Shown: in pieces, positions 1 to 64,000 of the stretch
How the letters are laid out: every line of letters begins with the position of its first letter
How positions within the stretch are numbered: the first letter of the stretch is position 1
Source: Microbacterium sp.
Lineage (GTDB): Bacteria; Actinomycetota; Actinomycetes; Actinomycetales; Microbacteriaceae
Assembly (NCBI GenBank): GCA_047605005.1
Contig: JASGGN010000005.1
Location: forward strand, 13,295-77,294
DNA: 64,000 nucleotides
Direction of reading: 5' to 3'
The notes under the pieces: model-generated
Databases searched by the model: none
What the model saw: only the letters and a program-made list of their open reading frames with translations
Told to the model about the DNA's origin: nothing
Translations under genes and position numbers: made by a program

Positions 1-134
1 ACCCTTCGACGTTAGGAGGGCCGGGCCGGTGGCGAAAATCACGTGACGTTCGATGTCGCCGCAGGGCTCGGGGCCACGCGCACGCTCCCGCGCGACCGGG
101 TGGCGCGCCCTGTCACGACGCGCGCTCTCAGAGG

Positions 135-207
135 CGCCCCAGGAGGGATTCGAACCCCCGACGCCCGCCTTAGGACGGCGGCGCTCTATCCACTGAGCTA
201 CTGAGGC
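135..207 (-). tRNA. tRNA-Arg (anticodon CCT)
   Basis: Reverse complement GCCTCAG TA GCTC AGTGGATA GAGC G CCGCC GTCCTAA GGCGG GCGTC GGGGG TTCGAAT CCCTC CTGGGGC G folds as a cloverleaf; CCA not encoded. Confidence 0.95.
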
Positions 208-276
208 GAGCCGGGTCAGTCTACCCGAGAGGGCCGGGGCCGGTGCCATCGCGGCGGGGGCAGCCCCGGGTACGAT

Positions 277-1734
277 TCACGACCGCACCGGGGTGCGCCC
301 ACTCGGGCGAGGCAGCAACGCGATCACCGCGAGGGCGAGCAGCGCGACGGCGCCGCCGACGACGAGGGCGAGCTGGAAGCCCGCAAGGCTCGGCGCCGTC
401 GTCCCATCGATCGTGGTCGTCATGGCGGCCAGGACGACACCGGTGACGGCGGAGGCGCCGCTCGTGCCGATCGAGCGGACGAGGGTGTTGAAGCTCGTCG
501 CAGATGCGGTCTCGCCGACCGGGACGGCCCCCATGATGAGCATGGGGATGGCGCCGTAGGCCAGTCCCACGCCGATGTTGATCACCATGATCGACCCCAT
601 GATCCCCCAGGTCGAGCCGAGCAGCAGCAGGCTCGCACCGTAACCGGCGGCGACGCCGATCGCGCCGAGCGCGAGGGTCGTCTTCGCGCCGCGCGCCGCG
701 GTCAGGCGCGCGCCGAACGGGGAGACGACCATCATCACGACGCCACCGGGAACGAGCCAAAGCGCCATCTGCAGCATCGACTGCCCGTGCCCGTACCCGG
801 TGGATGCCGGGAGCTGGAGCAGCTGCGGGAGGATGAGCGACTGCCCGTACATCGCGAAGCCGATCATCAGCGACGCGAGGTTGGTGAGGGCGACTTGCGG
901 GTTGCGCAGGCTCCGGAGGTTCACGAGCGGCTGCCGCGCGTGCACCTGCTGGAGGACCCAGAAACCGAGGAGGAACACGGCCGCGGCGAACAGGCCGAGG
1001 GTGACCGGCGAGTCCCACCCCCACGTCGCGCCCTTGGAGATCGGCAGCAGCAGCGCGGCGAGTCCACCCGACAGCAGCAGCGCACCGGGCAGGTCGAACC
1101 GGGCGCCACGAACACGACCGCTGCCGGGCGGGACGAGCCAGAGCACGAGGATCAAGGTCACCGCGGTGAGGGCGGCGAAGACGGCGAACATGATCCGCCA
1201 ACTCGCGTATTCGGCGATCGTCGCGGCGAACGGCAGCGCGATCGCCCCGCCGACGCCCATCGACGCGCTCATCGTCGCGACGGCCGAGCCGATGCGCTCG
1301 GGCGGCACGACCTCGCGCAGCAGGCTGATGCCGAGCGGCACGACGCCCATGCCGAGACCCTGCAAGGCACGTCCGGCGATCATGAGGTCGAGAGATCCGG
1401 CGACGGCGCACAGCATCGAACCGGCGGCGAGCGGGATGAGGCTCGCCAGCAGCACACGGCGCTTGCCGAGCATGTCGCCCAGACGGCCCGCGATCGGGAC
1501 GGCGACGGCGGCCGCGAGCAGGGTCGCCGTCACCGCCCACGCCGTGTCATCCGGTGCCGCATCGAGGATGCCGGGCAGCTGTCCGAGAAGCGGGACGATG
1601 AGGGTCTGGGTGCCCGCGGCGATGATGCCGGCGACGGCGAGCACGGCGACGATCGCCGTGGGCGGGCGCCGCGGCGACGTCGCGATCGTCTCGCTCGACT
1701 CGGTCTTCTTCGCCCGTTGGATGGTGGTCGTCAT
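277..1734 (-). CDS. MFS transporter (DHA2/EmrB-like, 14-TM type)
   Basis: 485 aa, hydrophobic, MFS motif A GRLGDMLGKRR, GRALQG motif. Confidence 0.9.
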   Translation of the reverse strand: MTTTIQRAKKTESSETIATSPRRPPTAIVAVLAVAGIIAAGTQTLIVPLLGQLPGILDAAPDDTAWAVTATLLAAAVAVPIAGRLGDMLGKRRVLLASLIPLAAGSMLCAVAGSLDLMIAGRALQGLGMGVVPLGISLLREVVPPERIGSAVATMSASMGVGGAIALPFAATIAEYASWRIMFAVFAALTAVTLILVLWLVPPGSGRVRGARFDLPGALLLSGGLAALLLPISKGATWGWDSPVTLGLFAAAVFLLGFWVLQQVHARQPLVNLRSLRNPQVALTNLASLMIGFAMYGQSLILPQLLQLPASTGYGHGQSMLQMALWLVPGGVVMMVVSPFGARLTAARGAKTTLALGAIGVAAGYGASLLLLGSTWGIMGSIMVINIGVGLAYGAIPMLIMGAVPVGETASATSFNTLVRSIGTSGASAVTGVVLAAMTTTIDGTTAPSLAGFQLALVVGGAVALLALAVIALLPRPSGRTPVRS

Positions 1735-1780
1735 GAGAGCAGTCCTTCGTTCGTCGGGTCGGGGCAGTGGCCTGAGCAGG

Positions 1781-2344
1781 TCAGCTCAGCAGGCGGGTTG
1801 CCTGCTCGGTGGTCTCGTAGAGCGCGTCGAACTCGCGGTCGATCAGCGGCGCGACGGCGGCCGTCCGGCGCGCCATCACACCGTGATAGGCGAGGAAGCC
1901 GCCGACCCAGCCGATGAGGCCGATCGCGCCGAGCACGATCGAGACGGCCAGCATCCCACCGTTCATGAGAAAGACTGATCCCGCGAGAAATGCGGCGCCG
2001 AAGATGCCGATGGTGACGGCGACCGCGAACGCACGGGTGGTCTTGGACTTCTCCAGCCGCGCGATGGCCGACAGCGACCCTTCGGCCTTGCGCTGGAGGG
2101 TCTGTACCAACTGCCGGTTGCGGATGTTGCGGTCGCGCTTGAGTTTGAGGGTGACCGCGGTCGGACGGATGCCCGGGGTAAACGCCCGGATCGGGCCCGC
2201 GACCTCGGTGGAATCGACGGTCCACCCGAAGCTGCGGTAGGTGTCCTGGTAGAGCGGCTCGAGGTCGCGGGGGGCGCGCACAGAAGCGTATTCGTTGGCG
2301 GCGAAGCCGGTGGGCCGGTCGGTCGGTGCGGTCAGGATGGTCAT
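1781..2344 (-). CDS. Hypothetical membrane protein (soluble N-terminus, two C-terminal TM helices)
   Basis: ATG at 2344 preceded by AAGGAG; MTILTAP...; hydrophobic hairpin near the C-terminus. Confidence 0.75.
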   Translation of the reverse strand: MTILTAPTDRPTGFAANEYASVRAPRDLEPLYQDTYRSFGWTVDSTEVAGPIRAFTPGIRPTAVTLKLKRDRNIRNRQLVQTLQRKAEGSLSAIARLEKSKTTRAFAVAVTIGIFGAAFLAGSVFLMNGGMLAVSIVLGAIGLIGWVGGFLAYHGVMARRTAAVAPLIDREFDALYETTEQATRLLS

Positions 2345-2356
2345 GATCTGGGTCTC

Positions 2357-2380
2357 CTTGCGGGATGTCTTGCGGGATGT
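2357..2380. repeat. 12-bp tandem duplication CTTGCGGGATGT x2
   Basis: Two exact copies abutting the RBS of the 1781-2344 gene. Confidence 0.85.
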
Positions 2381-2462
2381 CGATCCCGATGCCCGGCTGG
2401 GGCATGTATCGATCGTCCGCGAGCCGCCCATCGAGCGAATCGTCCCGCTGAACCGCCGTCGC

Positions 2463-2478
2463 TACTGCGCATGAAGTA
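2463..2478. promoter_or_regulatory. Putative NarL/LuxR response-regulator site TACT-N8-AGTA (site 1)
   Basis: TACTGCGCATGAAGTA in the divergent intergenic region; matches sites at 5677 and 7033. Confidence 0.55.
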
Positions 2479-2512
2479 CCTCCGCGACGACGGCGCGGGA
2501 GAGGATGAGGAC

Positions 2513-3697
2513 ATGCGCACGGCAAACGACGCCCGGCACCGATCGGGCACGCGGGCGTGGGAGCTGGTGCCCCGCGCCCTGGAATCCGGGGTGCTCGTCA
2601 TCCTGCTGCTCGCCGTCGGCACCGAGGTCGTCACGGCCGCCGTCGGCGGCGCGACCGTCGTGCACTACCTGCCGGCGGCCCTGATCGTGACGGGCGTCGC
2701 CGTCAGCCGCCGCCTCCCGTATCTCGGACTCGGGCTCGTGGCCACGGCCCCGCTGCTGGCCACGCTCGTCGGTCGAGAGCCGGCGACCGGCATCTGGTCG
2801 ATGGCCTGCTTCGCCGTTCTCCTGTTCACCCTGCGGGGCTTCTCGGCGCTGCTGAGCGGCGCGGTGGTGGCGATCGCGAACTTCGCCGCCGTCGCCTGGC
2901 AGCTCGGCACGATCAACGTGAACACCGATGCCAGCGCTTCGATCGCCGCATTCGCCGCGATCGTGTGCGCAGCCATCGGCAGCGCGATCCGCGGCAACCA
3001 CCGTTACCGGCAGGAGGCCGAGCGGCGTGTCCAGGATGCCGAGGCGAGCCGCCTCGCCGCGGTCGACCGCGGCATCGCGCAGGAGCGACTGCGCATCGCC
3101 CGCGACCTGCACGATTCCGTCGGCCACCAGATCGCCGTCGTCAACATGCACCTCGGCGCCGCCGAGGTGCACCTGCCACCGGGTGCCGAACAGACACGCG
3201 GTGATCTCGCGGCAGCCCGCGAGGGCGTGCAGGCGGTGCTTCTCGAGACGCAGCAGATCCTCACCGTGCTCCGCGTGGGCGACGGCGAGCAGGGCCTGGA
3301 GCCCACCCCCGGACACACCGGCATCCAGGACCTCGTGGACTCTTTCCGCCACGCCGGGATGGCGATCGAGGCGACCCTGGAGGACGTCACGGGCGAACTG
3401 TCCGCGCAGGCGAGCGTCGCCGCATACCGCATCGTTCAGGAAGCGCTCACGAACGCGCAGAAGCACGGCGAGGGCACCGTCTCGGTCACCATCCGGCAGG
3501 GCGAGGCAGGCGACGTGTCGATCGAGGTGGTCAACGTCCGCCGGGCGCACGGCCATGCCGCCCCGGGCGGAGGGAACGGCGTGGTGGGCATGCGCGAGCG
3601 TGCCGCGTCCGTCGGCGGAGCGCTCAGCACCCGCACCGATGGGAAGCTGTTCTGGCTGACGGCAACCATTCCCTGCGAGAGAGAGGCCGCCCGATGA
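2513..3697 (+). CDS. Sensor histidine kinase (HisKA_3, NarX/DesK type)
   Basis: TM N-terminus, ERLRIARDLHDSVGH H-box, QEALTNAQKH N-box, GNGVVGMRER; start placed at ATG 2513. Confidence 0.92.
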   Translation: MRTANDARHRSGTRAWELVPRALESGVLVILLLAVGTEVVTAAVGGATVVHYLPAALIVTGVAVSRRLPYLGLGLVATAPLLATLVGREPATGIWSMACFAVLLFTLRGFSALLSGAVVAIANFAAVAWQLGTINVNTDASASIAAFAAIVCAAIGSAIRGNHRYRQEAERRVQDAEASRLAAVDRGIAQERLRIARDLHDSVGHQIAVVNMHLGAAEVHLPPGAEQTRGDLAAAREGVQAVLLETQQILTVLRVGDGEQGLEPTPGHTGIQDLVDSFRHAGMAIEATLEDVTGELSAQASVAAYRIVQEALTNAQKHGEGTVSVTIRQGEAGDVSIEVVNVRRAHGHAAPGGGNGVVGMRERAASVGGALSTRTDGKLFWLTATIPCEREAAR

Positions 3698-4265
3698 CGA
3701 CGGCGATGACCACCGTGATGCTCGTCGACGACCAGGAGATGATCCGCGCGGGCCTGCGCGTCATCATCGATGCCTACTCCGACCTCGAGGTCGTCGCCGA
3801 GGCCGGCGAGGGCTACACGGCCGTCCATCTGCTGGAGTCGACCCCGGTCGACGTCGTCCTCATGGACCTCAACATGCCCGGTATCGACGGGGTGGAGGCG
3901 GTGCGCCGCATCCGCGCCGCCCACGGTCCCGAGCGCCCACGCATCCTCGTGCTGACCACCTTCGACCAGGATCAGAACGTCCTCGCCGCACTCCGCGCGG
4001 GCGCGGACGGATTCTTCAGCAAGGGCGCGGGGCCCGCCGAGCTCGCCGACGGCATCCGCCGCATCGCGGCCGGAGCGCACGCGCTCTCGCCGACGGCGAT
4101 CGACGCGCTCGTCAGCCACGCCGCCGAAGAGCCGGTGCCTCCGTCGGACCCGGAGAAGGCCGCCCTGTTCACCGCGCTCACCCCCCGAGAGCTGGAGGTC
4201 GTCGAGCTCATCGTCACGGGTCTCGACAACGCCGAGATCAGCCGTCGCATCTTCATCTCCCCTTA

Positions 4266-5564
4266 GGACTCGCTAATAAATAACTGCGTCTGATATGGGT
4301 TGGCGTGGGATAATGGTGTATGGCTATTGCTCCCGAGACTGTTGTCGCGTTGCGGGCGAAGTTCGACGCGTTGCTGCCGCATCTGGATGAGCGGGCGCAG
4401 CGGCTGACGCTCGCGGCCGAGGCGAGATCGTTGGGTCATGGCGGGATCGCGGCGGTCGCGCGGGCGTCGGGGTCGTCGAGGTCGCGGGTGCAGCAGGGCG
4501 TTGCGGAGCTGGAGGCCGGCGTGGAGCCGCTCGGGCGGGTGCGCAGGCCCGGCGCGGGACGCAAGCCGATCGCCGAGACCGATCCGGGGATCGTGGAGGC
4601 TCTGTTGGCGCTGGTGGAGCCGACCCGGCGGGGGGATCCAGAATCGGCGCTGTCGTGGACGACGTTGTCGACCCAGAACCTCGCCGACGAGCTGACGGCG
4701 TCGGGGCATCCGGTCAGCTCGGTGAAAGTCGCGCAGCTCCTCAAGGAGCAGGGGTTCAGCCTGCAGGCCAACAGCAAGCAGATCGAGGGTCGTCAGCATC
4801 CCGACCGGGACGCCCAGTTCTCCTACCTCAACGACCATGTCCGCGATCACATCATGGCCGGGGACGCGGTGATCAGTGTGGACACGAAGAAGAAGGAACT
4901 CATCGGCGAGTTCCGCAACAACGGGCGAGAGTGGCATCCGAAGGGTGCGCCGCGGGCGGTGAACGTGCACGACTTCAAGGACCAGGAGTTGGGCAAGGTG
5001 AACCCGTACGGGGTCTACGACGTCGCCGCCGACACCGGCTGGGTGTCGGTCGGTGTCGATCACGACACCTCCGCGTTCGCGGTGAACACGATCCGTTCGT
5101 GGTGGAACACCGTCGGCCGTGGCGCTTACCCGGGCGCATCCAGGCTGCTGATCACTGCTGACGGCGGCGGCTCCAATGGATACCGCACCAGGCTCTGGAA
5201 GACCGAACTCGCCCAGCTGGCCACCGAGACCGGCCTGACCATCACGGTCTGCCACCTCCCGCCAGGAACGAGCAAGTGGAACAAGATCGAGCACCGCCTG
5301 TTCTCGCGCATCTCGATCAACTGGCGTGCCCGCCCCCTGACCAGCCGAGAGGTCGTCGTGAACAGCATCGGCGCGACCCGGACCGCTTCCGGTGAACGAG
5401 TCGAGGCCGTACTCGATACCGCCGAGTATCCCGCCGGGATCAAGATCCCCGACACGCAGATGCAGAAACTCGTCAACGACGGCGTACTGACCCGCCACGA
5501 GTGGCACGGAGAATGGAACTACACCCTCCGCCCCGACACGCACACCTAATTACTTCGCGCCCCC
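4266..5564 (+). mobile_element. ISAzo13-family insertion sequence (1299 bp) with TTA target duplication
   Basis: Imperfect terminal IRs GGACTCGCTAATAAATAA / GGGGGCGCGAAGTAATTA; TTA at 4263-4265 and 5565-5567; single transposase. Confidence 0.88.
4320..5549 (+). CDS. ISAzo13-family DDE transposase
   Basis: ISVDTKKKE, ITADGGGSNG, PPGTSKWNKIEHRLF and HGEWNY motifs; intact 409 aa. Confidence 0.93.
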   Translation: MAIAPETVVALRAKFDALLPHLDERAQRLTLAAEARSLGHGGIAAVARASGSSRSRVQQGVAELEAGVEPLGRVRRPGAGRKPIAETDPGIVEALLALVEPTRRGDPESALSWTTLSTQNLADELTASGHPVSSVKVAQLLKEQGFSLQANSKQIEGRQHPDRDAQFSYLNDHVRDHIMAGDAVISVDTKKKELIGEFRNNGREWHPKGAPRAVNVHDFKDQELGKVNPYGVYDVAADTGWVSVGVDHDTSAFAVNTIRSWWNTVGRGAYPGASRLLITADGGGSNGYRTRLWKTELAQLATETGLTITVCHLPPGTSKWNKIEHRLFSRISINWRARPLTSREVVVNSIGATRTASGERVEAVLDTAEYPAGIKIPDTQMQKLVNDGVLTRHEWHGEWNYTLRPDTHT

Positions 5565-5674
5565 TTACACCGTGAAGACGCACGCGAACCGCGCGATGAT
5601 GAAGGTCGGTGCCCGCGATCGCGCCCAGCTCGTCTCCCTCGCGATCCAGGCCGGCATCCGCGGATGAGCCCGCG

Positions 5675-5694
5675 TCTACTGCGGGCGCGGTAGA
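5675..5694. promoter_or_regulatory. Putative response-regulator site (site 2) TCTACT-GCGGGCGC-GGTAGA
   Basis: Inverted repeat TCTAC/GTAGA with the same spacing as site 1, upstream of the 5787 gene. Confidence 0.55.
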
Positions 5695-5786
5695 GGGTGC
5701 GCTCTCGGCGGACGACGCGTCCGGCCCGGGGAGCTGAGACGGTGGATATGTCGCCACCGGGCGGCGGAAACGAGCAGCACGCAGCC

Positions 5787-6506
5787 ATGTTCATGCAGAC
5801 CGAAGTCCTCGCCAGCCACGAGGCGCCCGGCCGCACCGGAAACCTCGTCGCCGCGATGCGCGACACCGGCCGCCGGAACATCTACCTCTCCGCCGCCGCG
5901 ATCCCCTCCCACCTGCTGATGGGCGGGTGGAAGGGCGCACTGCTGATCGTCAGCCCGTCCCTGTTCATGCTCGCCAACGTTCTGTTCACGCTGGGCCTGG
6001 CCGGCGTGAAGCTCATCGTCGTGCTCGCCGACGGGCGCCACCGGCGTACCGGGGACGATGCCGTCCTGACGCGCGCGTATCGTGCCGGCGGGCTCGTCCT
6101 GCTGCTGCTCTCCCTCGTGTACGCCGGCCTCTGCCTCCCCCTCCTGCTCGGCCAGGCGAGCACCGAGCGGTACTCGTACGAGGTCGCGATCGCGATCGCG
6201 ACCGTCACCTTCGTCGAGCTCGGCTTCTCCATCCACGGCTTCGTCTCCTCGCGCCGGCGCGGGGATCTGCTCATGGAGGCCGTCAAGCTCAGCAATCTCG
6301 CCGCCGCGCTCATCTTCCTCGTGCTCACCCAGACCGCGCTGCTGTCGATGACCTCCGAGACCGACCACTCCCGCTACAACGGCATCTGCGGGATCGTCAT
6401 GGGCGCAGGCGCCGCGCTGATCGGCCTGCGGCTGCTGCTGCGCCGCGTGCCGTCGCCCGGCGCCCCGTCTACGCTGTCGCGCAGTCATAGGCTGACGGCG
6501 TGGTGA
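5787..6506 (+). CDS. Hypothetical multi-pass membrane protein
   Basis: About six hydrophobic segments; GC3-rich coding frame; start uncertain (5787 or 5793). Confidence 0.75.
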   Translation: MFMQTEVLASHEAPGRTGNLVAAMRDTGRRNIYLSAAAIPSHLLMGGWKGALLIVSPSLFMLANVLFTLGLAGVKLIVVLADGRHRRTGDDAVLTRAYRAGGLVLLLLSLVYAGLCLPLLLGQASTERYSYEVAIAIATVTFVELGFSIHGFVSSRRRGDLLMEAVKLSNLAAALIFLVLTQTALLSMTSETDHSRYNGICGIVMGAGAALIGLRLLLRRVPSPGAPSTLSRSHRLTAW

Positions 6507-7000
6507 GTAAGCACAAGGGACCAGAGGAACGTGCACGCGCGCTGAAGGAGCAGGTCTACGCCTCGTTCACGGGGCTGGCGATCGTGACGGTCTTCGCCCT
6601 CGACCCCGGCCACACCACGGCGATTGACGCGCTGCTCACCCTGCTCGCCGGCATCGTGGGGATCACGATCGCCGGCTTCGTCGCAGAAGTGCTGAGCCAT
6701 CTCGTCTCGCACCGCGCCCTGCCCACGCCCGCGGAGGTGCGGACGATGGTCCGGATCGCCGCCGGCGCGATCGCATCGGCATCGATCGCGCTGATCGCCC
6801 TCGCAGCGGCGTGGGTCGGGCTGTTCAGCCTCGGCATCGCCCTGCAGGTGAGCGTCGGCATCTACCTGCTGACCCTCGGCATCATCGCCATGACAGCGGC
6901 ATATCGCACCGGGCTGCCCTGGCGGCACCAACTCATCGCGTTCGGCGGATTGGTCGGGCTCGGCGCGATCGTCATCGCGGTGCTCGTGCTCGCGCACTGA
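6503..7000 (+). CDS. Hypothetical membrane protein
   Basis: GTGA overlap with the upstream stop; about five TM segments; LKEQVYASFTGLA motif. Confidence 0.78.
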   Translation: MSKHKGPEERARALKEQVYASFTGLAIVTVFALDPGHTTAIDALLTLLAGIVGITIAGFVAEVLSHLVSHRALPTPAEVRTMVRIAAGAIASASIALIALAAAWVGLFSLGIALQVSVGIYLLTLGIIAMTAAYRTGLPWRHQLIAFGGLVGLGAIVIAVLVLAH

Positions 7001-7030
7001 AATACCGAGGCAGCACCCCGCCCCGAGGCT

Positions 7031-7050
7031 GATACCGCGAATGGAGTATC
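7031..7050. promoter_or_regulatory. Putative response-regulator site (site 3) GATACC-GCGAATGG-AGTATC
   Basis: Inverted repeat GATAC/GTATC with the same TACYGCG-N5-RGTA core. Confidence 0.55.
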
Positions 7051-7328
7051 CCCGCCGCTCCCGCTGCACGATGCCGGAAAGCTCGCCGAAGGCGATCGTG
7101 GAAGGGCGCGAACGAAAGCGCTACACCCCGACTCGCCGACCGAGGAGAACCGATGCCGAGCCTCATCGCGATGTACGTAGGGACCCTCGCCGCCAGCGCC
7201 CTGACCCTCGCCCTGACGCTCGCGGGTGTCTACCTCCTCGGCCGGATCGATCGCCACCGCTCCGGAGGCCTTCGAGTTTCGAGTCCGCGAGCGGCGCGCC
7301 CGGCCGCCACATCGGCATCCTGGGCCGG

Positions 7329-8756
7329 TCAGCCCTCCGGGAGCGCCGGACGCTCCTCGACACCGGCTTTCGGCTGGGGAATGAGCGCCGCCAGCACGGT
7401 GCACACTACGGCGGCGACGAGCCCCAGGATGAAAGCGAGCTGGAAGCCCCCGGCGGTCGGCAGCGACGTGCCCCCCACCTCGACGGCGGACTGCGCCAGC
7501 ACCGCCGCGATCGCCGCCGATGCGATGGCGGTGCCGAGCGAGCGCATGAGCGTGTTCAGTCCGTTCGCGGCCCCCGTCTCGGCGGCGGGGACGGCGCGCA
7601 TGATGAGGGTCGGCATCGCGGCGTATCCGAGGCCGATCCCGATGCCGACGCAGACGTTGATCAGCAGGATGCCCCAGACGGGCAGCGGCAGCAGGACTGC
7701 TCCCAGGTAGGTCACCGCGATGATCGCAGCTCCTGTGACGAACAGGGGCTTCGGGCCGCTCCGGCGCTCGATGCGACCGGCGACCGGTGACATCGCGAGC
7801 ATCGCGAGCCCGGACGGCATCAGGATCAGGCTCGCGGGGAGGAGCTCGAGGCCGAGTCCGCCGACCTCTTCGGGCAGCTCCAGCAGCTGCGGGAAGGCGA
7901 TGCTGGAGGAGAACAGCGCGAACCCCATCGCGATCGACGCGAGGTTCGTCAGCAAGACCGGCCCCCGCGCGGAGACGCGAAGATCCACCAGCGGTCGCGG
8001 CATCCGCAGCTCGTACCAGCCCCAGATCAGGAGCACCACGACACCGCCGGCGAGCAGGCCCAGGGTGGGTGCGGAGCTCCACCCCCACTCGTTGCCGCGC
8101 GAGATGGCCAGCAGCAGCCCCGCGAGCCCGAGGGCGAGCCCCACGGCACCGACGAGGTCCACTCGACCCGGGGCGCGCAGCGTCGAGACGGGAACGACCA
8201 GCAGGATCAGTGCGAAACAGATCGCGCCGAGGGCAGCGGCGACCCAGAACAGGACGTGCCAGTCGTAATGCTCGGTGACGAAGGCAGAAAGCGGAAGACC
8301 GAGCGCCCCGCCGACCCCGAGCGTCGCCGAGACGAGAGCGATGGCCGAACCGAGCCGGTCGCGGTGGAGGGTGTCGCGGAGGATCGCGATGCCGAGCGGG
8401 ATGACTCCCATGCCGGCGCCCTGCAGACCCCGGCCGATGATCAGGGGCGCGACAGTCGGCGACAGCGCTGCGATGACCGAGCCGAGGACGAGCAGGACGA
8501 GGAGCGACAGGGCGACGCGACGCTTGCCGAACATGTCGCCGAGTCGTCCCGAGATCGGCGTGCAGATCGCCGAGACCAGCAGCGTGATGGTGATGACCCA
8601 GGCGGTGTCGTCCCGGCTCGCGTCCAGCAGCTCAGGCAGTTCTGCCTGGATCGGGATCAGGATCGTCTGCATGAACGAGGCGCTCATCCCGGCGAATGCC
8701 AGCACCGCGGTGACGAGCCCCGGTCGCGGCATGCGGGTCAGATCACGCGCGGTCAT
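7329..8756 (-). CDS. MFS transporter (DHA2-like), paralog of 277-1734
   Basis: GRLGDMFGKRR, GRGLQG, LPELLDASRDDTAW. Confidence 0.9.
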   Translation of the reverse strand: MTARDLTRMPRPGLVTAVLAFAGMSASFMQTILIPIQAELPELLDASRDDTAWVITITLLVSAICTPISGRLGDMFGKRRVALSLLVLLVLGSVIAALSPTVAPLIIGRGLQGAGMGVIPLGIAILRDTLHRDRLGSAIALVSATLGVGGALGLPLSAFVTEHYDWHVLFWVAAALGAICFALILLVVPVSTLRAPGRVDLVGAVGLALGLAGLLLAISRGNEWGWSSAPTLGLLAGGVVVLLIWGWYELRMPRPLVDLRVSARGPVLLTNLASIAMGFALFSSSIAFPQLLELPEEVGGLGLELLPASLILMPSGLAMLAMSPVAGRIERRSGPKPLFVTGAAIIAVTYLGAVLLPLPVWGILLINVCVGIGIGLGYAAMPTLIMRAVPAAETGAANGLNTLMRSLGTAIASAAIAAVLAQSAVEVGGTSLPTAGGFQLAFILGLVAAVVCTVLAALIPQPKAGVEERPALPEG

Positions 8757-8772
8757 GACACGAAGCTCGAAG

Positions 8773-8787
8773 TGATACGGCGTCTCA
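8773..8787. promoter_or_regulatory. Putative TetR operator TGATAC-GGC-GTCTCA
   Basis: Imperfect palindrome between the divergent MFS and TetR genes. Confidence 0.45.
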
Positions 8788-8824
8788 TCATTGATTCAGA
8801 ATATCACTTGGTAGACTCCGCCTC

Positions 8825-9433
8825 ATGAGTTCAGGTGTCCGCGAGCGCGTCCGGGACCTCGTGCGCGCGGAGACGGCGGAGGTCGCGGTCCGCGTTTTCG
8901 CCGAGCACGGCTTCGATCAGACGACCGTCGACGACGTCGCGCGCGAAGCCGGCATCTCGCGGGCCACCTTCTTCCGCTACTTCGGCTCGAAAGAGGAGGC
9001 CGTCGTGGCCTCCGTCGAGTCGGGCGGCCTGGACTTCGGCGCGCTGCTGCGCACGCAGGCATCCGATGTCACCGGCGCGGGGAGCGCCTGGGATGTGCTC
9101 ACGAACGTGTTCGAGGCCGGTATGGCGAGCATCGAGCGGGATGCCTCAGACCTCCGCGGCCTCCGCGCGCGGACGCGCATGATCACGCAGACGCCCTCCC
9201 TGCGTGCCCATCTGAGCGAGAAGCGACGGAGCCAGGAGGAGAGCCTCGTCGAGGCGCTCACCGATCTGGGAGCCGATCCCCTCACCGCGAGGGTGCTGGC
9301 CGCCATCGCCCTCGCCGCGTATGAGCTGACCTGGCAGGAGTGGTCGGCCGGCGACGACGCCGAGCTGCGGGACGTGTTCCGCGACGTGTTCGCGCGGGTC
9401 CCGCAGCTCGGCGCGCCGCTTCGGCCCCGGTAG
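8825..9433 (+). CDS. TetR-family transcriptional regulator
   Basis: FAEHGFDQTTVDDVAREAGISRATFFRYFGSKE HTH. Confidence 0.93.
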   Translation: MSSGVRERVRDLVRAETAEVAVRVFAEHGFDQTTVDDVAREAGISRATFFRYFGSKEEAVVASVESGGLDFGALLRTQASDVTGAGSAWDVLTNVFEAGMASIERDASDLRGLRARTRMITQTPSLRAHLSEKRRSQEESLVEALTDLGADPLTARVLAAIALAAYELTWQEWSAGDDAELRDVFRDVFARVPQLGAPLRPR

Positions 9434-9469
9434 ACCGGTCGGCCCCGACGGTGCCGACGACCCCGGGAG

Positions 9470-10486
9470 TCAATCGAAGGTGACCACGACCTTGTCGGCG
9501 GCGCCGGGCGTCTTGGCAAGTTCGAGCGCCTCGAGGGCCCGGTCGAACGGGAGCCGGTCGCTGATGATGACGGCGTACTTCTCCCAGTTCTCCACGATGT
9601 CGTCGGTCACCTCGAAGATCTCCGTCGGATACCCCATCGACCACACGAGCGTGAGCTCGGAGGTGAGGATGCCGCCGAAGTCGAGCTCGACCGGGCGCTT
9701 GTGGACCGCGACGACGCCGAGAGTCGCGCCTTGTTTGGCGATGGCGGCCGCGGTCGGCGGGATGCTGGGCGCGCCGGCGGCGTCGAGGTAGATGTCCGTG
9801 CCCGCACGGACGCCGCGGTTGAAGACCGTCGCGCCGTCGCCGTGCAGTTCGACCAGCCGCGCCGCGAGATCCTCCTCGGCGGAGTTGACGACGGCGTCGG
9901 CGCCGACCTGGAGCGCCTTCTCGAGTCGCGCCGGCAGGATGTCGACGACCACGATGTGCGCAGCGCCGCGACGGCGGTAGCCCAGCACCGCGCCGAGCCC
10001 GATGGGTCCCGCGCCGAAGACGACCACCTTGGCTCCCGGCTGCGGATTGGTGCGGTTGACGGCGTGGGAGGCGACGGCCATCGGCTCGTTCAGGGAGGCG
10101 ACCTCCCACGGGACGTGCTTCGGGATGACCTTGAGCTGGCGTCCGGGCTGGGCGTCTGTGATGACCACGTACTCGGAGAGGGCGCCCTGGGCTCCGCCCG
10201 AACCGAGCAGCCCGTCGGTGAGGGCCATCGTGTCGATGACGACGTGGTCGCCGACCTCGAACCCCTGCACGTCGGCGCCCACCTCGACGACCTCGGCCGC
10301 GGGCTCGTGCCCGAGCGGGGTCGCGCCCTGGCGCGGCGGGATCCCGCCGTTGTGGCTGTACATCGCGTCTGAGCCGCAGATGCCGCAGGCCTTGATCTTC
10401 AGCAGGACGTCGGCCGGGCCGGCGACGGGCTGGTCGATGTCGACCCAGGCGTTGGTGTCGGGGGCGACGACGTGGACGGACTTCAT
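9470..10486 (-). CDS. Zinc-dependent medium-chain alcohol dehydrogenase
   Basis: CGICGSD, GHE and GAGPIG motifs; strong RBS GAGGAGG. Confidence 0.9.
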   Translation of the reverse strand: MKSVHVVAPDTNAWVDIDQPVAGPADVLLKIKACGICGSDAMYSHNGGIPPRQGATPLGHEPAAEVVEVGADVQGFEVGDHVVIDTMALTDGLLGSGGAQGALSEYVVITDAQPGRQLKVIPKHVPWEVASLNEPMAVASHAVNRTNPQPGAKVVVFGAGPIGLGAVLGYRRRGAAHIVVVDILPARLEKALQVGADAVVNSAEEDLAARLVELHGDGATVFNRGVRAGTDIYLDAAGAPSIPPTAAAIAKQGATLGVVAVHKRPVELDFGGILTSELTLVWSMGYPTEIFEVTDDIVENWEKYAVIISDRLPFDRALEALELAKTPGAADKVVVTFD

Positions 10487-10495
10487 GGCTCCTCC

Positions 10496-10552
10496 TCGGG
10501 AGACTGGGGGTGGTTCGGGAGACTGGGGGTGGTTCGGGAGACTGGGGGTGGT
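10496..10552. repeat. 19-bp tandem repeat TCGGGAGACTGGGGGTGGT x3
   Basis: Three exact copies at 10496, 10515 and 10534, between the isochorismatase and ADH genes. Confidence 0.95.
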
Positions 10553-10564
10553 TGTGGTGGTGGT

Positions 10565-11125
10565 TCAGGCGTCGAGCAGTGCGACGACGTCGTCTGTGAC
10601 GCCGGTCTCGCCCAGAATGCGGAACACGCCGGCGACGGAGCGCTCGTGCGCTCCGGGGATGCGGTCGGTGATCGCGTCGGTGGGGATGGTCACGTTGTAG
10701 CCGAGGTCGTAGGCGGCCCGCGCCGTGGACTCGACCCCGAAGCTCGTCGCGACCCCGACGAGCACCACCTGGGTGACGCCGAGCGCCGAGAGCTCCTCGT
10801 GGAGCCCCGTGCCGGCGAAGGCGCTCCACGGCCCCTTCGTGATGACGAGGTCGCCCGGTTCGGGCTGAAGGCCCGCGACGAACTCGGTGAACTCGGGCGG
10901 CACCTGCGGCATCCGCCCGCCGAGCTCGGCGCGACCGGCCGGAGCCTGTGCCGGATCGAAGCGGACGAGGACGACCGGAAGGCCCCGCTCGCGGAAGGCG
11001 GCGGCCAGGCGCGCGGCATTGCCGATCACGCCCTCGATCGGATGCGTGGTCTGCGCTGCCGTCGTCCCCTTCTGCAGGTCGATGACGATGAGCGCGGTGA
11101 CCGGGTCGAGGGTCGTGATCGGCAT
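10565..11125 (-). CDS. Isochorismatase/cysteine-hydrolase family protein (YecD-like)
   Basis: ALIVIDLQKG, K..WSAF.GT.L, GVATSFGVESTAR.AYDLGY. Confidence 0.88.
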   Translation of the reverse strand: MPITTLDPVTALIVIDLQKGTTAAQTTHPIEGVIGNAARLAAAFRERGLPVVLVRFDPAQAPAGRAELGGRMPQVPPEFTEFVAGLQPEPGDLVITKGPWSAFAGTGLHEELSALGVTQVVLVGVATSFGVESTARAAYDLGYNVTIPTDAITDRIPGAHERSVAGVFRILGETGVTDDVVALLDA

Positions 11126-11149
11126 GGTGGTGTCCTTTCGTGGTGGCTT

Positions 11150-12796
11150 TCACGCACCGGTGCGGATGAAGTGGGCGACGAGCTCGCCCACCAGATGCGC
11201 CGACGCTGCGGGGCCCCGCAGGGGTGCGTCGGGCAGGATCGAGGTGTCGGCGACGCGCAGTCCTTCGACGCCGTAGACACGACCGTACTGGTCGACGACG
11301 GCGCCGTCCTCCTCACGTCCGGCCTGGGCCGATCCGCACATGTGGATCGCGGTGCCGAGGTGGTCGAGCATCCACTCGTCGAGCTTCGCGTCGTCGGCGA
11401 GGATCTCGTCGGTGATCTCGGCGTACCTGTCGAACCAGGGTTCCATCGCCTTGGTCTTCAAAATCGCGGCGGAGGTGCGCATGACCTCGCGCATGCGCAC
11501 GAGGTCGCGCTCGTCCTGCAGATAGTTGTAGTCGATCTGGGGATTCTTGCGCGGGTTGCTGGAGGTGATGCGGATCTCTCCGCGCGATTCCTCGTGCTGG
11601 ATCGCCGTCGCGAAGAACATCGCCGGCATCGCCTTGCCCTGCTTCATCGTGCGCGCGATGTCCATGCCCTTGAACGAGGACAGCATCTTGAGGGGATGGC
11701 GGATCGACCGCAGCATCACCGGCAGCATGCTCGGGCCCATCACCTGCATCTGGGTGGTCTCGATGCTGAACAGCAGCTCCAGGTCTCCCCCGTCGTACCC
11801 GTGCTCCGCGGCCTTCCAGTTGAGCAGGTTCTGGAATCCGGCGCTCTGCTTGCCGGTGTTCTTCTTCGACATCCAGGCGAAGGCGATGTCGGGGTGGTCG
11901 CTGAATCCCTTGCCCACCCGGGGCGCGTTCTTGACGACGGGGATGCCTGCCGCGCGCAGATCCGTGATGGGGCCGACGCCGGACAGCAGCAGGATGTGCG
12001 GGGACTTGATCGCCCCGGCGCTGAGGACGATCTCGCCGGCGTCGATGCGCTGCACCTTACGTCCCGCGGTCTCCACCTCCACGGCGACGGCGCGGGTGCC
12101 CTCGAACAGCACGCGGCGCACGAACGAGTCACCGCGCACGGTGAGGTTCTTCCGGTGGCGGGCGGGATTGACGTAGGTGATCCCGGTGTTCAGCCGCACA
12201 CCGTCGACGGCGTTGCGCGGCAGCGGGCCGATGCCGGGAGTGCCGGTCTGATCGTCCTTGTCCTCGTCGAGCGGGAAGCCGAGCTCCACGGCGGCATCCT
12301 GCAGCGCCTTGGCGAGAGGGTGCAGGTTCGTCGCGTCGTTGCGGAAGATCTTCACCGGGCCGGATCCGCCGTGCACGGCGCTCTCGCCGTACGTCAGGTC
12401 GGTCTCGATCCGCTTCCAGAACGGCAGCGTCTTCTCGTACGACCACTCGCTGAGCCCCGCAGCCTCCCAGCGGTCGTGATCCTCCTTGCGCGCCCGGATG
12501 AAGTAGGCGCCGTTGAGCGTGGAGGACCCGCCGAGGATCTTGCCACGGGCGATGGAGTAGGCGAAGCCGGGACGGATGTTCGCGAGGAACCCCCAGTTGT
12601 TCGGATGCCCCGGCATCGCTCCGGCGATCAGGCCCGCGTCGAGCAGTTCGGGCGGGAAGTCCTTCGTGGTCGGGGCGTCGGGCCCCGCCTCCAGCAACAG
12701 GACAGTGCGGTCCGCATCCTCGCTCAGCCGCGCCGCGAGCGGTCCGCCGGATGCCCCGGCACCGACGACGATGACGTCGTATCTTTCGGTGGTCAT
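11150..12796 (-). CDS. GMC-family FAD oxidoreductase (MftG-like)
   Basis: VVGAGASG FAD motif, GKILGGSSTLNG, RIETDL..HG..GP, C-terminal HMCGSA and VDQYGRVYGVEGLRVADTS. Confidence 0.9.
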   Translation of the reverse strand: MTTERYDVIVVGAGASGGPLAARLSEDADRTVLLLEAGPDAPTTKDFPPELLDAGLIAGAMPGHPNNWGFLANIRPGFAYSIARGKILGGSSTLNGAYFIRARKEDHDRWEAAGLSEWSYEKTLPFWKRIETDLTYGESAVHGGSGPVKIFRNDATNLHPLAKALQDAAVELGFPLDEDKDDQTGTPGIGPLPRNAVDGVRLNTGITYVNPARHRKNLTVRGDSFVRRVLFEGTRAVAVEVETAGRKVQRIDAGEIVLSAGAIKSPHILLLSGVGPITDLRAAGIPVVKNAPRVGKGFSDHPDIAFAWMSKKNTGKQSAGFQNLLNWKAAEHGYDGGDLELLFSIETTQMQVMGPSMLPVMLRSIRHPLKMLSSFKGMDIARTMKQGKAMPAMFFATAIQHEESRGEIRITSSNPRKNPQIDYNYLQDERDLVRMREVMRTSAAILKTKAMEPWFDRYAEITDEILADDAKLDEWMLDHLGTAIHMCGSAQAGREEDGAVVDQYGRVYGVEGLRVADTSILPDAPLRGPAASAHLVGELVAHFIRTGA

Positions 12797-12903
12797 GCCA
12801 CCCTCCTCAATGTCTTCTTTGACATCGGACCGGCCGGATCAGCCGGTCCACCGACAAGAATATCTCACCCGTGTTCAGTTATTCGCGGTGCGGAGGGAAA
12901 GAT

Positions 12904-13515
12904 GTGCGGGAGAATCAGACGGTGACCAGGCGAGGGCGAGGGCGGCCGCGGGAGACCACCCACGACGAGATCCGTGACGTCGCCCGTGCCCTGTTCCTGC
13001 AGCAGGGCTACGCGGCGACCTCGCTGCAGCAGATCGCGGATGCCGCGGGCATCAGTCGCACCACTCTGTTCCACTATTTCCCCGCGAAGCGCGACCTCAT
13101 GGCCGACGAGTTCGATGCCAGCTTCACCCGGCTGCGCGACGCGCTCGAGCACGGGGAGGGCAAGCCGATCGTGGCGGCGATGGCCGAGGGCATCGAGGCG
13201 GCTCTGCGATTCGGTCGCGCCGAGCACGACTCCCTGGTGCTGCGGTGGCGGATCGTGCGCAGCGACGAGGGACTGCGCGCGGACGTCGCGCTGCGCACGA
13301 GCGACATCGCCGATCTGCTCGTGGATTACGGCCGCGCCCGGGCACCACGAGCGGCCCCGAGCCTCGTGACCCACCTCGTCGAGGCGCTGCTGGCCGTCGT
13401 CCTCAGCGCGACGACGACGTGGGCCGACCAGGAAGATCCGTCGACCGACCTGAACGCGCACGTCGCCGCAGAGCTCGCGCCGTTCGTCACGGCGCTGAGC
13501 CCCCTCCTGGAGTGA
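12904..13515 (+). CDS. TetR-family regulator (MftR-like), divergent from the GMC gene
   Basis: GRPRETT...LFLQQGYAATSLQQIADAAGISRTTLFHYFPAK; start uncertain. Confidence 0.9.
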   Translation: MRENQTVTRRGRGRPRETTHDEIRDVARALFLQQGYAATSLQQIADAAGISRTTLFHYFPAKRDLMADEFDASFTRLRDALEHGEGKPIVAAMAEGIEAALRFGRAEHDSLVLRWRIVRSDEGLRADVALRTSDIADLLVDYGRARAPRAAPSLVTHLVEALLAVVLSATTTWADQEDPSTDLNAHVAAELAPFVTALSPLLE

Positions 13516-14566
13516 CCTGCGCGAGCAGCGTCAGCCCGTGCTCCACGGCGCTCCATCGATCCATCGGCTCGCCCTCGCGCGCGCTGGATGCGAACAGCAG
13601 CATGACCTCGTCGATGCCGAGGTCTTCTGCGAACGCCCGGAGGCGCCTGCGGGATGCCTCCGCGGAGTCGACCGTCCAGGTGGGCAGCAACGCGTCGATC
13701 ACCTGTCGCTCGGCCGCGCTCATGCCACGACGCTGCGCGGCCTCGACGGTCTCGACGGCGAACGGGTCGCCGCCGCCGGTGAACATGCGGGCGTAGCGCA
13801 GCAGGGCGGGGAGCGCCCGCGAGTACGCCTCCTCGGCGGTGTCGGCGACGGACGCGTTCATGGTCGCGATCGCCCGCGGGCGGTCGAGCTCGGGTGAGGG
13901 CCGGAACTCGTTTCGGTAGGCATCCAGCGCCGCCTCGGTGCCGCGCCCGCTGAAATGGTGGGCGTAGACGTACGCGAAGCCGCACCGACCCGCCATCCGT
14001 GCCGAGCTTTCGCTGGTGCCGAGGATGAAGATCGGCGCGGAGCCCGTCGGCGGAGCCGAAACGAGGACGTCCTCGGTGCGCAGCCCCGCCCGGCGCCGAA
14101 TCCGGCCGGTGTCCGTGAGCTCACGCAGCAGGCGCACGTTCGCGGTGAACTCGGCATCCTCTTTGCCCTTGCCGCCGCCGTACGACGAGGGGCCGACGCC
14201 GCGAGCCAGCCCCAGGTCGATGCGACCGGGGGCGATCGACTCGAGCGTCGTGAAGTGCTCGGCGATCGTCACCGGATCGTGCCGGGGCAGCACGACACCG
14301 CCCGAGCCGACGCGGATGCGCTCGGTCAGCGCGGCCGTGGCGGCCATGAGGACCTGCGGCGCGGTCGCCCCCGTCGAGGGCATGCCGTGGTGCTCGGTGA
14401 ACCACCATCGCTCATAGCCGAGCCGGTCGGCCAGACGCGCCGCGGACAGCGAGGCGGCGACCGACTGCGCCGCCGTCTGTCCGTCGCGGATCGGCACCGG
14501 GTCGAGGATCGACAGCTTCGGACGCACGGGAATCTCCTGCACCGACGCCTTCTGCGCCCGGCTCAA
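13487..14566 (-). CDS. LLM-class (luciferase-like) flavin-dependent monooxygenase
   Basis: LSILD, WFTEHH, RIRVGSGGV.LP.H, PGRIDLGL. Confidence 0.88.
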   Translation of the reverse strand: MSRAQKASVQEIPVRPKLSILDPVPIRDGQTAAQSVAASLSAARLADRLGYERWWFTEHHGMPSTGATAPQVLMAATAALTERIRVGSGGVVLPRHDPVTIAEHFTTLESIAPGRIDLGLARGVGPSSYGGGKGKEDAEFTANVRLLRELTDTGRIRRRAGLRTEDVLVSAPPTGSAPIFILGTSESSARMAGRCGFAYVYAHHFSGRGTEAALDAYRNEFRPSPELDRPRAIATMNASVADTAEEAYSRALPALLRYARMFTGGGDPFAVETVEAAQRRGMSAAERQVIDALLPTWTVDSAEASRRRLRAFAEDLGIDEVMLLFASSAREGEPMDRWSAVEHGLTLLAQVTPGGGSAP

Positions 14567-15609
14567 TACCGCTTGCTGGCGAGCACGCGCGCGCTCTCGC
14601 GCCCGGCCTTCTCGTTCTTGCGTCCGGCGCGCGATCCGGCGAGTTTCGCGGCGATGTGCTCGCCGACGGTGACCGGTTCGTACTGGGCGGGATGCTGCTC
14701 ATCGATGCACTGTGGGAGGGTTGCGATGACGGCATCCACATTGCCGTCGTGGAAGAACGCGGCCGAGCGACGCCGCTCGATCGTGCCGTCGATGACGGGG
14801 GGCTTGACGCGGTGCAGCGTCGACATCCACTGGTCGTTCGTGAGTCGCGCGGTGGCGTCGCCGAGGTTGATCAGCAGCGCGCCGTCGGCGGGAGCGACAT
14901 CGTTCCACGAGCCGTCCGTGCCGAGCACCTGCAGACCACGCACCTGATCGGCCCAGAGGATCGTGACGATGCCGTAGTCGGTGTGCTCCCCCATTCCGAT
15001 GAGGTCGCCGTCGAGGCGCACGTCGGTGCCGGGCGGGAGGGCGTAGTTGTTCATCCGCAGCACGTCGAGCGAGTGGTCGGTGCGCACCGCGAAGAAGTCC
15101 GCCGGAAGGTCGAGCGCGTCGGCGAAGATCGCGGTCATGGTGCGCGCGACGCGCGCGGCCTCGGCGAAGTACGTCTGCACCTGCTGCTCGAAGCCGTCGA
15201 TGGCCGGCCAGACGTTGTCCGCGTAGTCGGGCTGGGGCAGGCCGGGCACGTGCGGATAGTCGGCCTGGCCTGCACCGACGTTGAACGCCTCGAAGAAGTC
15301 GTTCATGCGGCTCGCCTGCTCGACGCCGAGCGAAAGGCTCAGCGACTCCGTCTTCGGCGGGGTGTAGCCGCGGTTGATCTCAGGCGGCGTGCGGTAGGTC
15401 TTCTTCTCGTCGAGGTCGAGGGCGAAGAAGCGGTCCATCGCGTCGGTCAGCCCGTGCGTGATCGCATCGGGGATGCCGTGACCGGTGATCTGGATGAACC
15501 CGACCGTGCGGCACGCGGCGTCGATCTGCCGGGCGACATCGGCTTTCGCGGCATCCGACCCGCCGGAGATGTACGGGGTGATGTCGACGAGGGGAACGTG
15601 GAAGGTCAT
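14563..15609 (-). CDS. 2-oxoglutarate/Fe(II) oxygenase, isopenicillin N synthase family
   Basis: VPLVDI, GFIQITGHG, HTD...H iron triad, RRS; RBS AAGGAG before ATG 15609. Confidence 0.9.
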   Translation of the reverse strand: MTFHVPLVDITPYISGGSDAAKADVARQIDAACRTVGFIQITGHGIPDAITHGLTDAMDRFFALDLDEKKTYRTPPEINRGYTPPKTESLSLSLGVEQASRMNDFFEAFNVGAGQADYPHVPGLPQPDYADNVWPAIDGFEQQVQTYFAEAARVARTMTAIFADALDLPADFFAVRTDHSLDVLRMNNYALPPGTDVRLDGDLIGMGEHTDYGIVTILWADQVRGLQVLGTDGSWNDVAPADGALLINLGDATARLTNDQWMSTLHRVKPPVIDGTIERRRSAAFFHDGNVDAVIATLPQCIDEQHPAQYEPVTVGEHIAAKLAGSRAGRKNEKAGRESARVLASKRY

Positions 15610-15701
15610 GGCGACTCCTTGGCTCGAGCTCCTCGAAGGCGGCGGCTGGCTCTTCTGAGGGATACCAGAGTACCGGCACGCGGGAGGGGGCCAGCCGAGG
15701 G

Positions 15702-15914
15702 TCACGCCGGGGAGGACGGCTCATCGGTGTCGGAGAAGATGTCTTCGATGGGGCGGTCGAACACCCGGGCAAGGCGGAATGCGAGAGGCAGAGAAGGGTC
15801 GAATCGTCCACGCTCGATCGAGATGATCGTCTGCCGCGAGACTCCGAGCTCGTCGGCGAGGCGCTGCTGCGACCATCCCCGTTCCCGCCGAAGATCGGGC
15901 AGGGCGTTGCGCAT
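15702..15914 (-). CDS. XRE/Cro-CI HTH transcriptional regulator
   Basis: WSQQRLADELGVSRQTIISIERGRFDPSLPLAF. Confidence 0.92.
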   Translation of the reverse strand: MRNALPDLRRERGWSQQRLADELGVSRQTIISIERGRFDPSLPLAFRLARVFDRPIEDIFSDTDEPSSPA

Positions 15915-15917
15915 CGC

Positions 15918-16406
15918 TTAGCCCCGTCGCCGCTGGATGAGGTACCGAACCGCGAACGATCCCATCGCGATGAGGACGACGGCCGCGAGAGCATTCACGG
16001 CCGAGATCTCGATCCCCGTGAACGCGACGGCAGCCGTGCCCAGACCGGCGACGAGCAGAACATCCGTGAAGGCGCCGCTGGCAGCTTTCTCGTACCAGAC
16101 GGACTCGACGGATTGCTCAGGGTTATCGATGGCGCCGCGGAGCGTTTCGCGATCGACGATGAGCGCCCAGGCGATCCCGAGGCACGGCCACCACGTCATC
16201 ACGGCGATGACGCTGCCGCCGAGGATGGGGCGGGAGCCGGCGCTGTCCGTCGCCACCGCGAGCACCGCGATGCCGATGGCGAGGACCAGCCCGACGGGGG
16301 CGGCGACCCACAAGGCCGGCATCCGTCCCGCGCCGAACCGCACCCGCCCCCAGCGACTGCGTCGGTCGGTCTCCGTGCCCTTCTCGTCATCTCGACCGTC
16401 GTTCAT
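15918..16406 (-). CDS. Hypothetical membrane protein cotranscribed with the XRE gene
   Basis: RBS GGAGGTG before ATG 16406; four TM segments; PEQSVES.WY motif. Confidence 0.78.
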   Translation of the reverse strand: MNDGRDDEKGTETDRRSRWGRVRFGAGRMPALWVAAPVGLVLAIGIAVLAVATDSAGSRPILGGSVIAVMTWWPCLGIAWALIVDRETLRGAIDNPEQSVESVWYEKAASGAFTDVLLVAGLGTAAVAFTGIEISAVNALAAVVLIAMGSFAVRYLIQRRRG

Positions 16407-16420
16407 GTCACACCTCCCAT

Positions 16421-16474
16421 GTAAAGCGTGCTTGACTGCGTTCACCCCAGCATGACATGTCAAGCGTGCTTTAC
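16421..16474. promoter_or_regulatory. Paired operators GTAAAGCGTGCTTGAC and GTCAAGCGTGCTTTAC
   Basis: Two pseudo-palindromes at 16421-16436 and 16459-16474 upstream of the membrane protein/XRE operon. Confidence 0.65.
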
Positions 16475-16507
16475 GCAAGAGGTTCGCCAGCGCAGTGTCG
16501 GAGCCGA

Positions 16508-16529
16508 TGTCGGAACCCCCGCGTAGCGT
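16508..16529 (+). promoter_or_regulatory. RecA-NDp / PafBC-type DNA-damage promoter TGTCGG-N10-TAGCGT
   Basis: Exact fit to TGTCGG-N10-TAnnnT, with ATG 7 nt downstream (leaderless). Confidence 0.72.
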
Positions 16530-16536
16530 TCAGAGT

Positions 16537-17967
16537 ATGAAGATCATGACCGCAGCAGATCCCATTCGGGACCCGCTGTGGTGCGATCCCGAACTGCGCG
16601 AGGCGTACTTCGACGCCCTCGCGCGCGAGGTTCCGCCCGCCGACGATGTCGCGGACGACGAGAGCGATCTGCTGTTCCCGCCCGACCTCGACGCCGTCGC
16701 CGCCAAGGCCTATGTCGATGACCTGCTCGCCATTGAGGACACCGTTCGCGCAGCCCGCGCCCTCGCAGCCGAGCAGGACCACCTCTTCCACCTCACCCTC
16801 TGCCGCGCCGAAGAGGAGCCGGATGCCTGGGTGGGCCCCGATCCCACTCTCGACCCCGCGTGGCGCGACCCGCGGGGTCGCTCGGCAGCCACGGTGCGCA
16901 CCGATCGGCGCGATCTCGCCGTGCGCTCCGCGGCCGCTGACCTCGGCGCCCGCGTGCGCCTCTCCGACAACCAGGTGCGCTCGCGCGCGTACCGCGCCGA
17001 GGTCCACACGACACGCACGCCGCGGCTGTGGGAGGCGTGCCGGCTCGGGTTCGTGCCGGAGCAGAGCATGTCGCTTGCCGCGACCCTCGCCGCGAGCCTT
17101 CCGGATGATGCTCCGGATGCCTGGGCGACGTTCGACGAGGCCGTTCACGAGATCGCGACGACGCAGGCGCCGGGCCGCTTCGCGCGGCGCGCCCGGGCGG
17201 CCCGCGAGCGCGCACACCGCGAGTCGCTCACCGAGCGCCATCGCCGTGCGGCATCCGATCGTGAGGTCACGGTCGAGCCCGGCCTCGACGGCATGGCCTA
17301 CATCGGCGCCGTCGTCCCGGCCGCCGCGGCCAGGGCGATCGAGCGGCGCCTCGACGACCTGGCGCGGCACCTCGCCGCCGCATCCGACGAGAAGCGCACT
17401 CTCGCCCAGCTGCGCGCGGATGCCTTCGTCGACCTGCTCACGAGCGCGCCCGTCGCGGGCGGCGCGCAGATCGCCGCCACCGTCCACGTCACGATCCCCG
17501 CGCTCGCGCTGCTGGGCCACAGCGACGAGCCCGCCATCCTCGACGGCTACGGCCCGATCGACCTCGACACCGCGAAGAGGCTCGCCGGCGAGGCGAAGAG
17601 CTGGATCCGCGTCCTCACGCACCCTGTCACCGGCACCGTGCTCGACGTCGAACGCCGCACCTACCGCGTGCCCGCCGACCTGCGGCGACTGCTCGGCGTC
17701 CGCTACCGCACCTGCATCTTCCCCGGGTGCACCCGCTCCGCCGACCGCTGCGACATGGATCATCGCCAGCGCTGGGCCGACGGCGGCACGACCTCCGAAG
17801 ACAACCTCGGCCCGGAGTGTCCATCACATCATCCGCTGAAAGACGAGACCCTCTGGCGCCTGGAACAAGTTGCGGATGCCGACGGCGGTAACGCCGCGGA
17901 TGTCGCCGCGCTCCGCTGGATCTCCCCCACCGGAGCCGTCTTCGACGTCGACCCGCCACCGTTCTGA
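16537..17967 (+). CDS. DUF222 / HNH endonuclease (13E12-repeat-like)
   Basis: RTLAQLRADAFVDLL, LDGYGPI, CIFPGC..DMDH..W.DGG.T...NL..EC..HH. Confidence 0.88.
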   Translation: MKIMTAADPIRDPLWCDPELREAYFDALAREVPPADDVADDESDLLFPPDLDAVAAKAYVDDLLAIEDTVRAARALAAEQDHLFHLTLCRAEEEPDAWVGPDPTLDPAWRDPRGRSAATVRTDRRDLAVRSAAADLGARVRLSDNQVRSRAYRAEVHTTRTPRLWEACRLGFVPEQSMSLAATLAASLPDDAPDAWATFDEAVHEIATTQAPGRFARRARAARERAHRESLTERHRRAASDREVTVEPGLDGMAYIGAVVPAAAARAIERRLDDLARHLAAASDEKRTLAQLRADAFVDLLTSAPVAGGAQIAATVHVTIPALALLGHSDEPAILDGYGPIDLDTAKRLAGEAKSWIRVLTHPVTGTVLDVERRTYRVPADLRRLLGVRYRTCIFPGCTRSADRCDMDHRQRWADGGTTSEDNLGPECPSHHPLKDETLWRLEQVADADGGNAADVAALRWISPTGAVFDVDPPPF

Positions 17968-18050
17968 CCTATGCACTCGCGGTGACTCCCCGCCCTCCGT
18001 GAAGCTCACCACACCGGCAGGCCGAGTGACCGGGATGGGATGATTGGGCT

Positions 18051-18626
18051 ATGCAGATCGAAGAGGCACAGGCTGATGTTCTCCGCATCTACCGCGGAGG
18101 GTTCTCCGGGCCTCTGGTTTCGGCACCCATCTGGTTCGCCGCTGCCGCCACCTACCAGTGGGCCTCACCTGGCGTGGCGATGACGGTGTTGTTCCTCGGG
18201 GGAATGCTGATCTTCCCGCTCTCCGCATTCGTGCTGAAGATCTTGGGCGGTCCCGCCTTGCTCCCCCAGGGACACCCCTTGGGGCCGCTCGGGTTCCAGA
18301 GCGCCGCCACCGTACCGCTGGGACTACTCGTCGCCATCGTGCTCGGCACACTGGAACCAACGCTGTTCTTCCCGGCAGCGCTCATCATCGTGGGCGCGCA
18401 CTACCTCACTTTCATCACCCTCTACGGAACATGGCTCTTTGGCGCTCTTGCTGGTGCCCTCGTCACCATCGGCGCAGTCGCACTGTTCGCACTGCCGGCC
18501 CTCCGCGAACCCAGCGGATGGATCGGCGCAGCGGTACTCCTGGCTTCCGCCATCCCGCTCTATCTCAACTACCGCGCCTCGCTCACCAAGGAGGCACATC
18601 CCCAAAAGCGTCGGCGACTTGCTTAA
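18051..18626 (+). CDS. Hypothetical membrane protein (DUF7010-like)
   Basis: Hydrophobic; FFPAALIIVGAHYL.F..LYG motif; lower GC than neighbours. Confidence 0.75.
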   Translation: MQIEEAQADVLRIYRGGFSGPLVSAPIWFAAAATYQWASPGVAMTVLFLGGMLIFPLSAFVLKILGGPALLPQGHPLGPLGFQSAATVPLGLLVAIVLGTLEPTLFFPAALIIVGAHYLTFITLYGTWLFGALAGALVTIGAVALFALPALREPSGWIGAAVLLASAIPLYLNYRASLTKEAHPQKRRRLA

Positions 18627-18939
18627 TAGTTCTCCGGCGGATAGTGCACTCCCACCGGTAAAGCTTGGCGTCAGCGGACCGTCCACGACCGGTCGTCGCC
18701 GCGCGTGAGCCGATCACCGACGAATCCTGATCTGGCACACCTCAGCCGTATCGCCGAATAGTCGGTCAACGACGGGCAGGCCGGCGCTCCCGGCGTTGTC
18801 TGCCGCGGTCACGACCGATCGCCCTCTTCAGTCGCGGCAAAGCGTGGGCCCCGGCCCACACCACCCACACAATGCCGCCACTGAACGCCAGGTGCGGCTG
18901 CTGCAGCGCGGATGCCTCACGGGTTCGAGAAACGCCGCA

Positions 18940-21900
18940 TCACTGAAAATCCCGCGAGCGGTGCCGCACCCCCACGCGCAGATCCTCGAACGCGTCGGCG
19001 AGCAGGTTCGTCACCCCCTCGGGCGAGCGTTCCAGCACGCCCCGCGCGATCAGCGCCGGCGCATCGCGCAGCACCCGCCGGTACCTGCTCCACACCCCCT
19101 TCGAGCAGATCACGTTGACCAGCCCGTGCTCGTCCTCGAGGTTCAGGAACGTGATGCCGGATGCCGTCCTCGGCCGCTGCCGGTGCGTGACGAGCCCCGC
19201 GATCTCGACCCGCCGCCCGACCTCGTGCGTGCGCAGCGCGCGCGAGGTGATCACCCCGCGCGCGTCCAGCTGCACCCGGAAGTGCCCGAGCGGGTGGTCG
19301 TCGGCCGAGATGCCCGTCGCCCACAGGTCGGCCGCGAGGATGTCGTAACTCGTCTGATCGGGAAACAGCGGGGGCTGCACCGACACGAGCGTCCCGGCGA
19401 GGAACTCGGGGCGGTCCCGTGCGGCGTCCCCCGCCAGCCAGATCCCCTCGCGGCGGCTGATGCCCATGCTCTCGAAAGCACCCGCCGTCGCGAGGGCCTC
19501 GACCTGCGCCTGGGTCGCCCCCGTGCGCCGCACGAGGTCGCGCAGGTCGTGGAAGGGCCCGTCGGACTCGCGCGCCGCGACGATGCGGGATGCCAGCGGC
19601 GCGCCCACCCCCGTGACGGATGCCAGCCCGAGCCGCACCGCGAACGCGCCGTCGCGCCGATGCGCGGCCGACTCGTCGGGGGCCTCGGGGTCGAAGCCGG
19701 GCACCGGGGGCTGGCGGCGAGCGGTGCAGGCGTCCCTGCCGGTGGGGGCCGCTGAGATCAGAGGGGCCACGTCGCCGGGCGGCTCCATCCCCTCCACAGC
19801 GGCATCCGCCCCCGACGCCTGGATGTCGGGACGACGCACCCGCACGCCGTGCCGGCGCGCGTCGGCGACGAGGGACGCCGGAGAGTAGAACCCCATCGGC
19901 TGCGCCCGCAGCAGCGCCGCGAGGAACGCCGCCGGGTAGTGCAGCTTGAGCCACGACGACGCGTACACGAGCAGCGCGAACGACAGCGAGTGGCTCTCGG
20001 CGAAGCCGAAGTTCGCGAACGCCTGGATCTTCGCGTAGATGTCGTCGGCGGCTTCTCCCACCAGCCCGTTGCGCGCCATCCCCTCGTACAGCTTCGCCCT
20101 GACCGACGCGATCCGCTCGATCCCGCGTTTTGACCCCATCGCGCGGCGGAGCACATCGGCATCCTCGCCCGTGAGATCTCCGACGGCCATGCCCATCTGC
20201 ATGAGCTGCTCCTGGAAGATGGGGATGCCGAGCGTCCGCTCCAGCACGGGCTTCAGCTTCGGGTGCGCGTACGTCACGTCCTCGCGTCCCAGCTTGCGCC
20301 GCACGTACGGGTGCACCGCACCGCCCTGGATCGGCCCGGGCCGGATGAGCGCGATCTCGATCACGAGGTCGTAGAACCTGCGCGGCTGCAGGCGCGGCAG
20401 CAGGCCCATCTGCGCGCGCGACTCCACCTGGAAGACCCCGATCGCATCGGCCCGGCACAGCATGTCGTAGACCGCTGCCTCCTCCTTCGGGATCGTCGCG
20501 AGCTCCCACCGCTCGCCCGTCGAGGCCGCGATCTCATCGAAGCAGTACTGGAGCGCGGCGAGCATCCCGAGCCCCAGCAGGTCGAACTTCACCAAGCCCA
20601 TCCACGCCGCATCGTCCTTGTCCCACTGGATGACGGTGCGGTCCACCATCCGCGCGTGCTCGATCGGCACCACCTCGCCGACGGGTCGCTCGGTCAGCAC
20701 CATGCCCCCGGAATGGATGCCGAGGTGTCGTGGCGCCTTCATGAGTGCACCGGCATATTCCAGCACCCGGGCGGGAATGTCGGACCCTGATCCGGACCCA
20801 GCCGGTGATCGAGTGCCCGTGCGCAGCACGGGTGTATCGAGATCGCCCACCTGCTTCGCCCAGGCATCCTGCTGCCCGGGCGAATGCCCGAGCGCCTTCG
20901 CCATGTCGCGCACGGCATTGCGCGGCCGGTACTGGATGACGTTCGCGACCTGCGCGGCCCGATCGCGCCCGTAGGTCTGGAAGACCCACTGGATGATCTC
21001 CTCGCGCCGGTCGGAGTCGAAGTCGACATCGATGTCGGGCTCTTCGTCGCGCATCGCCGACAGGAACCGCTCGAACGGCAGCCGGTAGAAGATCGAGTCG
21101 ACCGCCGTGATGCCGAGCAGGTAGCAGACGGCGCTGTTGGCGGCCGAGCCCCGCCCCTGGCACAGGATGCCGCGGCGCCGCGCCTCGGCGACGATCCCGT
21201 GCACGATGAGGAAATACCCCGGGAAGTCCTTCTGCTCGATCACCGCCAGCTCGCGCTCGATGCGCGCGCGCCCCTCGTCGTCGAGGTCGGGGTAGGCGCG
21301 CGGGACGGCCCCCCACACGAGCTCGCGCAGCCACGACATCGGCGTGTGCCCCTCGGGAACCGGCAGCTTCGGCAGGGCAGGCCTGGCACGCCGCAGGGGG
21401 AAGGCCAGCTCGTCGGCGAGGGTCACCGTCCGCGCGATCGCGCCGGGGTGCCGGCGGAACCGCCGCATCATCTCGGCCCCCGAGCGCAGGTGCGCGCTCG
21501 CGTGCGACGGCAGCCAGCCGTCGAGCTCGTCGAGCCCGCGGTTCGCCCGCACGGCGGCGACCGCCGCGGCCAGGTGCACGCGCTCGGGAACCGCGTAGTG
21601 CACGTTGTTCGTCGCGACGACGGGCAGGCCCCGCTCGACCGCGAGGGATGCCAGCAGGTCGTTGTCGCGTGTGTCGGTCGGGTTGCCGTGGTCGATGAGC
21701 TCGACGTTCACGGCATCCCGCCCGAACCGGGCGACGAGCTCATCGAGCGCGTCGCCCACCGCCCGCGCAGCTGCCGCACCGCCGTGAACACCACCGTGTG
21801 CGAGCGCCTGCCGCACGGCGCCCTTGCGGCATCCCGTGAGGATCGCCCAGTGCCCGTCGGCGCGCTGCGCGAGCTCGTCGAGGTCGTAGCGCGGGCGGCC

Positions 21901-22413
21901 CTTCTCGCCTCCTGCCAGCTGTGCGTGCGTGATCGCGGCGGCGAGCCGGTGGTAGCCCTCCTCGCCGCGCGCGAGCACGAGCAGGTGCGCGCCTGCGGGG
22001 TCGGCGGACCCGGAGCGCGATGGATCGGGTGAGAGCGACAGCTCGGCCCCGAAAACGGTCTTCACCTCCAGTTGCTCGGCCGCTTCGGCGAACCGCACGA
22101 TCCCGTAGAACCCGTCGTGGTCGGTCACGGCGAGCGCGTGCAGCCCGAGACGCTCGGCCTCCTCGGCCAGCTCGGCAGGAGACGAGGCGCCGTCGAGGAA
22201 CGAGAACGACGAATGCGCGTGCAGCTCCGCATACGGCACCGGGTTCTCGGGCCGCACGATGGGCGGCTTCTCGTACGCGCCCCGCTTGCGCGAGAAGGCC
22301 GGCCCGTCGCCGCCATCGGGTTCGTAGAGGGGTTCGGCAGCGCGCCCACTGGTCTGCCCACTGAGCAGGCGCTCCATCTCCGACCACGTCACAGAAGGAT
22401 TGTTGAAACCCAT
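18940..22413 (-). CDS. dnaE2: Error-prone DNA polymerase III alpha (DnaE2/ImuC)
   Basis: YAELHAHSSFSFLDG PHP domain, GRGSAANS, PDIDVDF, KFDLLGLG, C-terminal SRDFQ; start MGFNNP overlaps the imuB stop (TGATG). Confidence 0.96.
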   Translation of the reverse strand: MGFNNPSVTWSEMERLLSGQTSGRAAEPLYEPDGGDGPAFSRKRGAYEKPPIVRPENPVPYAELHAHSSFSFLDGASSPAELAEEAERLGLHALAVTDHDGFYGIVRFAEAAEQLEVKTVFGAELSLSPDPSRSGSADPAGAHLLVLARGEEGYHRLAAAITHAQLAGGEKGRPRYDLDELAQRADGHWAILTGCRKGAVRQALAHGGVHGGAAAARAVGDALDELVARFGRDAVNVELIDHGNPTDTRDNDLLASLAVERGLPVVATNNVHYAVPERVHLAAAVAAVRANRGLDELDGWLPSHASAHLRSGAEMMRRFRRHPGAIARTVTLADELAFPLRRARPALPKLPVPEGHTPMSWLRELVWGAVPRAYPDLDDEGRARIERELAVIEQKDFPGYFLIVHGIVAEARRRGILCQGRGSAANSAVCYLLGITAVDSIFYRLPFERFLSAMRDEEPDIDVDFDSDRREEIIQWVFQTYGRDRAAQVANVIQYRPRNAVRDMAKALGHSPGQQDAWAKQVGDLDTPVLRTGTRSPAGSGSGSDIPARVLEYAGALMKAPRHLGIHSGGMVLTERPVGEVVPIEHARMVDRTVIQWDKDDAAWMGLVKFDLLGLGMLAALQYCFDEIAASTGERWELATIPKEEAAVYDMLCRADAIGVFQVESRAQMGLLPRLQPRRFYDLVIEIALIRPGPIQGGAVHPYVRRKLGREDVTYAHPKLKPVLERTLGIPIFQEQLMQMGMAVGDLTGEDADVLRRAMGSKRGIERIASVRAKLYEGMARNGLVGEAADDIYAKIQAFANFGFAESHSLSFALLVYASSWLKLHYPAAFLAALLRAQPMGFYSPASLVADARRHGVRVRRPDIQASGADAAVEGMEPPGDVAPLISAAPTGRDACTARRQPPVPGFDPEAPDESAAHRRDGAFAVRLGLASVTGVGAPLASRIVAARESDGPFHDLRDLVRRTGATQAQVEALATAGAFESMGISRREGIWLAGDAARDRPEFLAGTLVSVQPPLFPDQTSYDILAADLWATGISADDHPLGHFRVQLDARGVITSRALRTHEVGRRVEIAGLVTHRQRPRTASGITFLNLEDEHGLVNVICSKGVWSRYRRVLRDAPALIARGVLERSPEGVTNLLADAFEDLRVGVRHRSRDFQ

Positions 22414-24038
22414 CAGTCGTACACCCCCTCGGCCTGCCAGACGCCCTCTTCGCACACGAGCAGCCACGCGGACTGCGCGGCGTCGACGACCTGAAAGCGA
22501 TGCGCGTGCCGTGCGCGCGAGGCATCCCACCCGCGCTCGACCACGGGCCACGGGCCGGCCCAGGTGCGAATGCGGGTGCGAATGCGGGTGCGGATGCCGT
22601 GGCGGCGCCCGCCCGCGGCGAGCGGGGGCTCCACCGGTCCCGCCGGCGCGGGCAGCGTGAGCCACACGGGCTCGGCCGTCGGCTCGCCCCGCGCATCGAC
22701 GGCCACCATGTCGCCGTCGCCGTCGAGCACCGCGACCGGCACGGCCGGGTCGAACACCGTCGCCGGCAGGGGACCCGGCAGGCTACCCGGCCACGGCCGG
22801 TCGGCATCCGCGACGGGGCCGGCATCGGTCGCCCCGGCCGACACGTCGCCCCACGGCACGAGCCGCTGCCGCTCGGCGAGCCACCGCCCGCCGCCGATCT
22901 CGGCAGTGAGCACCCCCTGATGCCCGAGCATCGCCTGCACCCGGGACAGGGCATGGTGCACCCGCTCCTCCGGCCCCGAGCCGAACAGCCGCGCGGTGTG
23001 GTGGGCTGCGGCGTCCACCCCCTCCGGCTCGAGCCGCACGGCCGCGACGGCACTGCGCAGTCCGTGCTCGGCGAGCTGCCAGCGCACCCGGTCGACGATC
23101 CCGGCCGCGTCGAACGCCCCCGGGTGCAGCCACACGCGATCGCTGCGGTCGCCGCGCTCCCCCCTCAGAGCGACCCGCAGCCCCGTGCAGACGAGGCCCT
23201 GTGCGCCCAGCCGTGCCACGAACTCCTCGGCCGGCACCCGCAGCCCGAACGCGACCTGGTCGGCGAGCACGACCGCCGGCTCGAAGACGACCTCGCGGTG
23301 CAGTTCGACAGGCGGTGTCCGCGCCGTCACGGGCCGCGGATCGGCGCCGGATGCCAGGGCGTGCAGTCGCGCACCCCGCGCTCCGAACCGCTCCGTGAGC
23401 CTGTCGGCGCCGAGGGCGGCCACCTGGCCGAGCGTCTGCAGCCCGAGCCGGGCGAACAGGCTGGAGAGCTGAGAGGTCTCGTCGTCGAGCGCTGCGACCG
23501 ACAGCGGCGCGAGGAACGCGGCCGCCTGCCCCGCGGGGACGATCCGCACGGGGTCGCCCGCCCGCGTGCCCGTGCGTGCCGCCTGCTCCGCCGTGAAGAC
23601 GCCGTCACCAGCCCCGACGCGCACGTCCGTCACCCCGAGCGCCGCCACCGCGCCGACGAGCACCGTCGCGGCCGCCGCCTCTCCCCCGTAGTAGCGGGCC
23701 GGGCCCTTGGCCGCCAGCGCGCACAGCCCCGGCTGCATCAGCTGCACGCCGGGAGCCGCCTCTTCGACGGCGGCGATCAGCGGCGCGAATGCGCGGTGGT
23801 CGCGCACCGGGTCGGACTCGACGACCTTCAGATGCGGGCAGCGTGCCTGCGCGTCGCGGCGGCGCTGCCCGCGACGCACCCCCTCTGCGCGCGCGGCCAC
23901 GGAGCACGCGAGCACCGTTCCGCCCCCCGCACCGCGGGCGAGCACCGCGAGGGGGGCGGATGCCTCGGGCCGCTCGTCGCCGTCGCGCATGAGGGCGACG
24001 ACCGGCCAGTCCGGCACCCAGAGCACGATGCTGCGCAT
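22413..24038 (-). CDS. imuB: ImuB, inactive Y-family polymerase homolog
   Basis: LWVPDWPV, AR..GVRRG.RRR.AQARCP, WAGPWPV.ERGW, EGVYD end; lies between imuA' and dnaE2. Confidence 0.9.
   Translation of the reverse strand: MRSIVLWVPDWPVVALMRDGDERPEASAPLAVLARGAGGGTVLACSVAARAEGVRRGQRRRDAQARCPHLKVVESDPVRDHRAFAPLIAAVEEAAPGVQLMQPGLCALAAKGPARYYGGEAAAATVLVGAVAALGVTDVRVGAGDGVFTAEQAARTGTRAGDPVRIVPAGQAAAFLAPLSVAALDDETSQLSSLFARLGLQTLGQVAALGADRLTERFGARGARLHALASGADPRPVTARTPPVELHREVVFEPAVVLADQVAFGLRVPAEEFVARLGAQGLVCTGLRVALRGERGDRSDRVWLHPGAFDAAGIVDRVRWQLAEHGLRSAVAAVRLEPEGVDAAAHHTARLFGSGPEERVHHALSRVQAMLGHQGVLTAEIGGGRWLAERQRLVPWGDVSAGATDAGPVADADRPWPGSLPGPLPATVFDPAVPVAVLDGDGDMVAVDARGEPTAEPVWLTLPAPAGPVEPPLAAGGRRHGIRTRIRTRIRTWAGPWPVVERGWDASRARHAHRFQVVDAAQSAWLLVCEEGVWQAEGVYD
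22563..22598. repeat. In-frame 12-bp tandem repeat in imuB (GIRT-RIRT-RIRT)
   Basis: GGTGCGAATGCG x2 plus GGTGCGGATGCC. Confidence 0.85.
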
Positions 24039-24048
24039 AGCGCTACAT

Positions 24049-24064
24049 TAGAATATTTGTTCTA
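24049..24064. promoter_or_regulatory. LexA (SOS) box upstream of imuB
   Basis: TAGAAT-ATTT-GTTCTA against actinobacterial TCGAAC-N4-GTTCGA. Confidence 0.75.
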
Positions 24065-24099
24065 TATCTTCAAGGGGCAGCCCCCACCGGAGCGAGCGA

Positions 24100-24789
24100 C
24101 TACCCGACGGCGCGCAGGGGCGCGGCATCCCGCAGCGCGCCCGAGACCCCGCCCGTGGCATCCGGCAGCAGCACACGGCACGTCCGCGACGCGGGAAAGC
24201 GGCGACCGGTCGCCGCAACGGTCACCGCGCGCCCCTCGAGCAGCCCGAACCCCGCCCCCAGCCCCGACCACACCGGATCGCCGACGTCGATCACCGCCTC
24301 GACCCGCGGCCACGGCCCCTGCGCGAGGAGCACCGACTCGCGCTCACGCAGGCGAGCGGCCAGACGTGTGATCTCGGCATCCTTCGCGCGCGCGGGCGGG
24401 CGCACTGCGACGACGGACAGCACGTCGGCGAGGGCCGCCGTCACGGTGAGCCAGCGATCGCCGGGGTCGGGCACCAGCACGAGCCGCGACAGGTCGACCC
24501 CCGCGGCCCGGGCCGCCTCCGCGCCCAGGTGCGGCACCCCCACGACGGCACACCAGGCGCCCGCCTGCGAGGGCCGAGCCAACAGTGCGAACAGGAGCGA
24601 GGTCGACCGCCCCAGGGAGTACGCCGCGCCCGGGCGCAGCCCCCCGCCGGGCAACAGCTCGGCGAGCGCCCGCGGCGCCGGCAGCACGGGCGTCTCGAGG
24701 CGGCTCCCCTGCATCCGCTCCACCTGCGCGCGCAGGGCACCGACGGCTCCCGCGACATCCGCCGCGGCGTCTCCCCCGATCGTCCTCAT
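24100..24789 (-). CDS. imuA: ImuA'-like RecA-fold accessory protein
   Basis: LAELLPGGGLRPG, WCAVVG.P.LG.EAA..GVDLSRLVLVP.PG; first gene of the cassette. Confidence 0.82.
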   Translation of the reverse strand: MRTIGGDAAADVAGAVGALRAQVERMQGSRLETPVLPAPRALAELLPGGGLRPGAAYSLGRSTSLLFALLARPSQAGAWCAVVGVPHLGAEAARAAGVDLSRLVLVPDPGDRWLTVTAALADVLSVVAVRPPARAKDAEITRLAARLRERESVLLAQGPWPRVEAVIDVGDPVWSGLGAGFGLLEGRAVTVAATGRRFPASRTCRVLLPDATGGVSGALRDAAPLRAVG

Positions 24790-24799
24790 CCCACCAGAC

Positions 24800-24815
24800 T
24801 AGAACATCTATTCGA
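24800..24815. promoter_or_regulatory. LexA (SOS) box upstream of imuA'
   Basis: TAGAAC-ATCT-ATTCGA. Confidence 0.75.
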
Positions 24816-24842
24816 GATTCTCACCCGGTGAGATCGCGAGAT

Positions 24843-25340
24843 TCAGGCGGCGAGCGAGAGATAGGGCTCCCACGCGGGCTCAGAACGCTCGGTGCCCCGC
24901 ACCGTCCACTGCGTGCCGCGCGGCGCCTGCGGCACCCAGCGCAGTTCCCAGCCCATCTCCTGCGGCGTGCGGTCGCCCTTCTGGTTGTTGCAGCGCAGGC
25001 AGCAGGCCACGAGGTTCTCCCACGAGTCGGCGCCGCCGCGGGAGCGCGGCAGCACGTGATCGATCGTGGTCGCCCCTTTGCCACAGTACGCGCAGCGATG
25101 CGCGTCGCGTCGCAGCACGCCACGGCGGGTGACCGGCACCCGGCGCACCCCGGGAACGCGCACGTAGCGGGTGAGCACGATCACGGCGGGGCGATCGGTG
25201 ACGCCCCGAACGCCCCAGACCGGATTCTCCTCGATCCGCTCGATGACGGTGGCCTTCTCGTTCATCACGAGCACGAGGGCTCTTTTGAACGAGACCACGG
25301 CCAGCGGTTCGTATCCTGCGTTCAGTACCAGAGTGCGCAT
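24843..25340 (-). CDS. HNH endonuclease (conserved actinobacterial type)
   Basis: LVLNAGYEPL, RDAHRCAYCG..TTIDHVLPRSRGG..SWENLVACCLRCN..KG. Confidence 0.92.
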   Translation of the reverse strand: MRTLVLNAGYEPLAVVSFKRALVLVMNEKATVIERIEENPVWGVRGVTDRPAVIVLTRYVRVPGVRRVPVTRRGVLRRDAHRCAYCGKGATTIDHVLPRSRGGADSWENLVACCLRCNNQKGDRTPQEMGWELRWVPQAPRGTQWTVRGTERSEPAWEPYLSLAA

Positions 25341-25423
25341 GCGATCTCCTCTCGAACGGCCGTGACGGCTTCAGCGGCCTCTCGGTGTGCGCTCACGCGA
25401 GCCGCGAGGAATGTGTGGGCATG

Positions 25424-25455
25424 AAAAAAGGCGCTGCCATCATGACAGCGCCTTT
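25424..25455 (-). terminator. Intrinsic terminator/attenuator upstream of the HNH gene
   Basis: AAAGGCGCTGTCA-TGA-TGGCAGCGCC-TTTTTT hairpin with U-tract. Confidence 0.8.
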
Positions 25456-25568
25456 CCGGCACGGCGGATGCCGCGGCAGTCGTGCACACGATGCCGAAGG
25501 ACATAGCGGCCGGAGGCATTCCGGCAGAGGGCATCCATGGTGCGGATGCGGTCTCCTGCGATGTCCAT
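25440..25568 (-). CDS. Putative 42-aa leader peptide (uORF)
   Basis: GGGGGAG RBS, MDIAGDRIRTMDALCRNASGRYVLRHRVHDCRGIRRAGKALS*, stop codon in the terminator loop. Confidence 0.45.
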   Translation of the reverse strand: MDIAGDRIRTMDALCRNASGRYVLRHRVHDCRGIRRAGKALS

Positions 25569-25703
25569 CGACTCCCCCTCGGCTTCTGCGAGCGTCGGGA
25601 TCAGGGTAATACAGTCCGAGGCCTCCGGATGACCATCCGCGGGTGCGGGTCGGCGTGTCTGGAATGACGGATGCCAGGGCGCCACGACGAACCCGCGCCG
25701 CGG

Positions 25704-26597
25704 TCAGGAGACGTTGGCCACCAGCCAGCTCTCCGCGTCGACCCACGAGCCGTTGACGTAGATCTCCAGGTGCAGATGCGTGCCGTACGCGAGACCGGTG
25801 TCGCCGACCTCGCCGATCAGCTGACCCGCCGTGACGGTGTCGCCGACGTTCACGCGACGCGTTCCGTAGGTCATGTGGGCGTACAGCGACGTGACGACCT
25901 GCCCGTTGATGGTGTGGGCGATCTTGACGTAGACGCCCCAGCCCACCCCGCTCTCGGACGACTCGACGACCACGCCGTCGGCGATCGCATAGATCGGGGT
26001 GTAGCGGTCGGCCATGTAGTCGGTGCCCTTGTGGCCCGCGTACGGGGTGCCGAAGCTGTTGAACGAGGTGAGCGGGCGCACGACCGAGCCGGCCGTCGCG
26101 ATCGACTCGGCGACCGCCGTCGTCGAGGTCGTGGTCGTGGTGCTGGCGGCTGCCGCCGCGATACGCGCCGCTGCGGCAGCCGCCGCAGCCTCTTCGTCCT
26201 TCGCCGCCTGGATCTCTTCGAGCGTCGTGGCGCTGTATCCGCCACGGCCGAGATCGGTCGTGGTGTCCTCGGAGGCAACGACGAGCGACTGCGCGTTCTC
26301 CGCGGCGACCTGCTGCAGCGTCGTCACAGCGGCCTCGGCCGACGCACCACCGGCGGCCGAGAAGGCGGCGGGCAGGGCGACCGTGGCGATAAGGCCCACG
26401 ACAGCGGCGACGGTCAAGACGCTGCGGACGGGATGCGATGCCCCGGCCGCACGACGCCGGGCGCGTCGGGAACGGGCGAGGCCCTTTTCGCTCGCAGCGA
26501 GGGTGCCACCGCCGGAGCGGGGCATCGTCTCCCGCAGAGCGGGCGTCGTCGAGGACGACTCAGAGATCTCCTGCGACGGATCGAGCTGTTCAGCCAA
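25704..26597 (-). CDS. M23-family metallopeptidase (peptidoglycan endopeptidase)
   Basis: TM anchor, Ala/Thr linker, HKGTD and HLH zinc motifs; TTG start after GGAGGA. Confidence 0.9.
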   Translation of the reverse strand: MAEQLDPSQEISESSSTTPALRETMPRSGGGTLAASEKGLARSRRARRRAAGASHPVRSVLTVAAVVGLIATVALPAAFSAAGGASAEAAVTTLQQVAAENAQSLVVASEDTTTDLGRGGYSATTLEEIQAAKDEEAAAAAAAARIAAAAASTTTTTSTTAVAESIATAGSVVRPLTSFNSFGTPYAGHKGTDYMADRYTPIYAIADGVVVESSESGVGWGVYVKIAHTINGQVVTSLYAHMTYGTRRVNVGDTVTAGQLIGEVGDTGLAYGTHLHLEIYVNGSWVDAESWLVANVS

Positions 26598-26774
26598 AGG
26601 GTCCTCCGGCGCCTCTGCGTGCACTCCGCTGACGGAGGATCGCTGGTTCGTCGGCACTCGGTGTCGGGGCACAGATGTACGGGCTTCACCGCGCGAACGA
26701 CGAACCGATGAGGCAATCCGTGCGGAGATCCGTGGCGGGCTTGAAGCCAATGGACGTCTCGAGGCTACCCGAAG

Positions 26775-28752
<1,978 letters not shown>

Positions 28753-28786
28753 TCCGCCAGAGGGAGAGTTGAAAGGACCCCGCCTC

Positions 28787-31039
28787 GTGACCTTCGCGGC
28801 CTATCTCGATGCGACTGCGCCCACCGCCGAGCGCGTCGCCGACCTCCTCGCGCGCATGACCCTGCCCGAGAAGGTCGGGCAGATGATGCAGTACGACGCC
28901 CGCGAAGATCTCGATGAGATCGTGCGGGAACGCCACGCCGGCTCCATCCTGCACACCTCGCCGGAGAAGGTCCTGCGCGCGGCGGAGCTCACCGCGCAGA
29001 CCCGGCTGCGGATCCCGCTCATCGTCGGCGAGGACTGCATCCACGGGCACTCCTTCTGGGAGGGCGCGACGATCTACCCGACGCAGCTCGGCCTGGCAGC
29101 CACGTGGGACCCGGAGCTCGTCGAGCAGGTCGCCCGCGCGACGGCCGTCGAGGTGTCGGCCACCGGCATCCATTGGACCTTCTCGCCCGTGCTGTGCATC
29201 GCACGCGACCTCCGCTGGGGCCGCGTCGGGGAGACATTCGGCGAGGATCCGTTCCTCATCGGCGAGCTCGCCGCGGCGATGATCCGCGGCTACCAGGGCG
29301 CGGGGCTGACCGACCCGACCGCGATCCTCGCGACCGCGAAGCACTTCGCGGGGTACTCGGAGACCCAGGGCGGGCGGGATGCCAGCGAGGCCGACATCTC
29401 GCGCCGCAAGCTGCGCTCGTGGTTCCTGCCGCCTTTCGAGCGGGCAGCCCGGGCGGGATGCGCGACCTTCATGCTCGGCTATCAGACCACCGACGGCGTG
29501 CCGATCACGGTCAACGACTGGCTGCTGAGCGAAGTGCTCCGCGGCGAGTGGGGCTACACCGGGACTCTCATCACCGATTGGGACAACGTCGGCCGCATGG
29601 TGTGGGAGCAGAAGGTGCAGCCCGACGACACCCACGCGGCGGCGGCGGCCGTCAAGGCCGGGAACGACCTGATCATGACGACGCCGGGGTTCTTCGAGGG
29701 CGCGCTCGACGCCGTCGCCCTGGGCCTGCTGGACGAGGCCGATGTCGATCGCGCCGTCGCCCGCATCCTCACGCTCAAATTCGATCTCGGGCTGTTCGAG
29801 AACCCGCGCATGCCCGACACCACCCGCATCGCCGAAGACATCGCGAAGCCCGCGCACACCGCCCTGAACCTCGAGGTCGCGCGCCGCTCGCTCGTGCTGC
29901 TGCGCAACGACGGCACCCTGCCGCTCGAGCTCGACGACCAGGGCGCCGCACCGCGGAAGATCGCCGTGGTGGGTCCTCTCGCCGACGACGCGCAGACGCA
30001 GCTCGGCGACTGGGCCGGCTCATCGGGCCAGGTCGACTGGCTCGTGCACGGGCAGCCACGCGCTCAGATCACCACGGTTCTGGACGGCCTGCGCGAGCTC
30101 GCACCGGCCGGCTGGACCGTCGCACACGCCGAAGGCGCCGGCATCCTCACCCTCGAGGACGACCCGGCGGGGGCGTTCTTCCCTGACGGGCAGCCGCGCC
30201 CGAAGATCGTCGTCCCGGCAGCGCCCGACGCCGCGATGATCGCCGAGGCGGTCGCCGCGGCGCGGGACGCGGACGTCGTCGTCGCCGTCGTCGGCGATCG
30301 CATCGAGCTCGTCGGCGAGGGGCGTTCGACGGCCACTCTCGAGCTCGTCGGCGGTCAACGCGAGCTGCTGGGGGCCCTCGCCGCGACCGGCACCCCGCTG
30401 GTCGTCGTGCTGCTGGCCTCGAAGCCGCTCGTGCTTCCCGATGCCGTCCGGGGCGCCTCGCTCGTGTGGGTCGCGAACCCCGGCATGCAGGGCGGTCGCG
30501 CCATCGCCGAGCTGCTGCTCGGGCGCATCGAGCCGTCGGGACGGCTGCCGATCTCCTTCGCGCGGCACGTCGGCCAGCAGCCGACCTATTACAACCAGAT
30601 CCGCGGTCAGCACGGAGACCGCTACGCCGACCTCACCCAGCGTCCCGCACACGCCTTCGGCGAGGGGCTGTCGTACACGACGGTCTCCTACGACCCGCCG
30701 GTCGTCACGACGCCCGAGGTCACGGTTTCAGGCAGCGTGCACGCCCACGTCACGGTGCGCAACACGGGACGCCGCCCCGTACGCGAGCTCGTGCAGGTCT
30801 ACGTGCGCGACGCGGTGACCTCGGTCAGCTGGGCCGACAAAGAGCTCAAAGCGTATCGGCACGTCGACCTCGCCGCGGGCGCGTCGGCGACAGTGGACTT
30901 CGAACTCGCGGTGTCCGACTGCACGATCGTGGATGCCGCGGGGCGGCGCATCGTCGAGCCCGGCGCCTTCGAGCTTTTGATCGGGTCATCGTCGCGCGAT
31001 GAGAGTCTGCAGGCGGCCGGGTTCACCGTGGTCGCATGA
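28787..31039 (+). CDS. GH3 beta-glucosidase/beta-xylosidase
   Basis: MTLPEKVGQM, RDLRWGR..ETFGEDP, KHFAG, LITDW nucleophile, FGEGLSYT, Fn3-like tail. Confidence 0.93.
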   Translation: MTFAAYLDATAPTAERVADLLARMTLPEKVGQMMQYDAREDLDEIVRERHAGSILHTSPEKVLRAAELTAQTRLRIPLIVGEDCIHGHSFWEGATIYPTQLGLAATWDPELVEQVARATAVEVSATGIHWTFSPVLCIARDLRWGRVGETFGEDPFLIGELAAAMIRGYQGAGLTDPTAILATAKHFAGYSETQGGRDASEADISRRKLRSWFLPPFERAARAGCATFMLGYQTTDGVPITVNDWLLSEVLRGEWGYTGTLITDWDNVGRMVWEQKVQPDDTHAAAAAVKAGNDLIMTTPGFFEGALDAVALGLLDEADVDRAVARILTLKFDLGLFENPRMPDTTRIAEDIAKPAHTALNLEVARRSLVLLRNDGTLPLELDDQGAAPRKIAVVGPLADDAQTQLGDWAGSSGQVDWLVHGQPRAQITTVLDGLRELAPAGWTVAHAEGAGILTLEDDPAGAFFPDGQPRPKIVVPAAPDAAMIAEAVAAARDADVVVAVVGDRIELVGEGRSTATLELVGGQRELLGALAATGTPLVVVLLASKPLVLPDAVRGASLVWVANPGMQGGRAIAELLLGRIEPSGRLPISFARHVGQQPTYYNQIRGQHGDRYADLTQRPAHAFGEGLSYTTVSYDPPVVTTPEVTVSGSVHAHVTVRNTGRRPVRELVQVYVRDAVTSVSWADKELKAYRHVDLAAGASATVDFELAVSDCTIVDAAGRRIVEPGAFELLIGSSSRDESLQAAGFTVVA

Positions 31040-31055
31040 CCGGCACGCGGCGGAG

Positions 31056-31592
31056 TCACTCCTCGTCGGAGTCGTCGTCGAGCTCGTCGATGTCCACACC
31101 GTCGACGTCGCCCGCGTGCAGGATCGGCGAGCCGTCTTCATCGAAGTCGACCGCATCGAGATCGAGGACGTCGTCGAGGTCGTCGACCTCGTCATCGTCT
31201 CGATCGTCGTCGAGGTCGTCCTCGACGTCGTCATCCTCGGCCTCGTCGTCCGCCCCCGCGGCCAGCGACGCCTGAGCCGCCTGGTATTCGGCCAGGCGCT
31301 CGGCCCACGGCACCCATTCCGGCGCCAGCAGCGCACCCTCGCCGGGCAACAGCTCGGCCTCGAGCACCGTCGGATCGGCCTCCGGTGCCGCCGCGACGCT
31401 CACCGTCCAGAACCAGCCCGGATAGCCGGGCATCGTGTTGACGAAGCGCAACGAGACGACGCCGCCGGCCTCGGACGTGTAGCCCGCGGCGCCTCCGACC
31501 GTCGAGGCCGGGGTGATCTCGTGCAGCGCCGCGAGGGCGAGGTCGTGCGCGGCGAGAAGACGCTCGTCGGCCGGCTCAGGCGTCGAGGTCAT
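31056..31592 (-). CDS. DUF3027-domain protein with acidic tail
   Basis: PGYPGWFWTV, E.ELLPGEGALLAPEWVPWAERL. Confidence 0.85.
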   Translation of the reverse strand: MTSTPEPADERLLAAHDLALAALHEITPASTVGGAAGYTSEAGGVVSLRFVNTMPGYPGWFWTVSVAAAPEADPTVLEAELLPGEGALLAPEWVPWAERLAEYQAAQASLAAGADDEAEDDDVEDDLDDDRDDDEVDDLDDVLDLDAVDFDEDGSPILHAGDVDGVDIDELDDDSDEE

Positions 31593-31956
31593 CGGCCACC
31601 TTGCGCAGGATCGCCGCGACCTTCGCGCCCTGACCGGCGCTCGGATAGTGCCCACGGCGCAGGTCGCCGCCGAGCTTGTCGAGCAGCTTCACGAGGTCTT
31701 CGACGATGATGGCCATGTCGTCGGGACGCGGACGGCTGCGCTTGGCGAGGCTCACGGGAGCGTCGAGCACTCGCACCGCGAGCGCCTGCAGGCCGCGCTT
31801 GCCGTCGGCGACACCGAACTCGAGTCGCGTGCCGGTCTTCACGACCGCTCCGGCGGGAAGTGCCGTGGCGTGCAGGAACACGTCCTGGCCCTCATCGGAG
31901 GTGATGAAGCCAAAACCCTTCTCGTCGTCGTAGAACCTGACTTTGCCGGTGGGCAT
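31576..31956 (-). CDS. Cold-shock domain protein (CspB-like, extended)
   Basis: MPTGKVRFYDDEKGFGFI, DVFLH. Confidence 0.92.
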   Translation of the reverse strand: MPTGKVRFYDDEKGFGFITSDEGQDVFLHATALPAGAVVKTGTRLEFGVADGKRGLQALAVRVLDAPVSLAKRSRPRPDDMAIIVEDLVKLLDKLGGDLRRGHYPSAGQGAKVAAILRKVADDLDA

Positions 31957-32079
31957 GGGGACCTCGCTGATCGTGCCCGCGGCGAACGCCACGGGCATGG
32001 GGGGTGGGCATGGGGGATGCGGGGCTCACGGCCCCTCCGTCAAGACTACGACACGACCCGACGCAGTAGGCTGGTGCGG

Positions 32080-32370
32080 ATGTCGCCTTCCAGTTCCCGC
32101 ACCCCGGCCCCGTCCGACGACCTCCCGGTCCGGCGGATCGATCGCATCCTCGCGTTCATGTCGCTGGGTCTGCTTCTGCTGTCGGTCGTGTGCTTCGTCG
32201 CGATCATGATCGGCTCGGCCGCGGGAATGGACCACGAGGACTTCGGTGCGGGTCTGTGGCCGTCCGTCGGCACGACGGTCTATATCGCACCGATCGTGGC
32301 GTTCCTGCTCTTGCTGGCGGTGCTCATCATGACCTTCATCCGGAAGGCGCGGGTCGGCAAGGGGCGCTGA
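32080..32370 (+). CDS. Small two-TM membrane protein
   Basis: MSPSSSR...RRIDRILAFM...; TAGGCT -10 upstream. Confidence 0.75.
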   Translation: MSPSSSRTPAPSDDLPVRRIDRILAFMSLGLLLLSVVCFVAIMIGSAAGMDHEDFGAGLWPSVGTTVYIAPIVAFLLLLAVLIMTFIRKARVGKGR

Positions 32371-32372
32371 CG

Positions 32373-34094
32373 GTGGCCGCATCCGACGCCCGCACCCTCG
32401 CGCACGAGCTCGAGGCGCGGGGCGATGCCGCGCTGGCGAGCCTTCTGGCCGCACGCCAGGTCTCCCCCGACGTGCCGTGGGCCGACGCGTTCGACGCGGT
32501 TGACCACTTGCTCGAGCCCGCCTCGCTCGCCCGCGCGATCGCGGCGCTGACGGCGGGCGAAGCACACACGCTGGATGTGGCGATCGCCTCCGGCGCGGCG
32601 CCGGTCGGCGCGGAGCGCGATGCCCTGATCGCGTGCGCCCTGCTGGACGAGCGCGGAGCACCGTGGGAGAGCGTCGCAGCCGCGTTCCGCGCGGCCGTTC
32701 CGATCGCGCACGAGAACATCCCCGCGGCGGCCCCGCCCGTCGACGACGACGCCGAAGCGGAGCGCGCCTTCACGGCATCCGCATCTCTGGCCGACGTGCT
32801 GCAGGAGGCGTTGTCGTCCCCGCTCGGTCGCATCGGCACCGGAACTCTCGGGGCGGTCGATCGACGCCGATTGATCGAGTCGGGCGTCGTGGCGGATGCC
32901 GCGGCCGCCGACGATCTCGTCGCGATCGCCGAGCGCACGGGCCTTCTCGCCGTCGTCGAGCGCGCCTGGCTCGTGACCTCGCGCGGGATCGCGTGGCTGC
33001 ACAGCGGCACGGTCACCCGGTGGCTCGATGTCGCGACGAGGCTGATCGCAGCGCTCCCGGCCGCCGTGCGGACGCCACACGGCGGATGGCAGGATCTCAC
33101 GGACTGGCCCGCGGCCTACCCGTTCGACCCGGCCTGGCCTGCCCGCGCGGCGGCGACGGCCACGCTGCTGAAGCGCTGGGCGGTCGTGGATGCCTCGGGC
33201 ACCGCCCCCGCCTGGTCGCAACCGGCCGCGGACGGCGACGGCTTCGACCAGGCGGCGCTCGCGGCGCTGCTCCCGCCCGAGGTCGATCGCGTGTTCCTGC
33301 AGAACGATCTTTCCGCGATCGCACCCGGCTCGCTCGCCCCCCAGCTCGACATCCGGTTGCGCTCGATGGCCCGGCGCGAGTCACGGGCACAGGCCTCCAC
33401 CTACCGGTTCACCGCTGATACGCTCGCCGACGCGCTGACCGCGGGAGAGACCGCCGCGACGCTGCGCGCGTTCCTGCTCGAGCTGTCGCTGACGGGCTTG
33501 CCCCAGCCGCTCGCGTACGAGATCGAGCGCTCGGCGAGCCGCCATGGCGCGCTGCGCGTGGGGCCGGATCGGCACGGGCGCACGCGCGTTGCGAGCGACG
33601 ACGAGGCGCTGCTGCGGACGATCGCGGTCGACCAGGCCTTGCGCCCGCTCGGTCTCGTCCCGGACGGCGACGAGTTGGTCACCCGCTCGAGTGCTGACAC
33701 CGCGTTCTGGATGATCGCGGACGCACGTTACCCCGTCGTCGCCGTGGATGCCGACGGACAGCGCCGCGCCCTCGATCGGCATCGGCTCGCGCCTGATCCG
33801 GTGCCTGACACCGAGCCGGCCGAGGTCTACGCCGAGTTGATCGCGCGCCTGCGCAGTACACAGGGGGCGGACGCGGATGCGGCGTGGCTCGCGCGCGAGC
33901 TCGAACAGGCCGTGCGCACGCGTGCGACGCTGACCGTCGCGGTGCGGATGCCCGGGGCGCCGGGCGACGCCGAACGCGAGTTCACGATCGAGGCCACGGG
34001 GCTCAGCGGCGGACGTCTGCGCGGCGTCGACAAGAACGTGGACGTCGAGCGCACGCTGCCGGTGGCGAGCATCACTCGCGTCGACACGGCGTGA
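32373..34094 (+). CDS. XPB-associated helicase C-terminal domain protein
   Basis: LQNDLSAIAPG, ESRAQASTYRF, LPQPLAYEI, ERTLPVASI; directly upstream of XPB. Confidence 0.85.
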   Translation: MAASDARTLAHELEARGDAALASLLAARQVSPDVPWADAFDAVDHLLEPASLARAIAALTAGEAHTLDVAIASGAAPVGAERDALIACALLDERGAPWESVAAAFRAAVPIAHENIPAAAPPVDDDAEAERAFTASASLADVLQEALSSPLGRIGTGTLGAVDRRRLIESGVVADAAAADDLVAIAERTGLLAVVERAWLVTSRGIAWLHSGTVTRWLDVATRLIAALPAAVRTPHGGWQDLTDWPAAYPFDPAWPARAAATATLLKRWAVVDASGTAPAWSQPAADGDGFDQAALAALLPPEVDRVFLQNDLSAIAPGSLAPQLDIRLRSMARRESRAQASTYRFTADTLADALTAGETAATLRAFLLELSLTGLPQPLAYEIERSASRHGALRVGPDRHGRTRVASDDEALLRTIAVDQALRPLGLVPDGDELVTRSSADTAFWMIADARYPVVAVDADGQRRALDRHRLAPDPVPDTEPAEVYAELIARLRSTQGADADAAWLARELEQAVRTRATLTVAVRMPGAPGDAEREFTIEATGLSGGRLRGVDKNVDVERTLPVASITRVDTA

Positions 34095-34161
34095 CCACGA
34101 CCAGCGGAGCGCGCGGCGCTGAGATCCGGGCGGCGACAAGCGCGGCGTAGACTTTTCCGCT

Positions 34162-35805
34162 ATGGCCGACGGACCCCTCATCGTGCAGAGCGACCGCACC
34201 GTACTGCTCGAAGTGGCACACCCCGACGCCGAGAGCGCCCGTCACGAGCTCGCGATCTTCGCGGAGCTCGAACGCGCCCCCGAGCACATCCACACCTACC
34301 GGATCACCCGTCTCGGCCTGTGGAACGCCCGCGCTGCGGGACATACCGCAGACGACATGCTCGCGACGCTCGACCGCTGGTCGCGCTTTCCCGTCCCGGC
34401 ATCCGTCTCGCTGGACGTGCGCGAGACCGTGAACCGCTACGGGCGCCTCGTGATCGAACGGGATGCCGAGGGCACGCTCGTGCTGCGCGCGACCGACGTC
34501 GCCGTGCTGGCGGAGGTCGCGAGGAACAAGCGCATCCAGCCGCTGCTGACCGGCCACCCCTCTCCGGGCGTGTTCACGGTGGATGCGTGGGCCCGCGGCC
34601 ACATCAAGCAAGAGCTGCTGAAGATCGGCTGGCCCGCCGAGGACCACGCCGGCTACACCCCCGGAACGCCCCACCCGATCGACCTCGCGGAGGACGGGTG
34701 GGCGCTGCGCCCCTATCAGCGCAAGGCCGTCGACATCTTCGCCAAGGACGGATCGGGCGTCGTGGTGCTTCCCTGCGGCGCCGGCAAGACGCTCGTGGGA
34801 GCGGCGGCGATGGCCGAGGCGAAGACGACCACGCTCATCCTCGTGACGAACACCGTGAGCGCCCGGCAATGGCGCGACGAGCTGCTGAGGCGCACGACCC
34901 TCACGCCCGAGGAGATCGGGGAGTACTCGGGTCAGGCGAAGGAGATCTGCCCGGTCACGATCGCGACCTACCAGATCCTCACCGCGCGGCGGCGGGGCGA
35001 GTATGCGCACCTGGCGCTGCTGGATGCCCTGGACTGGGGCCTCGTCGTCTACGACGAGGTGCACCTGCTGCCGGCCCCCGTGTTCAAGCTCACCGCCGAG
35101 CTGCAGGCACGCCGGCGCCTGGGCCTGACCGCGACGCTCGTGCGCGAGGACGGCCGCGAAGGCGACGTCTTCAGCCTGATCGGGCCCAAGCGCTTCGACG
35201 CCCCGTGGAAGGAGATCGAGGCCCAGGGCTTCATCTCCCCCGCTGTCTGCTACGAGGTGCGCATCGACCTGCCGCCGTCGGACCGCATGGAGTACGCCGC
35301 GGCGGCCGACGACGACCGCTACCGGCTCGCCGCCACCGCGCACGCGAAGATCCCCGTCGTGCGCGACCTCGTCGCGCGTCACGCGGGCGAGCAGATCCTC
35401 GTCATCGGGCAGTACCTCGACCAGATCGACGTGCTGTCACAGGCGCTGGAGGCCCCGCAGATCACCGGCGCGACCCCCGTCGACGAGCGCGAGGAGCTCT
35501 ACGGCGCGTTCCGCGAGGGGCGCATACCGGTGCTGGTCGTCTCGAAGGTCGCGAACTTCTCGATCGACCTGCCGGAGGCATCCGTCGCGATCCAGGTGTC
35601 GGGATCGTTCGGCTCCCGCCAGGAGGAGGCGCAGCGCCTCGGGCGCCTGCTGCGCCCCAAGACGAGCGGTCACACCGCGAGCTTCTACACCCTCATCGCG
35701 CGGGACACGGTCGACCAGGACTTCGCCCAGAACCGCCAGCGCTTCCTCGCCGAGCAGGGCTACAGCTACACGATCCTTGACGCCGAAGGGATCACCGCCG
35801 CGTAG
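34162..35805 (+). CDS. xpb: DNA repair helicase XPB (ERCC3/Ssl2 family)
   Basis: GPLIVQSD, LPCGAGKT, DEVH, GLTATLVRED, QRLGRLLR. Confidence 0.95.
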   Translation: MADGPLIVQSDRTVLLEVAHPDAESARHELAIFAELERAPEHIHTYRITRLGLWNARAAGHTADDMLATLDRWSRFPVPASVSLDVRETVNRYGRLVIERDAEGTLVLRATDVAVLAEVARNKRIQPLLTGHPSPGVFTVDAWARGHIKQELLKIGWPAEDHAGYTPGTPHPIDLAEDGWALRPYQRKAVDIFAKDGSGVVVLPCGAGKTLVGAAAMAEAKTTTLILVTNTVSARQWRDELLRRTTLTPEEIGEYSGQAKEICPVTIATYQILTARRRGEYAHLALLDALDWGLVVYDEVHLLPAPVFKLTAELQARRRLGLTATLVREDGREGDVFSLIGPKRFDAPWKEIEAQGFISPAVCYEVRIDLPPSDRMEYAAAADDDRYRLAATAHAKIPVVRDLVARHAGEQILVIGQYLDQIDVLSQALEAPQITGATPVDEREELYGAFREGRIPVLVVSKVANFSIDLPEASVAIQVSGSFGSRQEEAQRLGRLLRPKTSGHTASFYTLIARDTVDQDFAQNRQRFLAEQGYSYTILDAEGITAA

Positions 35806-35895
35806 CGGCGTTGATGCCGGAGGGGTCAAGGTTGAGTGCACGCGCACAGCGCGGGCGTATCGAAACCTACGCCGAAGGGATCACCGCCGCGTAGC
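35780..35895. repeat. 27-bp direct repeat ACGCCGAAGGGATCACCGCCGCGTAGC flanking 62 bp
   Basis: Exact copies at 35780-35806 and 35869-35895. Confidence 0.93.
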
Positions 35896-36844
35896 CGGGC
35901 GGCGTCACCGGGACCGGCGGGGTGAGCACCAGCGTGCGCGGGAGCGGGCGGCGGCGCAGCATCCCCTCGATCGCCGCGACGTAGCCGCCGACCAGCAGCA
36001 GCGACCACAGGAAGCTCACGATCCCCGTCTCGGCGGAGGTCGGGTCGGAGCCGTCCGCGATCGCCAGCCCGAACGCGACGAGATTGTTCACGACGTGCAT
36101 TCCGATCGCTGCCTCGAGCCCTCCCGTGCGCCAGGTCAGCCAGCCCGCAGCGACCGCGAACAAGCCGATGCCGATCTGCCCGAGCAGGTCGTACATGTGC
36201 CCCATGACGAACAGCGGCACGGGCAGCAGGATCGCGAACGCCGGATGCCGCAGCCACCGTCCCACGGCCTGCATGAGATACCCGCGGAACACGTACTCCT
36301 CCGCCGCGGACTGCAAGGGCACCAGCAGCAGCACGACGCCGAGCGTCACGGCCCAGGACGGTCCTGGACCCGAGCCCGCGGGCTCCGTCGCTTCGCCCGC
36401 GAGCTCGGACGGGAGCAGCATCGTAGCCCCGACGAGCGCGGCGGAGACGCCCAGCGCAACGAGCACGCACAGCAGCATCCACCGCCAGCGCAGCCTTCCC
36501 GCCGCCGAGGAGATCAACCCGACCCAGCGTCCGCTCACGATCAGCGACGCCAGCAGGTAGCTCGGCAGCATCAGCACGATCGTGCCGAGCATCACGGCGA
36601 CCGTGAAGGGATCGTTCATGTCGAGCGCCAGGTCCTGCCCGAGCACATCGAGGCCGTCCATCAGCTCCGGCTGAGCGAACGAGACGAGCACGATGACGAC
36701 GATGACCACGAGCAGGAGTGCGATGTAGAACGTGACGCCGAGGATGCCGACCAGAAGCGGTGTCCACCACCCGCTGCGCCGCCGCGCGAACACGAGTCGG
36801 TGAAAGGCGAGACCGCCCGCGGTGGCATCGGGGGGAAGCGTCAT
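35867..36844 (-). CDS. CPBP/CAAX (Abi) family intramembrane protease
   Basis: AAEEYVFRG, FVMGH, MHVVNN motifs. Confidence 0.9.
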   Translation of the reverse strand: MTLPPDATAGGLAFHRLVFARRRSGWWTPLLVGILGVTFYIALLLVVIVVIVLVSFAQPELMDGLDVLGQDLALDMNDPFTVAVMLGTIVLMLPSYLLASLIVSGRWVGLISSAAGRLRWRWMLLCVLVALGVSAALVGATMLLPSELAGEATEPAGSGPGPSWAVTLGVVLLLVPLQSAAEEYVFRGYLMQAVGRWLRHPAFAILLPVPLFVMGHMYDLLGQIGIGLFAVAAGWLTWRTGGLEAAIGMHVVNNLVAFGLAIADGSDPTSAETGIVSFLWSLLLVGGYVAAIEGMLRRRPLPRTLVLTPPVPVTPPGYAAVIPSA

Positions 36845-36973
36845 GTCTCCATCTTGCCGTGCGGCGCGAGGAGCCGACCCGACCGAACGGATCATCCGCG
36901 GCGGCCTCGCCGTGTGAGCACCCCGCGCGCGGATATCCAGCTTTCGCATGGCATCCGGTGACAATATGGACAC

Positions 36974-37666
36974 ATGACAGCACCGCGCATCCTCGTCGTC
37001 GACGACGAACCGAACATCCGCGATCTGCTCGTGACCAGCCTCCGCTTCGCGGGCTACCAGGTGCGCGCCGTCGCCAATGGCGCCCAGACCATCTCCGCTG
37101 TGCTGGAGGAGGAGCCGGACCTCATCATCCTCGACGTCATGCTCCCCGACATGAACGGTTTCAGCGTCACCAAGCGCCTGCGCGGCGCGGGCTATACGGC
37201 ACCGATCCTCTTCCTCACGGCGAAGGACGACACCGAGGACAAGATCGAGGGCCTCAACGTCGGCGGCGACGACTACGTCACGAAGCCGTTCTCGCTCGAT
37301 GAGATCGTGGCGCGTCTGCAGGCGATCCTGCGCCGCACGATGCAGGCCGACGAAGAGTCCACCGTCAGGGCCGGCGAGCTGACGATGGACCAGGACACTC
37401 ACGACGTGCTCGTCGGCGACGTGTCGATCGACCTCTCCCCCACCGAGTTCAAGCTCCTGCGCTATCTCATGCTCAATCCGAATCGAGTGCTCAGCAAGGC
37501 GCAGATCCTCGACCACGTCTGGGAGTACGACTTCAACGGAGACGCCGGCATCGTCGAGAGCTACATCTCCTATCTCCGCCGCAAGATCGACCCGTACTCG
37601 ACCGAGCCGCTCATCCAGACCAAGCGCGGCTTCGGCTACATGCTGAAGGCCGGCAAGACGGCCTGA
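36974..37666 (+). CDS. OmpR/PhoP-family response regulator
   Basis: VVDDEP, LDVMLPD, GGDDYVTKPF, winged HTH, TKRGFGY. Confidence 0.95.
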   Translation: MTAPRILVVDDEPNIRDLLVTSLRFAGYQVRAVANGAQTISAVLEEEPDLIILDVMLPDMNGFSVTKRLRGAGYTAPILFLTAKDDTEDKIEGLNVGGDDYVTKPFSLDEIVARLQAILRRTMQADEESTVRAGELTMDQDTHDVLVGDVSIDLSPTEFKLLRYLMLNPNRVLSKAQILDHVWEYDFNGDAGIVESYISYLRRKIDPYSTEPLIQTKRGFGYMLKAGKTA

Positions 37667-37682
37667 AGCCGCCCCGGCGACC

Positions 37683-39416
37683 GTGGGAGGCGTCCTGGCA
37701 GCTCACGCCAAGAGGGGGGACCGCGTCACTGTGTGGTGGCGCGGGATCAGCCTGCGCGCCAAGGTCACAGGCGTCACGGTCGCGGTGCTGGCCGTGGGGC
37801 TGCTCGCGGCGGGCCTGGGCACGGGCGTGTTCCTGCGCAACGCCCAGATCGCGGCGCTCGACGATTATCTGCTGCGGCTTGCCCCGGCGGACGTCGCCAG
37901 CACCCTCATGGATGTCGAGGTCATCGACGGCGTGCCGCACTTCAGCGACAACGGCAGCCCGGCGCAGTACGTCGTCGCCGTATACGGCCCCGACGGCACC
38001 TTCCTCGCGTCGGCAGGCGGCACGGGCCAGAGCCCCGTGTTCCCGGAGACGCTCACGATCGAGCAGACGCTCTCCACGCTCGGCCAGATCATCGAGTTGA
38101 AGGCGGCGGACGGAACCGGCACGTTCCACGCCAGCGCCGACTTCCTCGCGCCGATCGACGGCGTCGGCGACAACGCGAACTACTCCCAGGTCGTCGCTCT
38201 CCCGCTGTCGGTCGTGAACCAGACGGTGACGAACTACATCGGCATCTACACGCTCCTCGCACTCGTGACGATCCTCGCGGGCGCCCTCGCGACGCGCTGG
38301 CTCGTGACCCTCGCCTTCCGCAGCCTCGGCCAGGTCGAAGACACGGCGATGTCGATCGCGGCGGGCGATCTCAGCCAACGCATGGCGGATATCTCACCGC
38401 GCACCGAGGTCGGCAGGCTCAAGACCGCGATCAACGCGATGCTCGATCGCATCGACCAGGCGCTCGCGCAACGTGATGCCACCGTGCAGCAGATGCGACG
38501 GTTCATCGGCGATGCGAGCCACGAGCTGCGCACACCCCTCGTCACAGTGCGCGGGTACGCGGAGCTCTACCGGATGGGCGCGATCGCAGGCTCCGAGCAG
38601 ACCGCACAGTCGATGGAGCGTATCGAGAAGGAAGCGATCCGCATGGGCGTGCTCGTCGAGGACCTCTTGGCTCTCGCCCGGCTCGATGAGCGCCGCGACC
38701 TCGTCGTGTCAGCGATCGATCTGCGCCCGATCGCCCGTGATGCCGCACTGGATGCACGCGCCACCTCGCCCGAGCGCGAGGTGTCGGTCATCGTCGCCGA
38801 CGTGCCCGCGCGCGCGCATCCCTCCACCATCAACCCGGATCCCTCGGAGAGCAGCGCCACGGCCATCCGCCGCGGCGGTCTGGCGGGAGCGACGCGCTCG
38901 ATCCTGCGGCGGCGCCCACGTCCGGCGGCCTCCGCCGAGGCACCCGCCGTCGAGCAGGCCCCGCTTCACCCGGTGGCCGCGGATCCCGTGCCGATCGTCC
39001 TCGGCGACGAGAACCGCATCCGGCAGGTCGTGGCGAACCTGCTCGGCAACGCGCGTCGCTACACGCCGGCGGGGTCGCCGATCGAGCTCGCAACCGGCGT
39101 CGACGAACCGGCGGGCATGGGGTGGATCGCCGTGATCGACCACGGCGACGGCATCCCCGTCCAGATCCGCGACAAGATCTTCCAGCGGTTCTGGCGCGCC
39201 GACACCTCCCGTGCCCGAGAGACCGGTGGCTCGGGACTCGGACTGTCGATCGTGGCATCCATCGTCGAAGCGCTACACGGTTCGATCGACGTCACCGACA
39301 CCCCCGGCGGCGGCACGACGTTCCGGGTCGCGTTCCCGCTCGCGCGGGCGCGGGATGCCGCCGAGCACCTCTTCATCGAGACACAGCCCTTGCACCGCAT
39401 TCGCGACGAGGCGTGA
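37683..39416 (+). CDS. HAMP-domain sensor histidine kinase
   Basis: Two TM segments, DASHELRTP, NLLGNA, DHGDGI, GGSGLGL; start uncertain. Confidence 0.92.
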   Translation: MGGVLAAHAKRGDRVTVWWRGISLRAKVTGVTVAVLAVGLLAAGLGTGVFLRNAQIAALDDYLLRLAPADVASTLMDVEVIDGVPHFSDNGSPAQYVVAVYGPDGTFLASAGGTGQSPVFPETLTIEQTLSTLGQIIELKAADGTGTFHASADFLAPIDGVGDNANYSQVVALPLSVVNQTVTNYIGIYTLLALVTILAGALATRWLVTLAFRSLGQVEDTAMSIAAGDLSQRMADISPRTEVGRLKTAINAMLDRIDQALAQRDATVQQMRRFIGDASHELRTPLVTVRGYAELYRMGAIAGSEQTAQSMERIEKEAIRMGVLVEDLLALARLDERRDLVVSAIDLRPIARDAALDARATSPEREVSVIVADVPARAHPSTINPDPSESSATAIRRGGLAGATRSILRRRPRPAASAEAPAVEQAPLHPVAADPVPIVLGDENRIRQVVANLLGNARRYTPAGSPIELATGVDEPAGMGWIAVIDHGDGIPVQIRDKIFQRFWRADTSRARETGGSGLGLSIVASIVEALHGSIDVTDTPGGGTTFRVAFPLARARDAAEHLFIETQPLHRIRDEA

Positions 39417-39533
39417 GCATCGCCTCCTCCCCAAGCGGCGATTTCCGCATGTTCTCCCCCGATCGGCTCCGCACCTGCCCGCGGAGTCTCCGCGGCGTCT
39501 AGCGTGGCGGCATCCCATCGAAAGGAGCCTCTC

Positions 39534-39821
39534 ATGGCCACATTCAGCGTCGACTCCGATGCCGTCTTCACCGCCACCGGCGCGATCCGCGCCACCGCCG
39601 ATCGCCTGCAGGGCGAGACGTCCGCGATGCTCGGGCAGCTCACGCAGCTGCAGGGCGTGTGGACGGGATCTGCGGCGATCGCCTTCCAGTCCGTCATCGA
39701 CCGATGGCGTGCGATGCAGTGCGACCTCGAGGCCGCGCTCGGCGACATCGGCACGGCGCTCGCCTACGCCGGCGATCAGTACGTTCAGACCGAGACCGCC
39801 GCCGCGGGGCTCTTCCGCTGA
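39534..39821 (+). CDS. WXG100 / ESAT-6 family protein
   Basis: 95 aa, central WTG motif, C-terminal Y...E; RBS AAGGAG. Confidence 0.88.
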   Translation: MATFSVDSDAVFTATGAIRATADRLQGETSAMLGQLTQLQGVWTGSAAIAFQSVIDRWRAMQCDLEAALGDIGTALAYAGDQYVQTETAAAGLFR

Positions 39822-39845
39822 ACGACCCCGGAAGAGCTCCAACGG

Positions 39846-39877
39846 CAGAAGGGCCCCTCCGGAGAGGGGCCCTTCTG
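39846..39877. terminator. Hairpin terminator between convergent WXG100 and groEL
   Basis: CAGAAGGGCCCCTC-CGGA-GAGGGGCCCTTCTG perfect 14-bp stem. Confidence 0.85.
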
Positions 39878-39907
39878 TGCACGGGGCGGGTTTCTATACG
39901 CGTCGCG

Positions 39908-41566
<1,659 letters not shown>

Positions 41567-41593
41567 TTAGCACTCGGCATGAGTGAGTGCTAA
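41567..41593. promoter_or_regulatory. CIRCE element 1 (HrcA operator)
   Basis: TTAGCACTC-N9-GAGTGCTAA, perfect match. Confidence 0.95.
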
Positions 41594-41599
41594 CTCATT

Positions 41600-41626
41600 C
41601 TGGCACTCGGGCATGACGAGTGCAAG
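41600..41626. promoter_or_regulatory. CIRCE element 2
   Basis: CTGGCACTC-N9-GAGTGCAAG. Confidence 0.88.
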
Positions 41627-41694
41627 CCGACGACACGGCATCCGCCCGCCGTGCGGCACAAAGGTTGCCAAAGGGCAGCCGCGGCGGAGGTCTC

Positions 41695-41904
41695 TCAGAC
41701 GACGCGGACCGACTCGGCCTGCGGGCCCTTCTGACCCGCACCGATGACGAACTCGACCGTCTGCCCCTCTTCGAGCACGCGGAACCCGCTCATGTCGATG
41801 TTCGAGTAGTGCACGAACACGTCCTGGCCGCCCTCGACCGTGATGAAGCCGAAGCCCTTCTCGGCGTTGAACCACTTGACGATGCCTTGGGTCGTTCCGG
41901 CCAT
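41695..41904 (-). CDS. cspA: Cold-shock protein CspA family
   Basis: [29 protein letters not shown]. Confidence 0.93.
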
Positions 41905-42060
41905 GCGAGTCTCCTGATGCTGCGGTATGACCTCGCCATGCTAACCAGCGCCCAGGGGCTCCAAACGCCGATACGGGAAGTGTTGACACGAGCGCATCGA
42001 AGAGTTCACACCCGCGAAACACGCACCGCCAGAGCACTCGCGCGAGACGCCGGTACCGCC

Positions 42061-42669
42061 TCAGGGAGTCGTGGACGCGTCCGCGCCATCGACGCGATCG
42101 AGGCCGATGACGATCACCAGCTGCGCGCTCGCGCTCTCATCGACGTCGGTCGTGCTGGTGTCGTCGGCGATCTGGTACACGTCGTTCAACTGCACTTCGG
42201 CGCCGCCGATCGCCTGCGCGAGTCCACGAGCGGCGCCCTCGTCGTCCGCGGTCGCGTAATAGACGGTGGTGGTCTCGAAATCCTCCGACCCCGCGTCGCC
42301 GTCGATGACGGCATCCTCCGACCAGCCGGCCGCGACGACGACCTCGCGCATCTCACCGGCGAGGCCGTCCTGCGGGGTCGCGTTGAGGATGAGAACGGTA
42401 TACGAGGTGTCGAGCACCGGTTCTGCGGTGGGAACCGCCGTCACCGTGCTTTCGGCGGTTGCCGCGGCCGTGGGGAAGAGCGTGATCCGGCCGGTGGCGA
42501 ACATCGTCCCGGCCACGCCGACGACGACGAGCACGACGGTCGCCACCGCGGCCCACAGCAGTACCGCACCTGCGCGCACGCCGGGGTTCTCGGCACGATG
42601 CGCTCCGAGGCGCCGGCCGTCCTCGGGCAGCTCGTCGAAGCGATCCTTCGGAGCGGAGGTCTGGGGCAC
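42061..42669 (-). CDS. LytR C-terminal domain membrane protein
   Basis: GAHRAE, TM segment, VLILNAT..GLA, TTVYY, VIVIGLD. Confidence 0.82.
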   Translation of the reverse strand: MPQTSAPKDRFDELPEDGRRLGAHRAENPGVRAGAVLLWAAVATVVLVVVGVAGTMFATGRITLFPTAAATAESTVTAVPTAEPVLDTSYTVLILNATPQDGLAGEMREVVVAAGWSEDAVIDGDAGSEDFETTTVYYATADDEGAARGLAQAIGGAEVQLNDVYQIADDTSTTDVDESASAQLVIVIGLDRVDGADASTTP

Positions 42670-42678
42670 CTGAGAATG

Positions 42679-42939
42679 TTACCCGGCCGCGCCTGTGGGT
42701 ACACTCCCCCGCGGTCTCTGCCCCGAAGATCGGCCGTCGCGCAGCCGACGAAGCCGATGGACCAGGAGCGCATCGTATGCCGCGGCGTCGGCCTGCTCGA
42801 TCGCGCGACCGAGAAGCTGGTAGTACCGCGCCGGGGTCAGACCGAGCTCGCGACGGATCGTCTCCTCCTTCGCGGCCGAGTGCCCGATCCAACGCGACTC
42901 GAAGTCGAGCAGGCTGCGGTCACGATCGCTGAGGGGCAC
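42679..42939 (-). CDS. DUF3263-domain protein
   Basis: LSDRD..LLDFE.RW...AKEE.IR.ELGL..ARYYQ.L. Confidence 0.85.
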   Translation of the reverse strand: MPLSDRDRSLLDFESRWIGHSAAKEETIRRELGLTPARYYQLLGRAIEQADAAAYDALLVHRLRRLRDGRSSGQRPRGSVPTGAAG

Positions 42940-42948
42940 GCACTCACG

Positions 42949-43992
42949 CTACCCGGCCGCGCCCCGGCCGTTGGGGTGCCACTCGGAGGCATCCACCGAT
43001 TGCCACCATCCGCCCAGCGGGCCGGCGGCACCGAGCACATCACCCTCCAGCGCGACGGCGAACCCCTCCGGCCACCTTTCGCGCCACCACTGGCCGCTGA
43101 TCTCCTCGGCCCATCCGTCATGCAGACTCGGCGCGTCGAGGGTGATCCAGCGCCCGCAGCGACGTGCCTCCGCGATGAGCGCGCGCCTGCCCGCCCACGG
43201 GATGTGCGCGAGCACTCCGGGTGTCTGCACGACGAGTGTCGCCTCGCGCGGCGCCAGGTCCGCGATCTCGGCGAGGCGCGCGGCTCCGTCGCCCGCGACC
43301 AGGAGCGGCGGGTCGGATGCCGCGATCCGCAGCGCCGCGCGGATACGCTCCGCCCGGCCCTCCTCCCCCGGCCAGACGAGCCCGGCAAGCCATGCCGCGG
43401 TCTCGGGCGCAGCCGGATCGAGCGGCGCGAGGTCGACACCAGCGCGCCACACGACCTCGGGGAGGGAGACCTCAGGCATCCGGTCGCCGCGCACAACACA
43501 GTCGAGAACGACCTCCGACGCGCCGTCGGCGGGGTCGAGCACGATCGTCTCTCTGGCACCGCGGTACCGGTACGAGTAGCGGTCGGGGTACAGGCACAGC
43601 CCGGCGCTCGCCCCGATCTCGAGGAGAGCGATCGGGCCCGCGATCTGCGCGAGGGCGGGCAGGAGCGCCGCGCAGCGCAGGGGCTCGTTCGTCTGCAGCG
43701 ACCGGCGACCGCATTCAGCGACCACCTCGTCGGCATGGTCGAGAAGCCACGAACGCCACCCCGCGGCATCGGGTTCGCCCGAGCCGAGCAGGCGTGTGAC
43801 GGCGAACACGAGCGGCGGCTGCCGGCGCTGGGCCGGGATGCGCGCGAGCACGCGTTGCACTTCGTCGTCGCGCGCCACCAGCAGTGCCCACGCGGCGTAG
43901 AGCGGCGATCTTCCCGGGGCCTCGTCGCGGGCGAAACGGGCGAAGCGCTCGGCGACGGCGCGACATTCGACAGCGATGGCCCGGGCATCCAT
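42949..43992 (-). CDS. DUF2332-domain protein
   Basis: EAPGRSPLY, QTNEPLRCA, EIGASAGLCLYPDRY, RAGVDLAPLD. Confidence 0.82.
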   Translation of the reverse strand: MDARAIAVECRAVAERFARFARDEAPGRSPLYAAWALLVARDDEVQRVLARIPAQRRQPPLVFAVTRLLGSGEPDAAGWRSWLLDHADEVVAECGRRSLQTNEPLRCAALLPALAQIAGPIALLEIGASAGLCLYPDRYSYRYRGARETIVLDPADGASEVVLDCVVRGDRMPEVSLPEVVWRAGVDLAPLDPAAPETAAWLAGLVWPGEEGRAERIRAALRIAASDPPLLVAGDGAARLAEIADLAPREATLVVQTPGVLAHIPWAGRRALIAEARRCGRWITLDAPSLHDGWAEEISGQWWRERWPEGFAVALEGDVLGAAGPLGGWWQSVDASEWHPNGRGAAG

Positions 43993-44071
43993 CCCCCTAT
44001 TGTCCGGGGAGGAACACCGGAGACCACACCGCGCGAGGTCGGGTTGAATAGGACAGAGGAAGGATTCCATC

Positions 44072-44473
44072 GTGGACTATCGCGTGAACAAGACCGACGA
44101 GCAGTGGCGAGCCGAGCTCAGCCCCGCGCAGTACGCCGTGCTGCGCCAGGCCGGCACCGAGCGGGCATGGACGGGAGAGCTCCTCGACGAGCGCCGCGCC
44201 GGCCTGTACGCGTGTGCCGCGTGCGGTGCGGAGCTGTTCGTCTCCGGCACCAAGTTCGACTCGCACTGCGGCTGGCCGAGCTTCTACGAGTCCGTGCGCC
44301 CCGAGGCGGTCGAGCTCATCGAGGACCGCAGTCACGGCATGGTGCGCACCGAGGTGCGCTGCGCGAGCTGCGGCTCACACCTGGGGCACGTGTTCGCCGA
44401 CGGATTCGGCACCCCGACGGGCGACCGCTACTGCATGAACTCGCTGTCGCTGTCGTTCACCCCCGAATCATGA
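44072..44473 (+). CDS. msrB: Peptide-methionine (R)-S-oxide reductase
   Basis: KFDSHCGWPSF, HLGHVF, RYCMNS, two CxxC motifs. Confidence 0.96.
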   Translation: MDYRVNKTDEQWRAELSPAQYAVLRQAGTERAWTGELLDERRAGLYACAACGAELFVSGTKFDSHCGWPSFYESVRPEAVELIEDRSHGMVRTEVRCASCGSHLGHVFADGFGTPTGDRYCMNSLSLSFTPES

Positions 44474-45165
44474 CGGATCCGTCGACACGCCCCACCCTCG
44501 AGGCCGTGCGCGCACGCCGCTCGTGGTCGAAGGTGACCGATGCCGCCCCGCCCCGCACCGAGCTGCTGACGCTGGTCGAGGCGGCGGCCCGCGTCGCCGA
44601 TCACTCCTCGCTGCGCCCGTGGCGGCTCATCGAGTTGCGCGGCGACGATCGTCTGGCACTCGGAGCGGCGATCGCGAAAGCCGAAGGCAGCGACAAGCCG
44701 TCACAGAAGCCGCTGCGCGCCCCACTGCTGATCGCCGTCGTCGCCAGCTACCGCACGAGCGACAAGGTCCCGCGCTGGGAGCAGGAAGCGGTCGCATCGG
44801 GGGTCGCCCACGTGCTGAGCCTGCTCCTGGATGACGCCGGCTGGGGCGTCATCTGGCGCACGGGGCGCCACACGCGCAGCAAGCCGGTGGCGAAAGCTCA
44901 CGGGCTCGGGCCGGACGAGGAACTGCTCGGATGGCTCTACGTCGGAGGCAAGCCGGCAGGTGCGCGCCCCGGGCATCGCACGTTCGTCGACGCGCGCGCC
45001 CATGTCAGCCGGATGCCGGCGGGGACGACGATGCCCGCCGAGCTCGTCGCCTGGCGCGAGGCCGGGGACGAACCCGCCCAGCGGAAGAAGCAGAAGAAGC
45101 GGAAGAAGCAGAAGAGGTCGAAGGACCGGGCGACGAAGGCACGCACGCAGGCCGCTCCCGCGTAG
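44470..45165 (+). CDS. Nitroreductase family (YdjA-like) with Lys-rich tail
   Basis: RRS, ADHSSLRPWR, RAPLLIAV, WEQ, WRTG; ATGA overlap with msrB. Confidence 0.88.
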   Translation: MTDPSTRPTLEAVRARRSWSKVTDAAPPRTELLTLVEAAARVADHSSLRPWRLIELRGDDRLALGAAIAKAEGSDKPSQKPLRAPLLIAVVASYRTSDKVPRWEQEAVASGVAHVLSLLLDDAGWGVIWRTGRHTRSKPVAKAHGLGPDEELLGWLYVGGKPAGARPGHRTFVDARAHVSRMPAGTTMPAELVAWREAGDEPAQRKKQKKRKKQKRSKDRATKARTQAAPA

Positions 45166-45196
45166 GCGAAGGCCGACGCCGCAGGAGCGCGCCTTC

Positions 45197-46156
45197 TCAA
45201 CGAGGCGGCTGGGTCCGGCGTCCTCTCCCGAGCGCAGCCGCGACGACGACCCCGGTGCCGGCGACGAGCACCATCGCGAGCTCCGCGGTCCAGCTCAACC
45301 CCGCCGTGGCCGGCCACACGGCATCCATCACCAGCGACGTCACGAGCTGCCCCGCGATCGAGCCGAGGCTCAGCAGCAGCACACCGGTGTGCACGACGAG
45401 CGCGGCCGACATGAAGATGTACGTCACTCCGATCACTCCACCCAGGTACAGCCAGGGCTCGGCCGGCAGCGGGTTCGGCGGGCCGGCGCTCACGACGTGG
45501 ACCACCGCGGCGATCGCGAGGATCACCGTGCCGCCGAAGAAGTTGACCAAGGTCGCCGTCAGGGGGCTGCCGACCCGCTGACGTAGGCGGCCGTTGGTCG
45601 CCTGCTGCCACGCGATGCCGATCCCGGTCAGCACGGGGAGCACGAGCATCCACCACGGGACGCGTTCGAGCACGCCGCTGTGCAGCGAGATCGCGACGCC
45701 CCCGAGCGCGAGCGCGCCGCCGCCCACGCGCGGCATCGTGACCGGGACGACCCCCGCCGGCCCGTAGCCGACGCGGTCCAGCAGCAGGCCCGACAGCGTC
45801 TGCCCGGCGACGACACCGACGGCGAACAGCGACAACCCGATGACCGCGACCGCGAGCCCCTGGGTTGCGACGGTGAGCGCGCCGGCGGCACCACCCGCCA
45901 GCATCCACCAGGGGATAGCGCGGGAGCGGATGCCGGTCGCGAGTGCCCGCACCCCGCGCCGTCCCGACGCGACGAGCGCCGACAGCGAGACGAGCGCGAG
46001 CAATCCCGACCCGAACGAGATGACCGCGGCGACGAAGCCGTCGCCCAGGCGAAGGCCGAGCTGTCCGTTGACGCGCGCCTGCGCTGCGGTCAGCACGCCG
46101 ACGAGCACCGCGCCGGCCAGAGCCATCGCCGCAGCAAGACGCGGGCGATCGTTCAC
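45197..46156 (-). CDS. DMT-superfamily transporter (YdcZ-like, duplicated domain)
   Basis: QARVNGQL, ISFGSG, PWW.LAGG; repeat QQATNGRL, PWLYLGG. Confidence 0.85.
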   Translation of the reverse strand: MNDRPRLAAAMALAGAVLVGVLTAAQARVNGQLGLRLGDGFVAAVISFGSGLLALVSLSALVASGRRGVRALATGIRSRAIPWWMLAGGAAGALTVATQGLAVAVIGLSLFAVGVVAGQTLSGLLLDRVGYGPAGVVPVTMPRVGGGALALGGVAISLHSGVLERVPWWMLVLPVLTGIGIAWQQATNGRLRQRVGSPLTATLVNFFGGTVILAIAAVVHVVSAGPPNPLPAEPWLYLGGVIGVTYIFMSAALVVHTGVLLLSLGSIAGQLVTSLVMDAVWPATAGLSWTAELAMVLVAGTGVVVAAALGRGRRTQPPR

Positions 46157-46202
46157 GGAGAGTCAGCCTACGGGCACGACGCCAGCAGCCACACGGGATG
46201 GG

Positions 46203-46275
46203 TGCCGGCTACAGGACTCGAACCTGCAACCCCCTGTTTACAAGACAGGTGCGCTACCAATTGCGCCAAGCCGGC
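46203..46275 (-). tRNA. tRNA-Thr (anticodon TGT)
   Basis: GCCGGCT TG GCGC AATTGGTA GCGC A CCTGT CTTGTAA ACAGG GGGTT GCAGG TTCGAGT CCTGT AGCCGGC A cloverleaf. Confidence 0.96.
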
Positions 46276-46319
46276 GAGGCGGTACCCAGTCTAGAGCGCC
46301 GGTCCACCGCGGCTCGCCG

Positions 46320-47303
46320 TCAGGGGGCCGTCGACCCCGTCGCGCTGGGGGTGGGCGTCGCGCTCGACTCCGTGACACTGGCGCTGGTCAGCACGAATTG
46401 GGCGAACTCGTCAGGATCGCTCATGTCGCCCACGTAGGCCTCGCCGTTGACGACGACGAGCGAGTTGCCGGTGAGAGCCAGCCCATCGGTGCCGTCGATG
46501 CCTGCGACCGCGCGCTCGGTGGCATCCTTCACCCACGCTGAGAACTGCTCGGACTCGATGCACGTGCGCAGCGTCTTGGGATCGTCACTGCCGTTGGCCA
46601 GCGCGATGTCGGCGAGGTCGTCGTTCGAGAAGCCGTCGGAGTCGATGTCAGGCTGGCGCTGCAGCAGGTCGTCGTTGAACTGGAAGAACGAATCGGGCGC
46701 GTACGTCGCGACGCACGCCGCGGCGTTCGCGGCGCGCAACGAGTACTTGGTGCCGTTCGACTTCGCCGTAAGCATCGCGACAGGATGATAGGTCAGGGTG
46801 ACGGCGCCCTCGGAGACCCACGCCGACAGCTGCGACGTGTTCGCCAGCTCCCACTCGCGCGCCGACGACGACAGGTAGTCGACGTACACGTGGATGCTGA
46901 CGGGGGCGGGTGCCGTCGCCGCGGCGGCCGTCGCTTCCCCCGCGGAGTCCTCCGTCGGCGTCGCCGCATCGTCGGGGGATGTGATCGACACCGCGCTGGC
47001 GATCGAGGTGACGACGAAACCGTCATCCTGGGCGCTCTCCGGCGACAGCTGCGGACGGCCGACGGCACTGCCGATGGCCCATGACACGACGACCGCGACG
47101 ACGGCGACCGCCGCGACGACCCCTGCACCCAGCACCGTGCGGCGGACCAGCCGCGCACGCGACTGCCGGATCTGCACCTGCTCCGCCTTCTCACGCACCG
47201 CGTCGCGTCGCCCCTGCAGGGGCTGCTCCGTCGTGTCCGTCGTGCTGACCTCGGAACCGCGGTCGTCGCCCGCCGGCACGTCGGTGGTGTCGTCGCTGGA
47301 CAT
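46320..47303 (-). CDS. Membrane-anchored DsbA/thioredoxin-fold protein lacking CxxC
   Basis: TM segment, VYVDYLSSSAREWE, YHPVAML, YSLRAANAAACV. Confidence 0.78.
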   Translation of the reverse strand: MSSDDTTDVPAGDDRGSEVSTTDTTEQPLQGRRDAVREKAEQVQIRQSRARLVRRTVLGAGVVAAVAVVAVVVSWAIGSAVGRPQLSPESAQDDGFVVTSIASAVSITSPDDAATPTEDSAGEATAAAATAPAPVSIHVYVDYLSSSAREWELANTSQLSAWVSEGAVTLTYHPVAMLTAKSNGTKYSLRAANAAACVATYAPDSFFQFNDDLLQRQPDIDSDGFSNDDLADIALANGSDDPKTLRTCIESEQFSAWVKDATERAVAGIDGTDGLALTGNSLVVVNGEAYVGDMSDPDEFAQFVLTSASVTESSATPTPSATGSTAP

Positions 47304-47545
47304 GGAACCTCTCGAAGCTTCTGCGAACGCCGCGCACCCGGCACCGCGATCCGTCGCCTCGGGGACGGCGACGCACACGATCGTAGAGCGCATCCCTGAG
47401 AAATGCCCAGACACGCACCTCTCTTTCCGAGACGGAGCGTGCGATACTGGGAGCACGCCCGACGTCGGGCGTGCGGAGCGAACCTCCGCTCATTCCATCA
47501 CTACGGATCGTCCGGCACGTACCTGCCGGTGAAGGAGAAGAAATC

Positions 47546-48643
<1,098 letters not shown>

Positions 48644-48652
48644 CCGACCCGA

Positions 48653-48697
48653 CCGCGGCGCGGGGTCCACGGTGTGACCATGGACCCCGCGCCGCGG
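48653..48697. terminator. GC-rich hairpin after the ABC ATPase
   Basis: CCGCGGCGCGGGGTCCA ... TGGACCCCGCGCCGCGG 17-bp stem. Confidence 0.7.
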
Positions 48698-48730
48698 CGT
48701 ATCCAAGACCCACGAAAGCAGCATTCCCCC

Positions 48731-50038
48731 GTGGTCGATTCCCTCAGCATCACCGCCTCCAGCATGGACGCGGGCCTGCTGAACCTCCCCTGGTCGACGC
48801 CTCTCGACGAATGGCATCGAGACCACATCGTCTCCCTCCCCAAGGGCCTTTCGCGCCACCTCGTGCGGTTCGCGAGCCTGTCCGGGCGCGTGATCGCCGT
48901 CAAGGAGACGACCGCCGAGATGGCACGACGCGAATACGACATGCTCGGCATGCTCGGACGCCTGGCGGTGCCGTGCGTCGATCGCGTCGCCGTGATCGAC
49001 GGGCGGCGAACGCCGAAGGGCGATCCGCTGCCGGCAGCCCTCGTGACCGCGCACTTGAAGTTCTCCCTGCCCTACCGCGCGCTGTTCACTCAGACGTTGC
49101 GCCCCGACACGGCCGGCCGGCTCGTCGACGCCCTCGCGGCCCTGCTGGTGCGCCTGCACACGGTCGGGTTCTTCTGGGGTGACGTCTCACTGTCGAACAC
49201 CCTGTTCCGGCGGGATGCCGGCGCATTCGCCGCCTATCTCGTCGACGCGGAGACCGGAGAACTGCACGAGACCGGCCTCACCCCGGGGCAGCGGGAGCAT
49301 GACCTCGATGTCGCGCGCACGAACATCGCGGGCGAGATCATGGACCTCGCCGCGGGTGGACGGCTCGAAGGCGGCGTGGATGCCGTGGCGATCGCCGATG
49401 GGATCGTGTCCTCCTACCGCTCCCTCTGGGCGGCCCTCACCGACCAGGAGTCCTTCTCCGCGGGCGAGTCGTGGCACATCACGGAGCGCGTCCAGCGCCT
49501 GAACGACCTCGGATTCGACATCGACGAGATGTCGATCGAGGCGACTCCCGACGGCACGCGCGTCTCGATCCAGCCCAAGGTCGTCGACGCCGGCCACCAC
49601 CAGCGGCGCCTGCTGCGGCTGACGGGACTCGACGTCGAGGAGAATCAGGCGCGGCGCCTGCTCAACGACATGGACGAGTTCCGCGCGCGCGTCTCACGCC
49701 TGGGCGCGGATGAGGACATGGTCGCCCACGAGTGGCTCACGCGCGTGTTCGAGCCGGTCGTCAAGGCGATCCCGTGGGACCTGCGCAGCAAGCTCGAGCC
49801 CGCCGAGGTGTTTCACCAGGTGCTCGAGCACCGGTGGTACATGTCGCAGGAGCGCGGGCAGTCGGTGCCGATCGCCGAGGCGCTCTCCGCGTACGTCGAC
49901 ACCGTGCTGCGCCACCGCCGCGACGAGGCGACCGTCATGGGCCCGCCCACCGACACCGTGTCGATCCCGGTGATCACCGGGGCACTCGACCTGAACGACG
50001 ATGAGGGCGACGAGGTCGACTGGCGCGACCTCGTCTGA
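48731..50038 (+). CDS. DUF4032 / LPS-kinase-like protein
   Basis: LPWSTPL..W, GLSRH.VRF, FWGDVSLSNTLFRRDAG, HQVLEHRWY.S. Confidence 0.85.
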   Translation: MVDSLSITASSMDAGLLNLPWSTPLDEWHRDHIVSLPKGLSRHLVRFASLSGRVIAVKETTAEMARREYDMLGMLGRLAVPCVDRVAVIDGRRTPKGDPLPAALVTAHLKFSLPYRALFTQTLRPDTAGRLVDALAALLVRLHTVGFFWGDVSLSNTLFRRDAGAFAAYLVDAETGELHETGLTPGQREHDLDVARTNIAGEIMDLAAGGRLEGGVDAVAIADGIVSSYRSLWAALTDQESFSAGESWHITERVQRLNDLGFDIDEMSIEATPDGTRVSIQPKVVDAGHHQRRLLRLTGLDVEENQARRLLNDMDEFRARVSRLGADEDMVAHEWLTRVFEPVVKAIPWDLRSKLEPAEVFHQVLEHRWYMSQERGQSVPIAEALSAYVDTVLRHRRDEATVMGPPTDTVSIPVITGALDLNDDEGDEVDWRDLV

Positions 50039-50055
50039 ACCTCAACACCCGAGTC

Positions 50056-50694
50056 TCAGTATCCGACGGTGAAGCGCTCGCGCGAGTGCTTCGGGCGCTC
50101 GATCTCATCGAGCACCGCGATCGCGAGATCGGCCCCCGAGATGAAGGACTCGCCCGCGGCGTCCGTGACGATCACGTCGCCGCCGTCGCGGTAGACGCCG
50201 GTGCGCTCGCCAGGGTTGTACGCGCCGAACCCGCCGGCGGGATGCACGAAGAACCAGTCGCGCCCGGTGTGCTCGCCCTGCAGGTCTTCGAGCACGCCGA
50301 TCGTCTCCAGCGCCTCGGCCTTGAACGCCTCGGGGAAGTCGACGTCGACCACGCGGGGACCACCCGGCGCGACGAGGCTGCCGCCCGCGCCGCCGACGAC
50401 GCCCAGGCGCACGGTGTCGGGCAGCACATTGTTCAACGCCTCGAGGTTGGGGCGCACGAGGCCGAGCATGTCGCCGCGCGGTGCGACCGCGCTGACGACG
50501 ACATCGACGCCCGCGAGCTGATTCACAAGGGTCGGCACGTCGAGGATCGTCCCTTCCAGGTAGGTGGCACCGGGGACGCGTTCGGCGGGCACGGAACGTG
50601 CCACCGAGAGCACCGTGTGGCCGCGGTCGACGGCTTCTGCGACGATGTGGCGGCCGGCGTATCCGGTTCCGCCGAGGACGGCGATGATGGCCAT
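50056..50694 (-). CDS. NAD(P)-dependent oxidoreductase (Rossmann fold, YwnB-like)
   Basis: VLGGTGYAG, VVGGAGGSL, PGERTG.YR.G, RFTVGY. Confidence 0.88.
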   Translation of the reverse strand: MAIIAVLGGTGYAGRHIVAEAVDRGHTVLSVARSVPAERVPGATYLEGTILDVPTLVNQLAGVDVVVSAVAPRGDMLGLVRPNLEALNNVLPDTVRLGVVGGAGGSLVAPGGPRVVDVDFPEAFKAEALETIGVLEDLQGEHTGRDWFFVHPAGGFGAYNPGERTGVYRDGGDVIVTDAAGESFISGADLAIAVLDEIERPKHSRERFTVGY

Positions 50695-50737
50695 GATCTC
50701 TCCTTCTTCTTCTCTCGCCCCGCTCGCGCGGGCGATA

Positions 50738-51736
50738 TCACTCGGATGCGGCGCGGATCGTGGCGATCTGATAGAGCGCGACGGATGCCGCGATGCCGAC
50801 GTTCAGCGACTCCGTCGCCGTCGAGATGGGGATCGACACGATCTGATCGCACGTCTCGGCGACCAGGCGCGACAGCCCCCTGCCCTCCGAGCCCGCCACG
50901 ATGACGACAGGTCGGTCGGCGAGCTCGAGACCGGGCAGCGAGACCTCTCCCCCGCCGTCGAGGCCGAGCACGAAGACGCCCTGCTTCTTGTACTCCTTGA
51001 GCGTCGTCGTCAGGTTGGCGGCCATCGCGACCGGGATGCGCGCGGCCGCACCAGCGCTCGTCTTCCACGCGGCCGAGGTCACGCCCGCAGACCGGCGCTG
51101 CGGGATGACGACACCCTGTCCGCCGAAAGCGGCGGTCGAGCGGATGATCGCGCCGAGGTTGCGCGGATCGGTCACGCCGTCCAGCGCGACGATCAGCGGC
51201 GTCGCACCGGCGTCGAAGATCTGCTCGAGGAGATCCTGAGGGTGCGCGTACTCGTACGGCGGCACCTTCAGCGCGACTCCCTGGTGGACACCGTCGAAAC
51301 CGGCCATGCGGTCCAGCTCGGGGCGGGTGACCTCCAGCACCGGGATCCCTCGGTGCGTCGCGATCGAGAGCATCTCCTTGACGCGGTCGTCCATTTCGAC
51401 GCGCTGGGCGATGTAGAGCGCGGTCGCCGGGATCTTCGCGCGCAGCGCTTCGAGCACGGAGTTGCGACCGGTCACGTTCTCGGTGTCATCCCCGGTCTTC
51501 GGCTTCGCCGTCCGGCCCGGGCTCGATCCCTGCGCACGCTGACCCGGGCGGCCTTTCCCCCCCGCGGCGGCGTAACGCTCAGCCGCGGCCTTGCGCTTGC
51601 CGGCGGGATGCCACGCGCGATCTTCGGCCTTCGGGGTCGGCCCCTTGCCCTCGAGGGCGCGCTTTCCCTTGCCGCCGCTGCCCTTCGTGGGCCCCTTGCC
51701 GCCCTTGGCGGCCCCGGGACGTCCTGGCTTAGCCAT
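50738..51736 (-). CDS. rlmB: 23S rRNA (Gm2251) 2'-O-methyltransferase
   Basis: GRNSVLEAL, HQGV, LDGVTDPRNLGAIIRS, GSEG.GL, ESLNV. Confidence 0.93.
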   Translation of the reverse strand: MAKPGRPGAAKGGKGPTKGSGGKGKRALEGKGPTPKAEDRAWHPAGKRKAAAERYAAAGGKGRPGQRAQGSSPGRTAKPKTGDDTENVTGRNSVLEALRAKIPATALYIAQRVEMDDRVKEMLSIATHRGIPVLEVTRPELDRMAGFDGVHQGVALKVPPYEYAHPQDLLEQIFDAGATPLIVALDGVTDPRNLGAIIRSTAAFGGQGVVIPQRRSAGVTSAAWKTSAGAAARIPVAMAANLTTTLKEYKKQGVFVLGLDGGGEVSLPGLELADRPVVIVAGSEGRGLSRLVAETCDQIVSIPISTATESLNVGIAASVALYQIATIRAASE

Positions 51737-53153
51737 CGATGCTCCAATGCGTTCCGTCCGGAGTGTCCTCCAGGGTGATCCCGGCCGCTGCGACGGCGTC
51801 GCGGATGCGGTCGGCTGCGGCCCAGTCCTTGCCCGCTCGCGCCTGCGCGCGCTGGGTGATCATCTCCTCCACGAGCGTGTCGAGTGCACGCGCCTCCATG
51901 CCGGCGCCGGCGCCGCACCACTGCGGATCGGCCGGATCGAGACCCAGGATGCCGGTCATCCGGCCGACCTCCACGAGGGCGCGTGCCGCGGCATCCGTCT
52001 CGCCTGCATCCAGCGCAGCGTTGCCGGCGCGCACCGTCTCATGCACGACCGCGAGCGCCTGGGGCACGCCCAGGTCGTCGTCGAGAGCCGCGGCGAAGGC
52101 ACGGGGAAGATCGGGAAGACCAGGAGGATCGGACAGGCCGGCAGCTGCGGCCGGGGCCGTGCCGAGCACGCGCGCCGCCCGCTGCTGGAAGGTGCGGATA
52201 CGTTCGAGCGCGGCTGCGGCCTCGTCGAAGGTGGTCGCGGTGATCTCCAGCGCGGAGCGGTAGTGCGCCGCCGCGAGCGCATAGCGCACGACGAGCGCAT
52301 CCTGTGCGGCGAGCACGTCATGCGCCAGCAGGAAGTTGCCGAGCGACTTGGACATCTTCTGGTCGCCGACCGTGACGAGCCCGTTGTGCAGCCAGTACCG
52401 GGCGAAGGCATCGCCGGCCGCGGTCGACTGCGCCAGCTCGTTCTCATGATGCGGGAAGCGCAGGTCGATGCCGCCGCCGTGGATGTCGAACTGCGCCCCC
52501 AGGTAGCGCCTGCTCATCGCCGAGCACTCGATGTGCCACCCGGGCCGCCCGGGGCCCCACGGCGAAGCCCATGCGGCATCCGTGGGCTCGTCGGGCTTGG
52601 CCGCCTTCCACAGCGCGAAGTCGCGCGGATCGCGCTTGCCGCGCTCGTCGGCGTCGCCCGCAGACGACATCGCATCGATGCTCTGGCGGGTGAGCGACCC
52701 GTACCCAGGCCACGAGCGCACATCGAAGTAGACGTCGCCGCCGGAGGCATACGCATGGCCGCGGTCGATGAGGAGTGCGATCAGATCGAGCATCTCCGGG
52801 ATCGAGCCGGTCGCGCGCGGCTCATACGTCGGCGGAAGGATGCCGATGGCGGCATATGCTGCACGGAACTCCTGCTCCATGCGGTAGGCGAGCGCCCACC
52901 AGGGCTCGGTCGCCGTCGCGTTCGCGAGCACTTTGTCGTCGATGTCGGTGACGTTGCGCACGAACGTGACGCGGCCGTAACGGTGCGAGAGCCAGCGCCG
53001 CAGCAGATCGAAGGCCAGCGCGGCCCGCAGGTGGTGGATGCCGGGTCCCGACTGCACCGTAGGGCCGCAGACGTAGATCGTGACGTTGTCGGGGGTGAGG
53101 GGAGCGAACTCACGCAGGGCCTGCGCCTGGGTGTCGTAGAGCCGGACCGTCAC
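51729..53153 (-). CDS. cysS: Cysteine--tRNA ligase with atypical HIGH motif (GIHH)
   Basis: YVCGPTV, RNVTDIDDK, DFALWK, GRPGWHIECSAM, DIHGGG.DL.FPHHENE, KMSKSLGN; cysS-rlmB synteny. Confidence 0.95.
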   Translation of the reverse strand: MTVRLYDTQAQALREFAPLTPDNVTIYVCGPTVQSGPGIHHLRAALAFDLLRRWLSHRYGRVTFVRNVTDIDDKVLANATATEPWWALAYRMEQEFRAAYAAIGILPPTYEPRATGSIPEMLDLIALLIDRGHAYASGGDVYFDVRSWPGYGSLTRQSIDAMSSAGDADERGKRDPRDFALWKAAKPDEPTDAAWASPWGPGRPGWHIECSAMSRRYLGAQFDIHGGGIDLRFPHHENELAQSTAAGDAFARYWLHNGLVTVGDQKMSKSLGNFLLAHDVLAAQDALVVRYALAAAHYRSALEITATTFDEAAAALERIRTFQQRAARVLGTAPAAAAGLSDPPGLPDLPRAFAAALDDDLGVPQALAVVHETVRAGNAALDAGETDAAARALVEVGRMTGILGLDPADPQWCGAGAGMEARALDTLVEEMITQRAQARAGKDWAAADRIRDAVAAAGITLEDTPDGTHWSIDG

Positions 53154-53173
53154 GCATCCAGCCTACCGGCGGG

Positions 53174-53214
53174 CCTGTGCGGGAGAGGTCCTGTGCGGGG
53201 CGAAGTCCTGTGCG
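53174..53214. repeat. Three CCTGTGCG copies in the cysS/EamA divergent region
   Basis: At 53174, 53190 and 53207. Confidence 0.7.
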
Positions 53215-53227
53215 ATAGAAGTGAAGG

Positions 53228-54226
53228 ATGCTGCACGTGCTCGCCGTCCTCGCCGCCGCTGTGCTCTTCGGCACCACCGGCACCTCGCAGGCGCTCGGCC
53301 CCGATGGCACGACGCCGCTGTCGGTCGGCGCCGTCCGGATGGTGATCGGCGGCACGGGGCTCGCCGTGCTGGCGTTCGCACTCGCGGGCCGGCACCGGCG
53401 GCGGCATCCCTCCGCCGGGCGCCCGCGCGCCGGCATCCGTCCCGTTCTGCTCATGGCCCTCACCGGTCTGTGTCTCGCGGTCTACCAGCCCCTGTTCTTC
53501 CTCGGCACAGCACGCAACGGCGTCGCCGTGAGCACGGTCATCGCGCTGGGATCGGCGCCCGTGCTCGCGGGGCTGCTGGAGTGGCCGCTCACGCGGCGGT
53601 TGCCTTCGACGACGTGGATGGCGGCGACGGGTCTTGCCACGGTCGGCGTCGTTCTGCTCGGGCTCGGCGGCGCCAGCGGATCGGGAGGCACCGATCCGCT
53701 CGGCGTCGCCGGGGCGATCGGCGCGGGGGCCTCGTTCGCCGTTTTCACGAACGTGCAGCGGCGTCTGCTGGATGCCGGGTGGGACGCCTTCACGGTCGTC
53801 GGGGGCATGGGGGTGAGCTCGGCGCTCGTGAGCGCGGCAGCCCTGCCGCTGATCGACGCGTCGTGGATCGGGCAGCCGCGGGGACTGGTGATGGCGCTCT
53901 GGCTCGGGCTTGCGACGACCGCGATCGCGTATGTGCTGTTCACCTGGGGGCTGCAGAGGCTGTCCGCGGCGACGGCCGCCACCCTGACTCTCGGCGAGCC
54001 GCTGACGGCAACCCTCCTCGGGGTCACGGTCCTCGGTGAGCGGCTGTCGGTCGCAGCGCTCGCAGGCGTCCTCGTGCTCGCCGCGGGGCTCGCGCTGCTC
54101 GCGCGGGGCGCAAGCCGCGCCCGCGGCTCCTCCCCTTCCCCTGACTCTCCCGCGAGTCACCACGCGCCTCACGAATCACCAGCGCCCACGCGCGAGCGGA
54201 CTGGTGACTCGCGAGCGGACTGGTGA
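53228..54226 (+). CDS. EamA/DMT family transporter
   Basis: LFGTTGT, YQPLFF.G...GVA, LTLGEPLTA.LLG...LGE. Confidence 0.9.
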   Translation: MLHVLAVLAAAVLFGTTGTSQALGPDGTTPLSVGAVRMVIGGTGLAVLAFALAGRHRRRHPSAGRPRAGIRPVLLMALTGLCLAVYQPLFFLGTARNGVAVSTVIALGSAPVLAGLLEWPLTRRLPSTTWMAATGLATVGVVLLGLGGASGSGGTDPLGVAGAIGAGASFAVFTNVQRRLLDAGWDAFTVVGGMGVSSALVSAAALPLIDASWIGQPRGLVMALWLGLATTAIAYVLFTWGLQRLSAATAATLTLGEPLTATLLGVTVLGERLSVAALAGVLVLAAGLALLARGASRARGSSPSPDSPASHHAPHESPAPTRERTGDSRADW

Positions 54227-54234
54227 CTCGCGAG
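54152..54234. repeat. Palindromic element built from 19-bp units
   Basis: CGCGAGCGGACTGGTGACT x2 (54191-54228) preceded by inverted degenerate units CGCGAGTCACCA and CACGAATCACCA. Confidence 0.75.
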
Positions 54235-54258
54235 GTCGAGGTGGGGGGGCAGCGGGGG

Positions 54259-55467
54259 TCAGGGGTGCGGCAGGACGAGCGCGACAGCGTAGGCAGCGAC
54301 GCCCTCTCCTGCGCCCGTGAAGCCCAGACCGTCGGTCGTCGTCGCGGCGACCGACACCGGCGCCCCGAGCACGCCCGACAGAGCCGCCTCGGCCTCGGCC
54401 CGCCGCGCCGCGAAACGCGGACGGTTCGCCTGGAACTGCACCGACACGCTCCCGATCGAAAACCCCGCCCCTTCGACGAGCTCCCGCGTGCGGGCCAGGA
54501 AGTCCTCGGCGTGCGCGCCCGCGAACTCGGGCCGCGCCGTGCCGAAGTGCGTGCCGATGTCACCGAGCCCGGCCGCGGCCAGCACCGCATCGACGATCGC
54601 GTGCGCGACCGCGTCGCCGTCCGAGTGCCCGCGCAGCGCGGGCTCACCGGGCCACCGCAGACCCGCGAGCCAGAGCGCGCCCTCGCCGCCGAAAGCGTGC
54701 ACATCGGTGCCGATGCCGATCCGTGGCGCGCCAGCGACCGTGACAACGGCGTCCGCCACGCCGCGCGGCGCGGCGCCCAGCAGCAGTCTGGCCCGCTCGA
54801 GATCGGCCGCGGTCGTGATCTTGAACGCCCGCTCGTCGCCGCGGACCGTCCACACCTCGACCCCCGAGGCCTGCACAAGCGCGGCGTCGTCGGAATGGTC
54901 GACGACGGCATCCGCATATGCGGCATCCAGCACCGTCCGCCGGAAGCCCTGCGGCGTTTGCGCGGCGGCCAGCACCGACCGGTCGACGGGCTCGACGACG
55001 AGGTCGCCGTCGACCCGCTTGATCGTGTCGACGACCGGCAGCACCGGCAGCACGGCGTCGTGACCGGCCGCGAGCGCGGCGATCACGCGCGTGAAGACAT
55101 CGGGAGGCGTCAGGGCGCGCGCCGCATCGTGGACGAGGACGAGCTCGACATCGGCCCAGACGGCGCCGAGGCCGGCCGCAACGGATGCCTGACGGGTCGC
55201 GCCGCCCGCGACGACGCTGACGAGGTCCCGGCGGTCTCCCGCGGCCTCGCGCGCCTCGGTCACGGCATCGCCGACACGATCCTCCGGCGCGACGACGATC
55301 ACCTGCGCGGTCGGTGCCGCGAAGACCCCCGCGAGCGCGTGCCGGAGGACGCTGTGCTCGTCGATGCCCACCAACGCCTTCGGAGACGCCGCGCCGAGGC
55401 GCTGCCCCGATCCTGCCGCGACGACGACGACGGCGATGCGCGGAACGGGGACGGGAGAGGTCGTCAT
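54259..55467 (-). CDS. ispDF: Bifunctional IspD/IspF (MEP pathway)
   Basis: AAGSG.RLG...PKA, VHDAAR, QTPQGF, then GIGTDVH, GHSDGD..AHA..DA, ATTTDGLGFTG. Confidence 0.93.
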   Translation of the reverse strand: MTTSPVPVPRIAVVVVAAGSGQRLGAASPKALVGIDEHSVLRHALAGVFAAPTAQVIVVAPEDRVGDAVTEAREAAGDRRDLVSVVAGGATRQASVAAGLGAVWADVELVLVHDAARALTPPDVFTRVIAALAAGHDAVLPVLPVVDTIKRVDGDLVVEPVDRSVLAAAQTPQGFRRTVLDAAYADAVVDHSDDAALVQASGVEVWTVRGDERAFKITTAADLERARLLLGAAPRGVADAVVTVAGAPRIGIGTDVHAFGGEGALWLAGLRWPGEPALRGHSDGDAVAHAIVDAVLAAAGLGDIGTHFGTARPEFAGAHAEDFLARTRELVEGAGFSIGSVSVQFQANRPRFAARRAEAEAALSGVLGAPVSVAATTTDGLGFTGAGEGVAAYAVALVLPHP

Positions 55468-55489
55468 ACCTCGGGGACGAGCGAGCAGG

Positions 55490-55972
55490 TCAGCTCGCGA
55501 GGACCTCGTCGAGCACACCGGAGGCGTGCTCCTCGTCGGCCTTGAGAGCAAGAGCGATCTCGGAGACGAGGATCTGCCGCGCCTTCGCGAGCATGCGCTT
55601 CTCACCGGCGGACAGCCCGCGGTCCTGATCGCGGCGCCACAGGTCGCGCACGACCTCGGACACCTTGATCACGTCGCCCGAGGCGAGCTTCTCAAGGTTC
55701 GCCTTGTAGCGGCGCGACCAGTTGGTCGGCTCCTCGGTGAACGCGGCGCGCAACACGTCGAAGACGCGCTCGAGACCGTCCTTGCCGATCACGTCGCGAA
55801 CGCCGACCAGATCGACGTTGTCCGCCGGGACCTCGATGATGAGGTCACCCTGCGTGACGTTCAGCTTCAGATACTTCTTGGTCTCGCCCTTGATGATCCG
55901 GTCTTTGACCTCGATGATCGTCGCGGCGCCGTGGTGCGGATAAACGACCGTCTCGCCAACCTCAAACAGCAT
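55490..55972 (-). CDS. carD: CarD transcription factor
   Basis: [32 protein letters not shown]. Confidence 0.96.
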
Positions 55973-56143
55973 GCAGTTATGTCCTTTCGGCAACGTCAAG
56001 GATACCACAGGGGACATGCGCTAAGGTTTGCGCCGCCGATGTCGACGAGTGCCGCGGGGCGCCTGTGCGACCCACCTCGGCACCCCTAGAATGGTCACGC
56101 ACCGCGCGACGCGGCTTGCGCCCGACCGTCTCCAGGAGGATCC

Positions 56144-56638
56144 GTGAACACGCGCCGTCTCGCGACTGTCGCTCTCGCCACTGTCGTCGCCGCCACCGCC
56201 GCGCTGAGCGCGACCGGCTGCACCTTCATCTCACCGCAGGCCACGACGATCTCGTACTCGCCCTCCGACGGGGTGAGCGTTCCGGCATCCGGCCCGCTGA
56301 GCGTGCGCAACGCGCTGCTGGTCGCCGACGAATCGGGCGAGAACGCCAATTTCATCGCCGCGATCGTCAACGACACCGACAGCGCCGAAACGCTGCTGGT
56401 CGGTATCGACGGGGTCAACAAGAGCGTGCGCGTGCCGGCGAACAGCACCGTGAGCCTCGGCTTCGATGGGGACGACCCGCTGCTGTTCACGGGGTTGGAT
56501 GCCGCTCCGGGCATCGACCTGGAGATGACGTTCCAGTCCGGTGATGGTGAGGGCGTGGTCCAGTCGATTCCCGTGCTCGACGGATCCCTCGACTACCTCG
56601 CCGACTTCGTCCCCGAGGCCGACTCCGAGGACGAATAG
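56144..56638 (+). CDS. Putative lipoprotein (LpqE-like, divergent from carD)
   Basis: Signal peptide with lipobox ATGC; Y.PSDG, VRNAL. Confidence 0.78.
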   Translation: MNTRRLATVALATVVAATAALSATGCTFISPQATTISYSPSDGVSVPASGPLSVRNALLVADESGENANFIAAIVNDTDSAETLLVGIDGVNKSVRVPANSTVSLGFDGDDPLLFTGLDAAPGIDLEMTFQSGDGEGVVQSIPVLDGSLDYLADFVPEADSEDE

Positions 56639-56640
56639 GC

Positions 56641-57324
56641 CTACGCCTCGAAGCGGTAGCCGAGGCCGCGCACCGTCAGGAGCATCGCCGGCTCGGACGG
56701 GTTCTCCTCGATGCGCGAGCGGATCCGCTTGATGTGCACATCGAGCGTCTTCGTGTCGCCGAAGTAGTCGCTGCCCCACACTCGGTCGATCAGCTGGCCG
56801 CGGGTGAGCACCCGCCCCGCATTGCGCATGAGCACTTCGAGAAGCTCGAACTCCTTGAGCGGCATCGCGATGATCTTCCCGTCGACGGCGACGGTGTGCC
56901 GATCGATGTCGAGCACGACACGGCCGCCATCGATGAGCCTGTCATCGAGGTCGACGTCGGATGTCTCCGACCGGCGCAGCACCGCGCGCATGCGCGCGAG
57001 CAGCTCGCGCGAGGAATACGGCTTGGTGACATAGTCGTCGGCACCGAGCTCGAGGCCGACGACGATGTCGACCTCGGAGTCTTTCGCCGTCAACATGATG
57101 ATCGGCACCTTCGACGTCGCCCGGATCACGCGACACACTTCGGTTCCCGGCATCCCCGGGAGCATGAGGTCCAGCAGCACGATGTCCGCACCCCGCGCCG
57201 CGAACGCTTCGAGCGCTGCGGATCCGTCCTCGGCGATCTCGACGTCGAACGCCTCCCGGCGCAACAGATACGCGAGCGGGTCGGCGAGGTCGGGCTCGTC
57301 CTCGACGATCAGGACATGGGTCAT
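56641..57324 (-). CDS. regX3: Response regulator RegX3
   Basis: SEVDIVVGLELGADDYVTKPYS, MPLKEFELL, DTKTLDVHIKR. Confidence 0.92.
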   Translation of the reverse strand: MTHVLIVEDEPDLADPLAYLLRREAFDVEIAEDGSAALEAFAARGADIVLLDLMLPGMPGTEVCRVIRATSKVPIIMLTAKDSEVDIVVGLELGADDYVTKPYSSRELLARMRAVLRRSETSDVDLDDRLIDGGRVVLDIDRHTVAVDGKIIAMPLKEFELLEVLMRNAGRVLTRGQLIDRVWGSDYFGDTKTLDVHIKRIRSRIEENPSEPAMLLTVRGLGYRFEA

Positions 57325-58562
57325 GGCGTACCTCCTCGGGTTCGCGCAACGGCGCGAACATCCCTCTTCTTCTTGCTCTTGTCGCTCTTGTTGTTCTTCT
57401 TGTCGTTCTTGCGCTTCTTGACCTTCGTCTTCGCACTCGGCTCGAGGGGAGCGTCGACCGCGGGCAGGCGCACCGTGAAGGTCGACCCCTGCCCGGGCCG
57501 AGACCATAGCTCGACCTCGCCGCCGTGGCGCTGGATGGCGTGCTTGACGATCGACAGCCCGAGGCCTGTGCCGCCGGTGCGCCGGGAACGGGCCTGGTCG
57601 GCCCGGTAGAACCGCTCGAAGATGCGCTGCTGCTCGCCCTCGGGAATGCCGATCCCCCGGTCGGTGACGGCGATCTCGACGAACCCGTCGCGCAGGCCGA
57701 CCCCGACGCCGACCTGACCGCCCGGCGCCGAGTAGGCGACCGCGTTGGCGACCAGATTCGCGATCGCCTCACTGAGCACCTGAACGTCGCCGCGCACATG
57801 CGCGCCGCGCACGCCGCCGCGCACGATGGTGATCCCCGCCGCCGTCGCGGCGAGCGACTGCGACTCCGCCGCCGCCGTGACGACCTCGTCCACCGAGACG
57901 TCACGCAGTTCCGTCAAGTCGTCGGCGGACTGCAAACGGGAGAGGTTCATGATGCGGGAGGTGAGCTGCCCGAGGCGCGCGGCCTCCGCGCTCAGACGGG
58001 CCGCGAAGCGACGCACCTGCTCGGGGTCATCGGCTGCGGAGTCGATCGCCTCGGCGAGCAGCGTCACCGCCCCGACGGGAGTCTTCAGCTCGTGACTCGT
58101 GTTCGAGACGAAGTCCCGGCGCATCTGCTCGATCCGCTCGTGCTCGGTGATATCGCGAATCACGATGAGGGTGAGGCGAGCGGAGATCACGCTTGCGCGC
58201 GCCGAGACCAGACGCGCCTCGACCCCGCGGCGCAAGCGCAGCGTCGCCGTCTCCGGGGCATCCGTCTGGCGGACATCGCGCGCGAGCGCGCGCAGTTCTT
58301 CGCCGGGCAGCGAGTGCCGCTCCAGCATGCCGAACAGCTCCGCAGGGGCGGACGCCGCGACGACCTGCAATGACGCGTCGACGACGACGGCGACCTCGTC
58401 CATCCCCTGCAGCACCGCGCGGGTGCCGTCCGGGAGCTCCACGGATGCCGCCCGGCGCGCGCGATCGCGGGCACGCAGCGGCATCAGGATCACGGACACC
58501 ATCGCGCCGCCGATCAGGACGCCCACCGCGAGCGCGATGACGGCGATCTGCGTCGAATCCAT
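57321..58562 (-). CDS. senX3: Sensor kinase SenX3
   Basis: RRDFVSN.SHELKTPVGA, DRGIGI, FERFYRAD.ARSR.TGGTGLGL; Lys-rich tail. Confidence 0.9.
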   Translation of the reverse strand: MDSTQIAVIALAVGVLIGGAMVSVILMPLRARDRARRAASVELPDGTRAVLQGMDEVAVVVDASLQVVAASAPAELFGMLERHSLPGEELRALARDVRQTDAPETATLRLRRGVEARLVSARASVISARLTLIVIRDITEHERIEQMRRDFVSNTSHELKTPVGAVTLLAEAIDSAADDPEQVRRFAARLSAEAARLGQLTSRIMNLSRLQSADDLTELRDVSVDEVVTAAAESQSLAATAAGITIVRGGVRGAHVRGDVQVLSEAIANLVANAVAYSAPGGQVGVGVGLRDGFVEIAVTDRGIGIPEGEQQRIFERFYRADQARSRRTGGTGLGLSIVKHAIQRHGGEVELWSRPGQGSTFTVRLPAVDAPLEPSAKTKVKKRKNDKKNNKSDKSKKKRDVRAVARTRGGTP

Positions 58563-58633
58563 GACCTCCAGCGTAGGGTGGGAGACGAGGACCGCAGGCC
58601 CATACGCGAGCCGCGCCCGGCGCCACGAGCACT

Positions 58634-58662
58634 GTTCACCACGACAGAACCGTTCGTTAACC
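58634..58662. promoter_or_regulatory. PHO-box-like 11-bp-periodic repeats
   Basis: GTTCACC (58634), CAGAACC (58645), GTTAACC (58656) between senX3 and phoU. Confidence 0.55.
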
Positions 58663-58746
58663 TTCGGGCGGGAGGATCGACCGCCGAGCGAACGGCCCGC
58701 CGACGAACGCCGGCACCCCAGCGATCGCCCGAGGAGAGGTTCGAAG

Positions 58747-59439
58747 ATGCGCGAAGTGTTCCACCAGTCGCTCGAGGACGTGCAGACCCGTCTTGTCGAG
58801 ATCTCCGAGCTCGTCACGGTGGCCATCGACAAGGCCACGCGGGCATTCGGGTCGAGCGATGTGGCGCTGGCCGAGGAGGTCATCGAGGCCGACGCGGTCA
58901 TCGACGAGAAGGCGATCGCCCTCGACGAGCTCGCCATCCAGATCCTCGCCCGCCAGCAGCCGGTCGCCCGTGACCTGCGCATCGTCGTGGCGGCGCTGCG
59001 CGTGAGCGCATCGCTCGAACGGATGGGTGACATCGCGGAGCACATCGCGCAGCTGACCCGCATGCGGTTCCCGGAGCGGGCCATCCCGAAGGGGCTCAAG
59101 GGCAACTTCACGCGCATGGGCGAGCTCGACGTCGAGGTCGCGCGCACCCTCACCGATCTTCTGCGCACCGAAGACCTGTCGCTCGTGGAGACGCTGCGCA
59201 CCCTCGACGACCAGCTCGACGACCGTCACCTCGCCGTCTTCGAGAAGGTGCTCAGCGACAACTGGCAGGGCGAGGCATCCGCCACCGTCGACGCGACGCT
59301 CGCCAGCCGCTACCTCGAGCGCTTCGCCGACCACGCCGTGTCGGTCGCCAAGAAGGTCGCCTACCTGGCGACGGGCGACTGGACCCCCGACACGGAGACG
59401 ATCGCCGTCATCGCGGCGACCGAGTCCGCGACGCAGTAG
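58747..59439 (+). CDS. phoU: Phosphate signalling protein PhoU
   Basis: ARQQPVARDLR, LERMGD.A.HIA, RYLERFADHAV. Confidence 0.95.
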   Translation: MREVFHQSLEDVQTRLVEISELVTVAIDKATRAFGSSDVALAEEVIEADAVIDEKAIALDELAIQILARQQPVARDLRIVVAALRVSASLERMGDIAEHIAQLTRMRFPERAIPKGLKGNFTRMGELDVEVARTLTDLLRTEDLSLVETLRTLDDQLDDRHLAVFEKVLSDNWQGEASATVDATLASRYLERFADHAVSVAKKVAYLATGDWTPDTETIAVIAATESATQ

Positions 59440-59463
59440 CCGGCCGGACGAGGCTCGGGCGAC

Positions 59464-60213
59464 TCAGCCCTTGCCCTGGCTCGCGACCGCCGCGGCCCCC
59501 GCGGCCGCCGCCTCGGGGTCGAGGTACTCACCCGGGCCCAGCGGCAGGAAGTCCTCGCCGAGGCGGTACACGAGCGGGATGCCGGTGGGGATGTTCAACT
59601 CGGCGATGTCGGCGTCGCTGATGCCGTCGAGGTGCTTGACGAGACCGCGCAGGGAGTTGCCGTGCGCCGTGACGAGCACCGTCTTGCCGGCCGCCAGGTC
59701 CGGCTTGATGTCCGACTCCCAGTACGGGAGCATCCGGTCGATGACGATCTTCAGCGACTCGGTGCGCGGGACCTCGCCGTCGATGCCCGCATAGCGGATG
59801 TCGCCGACCTGGCTGTAGGGGTCGTCGTCGTCCAGCGGGGGCGGTGGCACGTCGAATGACCGGCGCCACAGCATGAACTGGTCGTTGCCGAACTCGGCGA
59901 GGGTCGCCGCCTTGTCCTTGCCCTGCAGCGCGCCGTAGTGCCGCTCGTTGAGCCGCCACGAGCGCTTCACCGGGATCCAGAGCCGATCGGCCGCCTCGAG
60001 GGCGATGTTCGCGGTCTGGATCGCGCGGCTGAGCATGGAGGTGTGCAGCACGTCCGGCAGGATGCCGGAATCCTTCAGCAGCTCACCGCCGCGCGCGGCC
60101 TCGCTGCGCCCCTGCTCGGTGAGGCGGACGTCCACCCAGCCGGTGAACTGGTTGGTCTTGTTCCACTCGCTCTGCCCGTGGCGGAGGAGGATCAGCGTGT
60201 ACGGAGCAGTCAT
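59464..60213 (-). CDS. gpmA: 2,3-bisphosphoglycerate-dependent phosphoglycerate mutase
   Basis: [28 protein letters not shown]. Confidence 0.97.
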
Positions 60214-60253
60214 GGCGCCATCCTACTCGGGGGCGCGCTGGCATCATGGGGAC

Positions 60254-61111
60254 ATGCCGCCGGACGAGCTCGCCCCGCGCGAAGCGCGGATGCCCGCGGC
60301 TCGCCGACCGGTGGGCCGCATCACGCGCGGCACGACGAACACAAATCGGCTGCGGCGCGTCGACCGCTGGATCGCACGGCATCCGGTGCTGCCGCGCGCG
60401 CTGGATCCTCTCGTGGTGGACCTCGGCTTCGGCGCGAGCGGCGTCACCGTGCTCGAGCTCGAGGCACGGCTGCGTAGCGTGCGCCCCGATGTCGACGTCG
60501 TCGGGTTCGAGATCGATCCCGCCCGCGTCGCGCGAGCGCGGGAGCAGCTGAAGGCGGTGCGCGCCGGGGGCACGCCGTTCGCGGCGGACGCCCGGGTCTC
60601 GTTCGAGCGCGGCGGGTTCGAGGTGCCGCTCCCGCAGGGGCGGACGGCGGCGATCATCCGGGCGTTCAACGTGCTGCGTCAGTATGAGGAATCCGACGTG
60701 ACGGAGGCGTGGACGCGCATGTGCGCGCGGCTGCAGCCGGGCGGCATCCTCGTCGAGGGCACGTGCGACGAGCTGGGCCGCGTCTGCACGTGGATCGAGG
60801 TGGGCGCGGATGCCCTGCCGCGCAGCCTCACGATCTCGCTGCGGCTGTCCGCACTCGACTCCCCCGCCGTCGCCGCGGAGCGCCTGCCGAAAGCGCTCAT
60901 CCATCGCAATGTCCCGGGGGAACCCGTGCATGCCTTCCTCTCGGCGTTGGATGCCGCGTGGGTGCGCGCTGTCGCATCCGCTCCGTTCGGCCCGACGCAC
61001 CGCTGGCGCACCGCGCTGCAGACGATGGCGGATGCCGGCTGGCCCGTGCAGGGCCGCGCGCGCTGGCGCCTCGGCGAGGTCACCGTGCCCTGGACCATCG
61101 TCTCTCCCTGA
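60254..61111 (+). CDS. Class I SAM-dependent methyltransferase-like protein
   Basis: GRITRGTTNTNRLRRVDRW, VDLGFGASG, NVLRQY, EGTCDELGR. Confidence 0.82.
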   Translation: MPPDELAPREARMPAARRPVGRITRGTTNTNRLRRVDRWIARHPVLPRALDPLVVDLGFGASGVTVLELEARLRSVRPDVDVVGFEIDPARVARAREQLKAVRAGGTPFAADARVSFERGGFEVPLPQGRTAAIIRAFNVLRQYEESDVTEAWTRMCARLQPGGILVEGTCDELGRVCTWIEVGADALPRSLTISLRLSALDSPAVAAERLPKALIHRNVPGEPVHAFLSALDAAWVRAVASAPFGPTHRWRTALQTMADAGWPVQGRARWRLGEVTVPWTIVSP

Positions 61112-61145
61112 CCCCCGCACCTCCTGCCTTCTCCCCCGTCGCGTG

Positions 61146-61197
61146 GTCGAAAGCTGCGCGCGCTGCGGAACTTTCGGCCGCGCGCGCAGCTTTCGGC
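61146..61197. terminator. Long hairpin between convergent genes (terminator or REP-like)
   Basis: GTCGAAAGCTGCGCGCG ... CGCGCGCAGCTTTCGGC. Confidence 0.7.
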
Positions 61198-61223
61198 AGC
61201 GCGAGGCGGCGGCGAGGCGGACC

Positions 61224-62342
61224 TCAGGCGCGCGGCAGCGCCGCGCGGGCATCGGCGGCGGGCATTCCCGCGGCCGTCATGAGATCGACAGCGAGCGGGC
61301 GGAGCGCACCGATCAGAGCCAGATCGAGGCTCGTCCCCCCTCCGCCGAGCGCGACCGGGTCCAGTCGCGCAGCGACCGCGCGCACCGCCTCACGTGCCGC
61401 CGGCTCGTAGGAGATGTCGGTGAGCGCGTCGCTGATCAGCCGCGCTCCAGCGGCGAGCTCGGCGAGCAGGTCCGCGGTCACGGGGCGCGCCGAGCCGTCG
61501 TCGCACAGGTACACGATGCGCCGTGCGATCACGCGCAGATTGCGGCCGGCCAGATCCAGCTGCGCGCGGACGCGCTCCTGCCTGTCGAACTCGGCGCGCT
61601 GCCGACGCAGGAACGGAGATATCTTCGCGATCGCCGCACCCGACTCGATTCCCGCGCGCCACAGTTCGATCGGGCCGTCCAAGGCGCGAGCCTTCGTGAG
61701 TCCGCGCTCGGCGCGGCGACGGTCGCCCCGCCGCAACGCCTGGACGAGGGTCGACGCCGCGGAGTCGAACTTGGCCAGCGCGGCGACGCCCTCCCGCGTG
61801 ACGCTTCGCAGCGGACTGCGCGGGACGAGAGCCGTCACCAGCAGTGCCGCGACAGCTCCGATGATGCCGTCGATCACGCGCACGAAGGGCACGCTGGCCG
61901 GGATCACCAGGACGATCGCGGACTGGATCGCGGCCGCGATCGCGAAGGCGGGATTGTCCGACAGGAACCGCGCGACGACGAGGCTCGCCGAAAGCGTCAG
62001 CGCCAGCTGCCACCAGCCGATCCCCGCGACGAAGACGATGAGCTCGGCGATCAGGATGCCGACGACCATCCCGGTCACGGTCTCGAGCACGCGCCGGGGA
62101 CGGGCGTCGCGGACGAACCCGAGGCTCGAGACGGTGACCGTCGCCGTCACGAGCGGAGTGGTGTGACCGAGGACGTCGTGCGCGATCGCGAAGGCGGCGG
62201 TCGCCGCGACGACGACCTGGATGATCGCCGGCAGAGACTCCCGCACGCGCTGCATCCCGGGCCGCGGAGAGAGGCGGGCGCGCAGCCCGGAGCGAACCGC
62301 GACAGCCTCTGTCAGCGGGGCGGGGACATCCTTCGCCATCAT
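61224..62342 (-). CDS. FUSC / aromatic acid exporter family membrane protein
   Basis: N-terminal TM block (LGH..P..A...SSLG...R..E...G), helical C-terminus. Confidence 0.82.
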   Translation of the reverse strand: MMAKDVPAPLTEAVAVRSGLRARLSPRPGMQRVRESLPAIIQVVVAATAAFAIAHDVLGHTTPLVTATVTVSSLGFVRDARPRRVLETVTGMVVGILIAELIVFVAGIGWWQLALTLSASLVVARFLSDNPAFAIAAAIQSAIVLVIPASVPFVRVIDGIIGAVAALLVTALVPRSPLRSVTREGVAALAKFDSAASTLVQALRRGDRRRAERGLTKARALDGPIELWRAGIESGAAIAKISPFLRRQRAEFDRQERVRAQLDLAGRNLRVIARRIVYLCDDGSARPVTADLLAELAAGARLISDALTDISYEPAAREAVRAVAARLDPVALGGGGTSLDLALIGALRPLAVDLMTAAGMPAADARAALPRA

Positions 62343-62344
62343 CG

Positions 62345-63448
62345 TCAGCGTCGACGCGAGAGCCGGGGAAGTCGCGGGACGGCGGCGGTGCGTCCGGCAT
62401 CCGGCGGGACGATCGTCTCCTGCGCGGCGGCGATCTCGCCGTCACAGGTCGCGACGCGGAGCGGCGCCTCGACCGGAACCGCCCGCTTGATGAGGGCGAG
62501 GGCGATGGGGCCGTCCTCGAAGTGACGCGCCGATGACGTCACCGCCCCGACGACCTCGCCGTCGTACGAGACGTCGGCCCCCGAGCCCGGCAGGGCGCCG
62601 CCGGTGCCGTCGAGCTGCAGCGCCACCAGGCGCCGCGGCGGATGACCGAGGTTGTGCACCTTCGCGACCGTCTCCTGCCCGCGGTAGCACCCCTTGTCGA
62701 GGTGCACCGCCGTGCGCAGCCAGTCCACCTCGTGCGGCAGGGTGCGGCCGTCGGCCTCACGAGCCGCGGTCGGACGCCAGGCAGCCACACGCAGGGCCTC
62801 GGCCGCGAGCTGCCCGGCGATCGGCCGGGTTCCGGCGGTCGCAGCGCGCGCGACGCGCTCGTATTCGTCCCGACCGACGATCGCCTCCGCCCAGTCGCGG
62901 TCCGCGCCGGGGTGGGGAGCGGTCGCGGCGTACCCCCAGCCCCCGTCGGCGACGCCGGGCCAGGGGTCGCGCCAGACGGCCGTCGCGACCAACGACGCGA
63001 CCGCTGCCGCGCTCCCGCCGATGACGTGGTGCGTGGCCGAGGCGTCTTGCGGGTCGACGTGCAACCGGAACCGCATCCGGTTCAGCCACGCCAGCAGCGT
63101 CGCCGCCCGCGGCCGGTCGACGATCAGCCACGTGCGCTCACCGTCGTCGACAGCGGCCGCCGCGTGCTCGACGTGCCCGTGCGGATCGAGCACGAGCAGC
63201 TCGGTGCTGTGGCCCGGCGGGAGAGAGGCGAGCGCCTGCGAGGTGATCGAGTCGAGCCAGCTGAGCCGATCGGCACCGGCGACCGTCAGGACCGCGCGAG
63301 CCTCCAGCGGCGCAACGGCGAGACCGGATGCCAGGGCGCGCTGTTCGCGGTGCGGCGAGCCGACGTGGGCGAGCCCGTCGTCATCGAAGACCGCGCCGGG
63401 GACCGCCGCGAACGCATCCGCGGCCGGGGCGAGCATGCCGCCGCTCAT
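62345..63448 (-). CDS. ygfZ: YgfZ/GcvT-like folate-binding protein
   Basis: KGCYRGQE motif, G.DRLSWL. Confidence 0.9.
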   Translation of the reverse strand: MSGGMLAPAADAFAAVPGAVFDDDGLAHVGSPHREQRALASGLAVAPLEARAVLTVAGADRLSWLDSITSQALASLPPGHSTELLVLDPHGHVEHAAAAVDDGERTWLIVDRPRAATLLAWLNRMRFRLHVDPQDASATHHVIGGSAAAVASLVATAVWRDPWPGVADGGWGYAATAPHPGADRDWAEAIVGRDEYERVARAATAGTRPIAGQLAAEALRVAAWRPTAAREADGRTLPHEVDWLRTAVHLDKGCYRGQETVAKVHNLGHPPRRLVALQLDGTGGALPGSGADVSYDGEVVGAVTSSARHFEDGPIALALIKRAVPVEAPLRVATCDGEIAAAQETIVPPDAGRTAAVPRLPRLSRRR

Positions 63449-64000
63449 TCCACCCGCGCCAGTCGCGCCGAGGCGTGCGAGGCGAGCGGCTCACCGAGGG
63501 CGGCGACGTCCCACGCCCACAACAGGTGACCGTCGACATAGCCGTACATGCGCGTCGCGGCGGAGTAGGCCTTGGCGCTCGCCGGCCGGACGATCGCGTC
63601 GGATGCCAGGTCGATGCGCGGCCCGCGGACCTGCCCCAGGTACAGCTCGCTGGAGCCGTCGGAGTGGACGATCGCGACCTCCAGGTCGAATCCGCCCTGC
63701 GCGCCGCGGAGCGCCTCGATGTCGTCAGCCGTGCGCACGGCGCGAGCACCGCGCGCCGGCAGCAGCGCCGGTCCGGGATCCGCGTCGGAAGCGGCGCGGG
63801 CGAGTCGCCAGAACCCGGTCTCCGCGACCAGGGGCGTGCGCGCGCCGTCGTCGGCGAGCAGCCAGGCGCTCGCGGAATAGTTGACGTAGTCGCCGCCGTC
63901 GTGACTGAAACTGGCCCGATAGCCGAACTCGCCGCCGACACGCGTGCCGTCGACCCCGTAGTCGATGACCCCGGTGCCTTCCCAGACGCCCAGCAGCCAG
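63445..64000 (-). CDS. FABP/nitrobindin-like protein (5' end outside the window)
   Basis: WLLGVWEGTG, SFSHDG, ETGFWR, RMYGYVDG.L.WAWD, HASARL. Confidence 0.85.
   Translation of the reverse strand, partial: WLLGVWEGTGVIDYGVDGTRVGGEFGYRASFSHDGGDYVNYSASAWLLADDGARTPLVAETGFWRLARAASDADPGPALLPARGARAVRTADDIEALRGAQGGFDLEVAIVHSDGSSELYLGQVRGPRIDLASDAIVRPASAKAYSAATRMYGYVDGHLLWAWDVAALGEPLASHASARLARVE

Follow-up and report, generated by a model that had tools for sequence, protein, structure and literature searches.

To our knowledge, hyper-abundant "self" words are known only from a few lineages, namely the Neisseriaceae, the Pasteurellaceae, the cyanobacteria, and, as Chi words, the bacteria that possess RecBCD or AddAB. 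Such words have given access to the mechanisms of DNA uptake, to the control of recombination, and to the distinction between self and non-self. Here we describe the heptamer GGATGCC (GGCATCC on the complementary strand), which is iterated through a 64-kb window (the whole stretch of Microbacterium DNA that was analysed) and through the genome from which it derives. Our literature search found no published description of GGATGCC in this sense, and nothing on GGATCC in Clavibacter or on iterated palindromes in the Actinobacteria.

The uptake sequences of the Neisseriaceae (DUS; PMC3630211) and Pasteurellaceae (USS; PMC1939737) are short words found at around one per kb, in both orientations and with no replication skew; they occupy genes and spacers, are written against coding preferences, are spaced more evenly than chance, fall into lineage-specific dialects, and are poorer in foreign DNA. 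GGATGCC shares all of these features, its dialects being GGATGCC itself, GGATGCT, GGATGCG and GGATCC. In Haemophilus, uptake is independent of the orientation of the USS (PMC1939737), whereas the redundancy between GGATGCC copies is limited to those in the same orientation, and in this respect the heptamer does not behave as an uptake sequence. It is also shorter (7 bp against 9–12 bp), and has few terminator-type inverted pairs.

The Chi words of RecBCD and AddAB, for example GCTGGTGG and AGCGG, are asymmetric words of 5–8 nt, read on one strand by a translocating enzyme, and all of those known to us are co-oriented with replication. GGATGCC resembles them in its asymmetry, in an orientation dependence inferred from its spacing, in its enrichment in the core genome and resident DNA, and in differing between related taxa. 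It departs from them in having no co-orientation with replication, in its density of around one per kb per strand, with a palindromic dialect (GGATCC), and in the enzymes present: RecC was found in none of 151 family genomes, which speaks against RecBCD as a reader and leaves AdnAB as the only such end-resection complex found. AdnAB is regarded as possibly Chi-independent, no Chi being known for it (PMC5314763).

HIP1 (GCGATCGC) of the cyanobacteria is, like GGATGCC, hyper-abundant, overrides codon choice, is lost in some lineages, and gives way to variant words in others (PMC5861425, PMC4390886, PMC13756078, bioRxiv 10.1101/2024.09.10.611283). It raises transformation through uptake or processing, in a Chi-like manner (bioRxiv 10.1101/2024.09.10.611283). 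The parallel extends to the sister dialect GGATCC, a palindrome containing GATC, and to a conserved orphan methylase in the family; GGATGCC differs, however, in being asymmetric, in that its sites are not conserved in position, and in that the orphan methylase (PF01555) is missing here and present in word-free lineages.

Two further systems were compared. Very-short-patch repair by Dcm/Vsr leaves an excess of CCWGG (about 1.3-fold in E. coli) and a deficit of CTWGG, and repair is established as a way of driving a short word to excess. The excess here is 8-fold, neither Vsr nor an m5C methylase was found in the Microbacterium genome, and the deficit of deaminated neighbours is absent, so this origin was rejected. 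The polar architecture words KOPS and AIMS switch skew at the origin and terminus, a behaviour absent for GGATGCC.

Abundance of the word in the window and the genome

The window holds 125 copies between 802 and 63607 (58 GGCATCC and 67 GGATGCC on the + strand), against 16.6 ± 3.9, with a maximum of 29, in dinucleotide-preserving shuffles. Within called genes lie 113 of these, where 200 synonymous-codon shuffles gave 29.8 ± 4.3 and at most 42. The densest gene is dnaE2, encoding the error-prone Pol III alpha subunit (18943..22392, − strand), with 12 copies in 3.45 kb; the imuB-like gene (22416..24038, −) has five, the XPB helicase gene (34162..35802, +) four, at 34398 (+), 34461 (−), 35022 (−) and 35577 (+), and groEL (39911–41530, −) a single copy at 41087..41093 (−). 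The 12 non-genic copies comprise three within 25466..25675 (25466 −, 25530 + and 25669 −), and those at 5653, 7314, 16318, 18910, 36950, 39509, 41637, 60288 and 63601. The original prediction, made by hand, had counted about 64 copies in the first 31 kb, with the motif running on through the rest of the window and occurring in groEL, XPB and intergenic DNA; the recount gives exactly 64, and the remaining statements agree with the positions above.

The 2.4-Mb genome contains 4,766 copies (1.99 per kb), corresponding to around one per kb on each DNA strand. This is 8.4 times the order-0 Markov expectation, 5.2 times that at order 3, and 1.33 times that at maximal order (z = 41). The original prediction had staked itself on the word being an outlier among 7-mers and on its excess surviving a dicodon-preserving null: GGATGCC ranks first genome-wide among all words at k = 5, 6 and 7, and the 4,122 genic copies compare with 1,036 under an amino-acid-preserving codon shuffle and 1,701 under a dicodon-conditioned null that already includes part of the signal (z = 59). 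Spacers carry 1.73 copies per kb and genes 2.02.

All six frames are enriched over the codon shuffle, with G|GCA|TCC at 26-fold, G|GAT|GCC at 7-fold, and GGA|TGC|C at 6-fold; the dicodons of the first two, GCA-TCC and GAT-GCC, are those named in the original prediction. The genome offers 11,894 places at which synonymous change would permit the word, and 35% are filled; for GGA|TGC|C the figure is 68%, though GGA makes up only 9% of glycine codons. Similarly, G precedes GAT-GCC in 80% of cases (13–22% for synonymous dicodons) and GCA-TCC in 93% (25–39%). The core is exactly 7 bp long, its flanks merely disfavouring G before and C after, and a longer element or 8-mer was rejected, the trailing G (65%) being near the context background. 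Among one-mismatch neighbours of the heptamer, no position-specific depletion was seen across the genome. The word is kept up at the DNA level, independently of coding and against codon preference.

Orientation and spacing

Orientation alternates between neighbouring copies, 1,866 pairs being alike and 2,804 unlike (label permutation, 2,319 ± 35). The occupancy of permissive places climbs from 0.22 to 0.47 as the nearest copy in the same orientation lies farther off, and shows no rise across the genome with distance to the nearest copy in the opposite orientation. Same-orientation pairs of places within 200 bp are jointly occupied at 0.49–0.67 of expectation, while opposite-orientation pairs beyond 60 bp are at or above 1. 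Interference between same-orientation copies reaches around 300 bp, with none between opposite orientations, and close same-orientation pairs, such as that at 54907..54928 (+ strand, 15 bp apart), occur genome-wide at about half the expected rate. The mean spacing on the same strand is 962 bp.

Copies are also spread more evenly than at random (CV 0.94, where permuting the labels gives 1.05), and the balance of orientations, taken in windows of 20 kb, is under-dispersed (chi-square 39, 80 df). Across the genome there is no replication skew, no correlation of orientation with GC skew, and no transcription polarity, which agrees with the original description of mixed orientations free of Chi- or KOPS-type polarity. 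Pairs of the form GGATGCC-N(0-5)-GGCATCC stand at 2.7 times expectation; close inverted pairs are few and mostly inside genes, and terminator-type hairpins were discarded as an explanation. Judged from spacing, not from activity, the word would be read on one strand, or in one direction, at a time.

Dialects, distribution and foreign DNA

Most Microbacteriaceae carry GGATGCC, some lineages use GGATGCT, GGATGCG or GGATCC, and a few are without a word. The ratio of the word to its controls varies continuously from 0.9 to 25 across 150 other family genomes, with the present genome among the highest in density in the samples searched, and from 0.9 to 4.8 in 114 genomes of 23 other families; the word is restricted to the Microbacteriaceae and is not seen in other families of the order. 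GGATGCT reaches 2,101–2,548 copies in two Microbacterium genomes, against around 400 for controls, and GGATGCG is the dominant word in one Leifsonia. Clavibacter and one Microbacterium, both without the heptamer, have the palindrome GGATCC at 1.6–2.0 per kb, compared with 0.2–0.4 per kb elsewhere, and in Clavibacter the palindrome overrides codons as GGATGCC does here. In M. gilvum and Frigoribacterium no dominant word was found. All four words fit GGATSC, and the word changes by single letters between and within genera; these one-letter variants point to a protein that reads it.

Individual sites turn over between species while density stays. At 78–82% nucleotide identity, 0–33% of motif sites are conserved, against 21–32% of all 7-mers, so that orthologous positions show no conservation above that of average 7-mers, a result that a continuous drive would explain as well as selection would.

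The word is less dense in atypical genes and in mobile DNA. Genes of lowest GC3 hold 1.0 copies per kb, against 2.1–2.3 in other genes; on plasmid pCM2 the density stands at 1.9 times expectation and on the chromosome at 4 times; and three phages of around 70% GC are at the codon baseline, the word being neither enriched nor avoided.

Alternative explanations

The original prediction offered a methyltransferase or repair bias, a nucleoid protein, and an uptake or recombination system as ways of maintaining a genome-wide motif. Maintenance linked to methylation, as for HIP1 or Dcm/Vsr, would have an orphan methylase mark the word, with coupled repair or recognition driving its accumulation. The family does possess a conserved candidate, a beta-class PF01555 orphan DNA methylase that is 72–78% identical between genera, adjoins lplA or spoU/purA with no nuclease alongside, and is present in 5/5 complete word-rich genomes and in 11/11 named genomes chosen blind to word status. 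Orphan methylases, moreover, recognise HIP1, whose effect on transformation is methylation-dependent (PMC4390886; bioRxiv 10.1101/2024.09.10.611283). Yet the PF01555 methylase is missing from the word-dense Microbacterium genome, in which the syntenic site is intact and the remainder of the assembly (83% complete) contains no copy; it is found on 15 of 41 metagenomic contigs without the word, among them L181 and L227, which are of high GC; and its core is nearly invariant across dialects. It appears neither necessary nor sufficient, and was set aside as the maintainer. The only DNA methylase found in the Microbacterium genome, an Eco57I-like enzyme, was rejected as the cognate, as it occurs in only 8/150 other family genomes, not the richest, and lies on a contig (C42) that is itself word-poor. 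Neither this genome nor any of five complete word-rich relatives yielded a Vsr; among the relatives, an m5C methylase was found in two and a Dam-type methylase in none. The absence of depletion among one-mismatch neighbours also speaks against methylation, and a repair bias leaves the orientation-specific spacing unexplained, making this account improbable. Maintenance at the DNA level stands from the original proposal; its methyltransferase or repair bias found no support.

Equally improbable is that the word binds an abundant protein of the nucleoid or of chromosome organisation, and that selection favours its even distribution along the chromosome. The even spacing and locally balanced orientation would suit such a role, as would the excess of close inverted pairs and a palindromic dialect suited to a dimeric binder, and HIP1 has been tied to nucleoid structure (PMC5861425). 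A protein that binds double-stranded DNA should, however, make the two orientations redundant, and nearby opposite copies leave occupancy unlowered; furthermore, no candidate protein was found, and word-free species of the same genus live without the word.

Less probable again are strand-specific entry or nick sites for excision-type repair, a counterpart of GATC/MutH in which each strand needs a site within around 1 kb. The two strands are indeed covered separately, at a mean same-strand spacing close to this distance, replication skew is absent, and the Microbacteriaceae presumably lack MutS/MutL. The one-letter dialects resemble the output of restriction-type recognition domains, all fitting GGATSC, which we take to contain the type IIS cores GGATG and GGATC. 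No nickase or MutH-like gene was identified, however, relatives without the word exist, and phages neither avoid nor collect it.

A neutral, context-dependent mutation or repair bias that generates a functionless heptamer has a similarly slight probability. Sites are not conserved in position between species, density is continuous across the family, and the resident plasmid is partly enriched, as such a bias would have it; but a local process cannot sense a same-orientation copy 50–300 bp away, the excess requires all seven positions together, and the word switches by one letter within genera. Finally, an origin in codon usage, in dipeptide composition or in some repeated element can practically be discarded: GGC-ATC-C does consist of preferred codons, giving a baseline of around 2–3 times expectation in other families and phages, but the codon-shuffle and dicodon nulls both fall short of the count, spacers approach genic density, and sequence conservation stops at 7 bp.

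A proposed strand-read word and its candidate readers

Of the three mechanisms originally proposed, uptake or recombination fits best. Our best reading, to which we assign about an even chance, is that GGATGCC serves as a "self" word, read by strand, in recombination or in the processing of DNA during uptake. By analogy, it would join the class of uptake sequences, Chi, and HIP1 as the recognition word of a putative chromosomal, strand-reading DNA-processing protein, a placement in which belief and doubt are evenly balanced. The word would mark resident DNA and improve its fate in uptake, resection or recombination. Copies would arise through point mutation where the protein sequence permits, and either weak selection or biased conversion would retain them, each further copy on a strand bringing less; should the specificity of the reader shift, the old word would decay and a new one accumulate.

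Two candidate machines can be envisaged: one is the AdnAB helicase-nuclease, which would act in a Chi-like manner where a break has two ends or linear DNA enters the cell, and the other is a step of DNA uptake that handles single strands. We know of no reported uptake specificity in the Actinobacteria, nor of competence, uptake specificity or a receptor in the Microbacteriaceae. The Microbacterium genome encodes an AdnA/AdnB pair and ComEC. An intact AdnA/AdnB pair and TadA-like ATPases are also present in word-free genomes, and ComEC in 148/151 family genomes regardless of word status; the presence or absence of these genes does not discriminate between word-rich and word-free genomes. A more specific proposal, which we consider unlikely but worth stating, is that GGATSC(N) controls a recombination machine of the Microbacteriaceae that reads by strand, and would be either the first Chi-like AdnAB signal or the first sequence-specific uptake step in the Actinobacteria; on this view the specificity of the reader has changed more than once within genera, one of the changes being to a palindrome able to serve the two strands at once.

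GGATGCC provides a clean new case of an iterated word, and the Gram-positive, high-GC family that carries it is large and culturable, with Microbacterium, Clavibacter and Leifsonia among its genera. The natural experiments within this family, in the form of one-letter dialects, a palindromic dialect and word-free congeners, make the reader findable, and permit a direct test of whether AdnAB-type enzymes respond in a Chi-like manner, which is unknown (PMC5314763). The word is, in addition, a sharp marker of native versus acquired DNA, and it could improve gene-targeting constructs for the Microbacteriaceae, as HIP1 does in the cyanobacteria.

Abundance of the heptamer in the window and the genome

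GGCATCC/GGATGCC occurs 125 times in the window, where shuffles that preserve dinucleotide composition yield 16.6 ± 3.9, and an exact recount of its first 31 kb returned 64, the approximate figure of the original prediction. Across the whole genome there are 4,766 copies (1.99 per kb), which is 8.4, 8.2, 7.5, 5.2, 2.2 and 1.33 times the expectation under Markov models of orders 0 to 5, respectively. The word and its sub-words occupy the top of the z-score lists for k = 5, 6 and 7, the heptamer heading the 7-mer list, and the lists for k = 8–10 contained no stronger signal. The conserved core is 7 bp, with flanks that just disfavour a longer G-run or C-run.

The assembly comprises 2.396 Mb in 96 contigs (83% complete, 69.9% GC). 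By gene content the window (G000:C5:13295-77294, G000 being this genome) is ordinary chromosome, encoding dnaE2 and imuB, an XPB helicase, groEL, cysS, a GH3 glycosidase and a histidine kinase. Its GroEL shares 97% identity with the protein of an uncultured Microbacterium, and the lipoate ligase of the genome is 91–92% identical to the M. lacticum enzyme. The densest stretch of the window is the imuB-dnaE2 mutagenesis cassette (18943-24038, minus strand), with 17 copies in 5.1 kb. The XPB helicase, with its ERCC3/RAD25 C-terminal domain, lies with its upstream gene at 32373-35802 on the plus strand; the 573-aa protein encoded immediately upstream has a Helicase_C_3 domain and may be an XPB partner.

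Other repeats were also encountered in this genome. A repeated intergenic element of ~40 bp has the word at both ends as an inverted pair (GGCATCC-CTTCAC..GGCAGTCGTGG..-GGATGCC). Its copies lie at C24:15882, C28:1486, C29:2612 and C29:2696, and it may represent a REP-like unit or a small structured RNA. Over-representation was also seen for TAACTCAGG/CCTGAGTTA (60 copies; its 7-bp core TAACTCA 63 times, 10 expected), TGTGTCGGCA (28 copies, 6.4 expected) and GGGGGAG (660, 419 expected).

Independence from coding

In the 2,055 genes called from codon statistics (85% of the genome), 4,122 copies were observed, against 1,036 after synonymous codon shuffling within genes. The excess is present in all six frames: G-GCA-TCC (1,037 observed, 40 shuffled) and G-GAT-GCC (1,804, 257), whose uncommon A/T-ending codons do host copies as first suggested, as well as GGA-TGC-C (73, 12), xGG-CAT-CCx (116, 19), GGC-ATC-C (969, 643) and xGG-ATG-CCx (123, 66). 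It also survives a dicodon null, in which each codon is drawn given the preceding one from the genome's own dicodon table: 1,701 copies are expected (z = 59), even though this null already contains part of the signal. The base preceding the dicodon is similarly constrained, G standing before 80% of GAT-GCC and 93% of GCA-TCC, compared with 13–22% and 25–39% for the respective synonymous dicodons. The presence of copies in intergenic DNA was substantiated, with 1.73 per kb in spacers and 2.02 in genes. Taken together, the two nulls, the six-frame excess and the spacer density rule out a coding effect as the source of the word.

Of the 11,894 permissive places, where the encoded protein could accommodate the word by synonymous codons, 35% are filled; the proportion is 88% where there is no codon cost and 23–31% where a rare codon is required. 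Dipeptides able to host the word are mildly elevated (GI 1.27, DA 1.19; the corresponding values in a relative lacking the word are 1.00 and 1.02), and in Clavibacter it is GS and DP that are raised, matching that genus's own word, GGATCC. These excesses hint that the words slightly bend protein sequence.

Orientation and spacing

The two orientations are equally frequent, and across the whole genome orientation corresponds neither to GC skew nor to gene strand, in agreement with the mixed, non-polarised pattern, unlike Chi or KOPS, originally described. Neighbouring copies share orientation in 1,866 cases and are opposed in 2,804, where label permutation gives 2,319 ± 35, an excess of alternation. 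Gaps are near exponential when strand is ignored; on the same strand, there is a deficit of gaps below 200 bp (z = -6 to -7) and an excess at 0.5–1.5 kb. Permissive places are filled in 22% of cases with a same-orientation copy within 100 bp and in 46–48% with the nearest such copy at 0.75–2 kb; a nearby opposite-orientation copy produces no drop. Joint occupancy of same-orientation pairs is 0.49–0.67 of expectation up to 200 bp, 0.82 at 200–400 bp and 0.90 at 400–800 bp, and for opposite-orientation pairs it is at least equal to expectation past 60 bp. At 0–5 bp, GGATGCC followed by GGCATCC occurs 41 times (15 expected) and the reverse order 4 times (13 expected).

From this spacing we infer that GGATGCC is recognised on each strand separately. 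A purely mutational origin is poorly compatible with it, since a local bias would be blind to a same-strand copy 100–300 bp away and so is insufficient to explain repulsion at that distance, for which diminishing returns per strand would suffice.

Distribution, dialects and turnover

In Microbacteriaceae, copies of the word divided by those of its reversed control form a continuum from 0.9 to 25 across 150 other genomes (101 genera), roughly 60% of which, as read from the table, reach at least 5; this genome stands at 20.9. In 23 other families of the order (114 genomes) the ratio is 0.9–4.8. Two Microbacterium genomes poor in GGATGCC have 2,101 and 2,548 copies of GGATGCT (controls ~400), M. 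lacus has both forms, and in one Leifsonia GGATGCG dominates. Two genomes without the heptamer are rich in the palindrome GGATCC: one Microbacterium (1.64 per kb) and Clavibacter nebraskensis (2.0 per kb). In the other genomes it stands at 0.2–0.4 per kb, and in G000 it is two-fold depleted (548 sites, 0.47 of the order-1 expectation). In Clavibacter it occupies 37–74% of permissive places, with mutual repulsion of sites within 50 bp. All four forms match GGATSC, and dialects switch inside genera (G025 and G125; G000, G175 and M. gilvum). No word of any kind dominates in M. gilvum or Frigoribacterium faeni.

Individual sites turn over between species. Around groEL, in 31 relatives of 77–85% nucleotide identity, 0–33% of word sites are conserved, against 20–43% for average 7-mers, and this also holds between word-rich genomes; the commonest counterparts are the codon-preferred CGACGCC and GGACGCC. 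The word-poor stretches of G000 are lower-GC islands, and the lowest GC3 decile of genes has 1.0 copies per kb, versus 2.1–2.3. Three phages of M. foliorum (~70% GC) carry 0.56–0.68 copies per kb, chiefly sense GGC-ATC-C; this is the codon baseline, so they neither accumulate nor shun the word. The Clavibacter plasmid pCM2 is intermediate, at 1.9 times expectation (chromosome, 4 times). Phage Zeta1847 (MH271320, locus L087) has words of its own: CGAGCTC 257 times in 48 kb (28 expected), and GTTTACA/GTGTAAA 22–23 times (0.3 expected), a pair shared with phage Floof.

Methylases, recombination and uptake genes

Maintenance by a methyltransferase or repair bias, as originally proposed, found no support. 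Searches of the 83%-complete assembly for Vsr and for m5C, PF01555 and Dam-type methylases were negative, as was the search for Vsr in five complete word-rich genomes. The sole methylase found is a stand-alone Eco57I-like N6-adenine enzyme on a lower-GC, word-poor contig (G000:C42:15001-16662; L081:1471-3135), present in 8 of the 150 other genomes, the richest not among them. Searching complete genomes for PF01555 revealed a conserved orphan beta-class DNA methylase, 72–78% identical between genera, that adjoins lplA or spoU/purA with no neighbouring nuclease gene, and lies directly 3' of lplA in M. lacticum, M. aurum and M. protaetiae. It accompanies the heptamer in all 11 named genomes, chosen blind to word status. 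The gene is, however, missing from G000 at an intact syntenic site (C4:33034-35608; locus L144, compared with L145, L146 and L147), 15 of 41 metagenomic contigs bearing it lack the word (11 low-GC, two clearly high-GC), and its core is almost invariant across dialects. Our conclusion is that this methylase belongs to the family's housekeeping genes and does not determine the word. The Clavibacter enzyme (L137; proteins P0126, P0144) has a Pro/Ala-rich linker and a Lys/Ala/Pro-rich C-terminal tail resembling histone H1, features not seen in most other genera; M. protaetiae and Gryllotalpicola have a comparable linker and no tail.

RecC was found in none of the 151 Microbacteriaceae genomes. AdnA and AdnB are encoded in G000 and intact in word-free genomes as well, ComEC is present in 148 of 151, and TadA-like ATPases in all genomes tested; the presence or absence of these genes does not discriminate word status. 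AdnA (L129-L133) is only 53–55% identical between Microbacterium species with GroEL 92–94% identical to that of G000, a fast rate of change for a repair enzyme.

Interpretation

GGATGCC resembles uptake sequences in density, absence of polarity and dialects; Chi in its asymmetry and in the orientation-specific action suggested by spacing; and HIP1 in its palindromic sister word GGATCC and its override of codon choice, yet it lacks one defining feature of each. A literature search found no paper describing the word. New here are the dicodon test, the confirmation at whole-genome scale that the T, G and palindromic dialects exist and that some species truly lack a word, the limit at order level (other families being without it), the exclusion of RecBCD and Vsr by gene searches, and the conserved orphan methylase with the evidence against a determinant role.

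The data support a role of GGATGCC as a recognition word that weak selection or a conversion drive maintains. A candidate reader protein would read it on one strand or in one direction, and the specificity of this protein would drift. A role in recombination or in uptake processing of self DNA leaves the rest of the probability to four other readings, namely methylation-linked maintenance, a nucleoid protein, nick entry and mutation alone. To that role, in which the word would serve either as a Chi-like signal for AdnAB or in a single-strand step of uptake, with about equal weight on each, we give an even chance.

Follow-up and report, generated by a model that had tools for sequence, protein, structure and literature searches.

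The cysteinyl-tRNA synthetase (CysRS) encoded in the window, the 64,000-nucleotide stretch of Microbacterium sp. DNA analysed here, carries the class I signature motif in permuted form, with G-I-H-H where H-I-G-H is expected, and we consider it likely (a probability of roughly 0.85) that the protein is an active, sole housekeeping enzyme working with a permuted active site. HIGH is a near-universal ATP-binding motif and one of the two defining motifs of the class I aminoacyl-tRNA synthetases; to our knowledge, its first His and its Gly have been considered almost untouchable. The one documented natural exception is the GXHH motif of IleRS2, which has been presented as unique and as an antibiotic-resistance device. 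The CysRS of Microbacterium adds a second synthetase family in which this permutation occurs naturally. Since the permutation is found there in the family's only, essential copy, the swap would be a convergent solution.

The exchange can be read directly from the codons. On the minus strand, positions 53048-53025 are GGA CCC GGC ATC CAC CAC CTG CGG, and the translation around the motif is YVCGPTVQSGP-GIHH-LRAALAFD. A phmmer alignment with E. coli CysRS (PDB 1LI5) pairs G38-I39-H40-H41 with H37-I38-G39-H40 without a gap, so that GIHH sits exactly on HIGH 37-40. The residues of the canonical signature H-x-G-H/N are all there in the window CysRS, in permuted order, and G38-I39-H40-H41 has the G/AXHH form (Gly or Ala, a hydrophobic residue, His and His, in register with HXGH). 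The signature codons of canonical relatives are CAC ATC GGN CAC and those of the variant are GGC ATC CAY CAY; the step from HIGH to GIHH therefore requires a minimum of four substitutions, passing through Arg or Asp intermediates at either position. No intermediate, whether HIHH, GIGH or a form with R/D in the first or third place, was present among 166 unique genus-level sequences. Two other routes to the motif were rejected by inspection: the reverse complement of CACATCGGC is GCCGATGTG, which does not fit a simple inversion, and no single indel yields GIHH. The permutation is restricted to CysRS among the synthetases checked, with canonical motifs in the other class I enzymes of the window's genome (PHIGH in MetRS, HMGH in LeuRS and HLGN in TyrRS) and in the IleRS of two complete genomes of the GIHH clade (PHYGH).

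The gene shows no sign of decay. Its open reading frame (protein P0001) is uninterrupted, without frameshift or stop, and the product scores 428.8 bits against the TIGR00435 cysS model (cut-off 340), with residues 4-471 on model positions 2-464. The match to E. coli CysRS 1LI5 (E=5.6e-109) is full-length and covers the anticodon-binding region. The zinc ligands C29, C210, H235 and E239 (E. coli C28, C209, H234 and E238) are invariant in a 60-sequence alignment, and so are KMSKS, which occupies residues 266-270 (52344-52358), and the intact WHIEC, FPHHENE and DIDDK blocks. An earlier, sequence-only reading of this DNA had claimed that GIHH stands in place of HIGH in cysS, that the remaining motifs (KMSKS, HIEC, FPHHENE and DIDDK) are intact in an undecayed gene, that the change amounts to four substitutions, and that it creates a copy of the heptamer GGCATCC; the codons, the translation and the register against E. 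coli bear out these points, and the heptamer is indeed found, at 53036-53042. The features of the locus are collected in the table. The divergent EamA transporter was considered as a gene tied to the swap and rejected, since it accompanies HIGH as well as GIHH and some GIHH loci lack it.

Features of the cysS locus, in coordinates of the window
Feature	Position	Strand	Basis
SpoU/TrmH-family RNA 2'-O-methyltransferase (RlmB-like), downstream of cysS	50738..51736	(-)	adjoins cysS in nearly all relatives examined
cysS, cysteine--tRNA ligase, 474 aa, GTG start	51729..53153	(-)	ORF and translation
G263-D264-Q265 followed by KMSKS (266-270)	52344..52367	(-)	alignment of GIHH and canonical sequences
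Helix alpha1 residues L42-R43-A44-A45-L46-A47	53013..53030	(-)	alignment of GIHH and canonical sequences
Permuted class I signature motif G38-I39-H40-H41, GGC ATC CAC CAC, replacing H-I-G-H	53031..53042	(-)	codons, alignment
Instance of CGGCATCC (reverse complement GGATGCCG), a word hyper-abundant across the genome	53036..53043	(-)	word count
EamA-family (DMT) transporter, divergent, upstream of cysS	53228..54226	(+)	adjoins cysS in GIHH and HIGH lineages
Fused ispD-ispF, usual upstream context of cysS	54259..55605	(-)	locus comparison

The GIHH motif is confined to one subclade of Microbacterium, amounting to about 5% of the sampled species. A DNA pattern for V-Q-x-G-P-G-I-H-H found it in 22 of 401 sampled Microbacterium species, with exactly one match per genome and with some of the genomes single-contig or closed, while the reversed pattern, used as a control, gave zero matches in the same 401 species. 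Sixteen of the GIHH genomes fall among the 349 high-quality genomes of this sample. At the protein level, 45 of the nearest 121 clusters (90% identity) carry the swap, 44 as PGIHH and one as PGVHH; the GIHH clusters come from NCBI isolates (e.g. M. memoriense) and from JGI, ENA and Logan assemblies. Of 40 relatives compared, those two species that are closest have GIHH and every other has PH[IVL]GH. The carriers are Microbacterium of soil, sludge and plants. Outside the genus the swap was absent: H-x-G opens the motif in every one of 145 readable representatives of CysRS clusters at 50% identity (the fourth position is H or N in 144 and D in one), and 78 readable loci of other genera and phyla are all canonical. 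Since 145 of 145 CysRS representatives keep H-x-G, chance is not the explanation of GIHH. The refuting condition named by the sequence-only reading, that GIHH is already common among orthologs, holds only inside this one subclade and fails for CysRS at large. A MetRS-type Pfam match was missing from the top-ranked protein clusters, that is, from the GIHH ones.

Could the motif be an error, or the mark of an enzyme that has lost its function? An artefact of assembly, binning or sequencing is scarcely credible. The window's genome is admittedly a fragmented MAG (2.40 Mb in 96 contigs, 83% complete) for which no run of the source sample was identified: no sequencing run contained more than 5% of the sampled words, and four such runs, aligned at 85% likeness, gave only relatives' fragments over the NVTDIDDK region and no cover at 53030-53041. 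However, independent assemblies carry the same motif, which makes an artefact untenable; GIHH is found with differing synonymous codons in assemblies of 21 other species, closed chromosomes included, and in 44 further protein clusters. The assembly or editing error raised by the sequence-only reading is thereby refuted. It is also very improbable that the protein is a crippled or repurposed CysRS, with Cys-tRNA-Cys coming from another enzyme, or with the protein now serving as an MshC-like ligase or in persulfide synthesis only. In favour of such a loss, no class I positions are more conserved than the first His and the Gly of HIGH, and other synthetases lose about 1000-fold when that His is mutated (PMC10485003). 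Against it stands the gene content of the clade. Each of five GIHH genomes, namely the window's MAG and four that are 100% complete, has one CysRS above cut-off, and the further matches to the CysRS model in these genomes are weak and belong to LeuRS and MetRS; the lack of a second cysS rests on the complete relatives, since an 83%-complete MAG taken alone is weak evidence. No SepRS was found above cut-off. Other families of the order have two CysRS-like matches (CysRS and MshC) and Microbacterium has a single one, with no MshC-like second match in the searched Microbacterium genomes, and the window CysRS itself reaches 252.7 bits against the MshC model (TIGR03447), well under its cut-off of 485.1. 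A second cysteinylation route, another of the earlier proposals, thus finds no support. The full-length match, anticodon-binding region included, also argues against a repurposed protein, as does the rate of evolution: GIHH-clade cysS is under purifying selection (pairwise dN 0.13, dS 0.71, omega 0.18), on a par with canonical Microbacterium cysS (omega 0.22). Within the clade the His codons vary between CAC and CAT and position 2 is Val once, while G-x-H-H is constant throughout. The proposal of a viable non-canonical active site is supported by these observations, as the putative enzyme is the only CysRS in five genomes, is under purifying selection and is common to a clade of species.

How could such an active site work? 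The best guide is IleRS2, a precedent that the sequence-only reading overlooked, in which Brkic et al. (Nat Commun 2023; PMC10485003) described G/AXHH, where positions 1 and 3 of the signature have changed places. In IleRS2 enzymes with G/AXHH, whether natural or engineered, kcat/KM stays within about 10-fold, while the Ki for mupirocin is 200- to 1000-fold higher with the swap, giving hyper-resistance (PMC10485003). Crystal structures show the N-epsilon2 of the His at position 3 where that of the first His would otherwise be. What allows IleRS2 to tolerate the swap is a helix alpha1 whose tip lies 1.7 A further from the adenine (PMC10485003). The same swap abolishes activity in IleRS1 (PMC10485003), and a 2026 paper, which names the variant "GIHH", reports that the archaeal IleRS-A is likewise inactivated by it (PMC13752280). 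Since IleRS1 and IleRS-A lose activity, tolerance of the swap depends on context. An AF2 model of the window CysRS (pLDDT 92.2 overall and 96-98 around the motif) places GIHH at the N-terminal tip of helix alpha1 (39-59), after strand 23-28; this model was built on a mostly canonical alignment, in which a shift of helix alpha1 would not show. Its best fold match is 1U0B (TM 0.82), and 1U0B, 3TQO, 8QHP and 1LI5 span TM 0.73-0.91. By analogy with IleRS2, the imidazole of His40 would most likely take over the transition-state contact of the first His in cysteine activation, and Gly38, together with a slightly repositioned tip of helix alpha1, would make room for the adenine without a clash. We infer both the catalytic activity and this mechanism, and hold the atomic detail of His40 with less confidence than the activity itself.

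In unconstrained gene trees the GIHH sequences fall into three to five neighbouring groups, with very short branches between them. For the protein data a tree constrained to GIHH monophyly was likelier than the free quick tree (p-AU 0.70), and monophyly was not rejected with codons (p 0.155) or rpoB (p 0.195). In the rpoB tree, whose loci were chosen with an rpoB motif filter, one clade holds 13 of 14 GIHH genomes with support 98/97; the remaining genome (G005) lies apart, and the main GIHH clade has a canonical genome (G012) as its sister. Every GIHH sequence (49/49) has L42 and A47, whereas V42 and S47 prevail in canonical Microbacterium. Four canonical sequences interleave with GIHH in the gene tree (L004, L005, L013 and L055); all have V42, and all except L013 have S47, so they do not look like revertants. 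Since monophyly is not rejected by protein, codons or rpoB and the interleaving sequences are unlike revertants, a single origin of GIHH is the simplest reading. Given where these two genomes lie in the rpoB tree, G012 could still represent a reversal, or the group of G005 a second gain.

A search of the catalytic core for strict clade-specific compensatory substitutions found none in residues 1-330 (at least 85% in one set versus at most 15% in the other). Softer associations with GIHH were seen at L42, A47, R57, G263-D264 and Q323, and these residues also occur in some canonical relatives. G-D precedes the KMSKS loop in 98-100% of GIHH sequences, where canonical ones mostly have D/G-G. This pair just before the KMSKS loop may be relevant to the swap, since the signature motif and KMSKS approach each other in IleRS2. 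One canonical sequence, L009, has L42, A47 and G263-D264 in common with the GIHH variant, which suggests that a permissive background preceded the swap. The change from HIGH to GIHH probably arose within Microbacterium, most simply once, in a lineage where L42, A47 and G263-D264 were already in place, and purifying selection has maintained it in the subclade since then.

Why the swap became fixed is a separate matter, in which the DNA itself may have played a part. In cysS, CGGCATCC runs from the third codon base of Pro37 through Gly38 and Ile39 to the first codon base of His40. The heptamer GGCATCC occurs 125 times in the window versus 16.6 expected (7.5-fold), and the word has 4766 copies genome-wide, one per 503 bp. 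Three reading contexts are represented, the rare codons GAT and GCA among them, and the base at position -1 is preferentially C. A strand-oriented (Chi- or KOPS-like) role for GGCATCC was rejected, the word being equally frequent in both orientations (2004 copies each) and uncorrelated with the GC skew of the contigs. It is tentatively possible that the allele was fixed in a nearly neutral manner on the permissive background, possibly helped by CGGCATCC: if a DNA-level process (uptake, repair or a recombination bias) favours the word, drive and interspecies recombination could have spread the allele. Besides the over-representation of the heptamer, the background that canonical L009 shares and the incongruent gene trees, which fit some recombination, are consistent with such a course. 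So are the synonymous sites in the GIHH clade, where those inside the word are frozen (Gly38 is GGC in 22/22 and the preceding C is kept in 20/22) and the neighbouring ones vary (Gly36 is GGC in 13/22, and both His codons vary, at a pairwise dS of about 0.7). As a sign of word-level constraint, however, the frozen sites are suggestive only, since the species are related and so do not count as independent, and since GGC and ATC are in any case the preferred codons. Similarly, GGCATCCACCAC has 15 copies in the genome, which could template a short conversion, but the other copies showed no homology outside the 12-mer, and their role as conversion templates for the swap is speculation.

Selection by an inhibitor offers a different account of why the swap has been kept, one that is compatible with an active permuted enzyme and that we regard as doubtful. 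The His at position 3 would exclude a natural inhibitor that competing organisms produce against the adenylate site of CysRS, much as GXHH acts against mupirocin. The appeal of this account lies in the IleRS2 precedent, where the identical exchange brings its large gain in resistance at little catalytic cost (PMC10485003), and in the purifying selection that maintains the motif in Microbacterium from soil, sludge and plants; a strong benefit would also make it easier to fix a change of four nucleotides whose intermediates are poor. Against this, a literature search found no natural CysRS-directed inhibitor, and the swap has no linked genes for resistance or biosynthesis, the neighbouring EamA transporter occurring with both motif types. 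The distribution of the motif (about 5% of the sampled species of one genus and 0/145 other CysRS lineages) is likewise unlike that in IleRS2, where it is widespread. The broader proposal, that the swap is a recurrent convergent solution fixed against an undiscovered inhibitor of the cysteinyl-adenylate site, its spread maybe aided by CGGCATCC, also seems to us rather unlikely.

An active GIHH CysRS, the reading we prefer, would matter in several ways. At 474 aa, it could provide a small, monomer-type model for how a class I active site tolerates the swap, with L42, A47 and G263-D264 as candidate permissive sites. It also raises the question of a natural CysRS inhibitor in Microbacterium habitats. 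Finally, motif-based annotation and HMM matches weaken on GIHH sequences, which are therefore at risk of being mis-flagged as defective.

The window CysRS may be compared with several known systems. It shares 41% identity over its full length with the canonical bacterial enzyme (E. coli CysS; PDB 1LI5, 1LI7 and 1U0B), and the two are alike in zinc site, KMSKS, anticodon-binding domain and fold (TM 0.82-0.91), differing in the signature motif, HIGH versus GIHH. MshC (Cys:GlcN-Ins ligase), the actinobacterial paralogue of CysRS, has a homologous catalytic domain (8HFM/3C8Z, E=1.8e-53), yet it keeps the canonical H-x-G-H, and the window CysRS scores below the MshC cut-off. GGATGCCG resembles DUS/USS, Chi and HIP1 in being a hyper-abundant genomic word, of which the swapped codons form one copy; it is a DNA-level feature that overlaps the motif and not a property of the enzyme.

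The closest parallel is IleRS2. Literature on GXHH and on swapped or non-canonical HIGH yielded the two IleRS works alone (PMC10485003 and PMC13752280) and none for CysRS; the first describes the swap as "adopted exclusively in IleRS2" and has zero occurrences of CysRS (PMC10485003). The two cases differ in the family concerned, the Microbacterium protein being a CysRS that lies outside the IleRS2 (HUP-2) lineage, and in their extent, since the motif is widespread in IleRS2 and belongs to one subclade of one genus in CysRS. Ala occurs at position 1 in IleRS2, and none was seen in GIHH CysRS. Kinetics, structures and an inhibitor (mupirocin) are on record for IleRS2, whereas GIHH CysRS is known from sequence and a model. 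What they have in common is the exchange itself, of the first His and the third Gly, with a hydrophobic second residue and the fourth His kept. In both it is natural, lies at the tip of helix alpha1 of a Rossmann/HUP fold, affects a housekeeping enzyme and is distributed clade-wise.

The heptamer GGCATCC (reverse complement GGATGCC), one copy of which is formed by the GIHH codons of cysS, is present 125 times in the 64 kb window, compared with 16.6 copies expected, and 4766 times across the 2.4-Mb genome. It is strand-symmetric, is preferentially preceded by C (65%), and is read in three contexts, among them those that yield the rare codons GAT-GCC and GCA-TCC; no relation between the word and GC skew was seen. 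A separate peculiarity concerns the histidine in the third position of the motif, which is encoded by CAT in 9 of 16 GIHH loci (the window, His40 codon 53034-53036, and relatives), compared with only 2 of 37 CAT codons for the first-position histidine of canonical relatives. This is a shift toward the rarer codon directly after the GGCATCC word.

The surroundings of cysS include several transport-related genes (see table). An EamA/DMT gene, separated from cysS by a spacer of 74 bp in the window, is found at this place in a subset of GIHH and of HIGH lineages alike. The EamA family, to which the window gene is assigned, includes cysteine/O-acetylserine exporters among its members. The nearby CysA/MalK-type ABC ATPase bears a CysA C-terminal regulatory domain.

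Coordinates of features in the window and in the compared genomes (G000, the MAG of the window)
Feature	Position	Strand	Remark
EamA/DMT transporter gene	53228-54226	+	inserted between ispDF and cysS and oriented divergently to the latter; 74-bp spacer
CysA/MalK-type ABC ATPase, DUF4032 protein, thioredoxin-like protein, YdcZ-type DMT exporter	47387-50038 and 45197-47489	+ and -, respectively	near cysS
GGCATCC/GGATGCC, examples	802, 3034, 53036		window
ileS piece, G000	contig C37, first 145 bases	-	
ileS piece, G000	contig C94, last bases	-	
Second CysRS-like gene, G014	C8:1210-2631		55% identity
Further second CysRS-like matches	G095, G270, G349, G370, G242		

Two other oddities were encountered. 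The database protein P0069 (676 aa), encoded on a 6-kb contig, joins the N-terminal part of a GIHH CysRS to MMPL/RND-type Pfam domains, a fusion that probably stems from misassembly or from chimeric gene calling. In the MAG, ileS is divided over two contig ends, with the break exactly within the signature motif (...GLPHY and HLLTGY...). A variant IleRS motif was considered and rejected: since complete relatives have PHYGH, the split is an assembly break.

A search for the CysRS family returned a single match in almost all sampled Microbacterium genomes, and the genus appears to be without the mycothiol ligase MshC. A second CysRS-like gene is carried by a few Microbacterium genomes with the canonical motif. 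Elsewhere in the order, the majority of families give two matches, CysRS together with MshC.
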